A stretch of 64,000 bases of DNA from Ranitomeya imitator (taxonomy: Eukaryota). Each line of letters begins with the position of its first letter. Position 1 is the stretch's first letter. Shown here in pieces: positions 1-64,000 of this stretch. A program made the position numbers and the translations under genes. Below the pieces are notes generated by a model. It did not search any database, was not told where the DNA came from, and saw only the letters and a program-made list of their open reading frames with translations. Where the stretch lies: positions 46,872,001 to 46,936,000 of the forward strand of contig NC_091287.1 of the NCBI RefSeq assembly GCF_032444005.1, in the 5' to 3' direction.

Positions 1-133
1 TGATGACGTGTTGGCTTAGGGTGTTTGGAGAAAAAAATTGAGAGGGGGGCCTGTTCGGAGAACACAGAGGAGTTTCAAGCCACACATAGAGTTAATTAAT
101 TTGAAGACCTGTTTGTAAAAATATTTGTAATAG

Positions 134-225
134 GTTACATAGTTACATAGTTATTAAGGTTGAAGGAAGACTATAAGTCCATCTAGTTCAACCCATAGCC
201 TAACCTAACATGCCCTAACATGTTG
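134..225 (-). mobile_element. CR1 LINE 3' end fragment with (ACATAGTT)n tail
   Basis: Plus-strand ttacatagttacatagttattaaggttgaaggaagac...: the reverse complement of a CR1 3' UTR and microsatellite tail, similar to the other CR1 ends in the window. Confidence 0.75.
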
Positions 226-755
226 CAGTCCCACCAAATATGTAAGAAGGTTCTCTTGGCTGAATTGCATCTCCAGCACACATTGTTGTGGGACAGCACA
301 TTTATATTAGTTTAATCTAAGTCAGATATCACCTGGAGAGTATTTTATAAGAACCTACTCGTAAATGTATGCAGCGAGAGGTGGCTTTTTCGGCCCTTGG
401 ACAAATGTTTGATTTGTAGGAGTGATAAAGTGTAGGTAAAAGGGTTGTCCCATTTAAGAAAATCTTGGTATCGGGGTTAATTTTTTTAAATTAAAATACA
501 AACCTCACTTTATTTGAGGTCCTCAGGTCCAGCAATGATGCCACTGTTTCTGATGTTTGGTACTGGATATCGTGTTGAAGTCATGTCAAAAGTGCAGCAG
601 CCAGTCTGTGAGCTCAGCAGTATTGAGCGGGGGGGGGGGCTTTCCATCTACACGGGCAAAGTCCCCAAGCTCACTGATTGGCTGCCATGATGCTGACTTG
701 ATAACAGCACCGCATCTAATTATGGACACCAGGAGCAGGGGCTGAGGTCAGATGA

Positions 756-2200
756 CTAAAGCTTGTTTGTTTGTTTTATATAAAGTGCATTCAAGATTTT
801 CTGAAAGGGGGCAACCTCTTTAGGATCTTGTTCCCATTTTGGCAAAGTGAGGGACCCTATGGGTGGAGAGAGAGAGGCTGTTTGTTTATTTATCAGAGAA
901 ATGAGTGTTCTAGGGGTCTTCTTTTCAGCCCAGAGCTTCCCAGGCAAGGGGAAATCCCTGGGTGGTTTGATGGTTAGGGATAGCTGACCGTAGCTTTAAG
1001 AAGATGAGCATATTGCATAATAGTTAAGGTGGAACAGTTTAATGTTGGCTGTTTTGAAGAAAATGAGTGGAAAGTATCATCGGGTTCTAACAGGTCCTTG
1101 TAAGGTACAATTTCTAATACTAGATGAGAGTGTTTTATAACCTTTTTCTACTGGAAATTGGCAATTTCGTGTTTGCTTTACTTGAATGGGAAAGAGAAAG
1201 CAGTGATTTCTCCTGCTCCAAATCCCTAACTTTGTGTAAAGGTACCTTCACACTATACGATATCGCTAGCGATCCGTGACGTTGCAGCGTCCTGGCTAGC
1301 GATATCGTTCAGTTTGACACGCAGCAGCGATCAGAATCCTGCTGTGATATCGCTGGTCGGGGCAGAAAGGCCAGAACTTTCTTTGGTCGCTGGATCTCCC
1401 GCTGACATCGCTGAATCGGCGTGTGTGACACCGATTCAGCGATGTCTTCGCTGGTAACCAGGGTAAATATCGGGTTACTAAGCACAGGGCCGCGCTTAGT
1501 AACCCGATGTTTACCCTGGTTACCATCCTAAAAGTAAAAAAAACAAACGCTTCATACTTACCTTCCGCTGTCTGTCCCCGGCGCTCTGCTTTCCTGTACT
1601 CACTGTGAGCACAGCGGCCGGAAAGCAGAGCGGTGACGTCACCGCTCTGCTTTCCGGCCGCTGTGCTCACAGCCAGTACAGAGAAGCACAGCGCCGGGGA
1701 CAGACAGCGGAAGGTAAGTATGAAGCGTTTGTTTTTTTTACTTTTAGGATGGTAACCAGGGTAAACATCGGGTTACTAAGCGCGGCCCTGCGCTTAGTAA
1801 CCCGATGTTTACCCTGGTTACCGGCATTGTTGGTCGCTGGAGGGCGGTCTGTGTGACAGCTCTCCAGCGACCAAACAGCGACGCTGCAGCGATCCGGATC
1901 ATTGTCTGGATCGCTGCAGCGTCGTTTAGTGTGAAGGTACCTTAAGCCAAAAGGCTGTGTTCAGCTGACAGTATATTTCGTATTGTGAGTCCTTGAGAAA
2001 TAATTGTTGGGGGAGATAAGGATCCGGCATAACCAATTTCAGACTGCTGATTCTTTTGTTCTCCTTGAGATAAGATGCTACCAGGGATGTCTGTCTATGG
2101 CTTTCAGAGAATTCAGGAGCAGTCAGCAGAGAGAGAACTCCTGTGTATGTAGGAGGCAAGCAAAATAGCTGTCGCCAGAACAAACTATCGTTTGGCTGAG
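756..2200 (-). mobile_element. Possible degraded L1/Tx1-type ORF2 C-terminal remnant, interrupted by a MITE
   Basis: Broken - strand peptides (LTLPKWEQD..., YCQLNTAFWL|YTKL) resemble the C-terminal part of non-mammalian L1 ORF2. Weak evidence. Confidence 0.3.
1240..1942. mobile_element. PIF/Harbinger-type palindromic MITE (family 1), copy 1
   Basis: TIR AGGTACCTTCACAC.../...GTGTGAAGGTACCT, TSD TAA/TAA, internal nested hairpins. Confidence 0.85.
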
Positions 2201-3473
2201 AGCTATCTAGAGTTTAGGCTGGGTTCACACTGCGTTAATGTGACCCGTTAAATGGACTATGTTACACCGTGGCATAACGCGATGTAACGTAGTCCGTTAA
2301 TGCCGCCATTACTTTCTATGGAGGACGCATCGCTAGCGCACGCCCACAATGAGGTAAATGTACATGGGGAAGGCAATAATGGAAATCTACTAATTGGAGT
2401 TTGCTACAAGCCTCCTAATATAGCTAAACAGGTAGCGGATGAAATGCTGCAACAAATTAAAAAGACAGTGAATAATATTAGGGTCATTATTATGGGGAAT
2501 TTTAACTATCCAGACATTTAATAAGACATGGAATGTTCTGGTTGTGCTAAAAGCTGCAAGTTCTTATCCCCAGTTCAAGACAATTACCTCTCTCATCTGC
2601 TAGATGAACCAACCAGGGGAGATAATCTGCTCGATCTGGTCCTGTCTAATAGACCAAATGCAATTTCAGATCTACAGGTCAGGGAGCATTTGGGATGCAG
2701 AGACCATAATATGGTAAGTTTCAAAGTACTTTTCAATCAAACATTCAAAAAGGGAAATGCAAATCTTGAAACCTTAGGAAAGCTTATTTCAACAAATTAA
2801 GGGAAGAGCTTAATTGTGTAGACTGGGACCATGTTATGGTAACTGGGGATAATGACCATAAATGGGGCATGTTTAAGGATATATTACTAGAATCATCTAG
2901 AAAATTTACACCTTCAGGCAATAAAATGTCCCGAAATAAAAAGGAACCATTTTGGATAAATAAGACAGAACAAAGTTTAATAAGATTAAAACAAAGCACA
3001 TTCAAAATCTTGCAGTCCGACAATACAGAATTAGCATTTCAGGAGTATATAGATCTCAATAACAAATGTAAAAAAAGAAAACAAGCTAGCTAACTTATCA
3101 ACAGAGAAACAAAATTGCCAGCAACATTAAGTAATCCACAAAAATTAGATAAATACCTCAATGTGAAAAAGAAAAAAAATATGATATCAGCCTCTTAAAA
3201 TACAACAATAAGATAATTATAGAGGACAAAGAAAAGGCTGAGATATTAGATATGCACTTTGCATCCATGTTCACCAATGAACTGACTGTTCCAGGGATCA
3301 TTCAAGAAGGCAAAAAAGGTCACCATCTGATATAACTAATTTAACACAAGAAGTTCGCCTGCGTCTGAGAAAAATAAAACATTGACAAATCCCCAAACCC
3401 TGATGGCATTCATCCACAGATATTAAGGGAATTGAGCTCAGTAATTGACAGACCGCTGTATCTTATATTCTTA

Positions 3474-4187
3474 AGGTACCGTCACACTAGACGATATCGC
3501 TAGCGATCCGTGACGTTGCAGCGTCCTCGCTAGCGATATCGTCCAGTGTGACAGGCAGCAGCGATCAGGCCCCTGCTGTGCTGTCGCTGGTCGGGGAAGA
3601 AAGTCCAGAACTTTATTTGGTCGCTGGACTCCCCGCAGACATCGCTGAATTGGCGTGTGTGACACCGATTCAGCGATGTCTTCGCTGGTAACCAGGGTAA
3701 ACATCGGGTTACTAAGCGCAGGGCCGCGCTTAGTAACCCGATGTTTACCCTGGTTACCATCGTTAAAGTAAAAAAAACAACCACTACATACTTACCTACC
3801 GCTGTCTGTCCTCGGCGCTCTGCTTCTCTGGTCTGGCTGTGAGCACAGCGGCCGGAAAGCAGAGCGGTGACGTCACTGCTCTGCTTTCCGGCTGCCCGGC
3901 GCTCACAGCCAGACCAGAGAAGCAGAGCGCCGAGGACAGACAGCGGTAGGTAAGTATGCAGCGTTTGTTTTTTTACTTTTTAGGATGGTAACCAGGGTAA
4001 ACATCGGGTTACTAAGTGCGGCCCTGCGCTTAGTAACCCGATGTTTACCCTGGTTACCGGGGACCTCGGGATCGTTGGTCTCTGGAGAGCTGTCTGTGTG
4101 ACAGCTCTCCAGCGACCAAACAGCGACGCTGCAGCGATCCGGATCGTTGTCGGTATCGCTGCAGTGTCGCTTAGTGTGACGGTACCT
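3474..4187. mobile_element. Harbinger-type palindromic MITE (family 1), copy 2, inserted in the old CR1
   Basis: TIR AGGTACCGTCACAC/GTGTGACGGTACCT. Left TSD TTA; the right 3-nt spacer is degenerate (ATC). The CR1 frame (LYLIFL|DSLVIG) is interrupted here. Confidence 0.85.
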
Positions 4188-4509
4188 ATCGACTCTCTTG
4201 TAATAGGGTTGGTGCCACAGGATTGGAGGATGGCTTCCGTGGTACCGATATATAAGAAAGGGATGATGGTGGATCCAGGCAACTACCATCCGGTAAGTCT
4301 GACATCAGTAGTGTGCAAAGTTTTTGAGCGCTTTATAAGAGATGACCTGCAGAGATATATTGTAGATAATAATATAACTGACAATCATACATAGATAACA
4401 TAGAAAACATAGTTAGTAAGGCCAAAAAAAGGCATTTGTCCATCCAGTTCAGCCTATATTCCATCATAATAAATCCCCAGATCTACGTCCTTCTACAGAC
4501 CTAATAATT

Positions 4510-7500
4510 TAAAGGAGGAGTGTGGAAACCACACGGAAAAACGACCAAAATAGGGTATAATACTACTATGAAAAAGTCTTTATTGATACAAAAATGCATA
4601 AATATAAGTACAGTAAAAGAGAACATATAAACAGATCCCTGGACTACAGTGGTACAAGCAGAAGAAGTGGTGGCGACCGCTGGAACAGATCGCCACTGTA
4701 CAAAAGAGGACGCACAGACCGGAAACCCAGATAAAATGGTATAAATATATACTGGTAACTAGACCCATAGAATAACTAACCGTCTGGATGGTAAATATAT
4801 AGAGCAACTGCCTAACAAATGAGCAGCATATGCAGCAAATAAGGTCACACCTGAGACTATATACCACAGTGGGTTATTTATAATGCTACATTAAATAGTA
4901 CATAAATGCAGAACCTGCACACAACAAAGCAAAAAAGCAACCCATGTAACAGATGAAGTCAGAAATAAGACTATAAGCCACCCTGGGTTATTGTAATCCT
5001 ACATGGATTAAGCAGGGCCACAGTAGCAGTGTTGCTAAAAAACTCACCGGCAGAGCCGTATATGGGAAAAGTCACCCTATAAGAGACAATGTGTGAGCAC
5101 CCTTACGTAAACATGATCATGGAGCTAATAGCTGCATGTCGGAGGTATAACCAGGCAAAGCTGCCATGAACGCAGCTAATAATTACCTGAACGTGGGGGC
5201 ATACCAAGTGGCCGGGTCCGGTGTGCACGTCCGCCCGACGCGCGTTTCGGAGCAGAAGCTCCTTCGTCAGGGGGCGTGCCGGCTGGTGTGGATGACGGGG
5301 TTTATGTACCGGCAGAGTAGTTGATCACTAGAGCGGACGCCGGAAGTGACGCAGGCGCTACCATGGATACTGGAGACGCCAGGTGGCGGCGGCGTCATGC
5401 ACGGGTGTCACCATAGTGACCATCCCTGCATAATGACGCCGCAAGCCGCCGGGGGCCGCCGACCCAGGTGCGCATGCGTACAGGCGGCGCTCTAGTGATG
5501 AAAGCAGGCAAATAAGAGATGGCGGTAGGTAACCTCCCATCAAAAGGAATGAATGAAAGAGGCCAGAAACTGATTCAAAAAAGTGGGGAGGAAGGGGAGG
5601 GAAGGGGAGGGCTTAATAGCATGTTAAGTTACCGTAACCGTCAAACATGGGGTAAGTTATGTATATAAAGCTTATATTACCCCTGATCGTATATGATCCG
5701 CAGTATATAATCCAAAAGCAATTTTTTAAGGTCACTCAGACCAGATCTACGCGACATCTCCAACAAGTTAACGATATAACATGCCTATCGCCCCGGGTAA
5801 TGCTGTACACAAACTAAAATAAAATAAACAAAAAAATATAAACAAAAAATAAAAAATACATATGGACCCCACAAAAGTTAGAGTACATTACAACTCAATA
5901 CATAAAGAGACAAACATAAAGCAAAAAAACAAATAACAAAAAAATATATAATAAAATAGATGTATGCAACACATTCTTCTGATCTCCATCTCCGTGTATC
6001 TTCTATCGACTCCAGAGGAGGAAAAACTTGGATGCCATCATCATGTCACATCAACATAGCTGGACAGAAAGAATATCTAAGAATATAACAATAAAAAATT
6101 AGTAAAAACAAATACAAGGCGACCTATCCAGAAAAACACCACCACTCGCACCAAACAGGATCACAGAAAAGGAGCAAAACTGATGGTTTCATTTAATCCA
6201 TGGGGGTGGACAGTATTTAGGGTCCACATCCACCTTGATTCGAGCTGTGCCAATCTCTGGGATATATTACCCCCCCCCTAATGCCCAGTTCTATCATATC
6301 AATTCCTTTTACTTTCAGGCCGCTACTCTCACAATTATGGTGTGACTTGAAGTGCCTCGGAATCGTTTTTAACAAGTTGGGGTCCATAACACGTGCCGCT
6401 GCTTCGATCCCAAGGACATGTTCGCGTACCCTCGTTTTTAGCTGCCTAGTTGTGAGTCCCACATAAATTAGTGGGCAGGGGCATACCGCATAATAAATTA
6501 CGTTTCTCGATGTACACGTAATGGCCTTTGTGATCTTAAAGCTTTTAAGTCCTGAAGAATCTACAAAAGTGTCATCCCTAGCGATGTTGCAACATGCCAC
6601 ACATCTGCCACAAGTGCGACAACCCCCCCTAGGTTTATTACGTGGATCGTTTAGAAATGTCCTGGGAGAATTATCTACGTAGTGGCTACGCACTAGGTGG
6701 TCACGTATATTCTTGGACCTCCTAAAGGTGATGGATGGACGACTGGGTAAAAATTTGGCCAATGTTACGTCTGTTCTAAGAATCGGCCAGGCCCGTTCCA
6801 GAGCGTTTCTAATTTCTCCTGCTCTTGAGTTGTAATTGGTAATGAACCGGACAACTTCGGAATCACTGCCTTCCGTACGGTTAGCATATAGCAGTGAGTG
6901 TCTATTACTATATTTCGCTCTAAAATAAGCTCTTTTAATGGCCCGACTACTATAGCCCCTGTCTTTAAAATGGCATTTAAGATCTTTGGCCTGGATTTCA
7001 AACTCCGAGTCGGTGGAACATAACCGTCGTATGCGTAAGAACTGTCCAATGGGGACAGCCCGTACCATATGGGTCGGATGAGAGGAGGACGAGTGGAGCA
7101 GCATATTAGTAGCAGTTGGCTTTCTATATATTGTTGTTTGTATTGTATCCGTGCAGTCTCTCTTAAGAGTCACATCAAGGAATTCAATGCTTGATCTATT
7201 ACATGTGGCTGTGAGTCTGATGTTCAGAGGGTTGTCATTTAAAGTGGTCACAAATTGCATGAAGGACTCGCTACTACCCTGCCAGATGACAAGAATGTCA
7301 TCTATGTAGCGCACCCAAAGAAGGGCGCGCTCCATAGATGACAGTCCATCTGACCGTAGGAGGTCCCTTTCCCACAGCCCCAGGAACAGGTTTGCATATG
7401 AGGGCACATAAGCCGCCCCCATTGCTGTTCCCTGGAGCTGTAGGAAATAGGACCCCCTAAACGTAAAAAAGTTGTGGGTGAGGGCGAAATTGAGGACTTC

Positions 7501-7747
7501 TAAAAGGAACGCAACAAAATCCGGGGACCAATTGGATGTGGACAAGAAGAATTGAGCAGCTGCCAAACCATCACTATGGCGTATGCTCGTATACAAGGAT
7601 TCCACATCCATGGCCCCCATGACTGTGTCCGTCCCCAACTTCAGGTCATCAACCCTACGTAATAGCTGGTTCGTGTCCTTCAAGAAAGAAGGGAGTTCTT
7701 CCACAAGCGGTTGAAGGATCGAATCGATCCATTTATTTATCTGTTCT
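4510..7747 (-). mobile_element. Penelope-like retroelement (Neptune-type; RT, Cys-rich linker, GIY-YIG), 5'-truncated
   Basis: ORF 7704-6217 contains MDVESLYTSI, QGTAMG, WVRYIDD, CRTCGRCVAC and VIY...IYVG...RVREH. After a homopolymer frameshift at ~6270 it continues ...WMWTLNTVHPHGLNETISFAPFL* (stop 6161-6163). 13-nt TSD AGACCTAATAATT at 4497-4509 and 7748-7760. Confidence 0.92.
5225..5279 (-). ncRNA. Minimal type I hammerhead ribozyme in the Penelope pseudo-LTR
   Basis: The - strand reads GCACGCCCC-CUGACGA-A-GGAGC(UUCU)GCUCC-GAAAC-GCGC-GUC-GGGCGGACGUGC: both core boxes, a 5-bp stem II, a self-complementary ACGCGCGU stem III and a GUC cleavage triplet. Confidence 0.85.
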
Positions 7748-9668
7748 AGACCTAATAATTGTATGATACAATATTGTTCTGCTCCAGGAAGACATCCAGG
7801 CCTCTCTTGAACCCCTCGACTGAGTTCGCCATCACCACCTCCTCAGGCAAGCAATTCCAGATTCTCACTGCCCTAACAGTAAAGAATCCTCTTCTATGTT
7901 GGTGGAAAAACCTTCTCTCCTCCAGACGCAAAGAATGCCCCTTGTGCCCGTCACCTTCCTTGGTATAAACAGATCCTCAGCGAGATATTTGTATTGTCCC
8001 CTTATATACTTATATATGGTTATTAGATCGCCCCTCAGTCGTCTTTTTTCTAGACTAAATAATCCTAATTTCGCTAATCTATCTGGGTATTGTAGTTCTC
8101 CCATCCCCTTTATTAATTTTGTTGCCCTCCTTTGTACTCTCTCTAGTTTCATTATATCCTTCCTGAGCACCGGTGCCCAAAACTGAACACAGTACTCCAT
8201 GTGCGGTCTAACTAGGGATTTGTACAGAGACAGTATAATGCTCTCATCATGTGTATCCAGACCTCTTTTAATGCACCTCATGATCCTGTTTGTCTTGGCA
8301 GCTGCTGCCTGGCACTGGCTGCTCCAGGTAAGTTTATCATTAACTAGGATCCCCAAGTCCTTCTCCCTGTCAGATTTACCCAGTGGTTTCCGGTTCAGTG
8401 TTTAATGGTGATATTGATTCCTTCTTCCCATGTGTATAACCTTACATTTATCATTGTTAAACCTCATCTGCCACCTTTCAGCCCAAGTATCCAACTTATC
8501 CAGATCCTTCTGTAGCAGAATACTATCTTCTCTTGTATTAACTGCTTTACATAGTTTTGTATCATTTGCAAATATTGATATTTTACTGTGTAAACCTTCT
8601 ACCAGATCATTAATGAATATGTTGAAGAGAACAGGTCCCAATACCGACCCCTGCGGTACCCCACTGGTCACAGCGACCCAGTTAGAGACTATACCATTTA
8701 TAACCACCCTCTGCTTTCTATCACTAAGCCAGTTACTAACCCATTTACACACATTTTCCCCCAGACCAAGCATTCTCATTTTGTGTACCAACCTCTTGTG
8801 CGGCACGGTATCAAACGCTTTGGAAAAATCGAGATATACCACGTCCAATGACTCACCGTGGTCCAGCCTATAGCTTACCTCTTCATAAAAACTGATTAGA
8901 TTGGTTTGACAGGAGCGATTTCTCATAAACCCATGCTGATATGGAGTTAAACAGTTATTCTCATTGAGATAATCCAGAATAACATCCCTCAGAAACCCTT
9001 CAAATATTTTACCAACAATAGAGGTTAGACTTACTGGCCTATAATTTCCAGGTTCACTTTTAGGGCCCTTTTTGAATATTGGCACCACATTTGCTATGCG
9101 CCAGTCCTGCGGAACAGACCCCATCGCTATAGAGTCCCTAAAAATAAGAAATAATGGTTTATCTATTACATTACTTAGTTCTCTTAATCAGCACGGGTTC
9201 ATGAAGAATAAGTCGTGTCTAGCCAACATGTTGCGTTTCCATGAGGAGGTAAGTGTAAATCTGGATGTTGTTAATGCTGCTGATGTGATTTATCTGGACT
9301 TTGAAAAGGCATTTGATTCTGTACCACATAGTCTTATACTGAAGCTAAAGAAGCAAGGACTGGGGGAAACTATTTGCAGATGGGTAAGGAATTGCCTAAA
9401 TTACAGAAAACAAAGAGTTGTCATAATGGTATGTTCTCCAAATGGGATATAGTCAGCAATGTGTTACCACAGGGATCTGTACTAGGACCGATTCATTTTA
9501 ACCTCTTTATTAATGACCTTGTGGATGGGATTGTAAGTAAAGTGTCAGTCTTTGCTGGCAATATGAAACCATCTAGGATACTAAAATCTGACCTTTACAT
9601 TACACATTACAATATTGCAAAATGATCTGGATAAGATGTCTGAATGGGCAAACACTTGGCAAATAAGG

Positions 9669-10195
9669 TGTCACGGGGTCCTTCTCCGGTACCACACAAT
9701 CAACAGGGCCAGCGAAGAGTGAACAATCCCAAGACCTTTATTTAGGCAAAAATATGAAAGGTCCATATACGATCCATCACACAAAGAATAAAATAGTCCA
9801 GAACACGAATGCAGTTCAGTAACAGAATAAAAGTCCAACAATCCAGCAGACAGAGGATAGCATAGTCCATATACTCTTCTTTCTCTCTGAGATGCTGTGA
9901 ACACATCATCATTCCACACAGGACTGATCTGTGTCTCACCTCCCTGATATTTACAAGTCCCTCTCCTCATTCACAGGTCAGGAGGGGGAAGGTCCCAGGG
10001 GTTCATTGTTTCAACAAGCTAGGTCAATATGTCATTAGCATATTAGCAAACAATACTGTGGGGGCTGATATCAGATGGCAGCAACAGCCATTCATCAATT
10101 AGCAAACAATTCATCCTACAAGAGAACACCATGAAAACAAGTAAAATAGAAATATACAGAAAAATGATACCCACATAGCATATCACACCATCACA
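9669..10195 (-). mobile_element. Solo LTR inserted in the old CR1
   Basis: TGT...ACA termini, TSD TAAGG/TGAGG (one mismatch), AATAAA on the - strand at 9737-9742. It interrupts the CR1 peptide TWQMRFN. Confidence 0.7.
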
Positions 10196-11434
10196 TGAGG
10201 TTTAATGAAGATAACTGTAGACTAATGCACCTGGGATGGAGTAATTCTATTGCTGCATAAACATTAAATGGGAGTATACTTGAGACTACAGAACAGGAGA
10301 ATGACTTGGGTAGTCTGGTTACAAGTTAACTGAGCAGTAGTACTCAATGTCAAGCAACAGCCACAAAAGCAAACAAGATTTTAGGGTGTATAAAAAGAGA
10401 TAAAATCCCATGATCCCAACGTATTGTTACCCCTTTATAAATCACTGGTGAGGCCACATCTAGAGTATGGGATCCAGTTTTGGGCTCCACATTTAAAAAA
10501 GGATATTCAGAAATTAGAGTCAGTTCAAATGCGGGCAGCTAGATTATTACAAGGGATGGAAAGCTCATATGATGAGAAAAGTTGGGCTTGTTTAGCTTAT
10601 AAATATATGTGTGGTCAGTACAAAGGACTGACACATGACTTACTCCTTCCAAGAACCATACTTAAGACCAGAGAGCACTCATTAAGGGGTGGAAGAAAGG
10701 CGATTCCGACAGCTAAATAGGAAAGTGTTCTTTATAGTTAAAGCAGTCAGAAGGTGGAATGCTGGACCACAAGAGGTAGTAACGGCAAACACTATAACAG
10801 CTTTTAAAAAAGCTGGATGATTTCCTCAATACACAAAACATTGCGTGTTACCGTTAATTTAGTGACAAAATGCGCAATTGGGGAAGAAAGGTTGAACTTG
10901 ATGGACCTAGGTCTTTGTTCAACCTATGTAACAATGTAACAGGCAGATGCTGGCTTTGTAACACAGTTGACTTCTCTCCTGACCTTGAATAATACGTGCG
11001 GACCCGTTTACTTTATTTTTTCATTCAGACTAACAAATTCTAGTTAATTTAAAAGTTCTAAAAATTAAAATGATATTTATGTTACTTTTAGATTTAATTA
11101 AATTTAATTTTAATTTTAATTACTTTAAACTTAATCTTATCAGGTTTGAATTAAATCTGAATTTCTGCAACAAAATATGTAATGCATATTGAATTGTCTA
11201 AAATTGAATTTGGCGAGGACAGATGCTAATATCTTAAGTAACATACTTTGGCATATTTGCATATGATAGGCGTCAAATTGGAAGCTTTCCAGTGGCCATT
11301 TTTATTAAACTACAACATTATGACAAATATTGAAATGTCAAAATTAATGAATAATTCTATTTATTGATTCTGCTTTAGCATCTGGTTCATTATTCTCCAT
11401 TAATGGAGGTGTTTTTAGAGGTGCCTACGTAGAC

Positions 11435-11440
11435 TATAAA
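11435..11440 (+). promoter_or_regulatory. Candidate TATA box upstream of PTCHD3 copy A
   Basis: TATAAA about 104 nt upstream of the ATG at 11544; motif match only. Confidence 0.3.
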
Positions 11441-11543
11441 TTAGAGTCTTACAGGTGTACTGAGCTTTTTACTGACTATCAGAACTATATTACCTTGGAC
11501 AACGGAGCACTGCATAGCATTGCTAGTGAATTAGTTTCATAAA

Positions 11544-12287
11544 ATGTGCACAGACCAACTTAATACAAGTGGGTGCCATGCTGACTGCTTAGAAAGGCCA
11601 CTTTCTAGGGGATTTCGCAAACTGGGAAAACTAATAGCCAGGAACCCGTGGTTTTTCATCATTATCCCTGTTATTTTATCAGTTGGGTTAGGAGCTGGGT
11701 TTTATTTCCTGGAAGAAAGAGAATTTAACAAGTTACAAGAGCTCTTCATTCCAGAAGGAGGCATCGCAAAAGGCCAGAGAGATTTTATCAAGAAACATTT
11801 CCCCATGAATGAATCAGGTCAATTTTCAGCACAGCGGCTATATACGGCGAGCAGATTTGCTTCCCTCATTATTGTAACCACGTCAAAGAATATCCTCAAT
11901 AGAAGCAACTTCAAGGAGCTAGTGAAGTTGGACACAGCTGTGAAAAACCTGACCTCAAAGTCTTATCTAAGATTTAGACAACTATGTGCTGAAGTCAATG
12001 ATCACTCCTGTCTCCCAGCCAACCCATTACTCGCCTCAATGAGTAATAGTACAGAAGAAATCCTAATAACGTACCCAATGCTATTTAATGGGGAGTACGT
12101 CGGACTGTACATTGGAGGAGTGACCCTTGGTCCTGGCAACCAGTTACAGAAAGCCCAGGCTCTACGCTTTTTATATTACTTGAAGGATGATGATGAAAAA
12201 ATCCAAAATATCAGCCTGGAATGGCTTGAGTACTTCATGGAGGTTGTTCCTCATGAAATAGAAAAATTGCAGCTGAAATCATTGAAG
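11544..12287 (+). CDS. PTCHD3: Patched domain-containing protein 3-like, copy A, coding exon 1 (248 codons)
   Basis: MCTDQLNTSGCHADCLERPLSRGFRKLGKLIARNPWFFIIIP...: the CHxDC/TM1 start and ectodomain 1 of PTCHD3. Ends at AAG|GTAAGC donor (12287/12288), phase 0. The ORF-track tail after 12287 is intronic. Confidence 0.92.
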
Positions 12288-13021
12288 GTAAGCTATGATA
12301 TTGTTGTATTTTGTGGGCTTTTTTCGATTTGATTTAGAATATCTCTCAGTATTGTAAATCACCTTATGAATTAGGAATATAGTAGAAAGCATACGTCGTT
12401 TTTTTTGTTACCTGTAAGTATATGTTCAGGAAGTATGTAAAAAAAACCACATGATCATGAGAGAGAAGGATCTTAATTGCAAATTTTACCCTATTCTTAG
12501 CATATGATTTAATTATTGCTGGGACCCCTAGAGCCCCATCTGCAGAGCAGCCTCATCTTAAATAAAGCAAATCTATGACTGATTGACCTCCATTCCAATA
12601 AATTTCTATGGGCCGGCAAGAGAAAGCCTAGTATAGGTCTCTACTATTTCCGGTAGTCCCATTGTTATGGAGTGGAAGTTGAGCATTGTCACATGTACTT
12701 GATTCAAAACTTCATTCTCAGGATCTTGCGCCTCATTACTGGGATACATGGGCATCCCAGTGGTTGAACTCCCATTGAGCGGCCAGTTGTCTCTTATCAT
12801 ATGGATAGTAAATAACTTACAATTGTGGGAACACCACTATAAATTTAGATGCCCACACCTATTGTTCAAAGGGATGACACTCAGCTGGAGGTGCCTGGTA
12901 GCAGCTTTCTCCCTAATAAAAACATATGGCTACTTTCAATTGTATTTGGAAGTTGGGAAGAGATAGCTGTTGTGTGCATATATTGCAAATATGAAAACAA
13001 TATTTTTTGCATGACATACAG

Positions 13022-13143
13022 GTTTATCATTCAACATCTATGTCTCTACAAAAAGAGTTTGAAGAAAGCACAGAAAGCATCATCCCGTTGTTCTCAATCA
13101 CATATGTTGTGACAATGTTGTTCTCTATACTATCTTGCATAAG
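13022..13143 (+). CDS. PTCHD3: PTCHD3-like copy A, coding exon 2 (122 nt)
   Basis: Found by eye. TACAG|GTT acceptor; encodes VYHSTSMSLQKEFEESTESIIPLFSITYVVTMLFSILSCI; AG|GTAAGT donor, phase 2. Same length and phase as copy B exon 2. Confidence 0.88.
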
Positions 13144-13275
13144 GTAAGTGAATTCTGGAACTCATGCTGAAGCTGATGACATTTTAACTGTCACTGAAAT
13201 CATATTCTCAAGGGAAGAGCTTGCAATGCAAGGTCACCCATGGTGAATGTATATAAATTCTTATATATTTATATA

Positions 13276-15722
13276 CAGTTGTGTGAAAAAGAGTTTGCCC
13301 CCTTCCTGATTTCCTATTCTTTTACATGTTTGTCGTCCTTAAATGTTTCAGCTCACAAATAAACAATATTAGACAAAGATAACACAAGTAAACACAAAAT
13401 GCAGTTTTTAAATGAAGGTCTTTATTTTTATGGGAAAATGAAGTCCATAACTACAGGGCCCTGTGCGGAAAAGTGATTCACCCCAAAAAACAAACATAAA
13501 TTAACTGTGGTTTATCACATCTTTGGGAAGCTGGGTTCAAATTCCCTAGCCACACCTGATTACTGCAACACCTGTTCTCAATCAAGAATTCACTTAAATA
13601 GGACCTGCCTGACAAAGTTAAGTATTCCAAAGAAATTCTGGAACAAATAAGAAACAAAGTAATTGAGATCTATTAGTCTGGAAAAGGTTATCAAGTCACT
13701 TCCAAAGCTTTGGGACTCCAGTAAACCACAGAGACAGCCATTAGACAGAAATGGAGAAAACAGGGAACAGTGGTGAACCTTTCCAGGAGTGGCCGGCCAA
13801 CCAAAATTACCCCAAGATCGCAGCAGCGACTCATCCAAGAGGTCACAAAAGAGCCCACAACAACATCCAAAGAACTGCAGGTCTCACTTGCCTCAGTTAA
13901 GGTCAGTCTTTTTGACTCCAACATAAGAAAGAGACAGGCCAAACATGACCTGTATGGTAGAGTTCCAAGACGAAAACCACTGCAGAGCAATAAAAACATA
14001 AAAGCTCATCTCCATTTTGCCAGAAAACATCTTGATGATCTCCAAGACTTTTGGGAGTATACTCTGTGGACTGTCAAGACAAAAGTTTACATTTTGTAAG
14101 GTGTATGTCCCATTCTGGAATATAAGTAATAGAGCATTTCAGAAAAGGAACATCATACCAATCAGTAAAATATAGTGGTGGTAGTGTGATGGTCTGCGAC
14201 CTATTTACTGCTTAACATAATAACATAGTAACATAGTTAGTAAAGCCGAAAAAAGACATTTGTCCATCCAGTTCAGCCTATATTCCATCATAATAAATCC
14301 CCAGATCTACGTCCTTCTACAGAACCTAATAATTGTATGATACAATATTGTTCTGCTCCAGGAAGACATCCAGGCCTCTCTTGAACCCCTCGACTGAGTT
14401 CGCCATCACCACCTCCTCAGGCAAGCAATTCCAGATTCTCACTGCCCTAACAGTAAAGAATCCTCTTCTATGTTGGTGGAAAAACCTTCTCTCCTCCAGA
14501 CGCAAAGAATGCCCCCTTGTGCCCGTCACCTTCCTTGGTATAAACAGATCCTCAGCGAGATATTTGTATTGTCCCCTTATATACTTATACATGGTTATTA
14601 GATCGCCCCTCAGTCGTCTTTTTTCTAGACTAAATAATCCTAATTTTGCTAATCTATCTGGGTATTGTAGTTCTCCCATCCCTTTTATTAATTTTGTTGC
14701 CCTCCTTTGTACTCTCTCTAGTTCCATTATATCCTTCCTGAGCACCGGTGGCCAAAACTGGACACAGTACTCCATGTGCGGTCTAACTAGGGAATTGTAC
14801 AGAGGCAGTATAATGCTCTCATCATGTGTATCCAGACCTCTTTTAATGCACCCCATGATCCTGTTTGCCTTGGCAGCTGCTGCCTGGCACTGGCTGCTCC
14901 AGGTAAGTTTATCATTAACTAGGATCCCCAAGTCCTTCTCCCTGTCAGATTTACCCAGTGGTTTCCCGTTCAGTGTGTAATGGTGATATTGATTCCTTCT
15001 TCCCATGTGTATAACCTTACATTTATCATTGTTAAACCTCATCTGCCACCTTTCAGCCCAAGTTTCCAACTTATCCAGATCCATCTGTAGCAGATACTTC
15101 AGGACCTGGAAGACTTGCTGTGGTAAATGGAACATGAATTCTGCTGTCTACCAAAAATCTTGAAGGAGAATGTCCGGCATCTGTTTGTAACCTCAAGCTT
15201 AAGTGCACTTGGGTTATGCAGCAGGACAATGATCCAAAGAACACTAGCAAGTCCACCTCTGAATGGCTTATGAAAAACAAAATTAAGACTGGAGTAGCCT
15301 AGTCAAAGTTCTGACCTTAATCCAATTAAGATGCTGTGGCATAACCTTAAAAAGGTGGTTCATGCTTGGAAACCCTCCAATGTGGTTAAATTACAACAAT
15401 TCTGCAAAGATGAGTGGGACAAAATTCCCCCAGAGCGTTATAAAAGACTCATTGCAAGTTATCGCAAATGCTTTACTGCAGTTGTTGCTGCTAAACATGG
15501 CACAACCAGTTATTAGGTTTAGGGGGCAATCACTTTTTCATACAGATCCCTTTAGGTTTGGATTTCTTTTTCCCTTGTTAATAACAACCTTCATTTAAAA
15601 ACTGCATTTTGTGTTCACTTGTGTTATCTTTGTCTAATATTTACATTTGTTTCATGGTCTGAAACATTTAAGTGTGAGAAACATGAAAAAGAATAGGAAA
15701 CCAGGAAGGGGGCAAATTCTTT
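13276..15722 (+). mobile_element. Degraded Tc1 transposon in PTCHD3-A intron 2, interrupted by a CR1
   Basis: TA|CAGTTGTG start, long inverted terminal regions, and transposase fragments (RSGRPTKITPR, LWTVKTK, QQDNDPKNT, LWHNLKK). The last ~13 nt of the right TIR are missing. Confidence 0.85.
14214..15096 (-). mobile_element. Young 5'-truncated CR1 3' end inserted in the Tc1 transposase
   Basis: Same subfamily as 22103-24299; (AACATAGT)n tail; CTT duplicated at the junctions. The Tc1 sequence ...ACTGCTT|CAGGACCTGG resumes after it. Confidence 0.92.
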
Positions 15723-15754
15723 AGACTCCAATAATTAGAATATTTTAGAATATA

Positions 15755-16101
15755 CAGTACAGACAGCAGAGTGAAGGCAAAAGGGCCAACAAGTGCTAAG
15801 CATCTGTGGGAACTCCTTCAAGATTGTTGGAAGAACATTCCCGTTGACTACCTCTTGAAGCTCATCAAGAGAATGCCAAGAGTGTGCAAAGCAGTCATCA
15901 AAGCAAAAGGTGGCTACTTTGAAGAACCTAGAATATAAGACATATTTTCAGTTGTTTCATACTTATTTGTTAAGTATATAATTCCACATGTGTTAATTCA
16001 TAGTTTTGATGCCTTCAGTGTGAATGTATAATTTTAATAGTCATGAAAATACAGAAAAAAATTTAAATGAGAAGGTGTGTTCAAACTTTTGGTCTGTACT
16101 G
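15755..16101 (+). mobile_element. Internally deleted Tc1 (second family)
   Basis: TA|CAGTACAGAC...GTCTGTACTG|TA. Retains only the transposase C-terminus (HLWELLQDCWKNIP...MPRVCKAVIKAKGGYF). Confidence 0.8.
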
Positions 16102-16315
16102 TACACTTGTGTGGAAAAGTAATACAGTACAGCACAATACAAGTACATGAGGTTTCAAAGATCCCAATGTATCAGAACAAGTCAGCGTAGGTTATAGGAC
16201 ATTTTGTTATGAAAGAGATGGGTATTTAAAACATTATACAATACATAAATGACAATAATTTTGACATGATCATCACAATGTTACAAAGAATAAGTTCTCT
16301 TCTGCTTTGTTTTAG

Positions 16316-16461
16316 TTTTGACAACGTAAGAAATAAAATTTGGCTGACTACGATTGGAGTGATATCACCTGGATTAGCAATATTGGCAAGTTTTGGGTTG
16401 CTTTTACTGTGTGGGGTACCATTTGCCAGGACCGTTGCATATGCACCTTTTCTGATTCTTG
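16316..16461 (+). CDS. PTCHD3: PTCHD3-like copy A, coding exon 3 (146 nt, sterol-sensing domain TM3)
   Basis: TTTTAG| acceptor; encodes [49 protein letters not shown]; G|GTAAGA donor, phase 1. Confidence 0.9.
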
Positions 16462-16929
16462 GTAAGAAAAATTTAGGTATTATTACAATTTTATTATGTT
16501 TATAAAATGAAAACAAAGATACAACTAAAACTAACTGTTATCGGTTCTTGTTCAGAGAACATTATAATCTACATTCACGAACAAAATGTAATGTCAGTTT
16601 GCTACTTTAAAACCCTCATTAAGGTTTTTCCATCAATTATTTCAATGGGACGAGCTGTGCATCTTATGTGTATGGTGGCCTTGTGATGAATCATTTTGGA
16701 GTAGAGCGGGATAGGGTTGGTGTTAGGATTTAAGCCTGGAAATCCAATGTTCTTCTACTGAAAAAAGCAACAGCCACCAATGGAAGTCACAAAAAAATTT
16801 CACTCTCTAGTGCTGAAAAGCACAGATACCAAACGTTTATAGATTTTTTTTATTTAAGTGGTGAAAAAAAGTTCGGAAATTGGTAAAAGTAGTTTTGCTT
16901 ATATTTTAATTCTTCCAAGACATCTAACA

Positions 16930-17705
16930 TTTTCAGTTTTTGTGATATGAGACTGTGTGATGGCTTATATTTTGTACCTTGAGTTGATGTTTTTACTGAT
17001 ACGAATGTGAGGTAGATACGTTGTTTTCACCGCCTCTTTTTGCATGTTATTGCATGTTGCGACAGCCAAAAAAACCCACAAAACATTCTTGTCTTTCCAT
17101 TTTTTTCTTGTTACGCTGCTTACCATTCAGATCAGACTTTTCTGAACGCAGCGATACCAAATATGTGTATTTATTTATTTATTTGTTATCTTTTTAATGT
17201 GGCAAAAGGTGAGTCATTTGAACTTTTGTGTTTTTTTTTTCTTCATATTTTTAAAAACTTTTTTTTTTTTTTTTTTACTTTTTATTGTATTTAATAGTCT
17301 CCTTAGTGGATTTGAATCTGCAGTCGACTGCTTGTTCTAACATAGCAGTGCATTGGCGCTACTATGTATAGTTAATATCACGGTACCTTATGAATGCCAA
17401 CTTCACAGGACTATTGTGATGACAGGCACAGGGGTCTTCCGCAGACCACCGACTGTCATGACAACCCATAGGTGCCCTGCGATCATGTCACAGGTGTGCC
17501 AAAGGGTGCAGGGAATGATGCTCCCTCTTGCCCGCGCATGTTAAATGCTGCTGTCAGAGATTGACAGTGGCATATAACAGGTTAGCATGAGAGAGCGGAG
17601 CTCCGCTCCACCCGCAGCTGTTAGAGACAGATGATAGCTGATTAAGTCAGCCATCATCTGCTGGGAAATATGTGTTCTAAAAGAAAAGGACACAACATAA
17701 AGGGG
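16930..17705. mobile_element. Right part of a non-autonomous piggyBac-type element
   Basis: Ends AAGGGG|TTAA; interior similar to 29300-30240. The left boundary is approximate. Confidence 0.55.
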
Positions 17706-18341
17706 TTAAGGTATATGGACACTTTAAAATGATCTTTTAAATGCTAATATGATTGTATAGAATTCTTGTTCGTAATATTGATACGAGTTGGAATATGAAT
17801 CACTTTAATATTTTTTTCATAATAGCACAAAATGTATCATGTCTTCTGGTGTCCAACACTTAAAGCCTCTTATATTTTCTACCATTCTCCCCATGTTTTT
17901 ATTTCATATCATGTACTTATTATTTTTTCAGCTATGTCAATGATAAACTATGAAAATAAACCTAGAGGTCAGTTTTGTAAGAAGCCATTTATTAGTCTTT
18001 AATTGACAGGTATATGAGGAGCCTATAGATTTCAACACCATCATACATACCACCCCCAATGTTTTGTTGACCTTGTCAGCTAACCTAAAACCAAATGAAT
18101 TAACTAACATATGCATTTTTTTTAAATTGCAGATTCTGCTGTCTTTGTTTTGTTTTTGCCCATTTTTTTACCTAGTTAATTTATTTCGCATTGCTTATAT
18201 GACAGCAACAGACTTTACAGCAGTAAACAGAATTTTCCCACAATCAGTTATCCCATTTTCTAGTACACAATTCTAGGATGTAAGTTTCCTTAATGCTGCA
18301 GTAAATAACATAGTAATAGCTGTTTACTTTGTCTTGCATAG

Positions 18342-20203
18342 GAGTCGGAGTGGACAATATGTTCATTATAATCTCATGTTGGCAGCAAACAAAGGTGACG
18401 AGTACACTTGAAGAACGCATGGCTGACACGTACCAAGAAGCAGCAGTTTCCATCACCATCACTACACTCACGGATGTACTCGCATTCTACATTGGTATTA
18501 TGAACCACTTTCCCTCCGTGCAGTCATTCTGCATTTACACAGGAACTGCCCTGGTGTTCTGCTATATCTACTGCATATCTTTCTTCGGAGCAATATTGGC
18601 TTTGAATGGGATGCATGAAACAAAAAACAGACATTGGTTAACGTGCATGAAAGTGAATAACAAAAATGATGATAAAAGGAGCCTTTGGTATAACGCTTGT
18701 TGTGTTGGGGGAGCGTATGACCCAACTCGGGAAACAGAAACTGAACATCCAATATCTGCATTTTTTTATAAGTACTACGGACCATTTCTTACAAAACCAT
18801 GGGTAAAAGTATCGGTGTTACTTTTGTATCTGTTATATTTATCTGCCAGCATTTATGGAAGCGTTCAGATACAAGATGGGATCGATATTCGAAATTTGGC
18901 CAACGTCAATTCTTCCTTGACCCAATTTTACGATGTAGAAGCTTTATACTTTTCTAAGTATGGTCCAAGGGTTATGGTGGTGGTAAGTAATGAAGCGGAT
19001 TACTGGGATATAAAAACAAAGGAGATCATTCAAGCTTGTATGCAAGAGTTAGAAAATAATCACTATATAGCCAAGGAATATACGGTGTCTTGGTTGAGAA
19101 CGTATGAAGATATTGCTAAGGTAGAAAATCTGAACATAACCAATAAGGAGAATTTCCTTAAACATTTAAATCAAGTGTATCTAAATTTTTCTCAATTTAG
19201 GCAAGACATCATCACTAATGGGTATGAGATTAAGACGTCCAGGTTCTTCATCCAGGCCATTAATATTGCCACCGTGGGTGATGGTAAAAATATGTTAACC
19301 CATTTACGAGATGTCACAGACAATTGTGACGTTGAAGTATTTGTCTATCACCCATTATTCATTTACTTGGACCAGTATCATATAATAATTCAAAACACAA
19401 TTCAAAATATTGTAGTCGCAACAGTGGTCATGTTGGTCATTTCAGTTCTGTTCATACCAGACCCCTTGTGCGCACTGTGGGTAACATTTGCCATTGCATC
19501 CATCATAGCTGGCGTGACAGGCTTCATGTTTTTCTGGAAAGTCAACTTAGATTCTGTATCGATGATTAATCTTGTCATCTGTATCGGGTTTTCGGTCGAC
19601 TTTTCAGCTCATATAGTATATGCGAGTGTTTCTAACAGGAAACCAAATGCTAACCAGAGAGTAATCGATGCTCTGCATGTCCTGGGTTACCCTATTGTAC
19701 AAGGGGCTTTGTCAACAATTTTAGGAATTGCTGCCCTTTCTGCAGCAAAAAGCTATATATTCCAAACTTTTTTTAAGATCATGCTCCTCGTCATCACATT
19801 TGGGGCACTTCATGGCTTGTTATTTATACCTGTGTTTTTGATGACAGTAGGAGCCTGTAGAAAATCAGGGCATGTCAAAGAGGAGCCTAAAAACGATGAA
19901 AATAAGAATAATAAAGTGTTACCACCTGCAGTTATTTACCGGGCTCACCCTTTAACAACTGATATCCAAATAAGAAAACCGGAGGCGAGTTTGCCAGGAT
20001 ATGCCATTTCAACATCCAATGTGATGGACTACAGTAGTCTTGACGGGAACTACTTCTGTATGAGTCGGCAGGGAAGTAACTACTCTGTACTTCATCCGGA
20101 TGTCCAAAAACAGGGAAATGAAAATGTAAGCGAACTCGTGGAACATAGAAGGAGAATGCTACAAGTTTACCTGGAACACAAAACTGATCAGAAATGCCAC
20201 TAA
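18342..20203 (+). CDS. PTCHD3: PTCHD3-like copy A, coding exon 4 (SSD TM4-6, ectodomain 2, TM8-12, long C-tail); spliced protein ~957 aa
   Basis: GCATAG|GA acceptor. Open frame GVGVDNMFIIISCWQQT...ITITTLTDVLAF...GFSVDFSAHI...FGALHGLLFIPVFL to TAA 20201-20203. Exon lengths 744+122+146+1862=2874 nt, divisible by 3. Confidence 0.93.
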
Positions 20204-20730
20204 GTGACCATGGTAAAAAGCAATACGATAACGAGCTGCTGGGGCATAAAAATACATAACATTCTGTGATTATATTGGTGTTTTCGCATGAATTTGGCTA
20301 TAAAATGACTTACTGTTTTTATATGCTGCAATATAATGGTAGCCTTGAATTTCAGATACCCCTATGCAGTACCTTCTGCTTACCTTATGGTTTAACATAG
20401 TGTATAAATTGTCCAAAAAACAGTATACATTATTTCTGTTTAGAATCACTGTATTAAGATTATTTATTATAAAAGTAATATAGAAATGAAACAATTTTTT
20501 TGCTAGAGCCTTATACACAGCATTAGGATTAGTAATAATACTACCACAAAACAAATAACACAATCATTGTTACCACATAGCAAAAGCTAAAATTGCAGAA
20601 TCCATATCTTCTTGTTCGTTTGATATATGCTTTCATCAGTAGTTATTGTGTATTCAATTAAATTAAAACTGTCATTGTCTTTGAGAAATTAATATTTTTT
20701 TGTCAATCTTTCAATGAGTTTTTGCATACT

Positions 20731-20736
20731 AATAAA
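20731..20736 (+). terminator. Candidate polyadenylation signal of PTCHD3 copy A
   Basis: First AATAAA I found downstream of the stop codon (~530 nt), in an AT-rich 3' region. Confidence 0.35.
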
Positions 20737-20887
20737 TATCAATATATTAATAACTGGCCTCTTGGATGATAAAATGATATCTGCAAAGTAATTGTACAGA
20801 ATATTACAGCTGAGAGTGTTCTGTATATGTGACAATGTGTAATGCAGAGGTTGCAACCATGAACCCTCGGTTTTTCCTTTGAACTTA

Positions 20888-21622
20888 AGGTACCTTCACA
20901 CATAACGATATCGTTAACGATATCGTTGCTTTTGGTGACGTTGCAACGATATCGTTAAGGAAATCGCTATGTGTGACAGCGACCAACGATCAGGCCCCTG
21001 CTGGGAGATCGTTGGTCGCTGAGGAAAGTCCAGAACTTTATTTCGTCGCTGGACTCCCTGCTGACATCGCTGGATCGGCGTGTGTGACAACGATCCAGCG
21101 ATGTCTTCACTGGTAACCAGGTTAAACATCGGGTAACTAAGCGCAGGGCCGCGCTTAGTAACCCGATGTTTACCCTGGTTACCAGCGTAAAAGTTAAAAA
21201 AACAAACACTACATACTTACCTACCGCTGTCTGTCCCCGGCGCTCTGCTCTGCACTCCTCCTGTACTGGCTGTGAGCGTCGGTCAGCCGGAAAGCAGAGC
21301 GGTGACGTCACCGTTCTGCTTTCCGGCCGCTGTGCTCACAGTCAGTACAGGAGGAGTGCAGAGAAGCTGAGCGCCGGGGACAGGCAGCGGTAGGTAAGTA
21401 TGTAGTGTTTGTTTTTTTTACTTTTAGGATGGTAACCAGGGTAAACATCGGGTTACTAAGCGCGGCCCTGCGCTTAGTTACCCGATGTTTACCCTGGTTA
21501 CCGGCATCGTTGGTCGCTGGAGAGCTGTCTGTGTGACAGCTCTCCAGCGACCAAACAGCGACGCTGCAGCGATCCGGATCGTTGTCGGTATCGCTGCAGC
21601 GTCGCTTAATGTGAAGGGGCCT
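20888..21622. mobile_element. Harbinger-type palindromic MITE (family 1), copy 3
   Basis: TSD TTA/TTA, TIR AGGTACCTTCAC/GTGAAGGGGCCT, same internal hairpins as copies 1 and 2. Confidence 0.87.
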
Positions 21623-21714
21623 TTAGTCTAGGATGTCCTAGGATCTCTTAAGAGACAACAAATGATAACAGCTTTCAACCAAGAAGTCAAACCTGTCAAA
21701 AACCTAAACATCAT

Positions 21715-24390
21715 GGCTATGTTCACACATTGTGTTTTTGCAGCGTTTTTTTTTAATGCCAATTTTTCAGCTGCGTTTCACAGTACCTGCACGTATGAGA
21801 TTTCAGAAATCTCATGCACACACATTGTTTTTTTTTTCCTGACTATTTTGTCAAAGACCTTGGTTTTTGTAAAATGCAGCACATCACTTCTTTCAGCATT
21901 TTTCACCCATTGAAAGCAATGGGTAGTGCGAAAACTCTGCAAAAAAAAAAACCGCAGGTATCAAGTTTTGCTGTGTTTTTGGTGATAAAACCTGATGAAG
22001 CTGAATCAGACTTTTTGTATGCACTAAACTTTATTAGCATGTACAAGAGACAAATGTACCCTGGCAAACCCGCAGCAAAAAAAAAATGCACCAAAAATGT
22101 ACAAAGTTTGACCAGCTTAGAGATGCCCTTAATCTGGTAGACTGGGACAATATCCTCAGAAATAAGAATACAGATAATAAATGGGAAATGTTTAAGAACA
22201 TCCTAAATAGGCAGTGTAAGCGGTTTATACCTTGTGGGAATAAAATGACTAGAAATAGGAAAAACCCAATGTGGCTAAACAAAGAAGTAAGAGAGGCAAT
22301 TAACAGTAAAAAGAAAGCATTTGCACTACTAAAGCAGGATGGCACCATTGAAGCTCTGAAAAACTATAGGGAGAAAAATACTTTATCTAAAAAACTAATT
22401 AAAGCTGCCAAAAAGGAAACAGAGAAGCACATTGCTAAGGAGAGTAAAACTAATCCCAAACTGTTCTTCAACTATATCAATAGTAAAAGAATAAAAACTG
22501 AAAATGTAGGCCCCTTAAAAAATAGTGAGGAAAGAATGGTTGTAGATGACGAGGAAAAAGCTAACCTATTAAACACCTTCTTCTCCACGGTATTCATGGT
22601 GGAAAATGAAATGCTAGGTGAAATCCCAAGAAACAATGAAAACCCTATATTAAGGGTCACCAATCTAACCCAAGAAGAGGTGCGAAACCGGCTAAATAAG
22701 ATTAAAATAGATAAATCTCCGGGTCCGGATGGCATACACCCACGAGTACTAAGAGAACTAAGTAATGTAATAGATAAACCATTATTTCTTATTTTTAGGG
22801 ACTCTATAGCGACAGGGTCTGTTCCGCAGGATTGGCGCATAGCAAATGTGGTGCCAATATTCAAAAAGGGCTCTAAAAGTGAACCTGGAAATTATAGGCC
22901 AGTAAGTCTAACCTCTATTGTTGGTAAAATATTTGAAGGGTTTCTGAGGGATGTTATTCTGGATTATCTCAATGAGAATAACTGTTTAACTCCATATCAG
23001 CATGGGTTTATGAGAAATCGCTCCTGTCAAACCAATCTAATCAGTTTTTATGAAGAGGTAAGCTATAGGCTGGACCACGGTGAGTCATTGGACGTGGTAT
23101 ATCTCGATTTTTCCAAAGCGTTTGATACCGTACCGCACAAGAGGTTGGTACACAAAATGAGAATGCTTGGTCTGGGGGAAAATGTGTGTAAATGGGTTAG
23201 TAACTGGCTTAGTGATAGAAAGCAGAGGGTGGTTATAAATGGTATAGTCTCTAACTGGGTCGCTGTGACCAGTGGGGTACCGCAGGGGTCAGTATTGGGA
23301 CCAGTTCTCTTCAACATATTCATTAATGATCTGGTAGAAGGTTTACACAGTAAAATATCGATATTTGCAGATGATACAAAACTATGTAAAGCAGTTAATA
23401 CAAGAGAAGATAGTATTCTGCTACAGATGGATCTGGATAAGTTGGAAACTTGGGCTGAAAGGTGGCAGATGAGGTTTAACAATGATAAATGTAAGGTTAT
23501 ACACATGGGAAGAAGGAATCAATATCACCATTACACACTGAATGGGAAACCACTGGGTAAATCTGACAGGGAGAAGGACTTGGGGATCCTAGTTAATGAT
23601 AAACTTACCTGGAGCAGCCAGTGCCAGGCAGCAGCTGCCAAGGCAAACAGGATCATGGGGTGCATTAAAAGAGGTCTGGATACACATGATGAGAGCATTA
23701 TACTGCCTCTGTACAAATCCCTAGTTAGACCGCACATGGAGTACTGTGTCCAGTTTTGGGCACCGGTGCTCAGGAAGGATATAATGGAACTAGAGAGAGT
23801 ACAAAGGAGGGCAACAAAATTAATAAAGGGGATGGGAGAACTACAATACCCAGATAGATTAGCGAAATTAGGATTATTTAGTCTAGAAAAAAGACGACTG
23901 AGGGGCGATCTAATAACCATGTATAAGTATATAAGGGGACAATACAAATATCTCGCTGAGGATCTGTTTATACCAAGGAAGGTGACGGGCACAAGGGGCA
24001 TTCTTTGCGTCTGGAGGAGAGAAGGTTTTTCCACCAACATAGAAGAGGATTCTTTACTGTTAGGGCAGTGAGAATCTGGAATTGCTTGCCTGAGGAGGTG
24101 GTGATGGCGAACTCAGTTGAGGGGTTCAAGAGAGGCCTGGATGTCTTCCTGGAGCAGAACAATATTGTATCATACAATTATTAGGTTCTGTAGAAGGACG
24201 TAGATCTGGGTATTTATTATGATGGAATATAGGCTGAACTGGATGGACAAATGTCTTTTTTCGGCCTTACTAACTATGTTACTATGTTACTATGTTACTA
24301 TGTACTAAAAACTAACAAAAAGAGTGTTTTTTGTAAATAGCTTAAACTTGGCATAAAAAAACCCTGCAAAAATGCAACGCGTGAACATAT
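21715..24390. mobile_element. GGCTATG-type MITE split by the CR1 at 22103-24299
   Basis: Left end GGCTATGTTCACAC, degraded right end CGTGAACATA. The interior continues on both sides of the CR1. Confidence 0.6.
22103..24299 (+). mobile_element. Young 5'-truncated CR1 LINE (complete RT domain, no endonuclease)
   Basis: Long open frame with [40 protein letters not shown] and FADD; (ACTATGTT)n tail; TSD ATGTAC at 22097-22102 and 24300-24305. Confidence 0.95.
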
Positions 24391-24486
24391 AATTTAACAA
24401 AAACTGACATACCAGATGTTCATATATAAATAAATCCCAACTGGAAAAGGATGAACAATGCTCAAAGACAGTGCAACTCCCTATAT

Positions 24487-24590
24487 CAGGGGTGGGGAAC
24501 CTTTTTTTCTGCCAAGGGCCATTTGGAATTTTATAACAGCGTTCGGGGGCTGTATAAAATTATTACTGTAACTTAAACATTAGCCAGAGA
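24487..24590 (+). mobile_element. hAT (Charlie-like) left-end fragment
   Basis: CAGGGGTGGGGAACC...AAGGGCCATTTGG start. I did not find the matching right end. Confidence 0.45.
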
Positions 24591-24786
24591 CCTGGCGACC
24601 AACATCACTGGTGCGGGAGGAGAGTAAATGTTTTTTTTTTATGTTGCAAGGAGAAGGACTACTTAATTTAAAAAGAGTGAATAAGGTAGTGGACACAGAT
24701 CAAACTAACCCACATGCTGCCAGGCTTCATGGGACCAAACCTAAAGAGTTCAATTTGCTATTGGCTTGCTGACTTTCAAAGTCATC

Positions 24787-24846
24787 AATAATAATAATAA
24801 TATAATAATCTTTATTTATATAGCGCCAACATATTCCGCAGCGCTT
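24787..24846 (-). mobile_element. L2 LINE 3' tail fragment
   Basis: (AAT)n-CTTTATTTATATAGCGCCAACATATTCCGCAG, identical to the - strand L2 tail at ~39830-39875. Confidence 0.75.
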
Positions 24847-26817
24847 CGCAACAAAAACAACTGACCTGCAGCCAGTTTCCAGCTTCTGACAAGTATCACC
24901 ATCCACATCAAGTAAAAGTCCAATCCTCCACTGCTGCTGATTTCGTCATATTTGACGGGATGAATGGCACCACATGTAGAGCAAGTCCTTTACCAAAACT
25001 GCACACACTGTGTGTCAGGCATATTGAGATCCGTCATTGGACAGGTTGGACACCTCTTCATTTTGGGGGTTTTCTAATGCCATGACAGATTGGAAAATCG
25101 GAAATGAAAATGCAGATGTTCTCGGGCTGTAAAAACAAAGAATCTGCCGCAATCCGTCAGGCGATCTGCACCGTGGCAGGGACCGGTCTGCCCAGTCATT
25201 GGCGCATGAAGGTGTTAGCACCAGCACATCTCCATGGTACTAACACTCCTCATCACTCAGGAGCTGCAGGCTGAAACCACCTCACCAGCTGACAACAGAC
25301 AGCTGACATCTACACTCTGCAGCGTCCTCTCACCTGGATGTACGTCTCCTCACACAACACTTGTTTCTTCGGCTTCATAATGGCAGCTCTCTCTGGGTCC
25401 TCACCGGGCACAGCGAAGGCAGTGGACCCATGTTTCTGCGTTACTAGAGCCTCGGTATGTGAGCTGTCCGGTCCCGGGGCCGCCATCCTCACCACAACGA
25501 CCCAGGACTCAATAGCAGGAAAATACTGGACGTTCACGGAAGAGGAAGTGAAAGACGCGAGCAGCTGTGGTGCCGTCCATTCGCAGGGCTTGTTGGGAGA
25601 TGTAGTTCAATGTCTTACTGTACTACTATACAGTACGACCCAATACCGCACACACCTCTGAAGAATTAAAGGGCCCGCAGCCAAAAAACAGGCAATGTGG
25701 CTGCGGGCTGCACGAGATGATATCGCGGTCTAAACTCTAAAGTAGATTTAAGGAAAGTAATTTGCAGAAGCTTAGTCCAGCTGCCATGTTGGTACTCTAG
25801 AACTCTGTGAGCTCCCTATTAATTGCCACCATTCCCAGCACCACATCTGATTAGTAGGCCCGGATGGTCATCATTTTTGAAACTCAATGCACACTATGAG
25901 GCACTGGTCCAGCAGTCATGCACTACCAATGTGACTGCTGGACCAGAGTCTTCTGAATTTTTTTGCTCAACAGTACTTCATTGTAATTGGCCTGATCTAT
26001 CAAGACTGGCGTTTTGTTAACTGTAATAAGATATGTCACAATGTATCAAGGGACATATGCCTTGTAATGAATTTGGATCATCTTTCAGATACTTTTGTGG
26101 TGTAAATTCTGATGAATTTGTTGACTCACCCCTCCCCACTCAGCTCTGCCCACTTTTTAAAAAGTTGGTGGAGCCATCAGCGACTGTTGGAAAAACATTA
26201 AAAGTTGCACAATTTCACAGTTTTGCAGCAGAATAAAGGCAAATACTGTTGAATGAATTGGTCTCATAGCCTCCAGAAAAAAAATAACAATGTATAGCTA
26301 TATTTTAAAATTTTATGTCTAACAATCCATGTGTTAGTGTTTGCAAAATAATTGTCCATGGTGCTGGCAAGCCACGCTACGCCACTGTGTGATACTATTA
26401 TAATTGATTCAGTGTGACACAATCTACAGAGAGAGATAACTGGTTGAACTGTTTGTCAATTTAGACATTTTTATGAAGAATAAAAGGACCAAAAAGTTAC
26501 TCAAAAATTGTCATGTCATATGGTACACAAGCATTTTCTAAAACAAATTTGGGGAAAGTCAGGGTACTCAAAAGGAGTAACTTTCCCAAACACCACCATA
26601 AAAGCAAATATAAACATATAAATTTGGTTGCTTTAAAAAATGTTCGCATCTTAAACATTAATGTTTTCATCTTAAGTACATTGGCAGTCTAATTAGTGAA
26701 GATTGCTCCTCCATCTTTTGAGAACACTGTAGTCTCCTTAAGGATAAATTTAGACATCCAGATGAATCATTCTGAGCTCAGGTTGTACCTAGACTGAAGC
26801 GAGTGTCCCGAGTTTAA

Positions 26818-27168
26818 GGGTATGTGCAGACGATCCATAAGTGTCAGTGGTTTGGACGCAGCGCATGTCCGCTGCATCCAAAGCACTGCCGTCTATTGAA
26901 CGCACTGCGTGGATTCACTGCGTCCAATGCATTCTATTGGTGAAATTTCTCTTGCGAAGACTCGCAGCTCCGCAAGAGAAATTGACATGCTGTGGTCTGG
27001 AGAGACGCACTGCATGTCCATCTCCGTGGGTGTCTGTGGACGCATAGTGGGCATGGTATTTCTTGAAATCCCACCCACTATGCTGTAACATCTGGATGCT
27101 CAAGGTTGGACACTGCACAAGTACGCAGCGTCCAACCCGCAGCTTTTACTGATCGTCTGCACATACCC
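26818..27168. mobile_element. Harbinger-type MITE
   Basis: TIR GGGTATGTGCAGACG/CGTCTGCACATACCC, TSD TAA/TAA. Confidence 0.85.
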
Positions 27169-28557
27169 TAACAGTCTGGCATAACGTACACCCCACAAAA
27201 AGAAACAGCCTTACCAACAATAGATCACATTGCCATTGCCAATGCACTGGCTGAATGCAGTAGACCCCAATGATAAAGACACAAAGGTGAGACTTGTATA
27301 GGGCGCCAGCCACACAGGTAAGTGTGATGCACAAGCCTCATCTGTGTACTTTTTTAATACTAGCCAACCACCCTGTCCATGAATTGGTAGCTTTGTGAGT
27401 GGTTGCTCCATTAGTATTTTGCACTTGTGCTGCCTCTGCCCTCATTATGGGGGTCTACTGCATCCTGCTAGTGCATTGATAATCTAATCTATTATTGATA
27501 AGGCTGTTTCTCTTCCTGTGATTTTTTTTACCTAAGGTACGACCCCAACTTTTGGGAACTTGTTGAGTGGGTTTTGCCCATTTCTCCCATTTTTACTGAG
27601 CTGGCCAAAACTGGTGTAGAAAAAAACAAAAGTTGCTACATTTTTGTGCAACTTCATGTCAAACAAAAATTCGGCATTATGCCTGATGAATCGGAACCTA
27701 ATTTAGAGAAAAATTTCATCACAAAATTGACAAATAATATGCACATATGTGTTTAAAAAATGCACAAAAAGTTTCTTAAAAATTGTCCAGTCGAGGAAGG
27801 AGTCAAGTTCAGAGTCATGTGTTAGTGAGGAGAGTTCAGTCAGAGGAAGTGCTAGACTGTGACAGTGTTGACAGATTATAAGGCAGTGATGCAGCAGCGG
27901 CGAAGTGGTCCTGTCAGTGCAAGTCTCCAAACAGTATGAGGATACAGCTGAAGCTTTGTGCAGATACTGGGGCAATCTTGAGCCCAAGACCCAGACGAGG
28001 CATTGAGTGGCATGCCTCTGTCTCCCTGTGAGGAAGATTCCGGCCGGATCAAAAGGAAAGGCAAAGATGGTGGGCCTCAGGGAAGCTGATATTCCGGATA
28101 GAAGGTCTCTGGTAACAACAGGAGCTGTTGAGGTGGGGGCAGGTCAGACAGAACGGACGGAGTCAAGGACTTCTAGCATGCTGGACATTGGGAACATCCC
28201 GAGGACATTCTGTCTCACTCTGCGTGCCACATACACATGTATCCGAATGGCACAGTAAAACTGAACCTATTAAATCAAATCTGTTTTAAGTGCATTAATC
28301 AAAAATGAGTGTGAGATAAGAACATGATAATGTGCTATATAATTACAATTAATATTTATCAGATATTTTAGTCCAAATAAACTACTGATCCATAAAATTG
28401 GCTACAGAGATAATGAGGAAAATCAACAGATTAATGATGGCTACAGATGAATGCAGTGAGCATCAGTCCACACTGATACGTCAGCATGGTTTAATGTTCT
28501 TTGTTATGATAATTGTTCATTTTTCTGTTTAGGAAATTTATGCTGCCTCACTTTTAA

Positions 28558-30240
28558 CCCCTTCGTCCCGAAGCCTGTTTTCACCTTCCTGACAAGGCCA
28601 ATTTTTACAATTCTGACCACTGTCAATTTATGAGGTCATAACTCTGGGATGCTTCAATGGATCCCACTGATTCTGAGAACGTTTTCTCGTGACATATTGT
28701 ACTTCATGACAGTGTTAAAATTTCTTTTATATGATTTGCGTTTATTTATGAAAAAAACAGAAATTTAGCGAAAATTTTGAAAATGTAGCAATTTTCCAAA
28801 TTTTTATTTGTACGCCCTTAAATTAGAGTTATATTTCACAAAATGTTAGTAAATAACATGTCCCACATGTCTACTTTACATCAGCACTATTTTTGAAACA
28901 TTATTTTTTTGTTAGGAAGTTAAGGGTTAAAAGTAGTGACGAGCGAGAATACTCTTTGCTCAGGTTTTCCCGAGCACGCTAGGGTGGTCTCCGAGTATTT
29001 GTTAGTGTTCAGAGATTTAGTTTTCATCACGGCACCTGAATGATTTACAGCTACTATCCAGCCTGAGTACATGTGGGGGTTGCCTGGTTGCTAGGGAATC
29101 CCCACATGTAATCAAGCTGTCTAGTAGCCGCAAATCATCCAACTGCGTCAAGGAAAACTAAATCTCCGAGCAGTCATAAATACTCAGAGACCGCCCGAGC
29201 GTGCTCTGGAAAACCCGAGCAACGAGTATACTCGCTCATCACTAGTTAAAAGTTGAACAGCGATTTCTAATTTTTACAACAAAATTTGCAAAACCATTTT
29301 TTTAGAGACCACCTGTTGTGGCTTGTTTTTTACACTACGAGTTGACGTTTTTATTGGTATCATTTTCAGACACGTGACATATTTTGATCGCTTTATATTC
29401 TGATTTTTGGGAGGCAGAATGAACAAAAAACAGCAATTCAGGAATAGTTTTTTTTTATGTCGTTCCGCTTATAGTAAAATTGAACAGGCAGCTTTATTCT
29501 TCGGGTCAGTACGATTACAGCGATATTTATATTTTTTTCATGTTTTGGCGCTTTTACACAATAAAAACTATATTATTGAAAAAATAATTATTTTTGCATC
29601 GCTTTATTCTGAGAGCTATAACTTTTTTATTTTTCTGCTGATGGAGCTGTATGGTGGCTTCCTTTTTGAGGGACAAGATGACGTCTTCAGCGGTACCATT
29701 TTTATTTACATTCATCTTTGTGATCGCGGAATGATTATAAAGCATTGTTTTTTGCCTCTTTTTTTACGGTGTTCACTGAAGGAGTTAGCTAGTGGGACAG
29801 TTTTATGGAACGGGAAGTTATGGATGTGGCAATACCAAATATGTGTACTTTTATTGCTTTTGGGTTTTTTTTCACATAAATATATGTATTTATTAGAAAA
29901 ATATTTATTTTTTGTTATTTATTTCAGGCGTTTTTTTTAAAAAAAAATATATATATTTTTACACTTTGTTTTCTTAAACTTTTTTACATTTTCCCAGGAT
30001 GGGACATCACTGTACAGTATCAGATTGTTGATGCACTGCAGAATATCAGATCCGCATCTAACAGGCTCACAAACCACCTTACCTGCAGGGTCGTGAAGGA
30101 GACCACAGCTATCTTGAGGCTGGGGGCCTCCATAGAGACCATCAGAACAATGCGATCGCATCGCGTTGCTCTGATGGAAGCACACAGGGATTATGGATGC
30201 CAAATATGCACATAATCTAGACGATAGGCTCAAAACAATT
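28558..30240 (+). mobile_element. Left part of a non-autonomous piggyBac-type element containing a hAT MITE
   Basis: TTAA|CCCCTT start; interior matches 60121-60315 and 16930-17300. The right boundary is approximate. Confidence 0.6.
28934..29244. mobile_element. hAT MITE
   Basis: TIR TAGTGACGAGCGA/TCGCTCATCACTA, perfect 8-bp TSD GTTAAAAG. Confidence 0.9.
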
Positions 30241-31499
30241 TCAAACTCAGAGCTCAGCTGCTGTATCATGTTTGTAAAAACATAAAAAAAAAATTAATGT
30301 GCACTGCTCTGAACACAGAACAATTTCAATGCCACTAAATGACAATGTTGGATATAGCTGTATCACGTTTAGCAACAGAAAAAAAAAATATTTTAATGTG
30401 TGCGTGAGGTCTGCAGACAGCTTCATATCACCACCACAAAATGACAACTTGCGATATGGCAGGCTGTATCACGTTTAGCAACAGCAAAAATTATTTATTT
30501 TTGTAATGTGCATGAGCTATGCACAGTGGAATTTCACCACCACTAAATAACAAAGTGAGATATGGCATAGTTATTCACTTTAGAAACTGCACCCAAAAAT
30601 ATTTCTTCATGCACAGCAGCTCAAATCACAGAACTATGCCACCACAGCACTAAAAGACAAGGTGGGATACAGCAGGCTGTTTCACATTTAGCTAGTGAAA
30701 AAAATAAGATTTAGAATGCTATACTCGTGCATGGAGCACAAAAACTTGCATGACATGTGCCTATGTGACTTAATCTGTGGACCTCAGGAAATGGCAAAAA
30801 AAAAAAATAGCTGGAAGGTCGATTTCACAGCCACACAGGACACTACCTAGCTTTACTATCTGAGTAAGAAACAACCGCCTAGCTAACTACCTAAAATCTA
30901 GCTGCTAAAGCGGCCAGCATCAGGAGCAGCCTCTCTGTGTTGCTACAGTGTTAAAATGGAGCTAAAACAAGATGTCTGCTCTTTATATGGAGAGGGACAT
31001 GTGATTTCAGCAGCCAATGACACAAGCCATTGTGTCAGTTATTACATAGTTATTAAGGTTGAAGGATGTTTCCTGCGTCCTGATTGGCTGGCCGCAATGT
31101 GCACACATAAAGTTAGGAAAAAAATTGACTGTTGACAAGAACGCCGCGCCTCTGACCTTTGCAACCCCCCTCCCCTAATCAAACACGTGCTCATGATACA
31201 CCACCATTAACATAGCAAAAGTGCTGAAAACACTTTTGTGGCAATGCAAATATTTTCCCGCAATTTTACCAAATGTCACTGATTATTTCTGATTTTATAA
31301 GATTTTGCTCGTGTTTTTGATCACAAATCCAAATGTGCCATATTCGTGGCGAATTTATGTTTGGCGATCATTTTCCGAACAAATTCGCTCATCACTATTC
31401 ATTATAGCCTCAGATATTGTGGGATTAGTTATTATAAAGTATAATATTTTAGACTCTGCTGCTGTCTACGCCCGATGCTTCACCTTTGCTTCCTTTTGC

Positions 31500-31742
31500 T
31501 TCCTATAGGGGTAGATATCTATAGTTCATCAGTGCTGACCAGCTGTCAGTCAGTGCCGGGGCGGGGTTACAGCAGCCCCTCTCTGTGTACTCAGCAATGA
31601 CTGAAGCTGTGGCAACCGCACCTCTATGACTGAGGAAGCCGGGCTTTTAGAGTGGTGGCCACATGACTTTAGGATGATATTAACCAGCAGATTAACTCCA
31701 CATCTGCAAGTTAATAGTGTTTTTTGACATGACATGTTCCCT
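31500..31742. mobile_element. Kolobok/T2-type MITE right end
   Basis: Ends ...ATGTTCCCT|TTAA. The left boundary is approximate. Confidence 0.45.
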
Positions 31743-32319
31743 TTAAGAATCTCTCGTTAACTTGGATAAAGAGCATGCAACTCAACTCTAACTTTGTATT
31801 TATTCCCTTTGACTTTGGTGTCACTTGCATCATTTCTTCTTGTAGTAGGAGGATACCTATAGATGCTGATTCCATGTCAGTTATTCTCTTGTTTGGTCAC
31901 CTGAAGATATAATCTACTCTTTCTCCATCCACCATATACGTTCTTCAATGACCTTTTATTGGGCCATCTACAACCAGATGCGATTTGCTGGGGCTTATAT
32001 TTTACTCTTGATAACTTGTATATGTGGGTCCCTGATAACAGTCAATCAGACTTACCAGCCTGTACAGTGCTTTATTTATTCTTCAGTACTACCTCTGAGG
32101 GCTTTTTCTTCAGGAGCGAAAGATTGCAGCTGAAGTTCACGAAAAGTAATAGTGTGCTTTTTTCTTCCTGGTCCATATCTACCTATAAGCCTGTCAGGTT
32201 CAGTGAGTTGGTGGTAATATATTCTCTTTCCCAATGCCGCTCCTTGGCTTAACAAGAACTTGCTTTGAAGTGATTCGCTCCTCTCTAGTATACACGCATC
32301 TTGAAGATACCAGGGATGG

Positions 32320-32570
32320 TATTTATTTATTTCACTCGCCAACACACTCCACAGCGCTGTACAGACATCATCGCTGTCCCCATTGGGGCACAGAATCTAA
32401 ATTCCCTCCCAGTCCAGTATGTCTTTGCAGTGTTGGAGGAAACTGGAGAACCTGGAAAAACCCAAGCAAATATGGGGGGAACATACACCTTGCAGATGTT
32501 GTTCTTGGTGGGATTGGACCCTAGCGCTTCAAGGCTACAGGGTTAACCATTGAACCACTGTGCTGCTGTG
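32320..32570 (-). mobile_element. L2-dependent SINE-like element
   Basis: (TATT)n tail and a core GGAGAACCTGGAAAAACCC...GAACATACAC...GCAGATG resembling fish/amphibian SINE cores. Confidence 0.5.
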
Positions 32571-33249
32571 AATTTTCTTATGCAATATCAGATTTCTATG
32601 AGTGGCAAAAATATGTGAACCTTTGCTTTCAGCATGTGGTGTGACCTCCCTTGTGCAGAAATAGCTGCATCTAAACTTTTCCAGTAATTTCTGATTAGTT
32701 CTGCACATTGGCTTGGATGAATTTTAGCCCATTCTCCCCTACAAAATATCTTCAACTCTATTATGTTGGTGGACTTCCTCCCATGAACTGTTCATTTCAG
32801 CAAATTCCACATTTATATAAGTTTCAAGCACCATGGCAGTGCATATATAGTATTTGAAGAACGTGCATATAATATAGCAATAATATTGTTATTAATGTGA
32901 GCTCTCTGTTCCTCTTGCTGGTAAACTGACATTTTCTTTTTTGTCTAACTTTATGTGTGCACATTGTGGCTAGCCAATCAGGGCGCAGGAAACATCCACA
33001 ATGTCCTGACAAAACGGCTTGAGTCATTGGCTGCTTAAATCACATGTCCCTCTCCATATAAAGAGCGGACATCTTGTTTTAGCTCCATTTTGACACTGTA
33101 GCAGGGCAGAGAGGCTGCTCTTGATGCTGGCAGCGTTAGCAGCTTGATTTTAGCTAGGTAGCTAGGCAGTTGTTTCTTAGTCAGATAGTTTAGCTAACTA
33201 GTGTCCTGTGTGGCTGTAAAATCGAACTTCCAGCAATATATATATATTT

Positions 33250-35000
33250 ATCTATTATTGCGGTCCACAGACAAAGAGAGCAGTTTGTCATACAAACCAA
33301 AGAAAAAAAGCACAGAACAAAAGTCACAAAACAATAGGACAAAAAATTAAGGCTAAAGTACCTCTATTAGTTAGGGTAAAATATAGCACTATAAGCAAAA
33401 AGAGGTGCCCGCGGGGGTAGAAAAACAATACATAATTACACCAAATGCTAAAATACAGTAAATTTAATTATTAAAATTACAACCCAACTGACAATATGAC
33501 CAGCATAAAAAACATATGTGTGACTAATGTGAGTGTGTGTAAAAGAGATGCCAAAACAGTCAAATGTACGGTATATTAGATGTAACTAAAAACAATCATT
33601 CAAGTGCAAGTGCAAGTGGTGACTGAAAAAGATTAAATCAAATATTAGTGATAAATCACATTAAATAAACAAACTAAATCAAGCAAGGCACAAGTGCAAA
33701 TGTGGAAGGAGTGGGAAAGGATAGGACTGGCACTAGAGTGAAATGGTCCTAATAATTGCAATAAATGATATCAGAAAATGAACAGGCTACATATAGCCAG
33801 ATACAATAGATATCACAATTAAATAAAGGAGCCAATAGCTATAGTTAGGAAATGTCACGTCAATTATCTGCCAGAGGTGAAAGATTAGGCCTATTAATAT
33901 GGGCAGATGAGTAATAAATACCTGGTTGTATCGAGAACGCCGTGCAGGGCACATCCCGACGCGCGTTTCGGAACTTGTCCTTCGTCAGTGGGTGTTAGCT
34001 GTCAGCGATCGGTGGCTTATAAAGGGTGAGTACAGGCTGCCGATAGGAGAGGATCTGGTGGTAAGTGGAACATGCGCGTCGGAAAAGGCTGGAAGTCACT
34101 GGCACCCGTGCCATGTGACCGATTACGCCGAGTCACATGACTGCGACTCCTGTATCATCGGAGCCATAGAGACACAGGAAGCAGGGAACAGCCGATGTAC
34201 AGACTACGCATGCGCACAGCTCGGATCCAGTTCTATGGGTCTACATCATGATGTGACCGGACGAACATGGTAAAGGAAAATGTGAGGGGTAAGCGATGCA
34301 CTAAATGAAACAAGTAAGGACTGATAATGAAGATGGAATCTATTAAATGTGACCAAATTATGCAATAATAAACATATGCTGGATAATGAATTAAAAAAGA
34401 AAAATTATATAGTCAGGGGGGAAAAAAGCTTATGAAAGGCCAGAATGGAAGGGAACTGCTCAGATCACATTGAATGGGTTTAAATAAATATAACAGAACA
34501 AAACATGTAAGAAGTGAGCAAAATTAATTATAAATAATGTGCTAAATAGGATAAAGTTGGAGGATAATGGGGGGAGTGGGAAAGGAAAAGGGGAGGGGTG
34601 GAACAAGGAAAAGGAAAGGGAAAAGAAAAAAATAAGTTTTAAGTTTTCCTTAAAAGAGTATCCAGTAAGAAAAAAAATTCATAAAAATATTATTTTTTAA
34701 TAATACATAGGTAGTATGTTTATTAGATTAGTTAAAATTTAAAAAAATCACATTTCATTGAGTACTAATTGTCTTAGGTGTTCAAGTAAAATCCCCGCAA
34801 ATACAGTACGAGTTTTAAATATTGAGCTGTTTGTTAAAATTAGGTAAGTAACATTTTTGCATAACATGAGATGAACATTCAAAAACAATACCTGAGGTAC
34901 AGTTAACAAGACAACAAACCTATAAAACCTACAAGAGAAAAAATGAGCATAAACCATGCAAAGACAACAAACCTGTAAAGTAACATTTACCATGGTCATT
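33250..35000 (-). mobile_element. Penelope-like pseudo-LTR/UTR relic without ORF
   Basis: Same order as 4510-6100: A-rich flank, CAG|GTA donor-like site, hammerhead, GC-rich GCATGCGC block, A-rich flank. Boundaries are approximate. Confidence 0.5.
33951..33995 (-). ncRNA. Minimal hammerhead ribozyme (second copy, different stems)
   Basis: The - strand reads ACACCCA-CUGACGA-A-GGA(CAAGU)UCC-GAAAC-GCGC-GUC-GGGAUGU. The core is intact; stem I register is imperfect. Confidence 0.7.
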
Positions 35001-35506
35001 GGTTACCACATATCTCACACTTGCTTTCTACTCTCAGAAAATGCCCAAAAATTGTACAGAGAAGAAAGTAAAATATAAATAATAATATTTACTTGGGGTT
35101 GTAGGTACATACAATAAAACATATTAACCAGATATTGTCTACACATTTCACTCAAAATCATCTCATATATTAATTACAGAATATATCGAAAAGGTTTGCC
35201 TTACAGGTCCCAAGAGTCATAAGTGTTTAGAAGGCTCTTATATGCAGACATATTCCCACTATTAAAGACCTTTACTCCTAAAAAAATATACCAATATACC
35301 CTAAGATTTTTAACAAGATTAATCAGATACCAAGTGTGGATGATATATACAAAATTATATTTTGGCCATTTGACCCCATTGTTCTTGATTTTATCTGATT
35401 ATATCACATATTTACTTAGGTCAAATCTATCACCTACCTTTGGTATCAGATTTAACTTGTTGTCAAATTAAGAGTATACTTATATATTTTTAGCATTTTG
35501 CCAACA

Positions 35507-35948
35507 AAAGTTAAACCACCACTCAAGTGTTTTTTATTGCAGTGCTGGAGTAGTGCTACTAGTTTAAATTCCCTGCCCCTATTCTTATACTTACCAGCTG
35601 AAGTCTTCAGCTCTTTCCGACTCCGTTCCTGCTGGTCTCCACCAGTTTGTGACCTGCCGGATCATTGCAGCGATCCAAAAGTCGCAACTCAATGTACGTC
35701 TATAAGAGCCTTGTTCTGAAAGCCTTGATCTGGCTTTCATAGACTTGCATTGAGATCATGCATCTGTTAAGTTTGACTTTTGGTCAGTTAATAGTTGAGG
35801 TCGCAAGACAGCGTCGCGAGACTGGAACGGAGCCGAGAAGAGCTGAAGACGGCAGCTGGTAAGTACAAGATTAGTTTCAGGGAATGTAGATTACTAGCAA
35901 TACTAGCACCACTCCAGCGCTAAAATAAAAAAGCTGGAGTGGTGCTTT
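35507..35948. mobile_element. Palindromic Kolobok/T2-type MITE
   Basis: Degenerate TIR ACCACCACTC.../...GGAGTGGTGCTTTA with fold-back interior. Confidence 0.55.
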
Positions 35949-36244
35949 ATTGTTTTTTTTAACAGGGGGACATATGTTTTTGTAAAAAAGGTCACTAACT
36001 TGTTAAATCAAATAATATCCAATAAACTGACCTATCTTCAAAAGAAAACAGACTGTTAGGTTTCCAGATTCCAAATGACTATTTTGATTTTTAAAATTAC
36101 ATTCAAGATTTTTACATATTTTAGCAAGTCACCCCCAGTAAAGTGAATGATTAGATGAAGTGGTGTATTTATTCATATAAAAATATAGACCACTTAATTA
36201 TTTTCAATTAATTTAATGTATTTTTGCAAAATATAAATAAAATA

Positions 36245-37188
36245 CCGCATTTTCTGGCGTATAAGACTACTTTTTAACCCCTGAAAATCTTATCAAAAGT
36301 CAGGGGTCGTTGTTGCTGTAATGCATTTCTTGACTAAAGTGTAATTTTACCTGGTATTTTGCTGATATACTAGAGTGTATCGTTTACTTTTATTCTTCTT
36401 GCTTCACTCAATAAACATGATTTAAACAAAAAGTCAGGGGTCGTCTTATACACCGGGTGCAGTCTTATACGGTGGGTTTGGAGCTCTGCGGTCGCCGCAT
36501 ATGGTGCGGGGAGGGGTCCCGATGACGACGTGCCTCACCGGGAAGGTGCAAATGAATGAAGCCCGCCCTTGTATCCTATTACCTCCTTCTTTCACCCATC
36601 AGGCCCTCCCTTTTCTGCCGCTCAAATCCCATGGGGATAGAAGTGAAGTGGCTCCTTCTCTTTTACCCGTCTGGCCCACCCTTCTCTGCTTTTCAAATCT
36701 CGCAGGGATGGAAGTGAAGCAGCGCAGGCGCGCATGCGCCGCTGGACGTCCATCCTCGCGAGATTTGAGAGGCAGAGACGGGTGGTCCAGATGGGTAAAA
36801 GAGAGGGAGCTGCTTCACTTCTATCCCCACAGGATTTGAAAGGCAGAGAAGGGTGGGCCAGACGGGTGAAAGAGAAGGAGCGGCTTCATTTCCATCCTCC
36901 AGAGACTTGAGAGATAGAGAATGGTGGTCCAGAAGGGTGAAAAGAAAAGGAGGTAATAGAGTACAAGGGTAGGCTTGATTCACTTACACCTTCCCCCCTC
37001 CTCATCGGGACCGCTCCCCGCACAATATGTGGCAACCGCAGAGCTTCCCACACGCCGTATAAGACAACACACGGCATGTAAGATGACCCCCGACTTATAC
37101 AGCGAGTATATCCCAAACTCTATATTTTAAATGGAAAAGTTGGGGGTCGTCTTATATGCCCAGTCGTCTTGTACGCTGAAAAATATGG
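36245..37188. mobile_element. Non-autonomous Tc2/pogo-type DNA transposon with palindromic interior
   Basis: TA|CCGCATTTTCTGGCGTATAAGAC...GTCTTGTACGCTGAAAAATATGG|TA; internal fold-back centred on GCGCATGCGC (~36740). Confidence 0.75.
36311..36428 (+). mobile_element. 118-nt retroposed 3' tail (L1/Tx1-type) with 16-bp TSD
   Basis: AAAAGTCAGGGGTCGT duplicated at 36295-36310 and 36429-36444; AATAAA at 36410-36415 near the 3' end. Confidence 0.7.
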
Positions 37189-37869
37189 TAGTATAATAAA
37201 GTTACATTACAGGATATTATTAGAAATATATTTTGTGCCATGCAACACATGAATATTAGATTGGCCAAGAATGTCGAACATAACTTGTGGATTTGTCCTC
37301 TGATTATTTCTAGAAATGCATATTTTCTTTATCAGTGCTTGAGGTGTCACAAGGGTCTTATTGGTGTGATGTACAAGATAGCATTATGTGCTCTGATCCA
37401 AACATATCTCCCTAATCCGCCTAATTTTTACAGCATGAAGTCTCACAAATACACAGTGAGGTCGAAATAATGCAGTTCCTCCTCCCTTATACCCACTGTA
37501 TTGTATTTACTGTTTTACATTAGACTATAGGCAGGAAAATAAAGGACTCCATGCTGTTAGTAGGTGGAAAGATGCCTCTTGTTCATATTAGGATTAAATC
37601 TATATGTTGCTTTTACATGTGCTTCTAATTTACTAAAAATAAGTGAAGAGGAAAGATACTTTACATTACATAGATCTTTAGAAAATATACAAGTCATTTA
37701 GGTATTCCAAGCTTTATACAATTTTCTATATTGGCATTTTTTGAAAATACAAATATACATATTTAGTATATACATAATATAACAGAGCATGGCGGTTTTG
37801 AGCAGAAACCTCCAATCAATGTACTTTTTGTGTTGAGTAAATTGAATTCCTACTTTTGAACATGACTAG

Positions 37870-38523
37870 TGTACCATAGTTGGGAAGGACAGGGTTAAAT
37901 CCCAGCTCTGCAGTGTCATGATCAGATACACCTGTAGAGTTTTGCTAAGAAGCAGGAAGTAGCTTCATGGAGTGGCAGTCTCCTGAGGGAGTGTTAGTCT
38001 GCTGAGAGAGACATGATGGAGACTGCACTAAGCAGTCTGTGAGAGCTGCAGAGAACAATGTGGAAGCTGCATCCTGCCCAGTGTGAACTGTGCACGGCGC
38101 TGGAAGCTGCTGGAACTCAGGCTGAAGGGGATATCACAAGAGTTGGATCAGGACTCTTCTGTGTATGAAGCCGACTGCGGTAGAAAGTAATGTAATCTGT
38201 TTGTTTGAGGCCGCACTGACATATGTGATCACGATTAAATGCACAGGCTGAGGGCAGAGAACCATAATTATCAGTGGTTGCTTTGGTCAATAGCTGCCTT
38301 GTTTGACCAAACTGGGGCTAGCTCGGCCGTGTATGAGTAGCCATAGCTTGTTCTGTTTAGTCAGCGCTTAAACAAGGCTAGGGATTTATGCTTATGAGTT
38401 TGTTTTAAAAGCTATGCAACCTGTGGAAAGCAATAAAAACTGCACATGTTTGGACTAAAACTATATTGTCTGTGTGAACGCTACCTAAGACTTAATGCCT
38501 AGCAGAGAGAGTGAACCTCTACA
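37870..38523 (+). mobile_element. Probable solo LTR
   Basis: TGT...ACA termini and AATAAA near the 3' end; the TSD is imperfect (CTAG vs CTGA). Confidence 0.45.
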
Positions 38524-38929
38524 CTGAGTAGACTCAATAGATGGTGAATTTCTGTATATCTGCCATTGTTCTCTGACCACTACAGTTATGTCGCTGCCTA
38601 GAGAGAATTTGCGACTGTACATTTTTGAAATTTATGTGAATCTGAAAGCAGACCGCCGGTATTAAAGGGATTTTCCAATTTCAATTAATAAATGGATAAA
38701 GAGGGAAATGTTACGAAACCTTAACTGACCTGTTAAGTTCCCCCATTATTTCAGTGTTTTTACTCTAATGCTTCCCACAGTTCTTTGTTTTTTTCGCCAC
38801 AGTTTTTATCTGCCTTTTGCACACATGACTAATGCTGTCAATCACTGGTCTCAAGCTGTCCACCTCTGAAGCAAGAGATAGGCTGTAGTTAGGAATTTAA
38901 CAGAAGTACTAATAATAATAATTATCATC

Positions 38930-39842
38930 TTTCAATTCATCATCTTTCCCCCATCTCACACGACCTCCCCAACGAATCTATCCATTACAGTAAACGGCTG
39001 CCCACTCTCCCCAGTCCCACAAGCCCGCTGTCTTGGGGTAATCCTTGACACTGATCTCTCCTTCAAACCACATATCCAAACCCTTTCCACTTCCTGCCGC
39101 CTCCAACTCAAAAATATTTCATGGATCCGTACATTCCTAAACCAAGAATCTGCAAAATCCCTAGTCCATGCCCTCATCATCTCCCGCCTTGACTACTGTA
39201 ACCTCCTGCTCTGTGGCCTCCCCTCTAACACTCTTGCACCCCTCCAATCTATTCTAAACTCTGCTGCCCGACTAATCCACCTGTCCCCCCGCTATTCCCC
39301 GGCCTCTCCCCTCTGAGACTCCAGTACAAAAGCCTAACCATGACATACAAAGCCATCCACAACCTGTCTCCTTCATACATCTGTGACCTCGTCTCCCGGT
39401 ACTCTCCTGCACGCAACCTCCGATCCTCACAAGATCTCCTTCTCTACTCCCCTCTTATCTCCTCTTCCCACAATCGCATACAAGATTTCTCTCGTGCATC
39501 CCCCCTACTCTGGAACTCTCTACCACAACATATCAGACTCTCGCCTACCATCGAAACCTTCAAAAAGAACCTGAAGACCTACCTCTTCCGACAAGCCTAC
39601 AACCTGCAGTTACCACCGATTGACCAAACCGCTGCATGACCAGCTCTACCCTCACCTACTGTATCCTCACCCATCCCTTGTAGATTGTGAGCCCTCGCGG
39701 GCAGGGTCCTCTCTCCTCCTGTACCAGTTGTGACTTGTATTGTTCAAGATTATTGTACTTGTTTTATTATGTATACCCCTCCTCACATGTAAAGCGCCAT
39801 GGAATAAATGGCGCTATAATAATAAATAATAATAATAATAAT
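38930..39842 (+). mobile_element. 5'-truncated L2 LINE 3' end
   Basis: ARCLGVILDTDLSF, ALIISRLDYCN, LLWNSLP, FKKNLKTYLF; (AAT)n tail. Confidence 0.9.
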
Positions 39843-41660
39843 CTTTATTTATATAGCGCCAACATATTCCGCAGTTTAACAGTTTCAAACACAAAAGTCA
39901 TAAGTAACAACGTTAACAATACAATAATTAAAGCAAAGTAAAACGACCCTGCTCGTGAGAGCTTACAATCTACAATGAGGTGGGGGAGATACAAAGTACC
40001 GGTGTGTATTTACAATGATGTATTTACAATGATGGTCCAGCCATCCTCAGGGGTTGGGTAATAGATAGGGATAGTGAATGGGCTACACACACACACAAAC
40101 ATAAAATGACTTTGATTAGTGAACGTGATAGGCCGCTCTGAACAAATGTGTTTTGAGTGAGCGCCTAAAACTATGCAAATTGTGGATGGTCCGAATATCT
40201 TGGGGTAGAGTATTCCAGAGGATTCGCGCAGCACGGGAGAAGTCTTGTAGTCGGGAGTGGGAGGTACGGATTAGTGCAGAGGTTAGTCGAAAGTCATTTG
40301 CAGAGCGCAGTGGTCTGTTAGGCCGATAGACAGAAATGAGGGAGGAGATGTAAGGGGGTGCCTCACTGTGGAGAGCTTTGTGGGTGAGAACAAGTACTTT
40401 GAATTGTATCCTGTAATGAATGGGCAGCCAGAGTAACGACTGACAAAGAGCGGACGCGTCCAAGTAACGATTAGCCAGATGGATGACCCTGGCTGCTGCA
40501 TTAAGGATGGACTGGAGAGGGGAAAGTCGAGTGAGGGGGAGGCCAATTAATAGAGCATTGCAGTAGTCCAGGCGGGAGTGGATCAGGGCGACAGTGAGGG
40601 TTTTAGTTGTCTCCATGGTGAGAAAAGGGCGGATTCTAGAGATGTTCTTTAGGTGTAAGCGGCACGAGCGGGCAAGAGATTGTATATGGGAGGTGAAGGA
40701 GAGATCGGAGTCAAACATAACACCCAGACAGCGCGCCTGCTGCCAGGGTGTTATTATGGTGCCACCCACGGAGATGGAAATGTCAGATTTAGGGAGGTTA
40801 GTAGATGGTGGGAGCAGAAGAAGTTCAGTTTTGGAGAGGTTGAGTTTCAGATAGAGAGCAGACATGATGTTGGAGACTGCAGACAGACAGTCAGTGGCGT
40901 TCTGTAGTACAGCGGGGGTAAGGTCAGGGGATGACGTGTATAGTTGTGTGTCATCAGCATAAAGATGGTACTGAAAGCCAAATCTGCTGATGGTCTGTCC
41001 AATTGGGGCCGTGTAGAGGGAGAAGAGAAGGGGGCCAAGGACTGAGCCCTGAGGTACCCCGACAGCGAGAGGAAGAGGAGATGAAGTGGAGCCAGAGAAC
41101 AGAACACTGAAGGAGCGGTCAGAAAGGTAGGAGAACCAGGAGAGAGCAGTGTCCTTAATGCCTAGTGACTGGAGCCTAGAGAGTAACAGAGGGTGGTCAA
41201 CAGTGTCAAAAGCTGCAGAAAGATTGAGAAGAATGAGCAGAGAGTGGTCACCATTACGTTTTGCTGTCAGAAGGTCATTGGTCACTTTGATGAGTGCAGT
41301 TTTTGTCGAATGTAGGGGGCGGAAACCGGACTGTGAAGGGTCTAGGAGGGAGTGAGTGGAGAGGTAACGTGTAAGGCGGGAGTATATCAGGCGCACCAAG
41401 AGTTTAGAGATGAAGGGGAGATTGGAGACCGGTCTGTAGTTGTTTGTGCAGGATGGGTCGAGGGTGGTTTTTTTTTAGTAATGGAGTAATGATAGAGTGT
41501 TTGAAGGAGGAGGGGAAAATGCCAGAGGAGAGGGAGAGATTAAAGATTGTAGTTAGGTGACTTGTGACGACTGGAGAGAGAGACTGGAGGAGATGTGAGG
41601 GAATGGGGTCGGTAGTGCATGTAGTCGGACGAGAAGAGGAGAGGAGCTTGTAAGTACTGT
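39828..41660 (-). mobile_element. 5'-truncated L2 LINE (different subfamily; RT domain)
   Basis: [47 protein letters not shown]; the 3' UTR ends in a (TAT)n tail. Confidence 0.93.
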
Positions 41661-41719
41661 ATCGTTTTATCACAATTCCCTCCCTTGCTCATTTTTTTCA
41701 TTGAAACCCCCCTGCTTTT

Positions 41720-41725
41720 TTTATT
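41720..41725 (-). terminator. Candidate polyadenylation signal of PTCHD3 copy B
   Basis: AATAAA on the - strand about 600 nt after the stop, just before the adjacent L2 begins. Confidence 0.35.
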
Positions 41726-42324
41726 TAATGAAAGAGTTGCCAACCCCAGATCGGTGATATTTCTAAATATCGTTTAGTAAAAACAACATCATAGAAGGTT
41801 CCTTAAGGCGTCCGGAAATCACCCAGCTTTATAACAGAATTCATGCTCAAACTTTTGAGTTGTAAGACCTTGGAATGCAGAGCGGATCTCGCAACCCTCC
41901 ACAGCCGGTCTCGCAGTGAAAGAGTAAGACCTCGGTCTTTGCATTAACCCACCTCTGCCATGTAATCTACTAAGCTGCTAATGAATCGTAACTGTTCTAA
42001 TGATGCTACCATTCAGTAATAGCTTAGTAGAGTATGCGGTATTGCTCGGTTAATGCAAAGAGCAAGATCTGTCTCTTTTATTGCAAGAGTGGGAGCAGAA
42101 TATGCACTCTGCATACCAGAGAGTATGGGACCATAGTCTTCTACAAAGTTGGGCCTTTTCAATGGACATTAGGGACCCTTCTATTATGTTTTTACTACAT
42201 TCTATTCAGGAAAATCCTAACTCTGGGACTGCCCACTGATTTATCAAATACAAAAGGGGAGCCCAGATGGGTTATAGGTACTCTAAGTAAAGTTGTCTCT
42301 ATGTAAAAACATTAAAGTAAAAAG

Positions 42325-43958
42325 CTAGGGGCAATCAGGATCTATGTTGTCATAATCAAATTTTGTTTCTCTTTGACCGTTGTTTAACCTTTGCTCATCT
42401 CTATGAGCTTTAATCTTGGTAGCATCATCATTTCTCATACAATTCCCAAACAATGTTAAAAACACTGGAAGAAAAACTAGTCCATGTATCAGACCAAATG
42501 AAATGACCAGAAATATGATCTTAAAAAATGTTCTAAAGATGTAACTCTGAGCTGCAGATAGGGCTACCACCCCCAGGATGGTGGACACAGCACCCTGTAC
42601 TATAGGATAGCCAAGAGAGTGTAAGGCATCAATCAACTTTTCATTTGCGTTGGCTTTCTGATTTGAGACATAAGCATATGTAATGTGAGCAGAGAAGTCT
42701 ACTGAAAAACCAATGCAGATGATGAGGTTGATCATCGAAATGGAATCTAAGTTAACATCCCAGTACGCCATGAAACCCGTAACACCTACTATAATAGACA
42801 CTATGGTGAATGTCACCCACAACGAGCACAGAGGATTTGGAATTAGCAGAAGTGAGATCACAAACATGGTGGCAGCAGCAACAGCGACATTTTGGATGGT
42901 GTTATCTATAATTACGGCATATTGGTCAAAATATATAAATGCGGGATGATAGACAAGTACCGGAATCTCACAACTCTTCGCTGTATCTCGAACTTGGTTT
43001 AGCATGTTTCTCTCATCCACTGCTGAAGTAACGTTTACAGTCTGGATAAAGAAACGAGAAGCTGTTATAGCTCCCGACTGAATGTCCACATCTTGTTCAA
43101 AGTCTGGAACTACATTGAATAATATTGATAAATTACTGATAAAGTTGTGTTTATCACTGATGTTCAGGTTCATCTTTTTAGCCACATCAATGTATACCCT
43201 CATCCAAGATTCGGAGAGAGACCCACCACTAACATAGGAATTATTTATAAATGAATCCAGACACTTGTCAATCTTACTCTGGACATTTGAATCCCAGTAT
43301 GAAACCTTCTCAGTCACCACAACCATAACTCTGGGACCATACTCTGAAAAATATAAATCCTCATCATCATAGAAGGATCGAATGTAAGAACCATCAGTAG
43401 CTAAATTTCTTAAGTCAATTCCTTCTTGAATCTGAAAACACCCGTATATACTGCTGGCCATATATCCTCCATAGAGAATAATAACAAAGATCTTAGCCCA
43501 GATGTTGGTGAGGAATGGACCATAATGCTTGCGAAAAAAAATAGTCATTGGATGGTCGGTCTCTTTATCAGTGATATGGCTGTATCCTCCTCCAACACAA
43601 CACATGTTATATGCAGGTGAACGATGGTCATCTTTTTCTTTTGCTACTTTCATACAAGTGAACCAGTGCCTGTTACTCTTCTCTCTTCTGCCATTGAGAG
43701 CTAAGAAAGCCCCAAAGCAAGTGACATTGTAGAAGAAACAGAACAAGATGGCGGTCCCGGTGTAGATACAAAATGATTGCACTGACTTAAAAGAGGTCAA
43801 AATACCAATGTAGAAAGCGAGAACATCGGTGAGTGTCGTGATTGTTATAGAGACAGCAGCATCCGCGTATGTCTCAGCCATTCTTTCTTGAACTTTATCC
43901 TTTACTTTAGTTTGTTGCCAGCTGGAAATCATGATGAACATGTCATCTACCCCAACAC
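42325..43958 (-). CDS. PTCHD3: PTCHD3-like copy B, coding exon 4; spliced protein ~881 aa
   Basis: TTCTAG|GT acceptor. GVGVDDMFIMISSWQQT...GFSVDFSAHI...FGLIHGLVFLPVFL...YDNIDPDCP-TAG. Exon lengths 744+122+146+1634=2646 nt, divisible by 3. Confidence 0.93.
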
Positions 43959-44625
43959 CTAGAAGTAACAGTAATAACATTCGAAAGTTTAAATGTAAGG
44001 AAACTTTTGATGAGATACTTAAAAAATAAAACACACCAAGCTGACGTTTTCTCAAGTACACGCATTTAGCATTGGTTGAAAGATCTAAAATTCCAATCAA
44101 ATGAGACAGATCAAATGCTCATGGTTAAAACATTCTTAGAAGAAATTGTCTTTTTCAAACCTCATAAATTATATTTGGTTTACTGTTTATTGCTTATTTC
44201 TACAGTATTGCCATGATTGGATCCAAAAAGCTTTTAGAAAGGGGTTATCTGGTTTAATAAAACTGCTATTCTCTTTCTGCAAGTTGCTTGAAAACAACAA
44301 ACTTTTCTTTATCCACCCTCCCTGCATCCAGCACTGAGTTTCCACCGCTGGTCCTTATGTCTGTCATTGTCTGTAGTGACGTCACATCAACGCAATGAAC
44401 CAAAAAGCTCTGAGCAGCTCATTCAGTTATTGGCTGCCATGCTATTGATGTGATGGGTCAGCACAAATGGCAATAACAGACACAGGGAGCAGCGATGGAG
44501 CCTTAAAACTAGACAGGGAAGGATCATTAAAATTCAGGTTTCTTTTTTTATTTTTTTTTTAGAAAAAAACAAACAAACTCAAGCTCAAAGGTAGAGGGAT
44601 TATTCAAAACCAGAAACCCCTTTCA

Positions 44626-44832
<207 letters not shown>

Positions 44833-45438
44833 TTACTTCTAAAGTGAAAATAATGTCTATGGGGGTGTCTTAGTAGAAGAGGATGATATCATGTTGAATG
44901 GGACACTTTTTGAATTTGAAAATGTTTCTAAATTTTTGCAACGCATTTCGATGCCAGACTTGTGCTTTTCTCAAGGTAAAAAAAATAAATTATGGAGGTG
45001 TCTTGTCTCTTCCCTAGTGGCATATATTTGGGGAATGTATTGTCTGACATGTTAAATATTTCAACATGCCATATCATTAGTTTTCTAGGAAGATAGGCTA
45101 TCATCCGAGGTGTTTGGCAGAATGTTTTTTTTTATTCCTCAATTGAAAACACAAGCATGCTATACTCAGATGACCATGACTGCGTTCTCTATAGTCAGAG
45201 AGTAATAACCTGCTGCGAATCATTGGTGCTCCGGAGCAATAGCTGTCGGTCACTGACAACTGACAGGAGAAATTGCGTGAGCATTGTCGAGAAATGGTTG
45301 GTCCCAGTTTTCGATTTATGCGTACATTTTCAAGGAAGAGTAAAAGGAGCATCACAAGTTCTTTTATAAGATGCTTCAGTAATGCTATTTTAAGAGATGC
45401 GAGTTAAAACATAAACACATTCCACTACATTATCTTAC

Positions 45439-45560
45439 CTAATACAGGACACAACTGCAAAAAATATGGTGACAAAATACGTAATAGAAAACAATGGGAT
45501 CACTGTTTTTGTTGTGCCGTCAAATTCTTGCTGACGTGATATTGCCGTGAAAAAAGATAC
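45439..45560 (-). CDS. PTCHD3: PTCHD3-like copy B, coding exon 2 (122 nt)
   Basis: Found by eye on the - strand. TTCCAG|GTA acceptor; encodes VSFFTAISRQQEFDGTTKTVIPLFSITYFVTIFFAVVSCI; AG|GTAAGA donor, phase 2. Confidence 0.9.
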
Positions 45561-46766
45561 CTGGAATATAAAAAGTAGAAGTTATAACAATTTATATTTT
45601 AATGAGCAAAAAGACTAAAAATAAAAACCACCATAATGCTGACTGCAAAGTGTAACATCTTCATACGGTACATTACTAGTACTAGTGTTGCGAAGGAGCA
45701 AGGCTTTATTCACATTGGTGTCAATCTATAGGGAGTTTTGGTTCCATTATTCTTTTGGCAGAAAATGATCAAGGAAAAAGTATAATACACTGAATAAATT
45801 GCAGATGAAAAGAGGCGAGAGTTTGGAAATAATCAAGCGCAAGACGGATCTTCAAAAATTATAAATACACATGTTCTATGTAATTTGATACAATTTTTTT
45901 GTGCTGCCTTTTTTGCAATGGGAAATCCTGAGGGAGCAGAAATAATAGACAAGTGACTAAACATGTGAATGAGATCTGTAAACATTTAACTTATAGATAT
46001 TAATTAGTAAATTTGAATGCAATTTAATTCTACTTGAATTTTGCAAAAAATCCACATTCGGCAAAATGCATTTACTCATAAAGGGCCATTAAAAGGTTAA
46101 AAAAAAATACTGCACTCACCTTACCAGTCATCTCTTCTGCCCCTCTGCTCCTCATTGCCACACATCCAGTCCTTGTAGCGTCTTCTGTTCCTTGTCGCTC
46201 ACTCTGAAATTCAGCATCTTCTGATCCACGCCATTCACGCGGAAATCCCAGACCAGCGTGAGAGACGGGGATCAGAAGATGTGACGAGGACCTGACGGGT
46301 GACGTAAGGAGTGGTGGGGTCAGAGAGATGACCGGTAAGGGGAGCATATGTATTTGTCATACTTTTTCCATATTACGTTTATTATGTTTTGGGGTCTCGA
46401 TAGACCCCAGAGCATGCTAAAGGAAAATAAATTAACAGAGAATAATTTCTCAAATTTAATTTTCCAGGAAATAGTGAGAAAATAGGCGAATTTGAATTTT
46501 GCCTGCTCTGCTAATCTCCAGTACGGTAAATTACACATTTTCATTTAGAAATCTTACAAATTTATATTTTTATATTTTTTTTCCCTAAATCACATTGTGT
46601 CACTTTTTTGTTACTAATTTTGTCTTAAAGGGTAAAAATAATGCAGAATATTTTTTGGTTTTCCATCTTAAAGTATGACAAAAATGTAATAAAACTTTTG
46701 TTTTCACCACAATTTATGGTGCAACTTTATGTCATACCACAGCTAAAAAAACCTTTTACCATTTAA

Positions 46767-47095
46767 GGCTATGTGCACATTCTCTGCCGATCTGCAGCGT
46801 TTTTTGCGGTGCAGAAACGCTGCAGATCCGCAATTGATTTATAGTACAATGTAAATCAATGAGAGAAAAAAAAGCTGGGCACACTTTACGGAAAATCCGC
46901 TGCGGAAACGCTGCAGTTTAAAAGAAGTAGCAATCCGCAGAGGTAAAAAATGCAGCAAATCCGCAAAAAAACGCAGAAAAAACGCACAAAAAACGCTGCT
47001 TATCCGCACAATATCCGCAGCTGCGTTTTCTGCCAGGAGAGGCAGAATCCGCACCAGAAATTCCTAAGGCTAAGCCGCAACGTGTGCACATAGCC
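46767..47095. mobile_element. Harbinger-type MITE (GGCTATGTGCAC family) in PTCHD3-B intron 1
   Basis: TIR GGCTATGTGCACA/TGTGCACATAGCC, TSD TAA/TAA. Confidence 0.85.
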
Positions 47096-48076
47096 TAAAA
47101 GTTAATAACAAAAAAAATGTGGATGATAACAATACAGCACAAATGAAATAATTAATGATAAAAAAACACATGGTATAGATTCTAATAGACAGCATATTTT
47201 ACCATATGTGTTAAAACATTAAGAGCTCATGCTGCTTGTATTGGATTTATGATTTATGAATCAATATGGCATCTATAGAGATCTTTGGGTTTATATTGGA
47301 TTTTTGTTTCTGATTTCATAATGAACGCTTTTCAAACAAACGTAAAGTGTTAGCCTCCTGAAAAATAAAACATTATAAACTGAAAATCGTAATATTTGTA
47401 AATGATTACCATAACCGGTAAATTACTTAACTCTCCGTAACCATATTCTCCCATTCCAGTCTATAATATATGGCCGTGATATTTCATGTTTTTAGCTAAA
47501 AGAGTATAGTCTTGAGTAATTGCTATCGGTGTGTGAATATATGGCTAGTGACTGAGATCTAATGTTTTTTCTTGGTATGAGAAGATGCCACTTTTCTCTT
47601 TCTCCAGAAATTCAGACCCCAAATTCAGACATAATACATGCAGCCTATATCCATTTTTTTTTTTACAAATTTTTTTTTAATTGCTATGTTAGGAAAATTA
47701 TTTTTCGGAGGGTTACTGTTTACTAAGTTCTAAAGAAATTGTGATTTTTGTGATATTTCCTCTATAAACATTGCTTCAAGAGGAAAATATGTAATAATAT
47801 ATATAGTGTCACATAATATGCCTATGGATCCATCAAACGAATTGGGTCTTTTTGCCACCATTTAGGGTGCACGCAGCTGTTCTAAAATTGATATTAAAGC
47901 TACATATGCTTCATAGTGTTCACTACTAAATACACATGGTTATATTACAGTTATATAGTAACTACTTATATTTCTGTATCATGAAATTACAATTGAACAA
48001 AAAAAAATGCTTATTAATGAATATTAAAGGAATTTTAGACTTAGCAACGTTTCAGAAATCATGATAAATTCCTTAC

Positions 48077-48820
48077 CTTTATTTCAGTGAGTTGAAGACT
48101 ATTCTTTGTGAAGAATTTGATAAATTCATTGATCCACCGCAGGCTTCTTTCTCTGTCGCTCTCGCTGTCTTCTCTCAGATAGTATATCAATTTGATTGCT
48201 TTGGCTTTTTGCACAACATCATCTGAATTTAGCGTCACTCCACCCAGGTATGTTCCCAGGAATATTTTACCTTGAAACATGGGGTAACTTATTGGTATTG
48301 TCGCTATCAGACTCACATTACCTTGTACCACAGAGAGGAGAGGATTAATCGTCATACATGTTTTTCCCTGGATCTCTGCACATAGTTGATGAAATGTGAG
48401 GCTTTCGTTAGCAGCGGGATCCATCACTGCGAAGTTCTGCACCATCTCATCCAGCTTCATAAGCTCTTCAAAGGTCTGAACGTTTATGACATTATCGGAT
48501 GTACTTACGGCTATGAGCGAAACAAACAAACCTTCTGTATATAGTCGCTGCGGAGAAAACTGCCCGGAGTCATCGGTGGGAAAATGTGTCTTTACAAATT
48601 CTCTCTCACTTTTAGCCGGGCCACCGATTGGGGTGAACTGTCCTTCGATGTCATTTGCTTGTCTTTGGGGTAAAAAGTAAAAGCCGGCTCCCAAGCCAGC
48701 AGATAAAGCAAATGGAATTAGTAGGAACCACCAGGGGTACCTTCCCACCAGCTTACCAAGCCAACTGAAGGCACGAGAGAGCGGTTTCTGTATACAGTCT
48801 GTGTGACACCTGGCCATCAT
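48077..48820 (-). CDS. PTCHD3: PTCHD3-like copy B, coding exon 1 (248 codons)
   Basis: MMARCHTDCIQKPLSRAFSWLGKLVGRYPWWFLLIP...LTEIK, then AAG|GTAAGG donor. The real ATG is at 48820 (the track starts at a TTG). 744 nt, identical in length to copy A exon 1. A splice acceptor (TTCTTCATTCTTTATAG|) lies 14 nt upstream of the ATG. Confidence 0.92.
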
Positions 48821-49399
48821 CAATCCCCTAATATCTATAAAGAATGAAGAACGAATATGTTTCTACTGTTAATAGTGATTATATAGCACACCTCAGCGAC
48901 GCCAGAAGCAGCAAATAATTGGATGACAAATGCTTTCTATTGCCAATAAAGATTTTCCACGGAAAAAGGAAGTTTTCCATATCTGGTTTACTTGGTAACT
49001 AATGCACAATTGACCTTTGCACGAGGAGATGTGTTTTTCGCACTATGACAGCTAAAAGTCCAGTCATTAGTATTAATACAAATAAAACAGAAGTGAATTA
49101 ACTGGAAAAGACTTGTCAATGCTACCTGCCAAATGAAATGCATGACATGATAAGGACAATGAACTAGGGGCTGTTTATAGAGCTCATATACTCACAGGGC
49201 AGGTTGTGCCTTCTCCACCCTCTTTTCATGCTGGGGACAGCGACTGAGCGAAAAAGACCCGGGACAGGTCAAAATTTCTCCCCAAATGGTTGCCTGTGTT
49301 TCCATATAATAGTATATTGAATCTGTACACCAATAAGATATATTCTTGTGAAGCATTTGAAAATCAGAGGGTGTGGTTGATTTTACTTTCCACTGACTG

Positions 49400-49760
49400 T
49401 TGGGATCAATCCCAGTCCACCTGGCACCCGTAACAAATGTTGAGTGCCCACCAACACGTTACTGTTTACGGAGCTCTACATGTTGCAACTAAAATCTTTT
49501 CAGCTAGGCACAAAAACTTTAGCTTACCACACCATGAGAAATAATATGGAGGTTTTGTCATACCCGGCAGGCAGCGTTCTTTCAGAACTTGTCTTCAGAG
49601 CTGGTGGTGGTGTCCTGATGGATAAGTGCTTCCGGCTGTCCCCTGAAAGTGTAGACCGCCTAACTTTCATAAAAATGAACAAGTCATGGATCTCCAATGA
49701 TTTTGCACCCCAGTCACGGATTGAGCAGACTAGACAATGGTGTAGTTTTTAGTGTCATGT
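49400..49760 (+). mobile_element. hAT transposase C-terminal dimerisation-domain relic
   Basis: EVLSYPAGSVLSELVFRAGGGVLMDKCFRLSPESVDRLTFIKMN matches the hATC motif (PAxSxxSERxFS...RxRLS). Confidence 0.8.
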
Positions 49761-49849
49761 ATTGATCTCGCGTTATTGCAGTCTGTGCCATCTTTGTGGT
49801 ATCTTTTGTGCCTGCTGTTGCTACTGATGCTGATTTTACACTTTTTTTT

Positions 49850-50430
49850 TTAAATATGGAGACTCTAATATGGGTCTCCACCTGATGGGTTTCCTGTAGT
49901 AGAAGGTGTATCAAAGGCTTATTATACTGTTTCAACTCTATGGAAATTGATGCCACTTTAGTGGTGTGTGACAATTATTTTTTGAAGTGTGGAGACTCCA
50001 AGTTGGGTCTCCATCAGTTGGCTTGCCTGTAGGGGAAGGTGTGTTAGAGTCCTATTATACTGTTTCTACTCTGTGGAAAATGATGCTACTTTATTGGTGG
50101 GTGATAATTTTTTGAAATGTGAAGACTACAAGGTGGGTCTCCATCTGTTGGGTTGCCTGTGGTGGAAGGTGTGTCAGAGGTTTATTACACTGTTTCTACT
50201 CTGTGTAAATTGATGCCACTTTACTGGTGATGACAATTATTTTTTTGAAATGTGGAGACTCCAAGTTGGGTCTCCATTTGCTGGGTTGCCTGTAGTGGAA
50301 GGTGTGTCAGAGTCCTATTATAGTGTTTCTACTCTGTGGAAATTGATGCCACTTTAGTGGTATGCGATAATAATACTTTGAAATGTGGAGACTACAAGTT
50401 GGGTCTCCATCTGGTAGGTTGCCTGTTCAT
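49850..50430 (+). repeat. ~131-nt tandem repeat (about 4.3 copies), probably hAT subterminal
   Basis: Units begin TGAAATGTGGAGACT at ~49852, 49982, 50113, 50246 and 50379. Each unit carries a GGAGAC-N10-GTCTCC hairpin. Confidence 0.85.
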
Positions 50431-50960
50431 GTAGAGTTCCCAGAAAGGCAGACCTGCACTCACTTTCAGTCAACTATCTGTGTTACTTTCCTTAAATTTT
50501 TGTACCACTAGTACTGTATGAAGCTGATGTTTGTGTTATCTCAATGTGGCTTGGCAAAAAAAGAAAAAAAAGGAGTTACATGAGGTATCATGGCTCCCAT
50601 ATAAGAATGCTGACACCGCTCCCTTAGCCACCACGTCTTAATTGAAACTTCAGTTCCTCATGCTGAATGCTGGCCCAGACAGTGATACAACATGTATGGC
50701 CTATTGTGGACTGCAGAAGGGCCATTACAAAATGTTCTACTGTGGGTCAATTGATCAGTCACCTACATGTGTTACTATCCTTACATTTTTCTACTAATAG
50801 TAGTCTATGAAATTGATGTTTGCGCCACTTGAGTGTGGCTGGGAAACTTTTTAGGTGTTGCATGAGGTATCAGGTCTCCCAACTAAGAAGGCTTAGACCA
50901 CTCCCTTAACCACCACATTTTAATTGAAACTTCAATTCAAAACTGTAAATGCTGTCCCAG

Positions 50961-52091
50961 ATCCTCTCCTCTCTGCAGTACAAGGTAATGTGAGTCTGAT
51001 AGCGACAATACCAATAAGTTACCCCATGTTTCAAGGTAAAATATTCGTGGGAACATACCTGGGTGGAGTGACGCTAAATTCAGATGATGTTGTGCAAAAA
51101 GCTAAAGCAATCAAATTGGTATACTATCTGAGAGAAGACAGCGACAGCGACAGAGAAAGAAGCCTGCGGTGGATCAATGAATTTATCAAATTCTTCACAA
51201 AGAATAGTCTTCAACTCACTGAAATAAAGGTAAGGAATTTATCATGATTTCTGAAACGTTGCTAAGTATAAAATCCCTTTAATATTCATTAATAAGCATA
51301 TTTTTTTGTTCAATTGTAATTTCATGATACAGAAATATAAGTAGTTACTATATAACTGTAATATAACCATGTGTATTTAGTAGTGAACACTATGAAGCAT
51401 ATGTAGCTTTAATATCAATTTTAGAACAGCTGCTTGCACCCTAAATGGTGGCAAAAAGACCCAATTTGTTTGATGGATCCATAGGCATATTATGTGACAC
51501 TATATATATTACATATGTATCTCTTGAAGCAATGTTTATAGAGGAAATATCACAAAAATCACAATTTCTTTAGAACTTAGTTAACCATAACCCACCGAAA
51601 AATAATTTTCCTAACATAGCAATTAAAAAAAATTTGTAAAAAAAAAATGGATATAGGCTGCATGTATTATGTCTGAATTTGGAGTCTGAATTTCTGGAGA
51701 AAGAGAAAAGTGGCATCTTCTCATACCAAGAAAAAACATTAGATCTCAGTCACTAGCCATATATTCACACACCGATAGCAATTACTCAAGACTATACTCT
51801 TTTAGCTAAAAACATGAAATATCACGGCCATATATTATAGACTGGAATGGGAGAATATGGTTACGGAGAGTTAAGTAATTTACCGGTTATGGTAATCATT
51901 TACAAATATTACGATTTTCAGTTTATAATGTTTTATTTTTCAGGAGGCTAACATTTTACGTTTGTTTGAAAAGCGTTCATTATGAAATCAGAAACAAAAA
52001 TCCAATATAAACCCAAAGATCTCTATAGATGCCATATTGATTCATAAATCATAAATCCAATACAAGCAGCATGAGCTCTTAATGTTTTAAC
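50961..52091 (+). pseudogene. Inverted partial duplicate of PTCHD3-B (3' part of exon 1 plus first ~860 nt of intron 1)
   Basis: Reverse complement of 47210-48345, roughly 98% identical by eye. Encodes PLLSAVQGNVSLIATIPISYPMFQGK...LTEIK with an intact GTAAGG donor at 51229/51230. No start of exon 1, and I found no matching exons 2-4 downstream. Confidence 0.9.
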
Positions 52092-52154
52092 GAGATGTGA
52101 TGACTTGTCACAAACTCTGCAATGGACCCCCTTCTTCACTGACGCTTGTAAGTA

Positions 52155-53830
52155 GAGATGAGTGAACCTTTCAAGGTTCGATTTGGTTCAATTTGCTGAA
52201 CGATTAGACGTCCGCCGAACAATGGGAGGCCAAACTAAACGTATACACAACACCTTAAGGGGTGACAAAAAGATTCCTAAACAGCTAAAATTAGGAGCAG
52301 ACACAATGAAAAGTGGAATCAATTGACCAAAGTAAAAATTTGTAAATGGCACACCAGCAGTCAGCCATGGGCCATGCATGAGGTATCAGGGCCTGGCCTA
52401 GCATTTGCAGCTTGGAATTGAAGTTTCAATGAGGACCTGCTGGTTAAAGGAGCATTGTAAGCCTTCTTGATTTTGTTTTTCTTTTTTTATTCCAGCCACA
52501 CTCAGATGGCACAAACATCAATTTCATACTGGAGTACTGGTACAAAAATGTAAGGAAAGTAACACATGTTGTTGACTGATCAATTGACCCACAGTAGAAC
52601 CTTTTATGATGGCATAGAAGCAGACAGCCATTTTGTTGCTATCTAAGCCTGTAAAAACATTTTTTTAAAATGTATTGGTATGATATTGCCCATCCATACA
52701 GTTCTTGCGTAAATTTCCTTGGTATATAACCCTGAAAAAACTTCTTAAAAAATTGATCAGTATAATACATTGGTCATCCATAGACTTTCACACATTCCTG
52801 GGTAGATTCCGTTGCTATATAAGCCTAAAAAACTTGTTTAAAATTTTACCAGTATTAAATTGCTCATCCGTAGTCTTTTACATATTCTTTGGTAGATTTC
52901 GGTGATATATATACCCCCAAAAAACTTGTTAAAAAATTGAACGGTATAATACATTGCTCATCCATACACTTTTACATATTCTTGGGTAGATTTCGCTGTT
53001 ATATTAGCCTCAAAAAACTTGTTCCAAATTTTTGGCTGTGTGCGCACGTTGCAGATTTGGTGTATTTTTTACACGTTTTTTTTTCTGCATGGATTTGTGA
53101 CAAAACCTGATGCCAGCAAAGGAATGGGAAACCTGAATTGTCATGCACATGTTGAGCATGTTTGACTTGCAGATTTGGTGCAGAAAATAATCTGCAGCAT
53201 GTCAATTCTCTGTGCATTTTCCCCCTGCGTTTTTCACCATTGACTTCACTCAAATCAATCAAAAACGTTGGGTGAAAATGTGCAAAAACGCACCAAAATC
53301 GCACGTTTTTGCAGCTGCATTTTTTCTGCCAAGCAAGGCAGAAATGGTGCAGAAATTTTACTCAACATGTGCACATACCCTTGGGGAGACTCCCTTAGGG
53401 TATGTGCACACGTTGAGTAAAATTTTTTCACTATTTCTGTATCTCTTGGCAGGAGAAATGCAGCTGCTAAAATGTGTTTTTGGTGTGTTTTTTGCCTGCG
53501 TTTTTGATTGATTTGAGTGAAGTCAGTGGTGAAAAATGCAGGGCAAATGTGCACAGAGAATTGACATACGGAAGATTATTTTCTGCACCAATTCTGCTAG
53601 TCAAAAATACTCAAAGTGTGCATGGCACTTTACTGGCTTTAGGTTTTGCTTTAGGTTTTATCACAAAAAAAAATGACAAAAATGCACAAAATCTGCAACA
53701 TGTGCACATAGCCTAACCCTCAAAAAGCTTGTTTAAAAATGAATCGGTATTATATTGCTTACTCATAGACTAGTCCGTGATCTGGAATACATTTCCTTGG
53801 TATATAACCCTGAAAAGGGCCTAGCCTTTA
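52155..53830 (+). mobile_element. hAT-family left end with ~88-nt tandem repeats (52670-53020), interrupted by a MITE pair
   Basis: TAGAGATGAGTGAAC TIR-like start. 52400-52620 is the reverse complement of 50730-50860. Repeated unit ATAATACATTGCTCATCCATA...GGTAGATTTCG. Confidence 0.55.
53034..53713. mobile_element. Two Harbinger-type MITEs in inverted (head-to-head) arrangement, 53034-53380 and 53398-53713
   Basis: ...GTGCACATACCC, 17-nt spacer, GGGTATGTGCAC...; the arms are reverse complements at roughly 80% identity. Confidence 0.75.
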
Positions 53831-54875
53831 TGAGTCTAGGAGTACCAATACATGGCAATTTGAACAGAATGTGTATGAGGCCCTCCTTTATGTCTAATAC
53901 AGGGTGTATCTGAGTTCAGAATCAATCAATTTTGATGACTGCAAATTCTTCATAAGTTTCTGGGTAGTAATAACATGTATATTTCTATAAGTGTATTAAG
54001 TGGGAGTGTCCTGAGCAGAGTTTTCGTAGAATAAAATAATATAAATAGTTTTGTAAATTGATAAACTTCTGATCGGAATGTTGATGCATTCATATTGACA
54101 TTCGAAATAAAGAGGGTAACATTCTCTCTCTTAGGGCAGATTGTTTTATGCACTATTAAGGTACCTATATAGCCTTTCTATTTTCGCAAATATTTTTATT
54201 CTGATTTTTCTAATATCAATCAAAGAAATAACAAATAAATAAAATAACAGAATATAACAGAAGGACAGGGATATAGAAAAAAGAAGATAAGGGAGGGGAA
54301 GAGACAATGGGATTAAGGAATTAACAAAGCAATGGAAAACAAAGAAAGATTCCAATAAAAGTCCTTCCCTTTATCCTCTCTCATTTTATTTTTTTTTAAA
54401 CTGAACTTCTGGCATTTTGGACTGATGTTGCTTTTATTTTTAGAGGTCAAAAACCCCTTCAGTGGTTAAGAAATATAACTTAAAATGGTTTTAATACAAA
54501 TCCAATCTTAGTTATTTACTCCTGAAATATGAAGACATACTGTAACATTGCTCGTAGTCACCCCATCTTGGTGCCTTTATCTCTTCTAAATGTTTTTTTT
54601 TCAACAATGACTCATTCTAACATTTAGCATTGATGTATCTTTTTATTATTTTTATTATTTAGGTTCACGTTAAGCTATAACTAGAGGTTAATAATTTTAT
54701 CTTGAAAACGTGCCTCCTAATGCTATCATAGTTTGTGCGTCATCTTGGAACAACTACATCTATTACCACAATAACAATATCTAAGTATGAAGTATTGATA
54801 TTTTTTTTTACTTTTTTTTTTAAATAACTGTGATTAAATTCTGTGTATAGTGCTGTAGAATAAGTTAGTTCTATA

Positions 54876-56509
<1,634 letters not shown>

Positions 56510-56658
56510 TATATGAAATAAGGCAATGTGTTTTTACAGGTGAAGCCTTATTCCCACTCCCAATGTCTTGTCCTACTTTTCAGCAGTTAGGCTCGTACTG
56601 TATCTTGCTGCAACTGATTTCCTGAAAGACGAGTGCATGACACATTTGAGAAGTGTAA

Positions 56659-56870
56659 GGCTATGTGCACATATTGCGGATTCTCTGCAGATCCGCAGCG
56701 TTTTTTTGCAGTGCAGAATCGCTGCAGATCCACAATTGATTTACAGTACAATGTAAATCAATGAGAAAAAAAAACAGCTGTGCAAACTTTGCGGAAAATC
56801 CACTGCGGAAGCGCTGCGGATTAAAAGAAGTAGCATGTCACTTCTTTTTTTGTGAATCTGCAGCGTAAAG
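56659..56870. mobile_element. Truncated copy of the 46767-47095 MITE
   Basis: TAA|GGCTATGTGCACA start and matching interior; the right end is missing. Confidence 0.7.
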
Positions 56871-58043
56871 CATATGGTTAAGCACTCTCTTTGGCTGATT
56901 GTAAAAAAGGTAAGAAACAATATGTAACGAATCCTTTGGATAAAATGAAAACATTATGTACACCAAGTAAAAGAAGGATTAGTGTAGATGAAAATGCACT
57001 AATATTTAATGAAGCATGTCAAAAGGTTATGAAACAACTGACAGTGGTGAAAAAACTAAATTAATGTCCGGGAATCTGTTAATAGCCCAACAAGGAACGA
57101 AAAAAACAAAATTAAGGTCCAGGAGTCTGTTAATAACCCAACAAGGAAGTAAAAATCACTAAGCAAAACAACAACTGCAAATTCATTGACGAAGCAAAGA
57201 CAGTTTGACTCATGCCTACTTGTCTCTTTCCATCTCTAGATTAAGTCATATAAAGCTATCTCTCGGCAATTTAAAATGTTTATCACAGCCAATCCTTCTT
57301 CTAAGGAAACCCAAGTTATCAAAAATAAGGATGGGCTGGGGGATTGCAAGTACAAAATGAGGGAATCCCATCAGTTTCCCATCACTCAATATCCCAGGCA
57401 TGTAAGTATTCAGAGTACTGTTTTTTTTGCTGTTGAAGCCTCTTTTACATAGGATTGTACCATGATAGAATTCAGTTTTGTTGTGATTGGATAATTTGAT
57501 TTGGAAATTTCTGTGCACGTAATAATAAAAGTGAACTGCCAATTAACACAACCTTTTTGTTTAGCTTTAGCAAAGTCGATATTTACTGGAAAGTAAGGTA
57601 ATCTATTTTTTTTATTGTTTTAGAATTTTAACAATAGGAAATTGCATAACATTTTAAATCTGTTTTTTTTTCCTTAGATAAAGATATTTTCTTATTGTAT
57701 AAAGTTTTTCTCGTGCTACTCAGCGCATACCCGATCACCCTCGGCAAAATCGAATAACAAGCACTTGCGCTCATCACTACTAATAATTCCTGGCATACTT
57801 TTTTCAATAGGATGTCGATCTTGATAGCGATAATATAAGATAAGCTCTTAAAGTCACTCTAGTGGCAGCTTAAACTATTTTTTAATCTTTAAAATAACTA
57901 TACGTTTGATCTTATTTTTGTAGATGAAGTTGCTCTGCTTATTGCAAGTAGATTAGTGGGGGTCTGGGTCCTGTGACTCACACCAAGTGCTCAAAAATGC
58001 CCAAAATGGCAGCTTAAAAGACAGGAACGCACAGAGCAGGTTA

Positions 58044-58520
58044 GGCTATGTTCACATTTGCGTTGTTTGGCGCAGCGTCATCGACGCAACGCACAACGCA
58101 TGTCAAATGCATACACAACGCAGTGTTTTTTTACGCATGCGTTGTCCTATACAATTGAAGATCCAAAACGCCCAAAAAAATACATTTAGTCAAAAGGCGC
58201 ATGCATCAAAAAACGCGGCTGAACACAGGCACCTGCGCCCTATGCGTTTTTCATAGACACTAATGTGTTTTTTGGCGCATTTATGACGCGGGTGCGTTGC
58301 ATGTGTTTTTCTTCGGAAATGTGACGCATCAAAACTGCAACCTGTAGCATCGTCCGCGTCCTATCTGGTGCGCCAAAGAAAATGCATGCGTCATATAACG
58401 CATGACAATGCATACCGGCGCATGTCCATGCGCCCCCCATGTTAAAGATAGGGGCGCATGACGCATGCGTCGGTATGCGTCAACGACACTGCGCCCCACG
58501 GCGCAAATGTGAACGTAGCC
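58044..58520. mobile_element. Harbinger-type MITE
   Basis: TIR GGCTATGTTCACATTTGCG/CGCAAATGTGAACGTAGCC, flanks TTA/TAA. Confidence 0.8.
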
Positions 58521-58673
58521 TAAATGTGATAAAAAGTGGACATTCACTTAAAGTGTTGTACAAATACGCCTTAGTTCATGAATGTCCTTATATCCAAGGA
58601 TAATTTAAATTGCTAAAAAAAATCTTAGAAACATACCTTTTGAAAGTGGGAATTAGAAAGATGTAAACTGTTA

Positions 58674-59065
58674 GGCTATGTGCATACGTTCAGGATTTCT
58701 TTCAGAAATTTCCTGAGAAAAACCTGAAATTTTCTGCAAGAAATCTGCATGCGTTTTATGCGCGTTTTTTGCGCGTTTTTACCGCTTTTTTGGTTTGTTT
58801 TTGGTGCATTTCTTTGCGGATTTTTCCGGACATTTCCCAATGCATTCTATAGTGAGAAATCCGCAAAAAAATCCGCAAAATTAATGAACATGCTGCGTTT
58901 TTTACTGCGATGTGTTTTTTTCACGGGAAAAAACGCATCATGTGCACAAAAATTGCGGAATTCATTCTAAATGATGGGATGCTTAATGTATGCTTTTTTT
59001 TGTGGCTTTATAGCGTTTTTATCGCGAAAAAAAACGCGAAAAATCTGCAACGTGTGCACACAGTC
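58674..59065. mobile_element. Harbinger-type MITE just upstream of the first PKS coding exon
   Basis: GGCTATGTGCATACG/CGTGTGCACACAGTC, TSD TTA/TTA. Confidence 0.75.
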
Positions 59066-59253
59066 TTAATATGACAGCAGAACTTATTTTTTTAAGCAAA
59101 AATGAAAAGCAGCATTTATCAACTTAAATACAACAAAAAACTAACAGAATTAATCATTCAGCAAGATGTTAGATATAGTAATTGCTTTTTTATCATAAGA
59201 AGAAAGTATGCTAATCTTCTGCCTATGTTTTTCTTCAGAACTAGAGGATCAGG

Positions 59254-59311
59254 ATGGAGGAGGGAGAAGATCACATAGCAGTTGTTGGCATAGGATGCAA
59301 TTTCCCTGGAG
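59254..59311 (+). CDS. Type I polyketide synthase (animal PKS), first coding exon: MEEGEDHIAVVGIGCNFPG
   Basis: Strong Kozak context (AGGATGG). IAVVGIGCNFPG is the canonical first beta-strand motif of type I KS domains. GGAG|GTGAGT donor, phase 1. Upstream acceptor TTTTTCTTCAG| at 59238 with a CTAAT branch site at 59211-59215. Confidence 0.88.
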
Positions 59312-59346
59312 GTGAGTGAGTGTTATAAACCATGATTCCCAATTAA

Positions 59347-60106
59347 AAGGGGTATTCTTAAAATATCATTGATGGCATAGTTGGTGTCATATACAAATTG
59401 AACCAATTTTTTACAAGCCTACACTACTTCCAGCTTTACAACCCATGGCACTATTCAGCCTATGGAACTAAGTGTCAGTGCAGCGAGTGCATCACTAGAC
59501 CGTGCCTGCGGTGGGGAGTAATATTTTTAAGCACAGATCAGTACTTGGGAAAAACTATGGAGGTCCTCATACCACGAGGATGGGACATCATACTTGTTTG
59601 GGAAATATCATAGTGTTTGGGGGGCTGTGGGATCATCATTCTGTATGGAGGATATTTTTTCCCATCAATCGAACTGTATACGGGGGAGCTGCAGGGCTGT
59701 GTCTGGCCAGACAGGAGCATGGTCTGATCATATCACAGCTCCTGACCAAGGAAGGAAGCAAAGGATGGTATACAGACAGGACAGCTTGGAATTGCAGATG
59801 CTGCTTTCTGTGAGGTAAAACATTTCCCTGCCTGTTTTTAAAAACGATTTACCTCACAAAAAGCAGCATTTGTGATCCCATGCATTAATGTCTGTATCTC
59901 CTCTTTTTGTCTCCCCTCCTGCCCAGGAGCTGTGGTATGATCAGGCCATGTTCCTGTCCGATAGGACACAGCCATTGCACAGTACACAGCAGGGGCACAT
60001 TTCTAAGATTATCTCAGCACAGGAACATTTTCACATCCAATTGTGGAAATTATTTTTATTCCAAGATCTATTGATTAAGATATACTTTGTACATGGGAAA
60101 GCCCCT
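59347..60106. mobile_element. Kolobok/T2-type fold-back MITE in the PKS intron
   Basis: TTAA-AAGGGG...CCCCT-TTAG ends; internal inverted arms 59700-59815 and 59846-59960. Confidence 0.6.
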
Positions 60107-60120
60107 TTAGCTATGCTTAA

Positions 60121-60315
60121 CCCCTTCATGACCTTGGGATTTTTCGTTTTTCCGTGCTCGTTTTTCGCTCCCCTCCTTCCCAGAGCCATAACTTTTTTAT
60201 TTTTCTGTTAATATGGCCATGTGAGGGCTTATTTTTTGCGGGACGAGTTGTACTTTTGAACGACATCATTGGTTTTAGCCTGTCGTGTACTATCCCGTCC
60301 AAGGTCAGAAAGGGG
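60121..60315. mobile_element. Internally deleted piggyBac-type MITE
   Basis: TTAA|CCCCTT...AAGGGG|TTAA. Confidence 0.85.
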
Positions 60316-60488
60316 TTAATATTAAGTGATAAAATAATAGTAAAAATATAATAATAATAATAATAATTATTAAGTTTGGCCTGTTGGTTTTGCCCTCTAT
60401 AACAGTCACAGTCTCTCGTGTAACTCCTTGTGAAAATTAATTGTTGTCCTCACTTGCATTCTTTACAAGTAGGGAAAGTGAACTATAA

Positions 60489-62934
60489 GGCCGGCGTCAC
60501 ACTTGCGAGTTTTACGGACGTAAGAGTGCAGAAACTACGTCCGTAAAACTCACAAAAAATACGGCACAATTATTCTCTATGCCCCTGCTCCTATCTGCCG
60601 TATTAAACTGATCCGTATTATACGGCTTTCTATGGCCGTAGAAAATTGCAGCATGCTGCGTCTGTCACCGTATTGCGCAAATAAAACGTCAATGAAAGTC
60701 AATGGAAGCCCCAAAATTACGGATTACACACGGACCAGCAGTGTGACTTGCGAGGAATACGCAGTGCTGTTAGAGAGAAAAGCCGGTAATTCAATTACCG
60801 GCTTTTGCTTTCTCCTTCCTAAACCCGACATGATATGAGACCTGGTTTACATACAGTAAACCATCTCATATCACCATTTTTTTTGCATATTCCACACTAC
60901 TAATGTCAGTAGTGTGTATATGTAAAATTTGGCTGTTCTAGCTAGTAAAATAAGGGGTTAAATGGCGGAAAAAATTGGCGTGGGCTCCTGCACAATTTTC
61001 TCCGCCAGAGTAGTAAAGCCAGTGACTGAGGGCAGATATTAATAGCCTGGAGAGGGTCCATGGTTATTGGCCCCCCCCCCCTGGCTAAAAACATCTGCCC
61101 CCAGCCACCCCAGAACAGGCACATCTGGAAGATGTGCCTATTCTGGCACTTGGCCACTCTCTTCCCATTCCCGTGTAGCGGTGGGATATGGGGTAATGAA
61201 GGGTTAATGTCACCTTGCTATTGTAAGGTGACATTAAGCCTAATTAATAATGGAGAGGCGTCAATTATGACACCTATCCATTATTAATCCAATACTAGTA
61301 AAGGGTTAAAAAAAAACACACACATTATTAAAAAATAATTTATTGAAAAAATCACAAAGGCTGTTGTATTAATTTATTCTACTCTCAATCCACTCACTGA
61401 AGACCCTCGATCTGTAAATTAAAAAAGAAAAATAAACCAACAATATACATACCTTCCGAGGATCTGTAAGGTCCAACGATGTAGATCCATCTGAAGGGGT
61501 TAAAATATTTTGCAGACACGAGCTCTGCTAATGCAGGCTGCTCATGTCTGCAATACCCCGGCGAATGAAGCTAAATATAGGTCAATGACCTATATTTAGC
61601 TTCATTTGCGGTGAGGTGCCCTCTGCTGGCTGTTCCTAGATCGTGGGAACTTACCTAGAAAGCTCCCTTGCTCGAGTTCATATGAGGACAACCAGCAGAG
61701 GGCGCCCTCTTATGATCTCGAGCAAGGGAGCTTTCTAGGAAAGTTCCCACGATCTAGGAACAGCCAGCAGAGGGCGCCTCACCGCAAATGAAGCTAAATA
61801 TAGGTCATTGACCTATATTTAGCTTCATTCGCCGGGGTATTGCAGACATGAGCAGCTACATTAGCAAAGCTCGTTTCTGCAAAATATTTTAACCCCTTCA
61901 GATGGATCTACATCGTTGGACCTTACAGATCCTCGGAAGGTAATTATATTGTTGGTTAATTATTTTTTTTTTAATTTACAGAGCGAGGGACTTCAGTGAG
62001 TGGATTGAGAGTAGAATAAATTAATACAACAGCCTTTGTGATTTTTTCAATAAATTATTTTTTAATAATGTGTGTGTGTTTTTTTTAACCCTTTACTAGT
62101 ATTGGATTAATAATGGATAGGTGTCATAATTGACGCCTCTCCATTATTAATCTGGCTTAATGTCACCTTACAATAGCAACGTGGCATTAACCCTTCATTA
62201 CCCCATATCCCACCGCTACACGGGAATGGGAAGAGAGTGGCCAAGTGCCAGAATAGGCGCATCTTCCAGATGTGCCTGTTCTGGGGTGGCTGGGGGCAGG
62301 TGTTTTTAGCCAGGGGGGGGCCAATAACCATGGACCCTCTCCAGGCTATTAATATCTGCCCTCAGTCACTGGCTTTACTACTCTGGCGGAGAAATTTGTG
62401 CGGGAGCCCACGCCAATTTTTTCCGCCATTTAACCCCTTATTCTACTAGCTAGAACGGCCAAATTTTGCATATACACACTATTAACATTAGTAGTGTGGA
62501 ATATGCAAAAAAAAAAAGGTGATACGAGATGGTTTACTGTATGTAAACCAGGTCTCATATCATGTCGGGTTTAGGAAGGAGAAAGCAAAAGCCGGTAATT
62601 GAATTACCGGCTTTCTGCTATCTCGCGCTGTATTAAGTAATAATATATATACATATATGTGTCTCCCTGACATATATATATATAGAGACATTATATATGT
62701 TTGTTTTTTTTTAACACATGGATCCCTTGTATGTCCGTATGTCGTTTTGCAAGCCTGCGATAAAAACACGCATTACGGCTGCCATACGGATTACATACGG
62801 AGGATGCCATGCGCAAAAAACGGTAACACACCCTGCCTATGGAGGAGCTACGGACCACTATTTTCGGGACTTTTCAGCGTATTACGGCCGTAATATATGG
62901 ACCGTATTTTCATACGCTGTGTGTGACGCCGGCC
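60489..62934. mobile_element. 2.45-kb Harbinger-type non-autonomous element, largely one giant palindrome, in the PKS intron
   Basis: TIR GGCCGGCGTCACAC/GTGTGACGCCGGCC, TSD TAA/TAA; ~60775-61677 is mirrored by ~61716-62620. Confidence 0.9.
61616..61777. promoter_or_regulatory. Three CTCF-like motifs at the centre of the palindromic element
   Basis: CCAGCAGAGGGCAC on the - strand (61616-61629); CCAGCAGAGGGCGC on the + strand (61692-61705 and 61764-61777). Motif match only. Confidence 0.5.
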
Positions 62935-63595
62935 TAAGTGTATTTGTGCAAGTGAGAATTTTAACAAAATGTTGTATTTTTGCATTGCTGCATTGAGTGT
63001 TAACTTTTTTTCACTTGTTGTATAAATTATTACAAAAGCATGTTATTTATGCTCGATAGCAAAAGTTTGTTGTTTTTTCATAATGTTAATATTAAGATTT
63101 AAAGTGGCCTCCCATGTTAGTTTTATCTTTCAGGTCTGTGTAGTTAAAGTGATGCCAAATATATACAGCTTTTTATATGTTTTACTACTTTTTCACAATA
63201 GTACACTAAATAGAAAAAAGTAGTTTTTTTCTATGGTATGGCTCCATACTCCAAGAGTCATAACTGGATTTACTTTTATGTCGAAAACGGTATGTGAGAT
63301 TTTTTTGGTGCAATAAATTCTATATTTAATACAAATAATTTTGGGTTACATACAAATTATTGATTGACTTTTTATTACTTTATTCTAAGGAATATAAATA
63401 TTTTCTAAGCATAACTTAAAAAATATATAATAAAAGGAAAATAAAATTAGAAAGCAGAAGTTTCTTCTTTCCTTTTCTTTTAAGTTTATTTTATCTTATA
63501 ATTATCGACTATTGTGTGATAAAATTATTTTGAAACAATTCTCGTTTATAAAAAATATTTTTTTTTAAATATTTTTTAAAATGCTCATTTACTAG

Positions 63596-63749
63596 GTGAA
63601 GGAGTTGACAATTTTTGGAAAGTTATTTTTCATGGGAAAAATTGTGCAACAGAGATACCAGAAGAAAGATTTCCTCTGAAAAAATGGTATGATGCCGATC
63701 AAACCAAACCAGGCAAAATATATACCAGTCGAGCAGCTTTTGTAAATGG
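63596..63749 (+). CDS. Type I polyketide synthase, second coding exon: (G)EGVDNFWKVIFHGKNCATEIPEERFPLKKWYDADQTKPGKIYTSRAAFVN(G)
   Basis: TTTACTAG| acceptor; its phase-1 start joins the 59254-59311 exon in frame (G|GT=Gly); GG|GTAAGT donor. The FW..G...EIP.ER....WYD.D..KPGK.YT pattern is typical of PKS ketosynthase N-termini. The gene continues beyond the window. Confidence 0.9.
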
Positions 63750-64000
63750 GTAAGTACACTGGGAGGAATTTATCATTTGTGTTGTGCTTGTTTTGCTTTG
63801 CGTCATTTTATTTCCATGACACGTTTATAAAAGTTGTGCAGCATCTTTAATGCAAAAAGTCGCAAACTCACTCCAATATGGGGGTGAGGATTACGTAAAA
63901 AGTAGAGTATTTTTTCTAAATAGAATTGTAATATCTTAACATGTGCCAAATTTATCAAACATCACGTGACACGTTGAAAACTTTGGAACAATTAAGCAGA

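What the first reader, a model, noticed from the sequence alone, without database searches (positions are those of the whole stretch)
11544..63749. Polyketide synthase clustered with duplicated Patched-related (SSD/RND) transporters: candidate vertebrate synthesis-and-export locus
Seen in sequence: two exons absent from the ORF track (59254-59311 and 63596-63749) splice in frame to MEEGEDHIAVVGIGCNFPGGEGVDNFWKVIFHGKNCATEIPEERFPLKKWYDADQTKPGKIYTSRAAFVNG, a type I ketosynthase N-terminus. Two intact PTCHD3-like genes lie directly upstream. Established: vertebrate non-FAS PKSs exist (budgerigar MuPKS makes yellow psittacofulvin polyenes; medaka OlPKS/zebrafish pks1 are needed for otolith formation), but most of their products and exporters are unknown. 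PTCHD/Patched/NPC1/Dispatched belong to the RND superfamily and move lipids. In mycobacteria, RND MmpL transporters are encoded beside the PKSs whose products they export (e.g. ppsA-E with mmpL7). Inference: this may be an analogous PKS-plus-transporter module, with the transporter duplicated and diverged, perhaps for a skin pigment, lipid or biomineralisation product. From memory the avian PKS lies in the PTCHD3/RAB18 neighbourhood, so the linkage may be ancient; this needs checking.
Basis: partly seen in the sequence, partly recalled or inferred. Interest (0 to 1): 0.92.

Follow-up and report, generated by a model that had tools for sequence, protein, structure and literature searches.

The report
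Frog polyketide synthase beside PTCHD3 transporter genes
The window holds two intact PTCHD3 membrane-transporter genes and the start of an expressed polyketide synthase gene in a poison frog; this neighbourhood is at least as old as jawed vertebrates and already published, but whether the transporter exports the synthase's product is untested.

Summary
Exons 59254-59311 and 63596-63749 have GT/AG borders, join in frame and encode a ketosynthase N-terminus (Pfam E 1e-15). Transcript contigs from three related species carry exactly this splice, one inside a 6.9 kb contig.

Two intact four-exon PTCHD3 genes lie upstream: A (957 aa, + strand) and B (881 aa, - strand, head-to-head with the PKS, 10.4 kb apart). 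Copy A is 100% identical to a Ranitomeya imitator protein. A and B come from a duplication in the frog stem lineage, not a recent one.

The ancient linkage holds. I found PKS next to PTCHD3 in elephant shark, gar, tarpon and anole. However, it is already published: Yue 2022 calls PTCHD3 the neighbour of almost all animal PKS homologues, and Feiner 2024 describes a wall-lizard cluster of five Pks and five Ptchd3.

The synthesis-and-export idea is not shown. Circumstantial support:
- Both PTCHD3 copies keep the acidic transport motifs.
- The medaka PKS product is lipophilic and secreted by an unknown route.
- Zebrafish ptchd3a and pks1 are both expressed in the otic primordium.
- Mouse and human PTCHD3 are dispensable, and placental mammals have no PKS.

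Verdict: a new member of a known gene neighbourhood, carrying an attractive, testable but unproven hypothesis. The catalytic exons lie beyond the window.

The parts
11544..12287 (+). PTCHD3-A coding exon 1
   Evidence: ATG ORF ending at a GTAAGC donor; tblastn to frog PTCHD3 proteins
13022..13143 (+). PTCHD3-A exon 2 (122 nt)
   Evidence: AG/GT borders; same length as exon 2 of copy B
16316..16461 (+). PTCHD3-A exon 3 (146 nt)
   Evidence: AG/GT borders; same length as exon 3 of copy B
18342..20203 (+). PTCHD3-A exon 4. It holds the sterol-sensing domain, TM4 motif GVGVDN, TM10 motif GFSVDF and a long C-terminal tail. The full product is 957 aa.
   Evidence: Pfam Patched E 5e-28 and Sterol-sensing E 6e-27. 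100% identical to the R. imitator protein P0303, also 957 aa. Motifs.
42325..43958 (-). PTCHD3-B exon 4, with the sterol-sensing domain, TM4 motif GVGVDD and TM10 motif GFSVDF
   Evidence: Pfam Sterol-sensing E 2e-32 and Patched E 1e-30; 92-94% identical to Ranitomeya and Dendrobates PTCHD3; motifs
44658..44803 (-). PTCHD3-B exon 3
45439..45560 (-). PTCHD3-B exon 2
48077..48820 (-). PTCHD3-B coding exon 1 (ATG at 48820), preceded by an acceptor-like ttctttatag. The full product is 881 aa.
   Evidence: 95.5% identical to the second R. imitator B copy, P0002.
47210..48345 (.). Left arm of a 1.13 kb inverted repeat. It covers the 3' part of PTCHD3-B exon 1 plus the start of intron 1.
   Evidence: the repeat finder pairs I1, I2 and I4, 92-99% complementary
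50961..52091 (.). Right arm of the inverted repeat. It holds an inverted partial copy of PTCHD3-B exon 1 (aa 150-249).
48821..59253 (.). 10.4 kb divergent intergenic region between PTCHD3-B and the PKS. It holds the repeat arm and a Tc1-type transposase ORF (55482-56123).
59254..59311 (+). PKS first coding exon, with an acceptor-like tttcttcag just upstream at about 59238
63596..63749 (+). PKS second coding exon (KS N-terminal domain). The gene continues beyond the end of the window.

Best explanation
This is the Ranitomeya imitator (mimic poison frog) segment of an old, already described animal gene neighbourhood in which a non-FAS iterative type I polyketide synthase sits beside PTCHD3 genes. 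In vertebrates the neighbourhood lies in the RAB18 ... YME1L1/ACBD5 block.

The window holds three things: PTCHD3-A, a fast-evolving frog-wide paralogue with a long C-tail; one of two PTCHD3-B copies; and, head-to-head with B, the first two coding exons of the PKS. All three are real, intact as far as the window reaches, and the PKS splice is used in transcripts of related frogs.

How the parts work is inferred from their families. The PKS is a cytosolic KS-AT-DH-KR-ACP megasynthase that builds a lipophilic polyketide. The PTCHD3 proteins are multi-pass transmembrane sterol-sensing-domain proteins of the RND superfamily. They keep the intramembrane acidic residues used for cation-driven lipid transport.

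The adjacency is inherited from at least the jawed-vertebrate ancestor. Why it persists is not settled. I put about 0.3 on true biochemical coupling, with PTCHD3 moving the PKS product. The rest is split between shared regulation and passive synteny.
For: Exons, frame and splice sites. KS domain.

Splice joint in contigs of three related organisms, one exon-2-bearing contig of 6939 nt, and zero depth in unique intron sequence.

Vertebrate PKS N-termini are 63-69% identical with the same exon 1/2 boundary in shark, gar, tarpon, loach, quail and Eleutherodactylus coqui.

No animal FAS appears among the 60 PDB matches shown (of 68 at E up to 10); the best are bacterial and fungal PKSs.

Gene models for A and B. 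A is identical to the R. imitator protein.

Tree: A and B are sister frog-wide clades, with stem lengths 0.27 and 0.097.

Adjacency seen directly:
- elephant shark: PKS 2111 aa, head-to-head, 3.8 kb apart
- gar: PKS 2115 aa, head-to-head, 9.3 kb apart, YME1L1 on the other side
- tarpon: two PTCHD3 genes then PKS 2103 aa
- anole: two PTCHD3 genes then PKS 2088 aa, convergent
- Xenopus laevis: a 206 aa Ras-family GTPase gene, read as RAB18, head-to-head with A-type PTCHD3

Literature: PMC9894158, PMC10990284, PMC12330192.
Against: Only 70 residues of the PKS are in the window. The catalytic Cys and His residues, AT, DH, KR and ACP could not be checked for this gene.

The transcript evidence comes from relatives (word share 0.25-0.42), not from this species.

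Copy B has no 100% match in the protein collection although copy A does. The public annotation may therefore treat B differently.

The near-perfect inverted repeat around the 5' end of B could be an assembly artefact.
Confidence: 0.85

Rival explanations
1. Synthesis-and-export module. PTCHD3, especially the head-to-head B copy, moves the lipophilic PKS product across or out of the membrane. The two genes stay linked because they work together.
For: Adjacency survives inversions and tandem duplications in shark, gar, tarpon, anole and frog. It is also reported in a sea star and for 'almost all' animal PKS homologues.

Wall lizards have five full-length Pks and five full-length Ptchd3.

Both frog copies keep the TM4 and TM10 acidic motifs.

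Medaka OlPKS sits at the apical membrane, and its ethyl-acetate-extractable product is secreted into the endolymph by an unidentified route.

Zebrafish ptchd3a is expressed throughout the otic-epibranchial domain, and pks1 throughout the otic vesicle.

Mouse and human PTCHD3 are non-essential, and no placental mammal has a PKS.

The same runs, X1-X4 and X6, hold both PKS exon 2 and PTCHD3-B exon 4, while other runs of the same species labels hold next to none of either.

No Xenopus B-type PTCHD3 turned up in three searches, and Xenopus is reported to lack pks.
Against: There is no transport, binding or genetic interaction data. Placental mammals retain PTCHD3, expressed in sperm, without a PKS. 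Orientation is not conserved: head-to-head, tandem and convergent all occur.

No PTCHD3 lies within 10 kb upstream of the PKS in quail, within 10 kb either side in the loach, or within 18 kb upstream in E. coqui.

The Xenopus co-loss rests on annotated proteomes and a 2015 BLAST statement. The run-sharing evidence has coded tissues and few sampled words.
Confidence: 0.3
2. Regulatory linkage only. The genes share enhancers or a chromatin domain and so are co-expressed and hard to separate, but PTCHD3 does not handle the polyketide.
For: Head-to-head arrangement in shark, gar and frog (and this window). Both first coding exons are preceded by acceptor-like sequences, so untranslated first exons and promoters may lie closer together in the intergenic region. 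Fish otic co-expression. From general knowledge, not tested here: conserved ancient gene pairs in animals are often explained by cis-regulatory constraint.
Against: The orientation changes in tarpon and anole argue against a simple shared bidirectional promoter. In this frog the 10.4 kb intergenic region is filled with a transposon and a duplicated gene fragment.
Confidence: 0.25
3. Passive synteny. The pair is just part of a slowly rearranging vertebrate block (RAB18, PTCHD3, PKS, YME1L1, ACBD5), with no selection on the adjacency itself.
For: Flanking genes of the block are also conserved: YME1L1 beside PTCHD3 in gar and wall lizard, and the gene read as RAB18 beside PTCHD3 in Xenopus. The human block keeps PTCHD3 between RAB18 and ACBD5 (my own knowledge). 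Placental mammals lost the PKS without losing PTCHD3.
Against: Adjacency is reported outside vertebrates, in a sea star and in Yue 2022. Copy numbers match in the wall lizard. The two families stay interleaved despite repeated local duplication.
Confidence: 0.3
4. The two KS exons are a relic, with the rest of the PKS broken or missing in this frog, or they belong to fatty acid synthase.
For: Only 70 residues are visible. A 2015 paper states that frogs lost pks.
Against: Spliced transcripts exist in three related species, one in a 6.9 kb contig. The E. coqui orthologue is followed by a 1920 aa multidomain PKS. No animal FAS appears among the PDB matches shown. Synteny and exon structure match the vertebrate PKS, not FASN.
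Confidence: 0.05

Closest known systems
Pks/Ptchd3 multicopy cluster between Rab18 and Acbd5 in the common wall lizard (Feiner et al. 2024, PMC10990284)
   Same: The same two gene families lie side by side in the same chromosomal block, with tandem duplication of PTCHD3.
   Different: The lizard has five full-length copies of each family and extensive structural variation. The frog window shows two PTCHD3 genes (a third is elsewhere on the chromosome) and one PKS start. The paper treats the two families separately and proposes no functional link.
Animal PKS homologues flanked by PTCHD3 (Yue et al. 2022, PMC9894158, Fig. 4D)
   Same: It states that PTCHD3 is the neighbour of almost all homologues of this animal PKS clade.
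   Different: There the adjacency is used only as evidence that the PKS is of animal origin. No frog was discussed in the passages I read, and no transport idea was raised.
Medaka OlPKS / zebrafish pks1 (otolith nucleation) and budgerigar MuPKS (psittacofulvin)
   Same: They belong to the same vertebrate non-FAS PKS family, judged from N-terminal similarity to fish and bird fragments (63-65%) and a shared exon 1/2 boundary.
   Different: The product and tissue in the frog are unknown. Catalytic domains are not visible in the window.
Mycobacterial PpsA-E / Mas with MmpL7 (PKS plus RND exporter)
   Same: A PKS is encoded beside an RND-superfamily membrane protein. The Pfam MMPL model gives a weak hit on the PTCHD3 sterol-sensing domain (E 3e-9 for copy B).
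   Different: The frog genes are separate eukaryotic genes, not an operon. PTCHD3 belongs to the Patched branch, not MmpL. No PKS-transporter contact or export dependence is known. This is an analogy only.
Mammalian PTCHD3 (human 10p12.1; mouse)
   Same: It is the orthologue family of the frog genes, in the same RAB18-side neighbourhood.
   Different: Placental mammals have one copy, expressed in male germ cells and non-essential, and no PKS next to it. Frogs have A and B paralogues.

Membership tests
Animal non-FAS type I iterative PKS (vertebrate PKS / pks1 / MuPKS family) | Ketosynthase N-terminal domain | tested here: met
   PF00109 positions 2-65, E 1.1e-15, 58 bits against a cut-off of 20.8
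Animal non-FAS type I iterative PKS (vertebrate PKS / pks1 / MuPKS family) | Orthology to vertebrate PKS N-termini with the same exon structure and genomic neighbourhood | tested here: met
   63-69% identity to bird, loach and E. coqui fragments. The exon 1/2 boundary is shared in six other species. PTCHD3 is the neighbour in shark, gar, tarpon and anole.
Animal non-FAS type I iterative PKS (vertebrate PKS / pks1 / MuPKS family) | Distinct from animal fatty acid synthase | tested here: met
   No animal FAS chain appears among the 60 PDB matches shown (of 68 at E up to 10); the best matches are bacterial trans-AT and cis-AT PKSs. This rests on 70 residues; no full KS tree was possible.
Animal non-FAS type I iterative PKS (vertebrate PKS / pks1 / MuPKS family) | KS catalytic Cys-His-His and the AT, DH, KR and ACP domains | not testable with these tools
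   These exons lie beyond position 64000. Orthologues in gar, shark, tarpon, anole and E. coqui carry KS, KS_C, AT, PS-DH and KR/adh_short.
Animal non-FAS type I iterative PKS (vertebrate PKS / pks1 / MuPKS family) | Transcribed and spliced | tested here: met
   The GT..AG joint 59311/63596 is in contigs of X2, X3 and X4, and X4 has a 6939 nt contig. These are related species, not this one.
PTCHD3 (Patched-family sterol-sensing-domain proteins, RND superfamily) | Patched and Sterol-sensing Pfam domains | tested here: met
   Copy A: Patched E 5e-28, Sterol-sensing E 6e-27. Copy B: E 1e-30 and E 2e-32.
PTCHD3 (Patched-family sterol-sensing-domain proteins, RND superfamily) | Orthology to annotated PTCHD3 proteins | tested here: met
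   Copy A is 100% identical to the R. imitator PTCHD3-like protein. Copy B is 95.5% identical to R. imitator PTCHD3. Both nest inside frog PTCHD3 clades.
PTCHD3 (Patched-family sterol-sensing-domain proteins, RND superfamily) | Intramembrane acidic motifs GxxxD(D/N) in TM4 and GxxxD in TM10 | tested here: met
   B has GVGVDD, A has GVGVDN, and both have GFSVDF. That these residues are needed for transport is from my knowledge of PTCH1, DISP1 and NPC1, not tested here.
PTCHD3 (Patched-family sterol-sensing-domain proteins, RND superfamily) | Twelve transmembrane helices in two six-helix halves | tested here: inconclusive
   A crude hydropathy scan gives 13-15 peaks clustered in two halves. No structure was predicted.
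Bacterial PKS plus MmpL exporter module (Pps/Mas with MmpL7) | Transporter belongs to the MmpL family | tested here: not met
   The MMPL Pfam hit is secondary (E 8e-6 for A, 3e-9 for B) to far stronger Patched and Sterol-sensing hits.
Bacterial PKS plus MmpL exporter module (Pps/Mas with MmpL7) | PKS and transporter genes are adjacent | tested here: met
   This window,
Bacterial PKS plus MmpL exporter module (Pps/Mas with MmpL7) | Export of the polyketide depends on the transporter, or the transporter contacts the synthase | not testable with these tools
   No experiment is available, and I ran no complex prediction because I make no binding claim.

The most novel reading that the evidence does not exclude
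PTCHD3, an orphan Patched-family protein, is the dedicated membrane transporter for the lipophilic products of the animal PKS. The PKS-PTCHD3 pair would then be an ancient animal 'biosynthetic gene cluster' of a synthase plus its exporter. That would explain three things: how the otolith-nucleating polyketide reaches the endolymph; why the two families duplicate together; and why PTCHD3 became dispensable in placental mammals, which lost the PKS.
Probability: 0.3. Interest if true: 0.85.

Novelty: new member of a known kind. Interest (0 to 1): 0.5.

Why it matters
Vertebrate PKSs are poorly understood. One bird product is known, and one fish product is known only by its activity. PTCHD3 has no known function. 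If the two are partners, each orphan explains the other, and animals would have a true synthase-plus-transporter gene cluster.

The idea is directly testable in zebrafish, where pks1 loss gives a clear no-otolith phenotype and ptchd3a is expressed in the same primordium.

On its own, the frog locus adds smaller points. Neobatrachian frogs keep an expressed PKS, contrary to a published statement that frogs lost it. Frogs also carry two old PTCHD3 paralogues, only one of which sits head-to-head with the PKS.

Tried and rejected
Full-length PKS. A phmmer search with exon 2 against the representative library returned mostly giant bacterial PKSs whose several KS domains sum their scores. Only short vertebrate fragments surfaced, so no full-length frog PKS id was obtained. 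The length window of the search for homologous proteins stopped me reaching 2100 aa proteins from a 70 aa query. I did not read through stops to get round it.

Ranitomeya context. The look-up of P0002 returned no DNA and no neighbour within 10 kb.

Taxa where adjacency was not seen within the flanks:
- wall lizard copy P0096, which has only YME1L1 beside it
- quail and loach
- E. coqui, where 18 kb upstream of KS exon 1 is empty of PTCHD3
- Hymenochirus and X. laevis, with no PKS within 10 kb of their PTCHD3 gene
The X. tropicalis protein was not on record.

Expression in this species. No run holds more than 42% of the sampled words, so all read evidence is from relatives. Tissues are coded, so co-expression could only be inferred from which runs hold both genes.

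Other searches. Other window ORFs of 90 aa or more gave only reverse-transcriptase or transposase hits, or nothing. The supplement of the zebrafish otic RNA-seq paper held no pks1 entry. Earlier-scan notes by the word 'polyketide' returned nothing.

Rejected readings. FASN. Recent duplication of A and B.

Full report
WHAT IS THERE

The two short exons exist as described. Exon 1 starts at the ATG at 59254 and ends at 59311 before GTGAGT. Exon 2 (63596-63749) follows TTTACTAG and ends before GTAAGT. Joined in frame, they give the 70-residue peptide quoted in the finding. That peptide matches the N-terminal part of Pfam ketoacyl-synt (PF00109, positions 2-65, E 1.1e-15). tblastn with bird, fish and frog PKS fragments finds only these two exons in the window, so the rest of the gene lies beyond position 64000.

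The splice is used. Assembled contigs from public runs of three related organisms (X2, X3, X4) skip exactly 59311 to 63596 with GT..AG ends. A fourth run (X1) has a more diverged joint. Unique intron bins have zero depth, so these runs behave as RNA. In X4, exon 2 lies 70-230 nt from one end of a 6939 nt contig, which is the size expected for a full PKS mRNA of about 2100 codons. No run of this species itself was available; the best word share was 0.42.

THE PKS IS NOT FATTY ACID SYNTHASE

- Against all PDB chains, the peptide's best matches are bacterial and fungal PKS ketosynthases (E down to 1e-11 for a single KS). No animal FAS appears among the 60 matches shown, of 68 at E up to 10.
- In the large protein library, the best single-domain matches are vertebrate PKS fragments: E. 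coqui 69%, a bird cluster 64% whose members are named PpsD-like polyketide synthase, and a loach 63%.
- The boundary between coding exons 1 and 2 is the same in elephant shark, gar, tarpon, loach, quail and E. coqui.

THE TWO PTCHD3 GENES

Both genes have four exons, with identical lengths for exons 2 and 3 (122 and 146 nt) and no internal stop.
- A, + strand: 11544-12287, 13022-13143, 16316-16461, 18342-20203. Product 957 aa.
- B, - strand: 48820-48077, 45560-45439, 44803-44658, 43958-42325. Product 881 aa.

Both carry the Patched and Sterol-sensing domains, with a secondary weak MMPL hit. A and B are 56% identical to each other. Both keep the acidic intramembrane motifs typical of Patched, NPC1 and Dispatched transporters: GVGVDD in B, GVGVDN in A, and GFSVDF in both.

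My model of A is 100% identical over its full length to a Ranitomeya imitator protein of the same length, which identifies the genome. B is 95.5% identical to another R. imitator PTCHD3 on the same chromosome, so the species has at least three copies.

A maximum-likelihood tree of 69 proteins puts A-type and B-type in two sister clades. Each contains frogs from Ascaphus and Bombina upward, and salamanders, caecilians, amniotes and fishes lie outside. The duplication therefore dates to the frog stem lineage. The A stem is about three times longer than the B stem (0.27 against 0.097), meaning A diverged faster. The two B copies of each poison-frog species pair with each other, which suggests gene conversion or repeated duplication.

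LAYOUT

A and B are tail-to-tail. B and the PKS are head-to-head, with start codons 10.4 kb apart. Both first coding exons are preceded by acceptor-like sequences, so untranslated first exons probably lie in the intergenic region (agrees with note s1-295398). Reverse-transcriptase ORFs sit upstream of A and between A and B. A Tc1 transposase ORF and one arm of the inverted repeat around B's 5' end sit between B and the PKS.

IS THE LINKAGE ANCIENT?

Yes. Looking up PTCHD3 proteins in their own assemblies showed the following.
- Elephant shark: a 2111 aa PKS head-to-head, 3.8 kb away.
- Spotted gar: a 2115 aa PKS head-to-head, 9.3 kb away, with YME1L1 on the other side.
- Tarpon: two PTCHD3 genes, then a 2103 aa PKS in tandem 7.5 kb downstream.
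- Anole: two PTCHD3 genes, then a 2088 aa PKS, convergent.
- Xenopus laevis: the A-type gene is head-to-head with a 206 aa Ras-family GTPase gene, which I read as RAB18. This places A on the RAB18 side of the block.

Adjacency is therefore at least as old as jawed vertebrates, while orientation is not fixed.

THE LINKAGE IS NOT NEW

- Yue et al. [quoted passage not shown]
- Feiner et al. 2024 describe multiple Pks and Ptchd3 copies, five full-length each, between Rab18 and Acbd5 in wall lizards. They note the same region in budgerigar and redpoll.
- A crown-of-thorns seastar selective-sweep window lists PKS1 and PTCHD3 together.
- In the passages I read, none of these proposes that the two proteins work together. 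Only three papers in the library mention both names.

DOES THE EXPORT IDEA HOLD?

Nothing here tests transport. Circumstantial points in favour:
- The adjacency survives inversions and duplications, and is reported outside vertebrates.
- Copy numbers match in the wall lizard.
- The transport motifs are intact in both frog copies.
- Hojo et al. 2015 showed that medaka OlPKS sits at the apical membrane of the otic epithelium. Its ethyl-acetate-extractable product is secreted into the endolymph and acts outside the producing cell. No secretion route is identified.
- Zebrafish ptchd3a has widespread expression in the otic-epibranchial progenitor domain, and pks1 is expressed throughout the otic vesicle.
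- Mouse and human PTCHD3 are non-essential, and no placental mammal has a PKS.
- The runs that hold the PKS exon (X1-X4, X6) are also the best holders of PTCHD3-B exon 4. Other runs of the same species labels hold next to none of either.
- No Xenopus B-type PTCHD3 appeared in three searches, including one seeded with the pipid B-type protein. Xenopus is reported to lack pks.

Points against:
- Placental mammals keep PTCHD3 without a PKS.
- Orientation varies between lineages.
- In several species no partner lay within the 10 kb that I could see.
- The Xenopus co-loss rests on annotation and on an old BLAST statement.
- The run evidence has unknown tissues and few sampled words.

I put about 0.3 on true biochemical coupling. 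The remainder is divided between shared regulation and passive synteny.

ONE CORRECTION TO THE LITERATURE

Hojo et al. 2015 wrote that pks genes were lost in frogs and mammals. R. imitator, its relatives with spliced transcripts, and E. coqui (a 1920 aa PKS) show that neobatrachian frogs keep the gene. Lin et al. 2024 found PKSs in marsupials but in no placental mammal.

VERDICT

The locus is a new, frog member of a known gene neighbourhood. The synthesis-and-export reading is unproven, but it is specific, apparently unpublished, and cheaply testable in zebrafish.

Noticed in passing
window 47210-48345 and 50961-52091: A 1.13 kb inverted repeat, 92-99% complementary, with 2.6 kb between the arms. 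The loop holds the 5' part of PTCHD3-B exon 1 and its upstream region. The right arm carries an inverted partial copy of exon 1 (aa 150-249). It is either a very recent inverted duplication or an assembly fold-back.
   Followed up: partly
L004 10001-45067 (Eleutherodactylus coqui): The first two PKS coding exons (18489-18551 and 21691-21840) are annotated as a separate 186 aa protein named after LINC00614. The 1920 aa PKS model starts only at 35592, so the gene model looks split.
   Followed up: partly
literature, PMC4604110: The paper states that pks genes were lost in frogs. The window, the spliced transcripts of related poison frogs and the E. coqui gene show that this does not hold for neobatrachian frogs.
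   Followed up: yes
L010: Only A-type PTCHD3 proteins were found for Xenopus tropicalis and X. laevis. The pipid Hymenochirus has a B-type gene. Xenopus may have lost B-type PTCHD3 together with the PKS.
   Followed up: partly
window 42325-48820 (-): PTCHD3-B has no 100% match in the protein collection, although PTCHD3-A of the same window does. This B copy may be unannotated or modelled differently in the public annotation.
   Followed up: no
tree: The two B-type copies of each poison-frog species (Phyllobates, Anomaloglossus, Dendrobates tinctorius, R. variabilis, R. imitator) group by species. This suggests gene conversion between tandem copies, or repeated independent duplication.
   Followed up: no
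window 59225-59253 and 48821-48845: Both the PKS and the PTCHD3-B first coding exons are preceded by a pyrimidine tract plus AG. One X3 contig carries 25 further letters upstream of PKS exon 1. Untranslated first exons therefore probably lie in the shared intergenic region.
   Followed up: partly
window 6217-9452, 22086-24071, 40116-41399, 55482-56123: Reverse-transcriptase ORFs (LINE-like remnants) lie upstream of A and between A and B. A Tc1-type transposase ORF lies between B and the PKS.
   Followed up: partly

Follow-up and report, generated by a model that had tools for sequence, protein, structure and literature searches.

Results

Two short coding exons and their splice sites

The window (the whole 64,000-nucleotide stretch of DNA that was analysed) contains on its forward strand two short coding exons separated by a long, A+T-rich intron, and a third exon would lie beyond its end (Table 1). 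An earlier note on this DNA had described the two exons as having canonical splice sites and phases 1 then 2, and all of its coordinates were re-read and confirmed. The acceptor before exon 1 reads TGCTAATCTTCTGCCTATGTTTTTCTTCAG/AAC by direct sequence reading. The 58 coding nucleotides of this exon correspond to 19 codons plus one nucleotide, and the exon ends in phase 1. The sequence around the ATG at 59254 (AGG ATG G) is favourable, and an in-frame TAG (59242–59244) precedes it. Exon 1 ends at the donor GGAG/GTGAGT (59311/59312) and is translated as MEEGEDHIAVVGIGCNFPG, followed by a Gly codon that is split across the junction. Exon 2 is bounded by the acceptor TTTACTAG/GTGAAGG (63595/63596) and the donor AATGG/GTAAGT (63749/63750), and its translation after the split Gly codon is EGVDNFWKVIFHGKNCATEIPEERFPLKKWYDADQTKPGKIYTSRAAFVN.

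Table 1. Features of the probable PKS locus in the window (coordinates are those of the whole stretch).
Feature	Position	Strand	Details
3' end of upstream (5'UTR) intron	59205..59238	+	Branch-like CTAAT 59211-59215, pyrimidine tract, acceptor AG 59237-59238
First coding exon, 73 nt	59239..59311	+	15 nt 5'UTR, then 58 coding nt
Intron, 4284 nt	59312..63595	+	GTGAGT...CTAG, 61% A+T; direct sequence reading
Degenerate palindromic repeat, 279 nt	59695..59973	.	Arms 71-76% complementary
MITE, 203 nt	60117..60319	.	21-nt terminal inverted repeats, TTAA at both ends, CCC..GGG termini
Non-autonomous element, 2.4 kb	60489..62934	.	14-nt terminal inverted repeats GGCCGGCGTCACAC; TAA on both sides
Second coding exon, 154 nt	63596..63749	+	Phase 1 in, phase 2 out; KS profile positions 18-65
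Donor of next intron	63750..63758	+	GTAAGTACA; direct reading; exon 3 beyond the window

A 5'UTR exon or promoter was sought upstream of exon 1. When the coqui (Eleutherodactylus coqui) locus (L001) and the 5'UTR of the frog cDNA contig L002 were compared with the window by blastn, they matched the two exons only, and a CpG scan of 48.8–59.3 kb found no island with G+C above 0.5. Duplicated PTCHD3-like transporter genes neighbour the exons in the window; there was no PTCHD3-like gene in the 18 kb upstream of the coqui locus that could be examined.

Transposon remnants in the intron

In coqui, the intron homologous to this one measures 3.1 kb. In the window the intron had been described as holding at least three palindromic MITEs, which is roughly right in that it carries the 279-nt, 203-nt and 2.4-kb elements, but its largest palindrome is a single nested composite and not several separate MITEs. 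This palindrome (60779–62614; 1836 nt, centre ∼61696) lies inside the 2.4-kb element and has arms of ∼909–913 nt that are 96% complementary. The 203-nt MITE, which we read as piggyBac-like, is present at very high copy number in the contigs of related frogs (summed depth 39,688–88,900 in run X1).

Homology to ketosynthase domains

Homology searches were run exon by exon. Exon 2 alone matched the Pfam ketoacyl-synt family (PF00109) over profile positions 18–65 with a score of 31.4 bits (E=1.9e-7), above the gathering cut-off of 20.8 bits. The 22-residue stretch of exon 1 gave no Pfam match, the query being too short. Exon 1 aligns with the N-termini of vertebrate PKS proteins in a multiple alignment and is 76% identical to residues 1–21 of the frog protein P0183 (tblastn). 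Since residue 6 of P0183, which has a full KS domain, falls at profile position 2, exon 1 supplies profile positions 2–16 without a gap, and the single column left over is taken by the split Gly. A search of PDB sequences with exon 2 gave 22 chains at E values up to 1, all of them PKS or PKS/NRPS ketosynthases and none of them a FAS chain, with the best match (E=8e-13) to a bacterial trans-AT PKS. By features, the ESM Atlas gave 'KS N-terminal domain'. A word-index protein search with exon 2, which for a query of 50 residues covers proteins of 28–88 residues, gave no match. The two proposals of the earlier note on this point, that a KS-domain search would recognize the peptide and that the start resembles that of a PKS and not of FASN, are thus borne out, the nearest relatives being vertebrate PKS N-termini.

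Over exon 2, these N-termini (from frog, bird, fish, lungfish and turtle) are 57–69% identical to the window, and a salamander is also among the nearest relatives. Genomic ORF fragments from other vertebrates begin at ../GEG and end at ..DG/, from which it follows that the intron positions are conserved among vertebrates. The exons are therefore orthologous to those of vertebrate PKS genes in both sequence and intron position. We also considered whether they might be a chance pair of open reading frames, the start of FASN, or the product of bacterial contamination or recent transfer. The top-scoring proteins in a large search are bacterial multi-KS megasynthases, and the best PDB match is also bacterial, but the megasynthase scores are sums over three to six KS copies, each at 30–45% identity, whereas the single-KS vertebrate proteins lie in the higher range given above. 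Furthermore, the spliceosomal introns occupy positions common to coqui and other vertebrates, the intron carries interspersed repeats of frogs that are high-copy in the related runs, and the PDB search gave 0 FAS chains. The shared intron positions, the higher vertebrate identity, the frog repeats and the lack of FAS chains refute these origins, which we regard as extremely improbable.

Splicing in related frogs

In the cDNA contig L002 from a related frog (SRR5149441), the homologue of exon 1 runs straight into the homologue of exon 2 at the predicted junction. Nucleotides 368–417 of L002 are 90% identical to 59266–59315 (blastn), and precisely from the donor of exon 2 onward the contig no longer follows the genomic sequence. 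The junction of 59311 to 63596 that had been proposed is thus present in homologous form in a related species, and the same splicing would be expected in the species of the window. Among the RNA runs listed for the exon, none is from this species; the best, which are from relatives, contain 0.42 of 12 sampled words, and none reaches half.

Contigs from close relatives are consistent with this structure. Those of runs X2 and X3 cover exactly 63594–63750; they reach two letters to the left of exon 2 (63594–63595) because exon 1 and the intron both end in AG. In the bin 59201–59400, the depth corresponds to 64 nt of equally deep contigs in X2 and to 71 nt in X3. For X3, ∼71 nt placed up to 59309 would correspond to 59239–59309, starting at the acceptor, with 25 further upstream contig letters lying elsewhere. 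The unique intron flanks carry no contig depth. In X1 the same arithmetic gives 19 nt, which agrees less well. Judged from this depth arithmetic, contigs of three close-relative runs appear to lie on both exons and to skip the intron, and they extend 138–286 nt beyond exon 2.

Annotation of the gene start in coqui

The earlier note had warned that automated annotation could truncate the 5' end of this gene, and this has happened in coqui. There the first three exons form a separate RefSeq model of 186 residues (XP_066440823.1), misnamed 'putative uncharacterized protein encoded by LINC00614'. The model of the PKS body (1920 residues) starts at an internal Met with the 5' exons cut off. A literature search on LINC00614 found no papers. 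The coqui intron after exon 2 is 12.9 kb long, and the downstream 1920-residue model contains the Pfam domains KS, KS_C, KAsynt_C_assoc, Acyl_transf_1, PKS_DH_N, PS-DH, adh_short and KR, together with two more.

Selection and possible lesions

The two exons could in principle be the surviving 5' part of a decaying or dead PKS gene that is transcribed and spliced but yields no working synthase. They would then be comparable to the short remnants of the KS N-terminus that carry the RefSeq label LINC00614 in placental mammals, and short KS-N-terminal models are indeed present in an ape and a shrew. A loss of the gene in frogs has also been proposed by Hojo et al. (2015) from Xenopus tropicalis, in which they detected no pks gene (PMC4604110). 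The related frogs carry changes that may be lesions. The acceptor of coqui exon 4 reads AT instead of AG, and the coqui annotation is split at this position. In L002 the frame is broken by 1 nt and the His of the EAHGTGT motif of the KS domain is replaced by Gln; the contig retains the KS Cys (DTACSS) and the second His (NIGH) and carries KS_C, the linker and AT. These changes could, however, be assembly errors or variants of individuals, and coqui retains an open 1920-residue model with KS, AT, DH and KR. The dN/dS values of the window against two other frogs (0.32–0.43) are higher than those between the other two frogs (0.07–0.17), so that the ratio is raised on the branch of the window, but it is still well below 1. 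In the window itself, the ATG and its surrounding sequence, the two donor and two acceptor sites and the frame show no damage, and the contigs of the three related runs, as described above, appear spliced and continue past exon 2. On balance we consider a decaying gene unlikely.

Discussion

The two exons very probably open the coding sequence of a frog gene orthologous to the vertebrate iterative type I PKS (MuPKS/pks1 family), and in its structure the gene is an ordinary member of this known family. We propose that transcription would begin at an untranslated exon further upstream, and that the RNA would be spliced into 59239 and translated from 59254. Removal of the 4.3-kb transposon-filled intron would join 59311 to 63596, and the resulting 71 residues, of the roughly 2000 in the whole protein, are predicted to make up the start of the ketosynthase (thiolase-fold) domain, with its first strand and helices. 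The catalytic Cys-His-His and the remaining domains, in the order KS-AT-DH-KR-ACP, would be encoded by later exons beyond the window. Provided that this remainder of the gene is intact, the enzyme would build a polyketide from malonyl units by repeated decarboxylative condensation.

The exons show where this gene really begins, which annotation pipelines get wrong, as is illustrated by the three coqui exons that were named after a human non-coding RNA. They also add to the database evidence from coqui and Pleurodeles that amphibians kept the vertebrate PKS, contrary to the loss in frogs that had been proposed from X. tropicalis. To our knowledge, the products of vertebrate PKSs have been described only for parrots. 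A role in pigmentation or biomineralisation is a reasonable candidate for a frog PKS, notably in a brightly coloured poison frog. It is a good deal more speculative, and in our view quite doubtful, that the frog gene is both intact and active and that anurans, among them the reported poison frog of this window, produce a polyketide of their own. If so, the product could be a polyene-type skin pigment like the psittacofulvins of parrots, or a lipid that nucleates otoconia, as has been suggested in fish, and the neighbouring PTCHD3-like transporters might help to handle it. Such an activity would contradict the published view of PKS loss in frogs.

The closest relative found is the coqui protein XP_066440823.1, which is 69% identical over exon 2. 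As in the window, exon 1 of coqui has 58 coding nucleotides and is preceded by an acceptor, which implies an upstream UTR exon, and exons 1 and 2 agree with those of the window in both size and splice phase. Unlike in the window, the coqui frame is open upstream of the shared ATG, so that the coqui model begins earlier.

The best-characterized bird homologue is budgerigar MuPKS (LOC101880715), the psittacofulvin synthase, and the bird N-termini P0061 and P0097 are 64–65% identical over exon 2. The start of the bird PKS has the same layout as the window, namely M, about five residues and (I/V)A(I/V)VG.(G/A)C.FPGG/EG. Other bird PKS models bear the names APDA/MLCA synthase or PpsD-like in GenBank. 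The window differs from the bird proteins in its frog host and in the unusual FHG for VEG and PLKK for NTKE in exon 2. Budgerigar MuPKS is encoded by six exons, with residue 112 in exon 3, residue 243 in exon 5 and residues 428–1957 in exon 6 (PMC11739604). This arrangement, in which five small 5' exons are followed by a single giant one, matches the frog exon map, which in this genome was read for exons 1 and 2. The gene start in the window had been called hidden, which is true only for a reader without tools, because its layout is the known conserved one of the family (MuPKS, PMC11739604).

Medaka OlPKS and zebrafish pks1 (wu:fc01d11) belong to the same vertebrate PKS family and are required for otolith nucleation. 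Like MuPKS, OlPKS has been expressed heterologously. Their architecture is KS-AT-DH-KR-ACP (PMC4604110). The fish N-terminus P0045 is 63% identical to the window over exon 2, and FHGKNCA is common to both. FASN resembles the gene in the window in that its KS is a PF00109 domain and that it is a multidomain type I megasynthase. It differs in the PDB matches of exon 2, where 22 PKS chains stand against 0 FAS chains, and in published KS trees the animal PKSs lie apart from animal FAS (PMC4604110, PMC10764717).

Probable two-exon start of a frog PKS gene

The frog orthologue of the vertebrate iterative type I PKS very probably has its true start in exons 1 and 2. The region 59000-64000 was re-read with every boundary checked by script, and the two exons were used as separate queries in all searches. 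Exon 1 has its start codon at 59254 in a good context (AGG ATG G), with an in-frame TAG at 59242-59244 in the untranslated bases, and its donor is GGAG/GTGAGT at 59311/59312. The intron of 4284 nt interrupts a Gly codon, and the exon phases of 1 and then 2 agree with those proposed in an earlier note made from the sequence alone. Exon 1 translates as MEEGEDHIAVVGIGCNFPG and exon 2 as EGVDNFWKVIFHGKNCATEIPEERFPLKKWYDADQTKPGKIYTSRAAFVN. Together they cover the first 71 residues, and the remainder of the gene is located past base 64000.

Features of the probable PKS gene start, its first intron and the surrounding window
Feature	Position	Strand	Size	Remarks
Acceptor before exon 1	AG 59237-59238	+		TGCTAATCTTCTGCCTATGTTTTTCTTCAG/AAC; CTAAT branch-like site, then pyrimidine tract
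Exon 1	59239-59311	+	73 nt	15 untranslated bases, then 58 coding bases
Degenerate palindrome	59695-59973		279 nt
MITE	60117-60319		203 nt	TTAA ends
2.4-kb element	60489-62934			14-nt terminal inverted repeats, TAA on both sides; encloses the 1836-nt palindrome
Nested palindrome	60779-62614		1836 nt	arms of ~909 nt, 96% complementary; 18-nt centre
Exon 2	63596-63749	+	154 nt	preceded by TTTACTAG/; ends AATGG/GTAAGT
PTCHD3-like copies and fragment	11544-12332, 18329-20203, 42325-44100, 48059-48823, 50924-51247	+, +, -, -, +
Tc1/mariner-type transposase ORF and several LINE reverse-transcriptase ORFs	55482-56123, 22086-24071, 6217-7704, 40116-41399	+, +, -, -

Ketosynthase homology and relatives

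Exon 2 alone gave a significant match to the N-terminal ketoacyl-synt domain PF00109 (31.4 bits against a gathering cut-off of 20.8 bits, E 1.9e-7, profile positions 18-65), in line with the ketosynthase (KS) start that the earlier note had suspected. In a search of all PDB sequences, the 22 chains matched with E no higher than 1 (best E 8e-13) were PKS or PKS/NRPS ketosynthases, with no fatty acid synthase among them, in keeping with the earlier description of the peptide as PKS-like and unlike FASN. Exon 1 is below the usable length for Pfam. In the complete frog KS of P0183, residue 6 corresponds to profile position 2, and the 20 residues preceding exon 2 thus fill positions 2-17 without a gap. 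In a multiple alignment both pieces fit the N-termini of seven vertebrate PKSs, with the split Gly as the single empty column. With P0183 as the tblastn query, the only PKS exons recovered in the 64 kb were exon 1 (76% identity) and exon 2 (67%). The 71 residues would make up the first strand and helices of the KS thiolase fold, and none of them is catalytic.

Protein relatives were taken from an exhaustive search, and a second search added more. The top ranks of the former were bacterial megasynthases, whose scores are sums over 3-6 KS copies at 30-45% identity; the proteins closest to exon 2 were single-KS vertebrate sequences (57-69% identity), among them bird PKS fragments, a fish protein and XP_066440823.1 from Eleutherodactylus coqui (186 aa; 'putative uncharacterized protein encoded by LINC00614'). 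The second search contributed a frog-like protein of 319 aa from a Logan contig and fragments from lungfish, salamander (Pleurodeles), turtle, lizard and sturgeon. On genomic contigs from other vertebrates, several of the short predicted proteins start .../GEG and finish ...DG/, so both intron positions are conserved.

The RefSeq name with LINC00614 covers short models of the KS N-terminus in an ape, a frog, a fish, a lungfish, lizards and birds. By implication, the LINC00614 locus of mammals would be a remnant of the vertebrate PKS gene; a literature search found no mention of LINC00614.

Splicing in related frogs

A frog-like cDNA contig (L002; Logan, SRR5149441, 2876 nt) aligns with the window at 90% over 59266-59315, continues uninterrupted at 63595-63743 and diverges from the genomic sequence precisely at the exon 2 donor. 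It is direct evidence for the homologous exon 1-exon 2 junction in a relative; the exon was found in no RNA run from the species of the window itself. Closer relatives, represented by sequencing runs X1-X3, share 94-97% identity over exon 2. Contigs from X2 (362 nt, depth 6.2) and X3 (459 nt, depth 2) lie at exactly 63594-63750, and their two surplus left bases are AG, the dinucleotide with which exon 1 and the intron alike end. In the bin 59201-59400 the depth amounts to 64 nt of X2 contig and 71 nt of X3 contig at those same depths, the 71 nt of X3, set up to 59309, corresponding to 59239-59309, that is, exon 1 from its acceptor. The unique flanks of the intron have zero contig depth. From this depth arithmetic, in runs whose RNA status is unrecorded, we infer that the X2 and X3 contigs skip the intron; the 19 nt of X1 in the same bin fit poorly. 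A further 25 upstream letters of the X3 contig have no placement and fit a separate 5'UTR exon.

Annotation in coqui and state of the gene

At the coqui locus (GCA_035609145.1 CM069429.1), five exons correspond to P0183 residues 1-21, 20-71, 72-125, 123-193 and 193-261. As the earlier note had warned for automated annotation of the 5' end, the coqui PKS is split into two models in the public annotation. One, of 186 aa, combines exons 1-3 with read-through sequence from intron 3; the adjoining model of 1920 aa (KS, KS_C, AT, DH, KR and more) takes an internal Met within exon 4 as its start (locus position 35592). At the expected end of intron 3 (35480-35530 of the locus) the sequence reads TTTTACAT/GTATCATGAAC, with AT replacing the acceptor AG. 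The split falls at this site; the AT may reflect a genuine lesion, a variant of the sequenced individual or a fault in the assembly.

In L002 (positions 1230-1340), a frame break of 1 nt sits between KTIDPS and VQYVEAQGTGT of the spliced PKS transcript. Its KS has Gln for the first catalytic His (EAHGTGT) and retains the Cys (DTACSS) and the second His (NIGH), and may be non-condensing or decaying.

The main rival, that the window holds a decaying PKS gene, appears unlikely. Four observations favour it: the coqui exon 4 acceptor, the L002 frame break and substitution, the short relics that are all placental mammals retain, and a dN/dS of 0.32-0.43 between the window and two other frogs against 0.07-0.17 between those two, values from only 69 codons. 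Within the window, however, nothing is broken, and start, splice sites and frame carry no lesion.

Intron repeats and neighbourhood

The earlier note had counted at least three palindromic elements in the intron, and three palindromic structures were located. Each arm of the 1836-nt palindrome is composed of smaller hairpins, and the 4% divergence between the arms speaks against a fold-back artefact of assembly; in the pre-mRNA the palindrome might fold into a very long hairpin. The intron elements have no further copies within the window and are high-copy in the related runs. Transposase and LINE ORFs mark the locus as transposon-rich. The window also carries at least two copies of PTCHD3-like (patched-domain) genes and a duplicated piece of one first exon; a minus-strand copy lies head-to-head with the PKS start, ~10.4 kb apart. 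The 18 kb upstream of the coqui PKS gave no PTCHD3 match.

Comparison with known vertebrate PKSs

The PKSs of animals, vertebrates included, have been well described (PMC4604110; PMC10764717; PMC11739604). In Xenopus tropicalis, Hojo et al. 2015 found no PKS, and they stated a loss in frogs (PMC4604110). Lin et al. 2024 reported PKSs as widespread among vertebrates; amphibians did not come up in a term search of the paper (PMC10764717). Public databases already contain frog and salamander models under uninformative names, and the PKS start described here corrects an outdated statement on loss in frogs rather than revealing a novelty. Coqui exon 1 resembles that of the window in its preceding acceptor and 58 coding bases, with GGAG/GTAAAT as its donor, and coqui exon 2 has identical splice phases. 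Budgerigar MuPKS is reported to have six exons, of which exon 3 carries residue 112, exon 5 residue 243 and exon 6 residues 428-1957 (PMC11739604), the same layout as at the coqui locus; the 'hidden' start is thus the standard start for the vertebrate PKS family.
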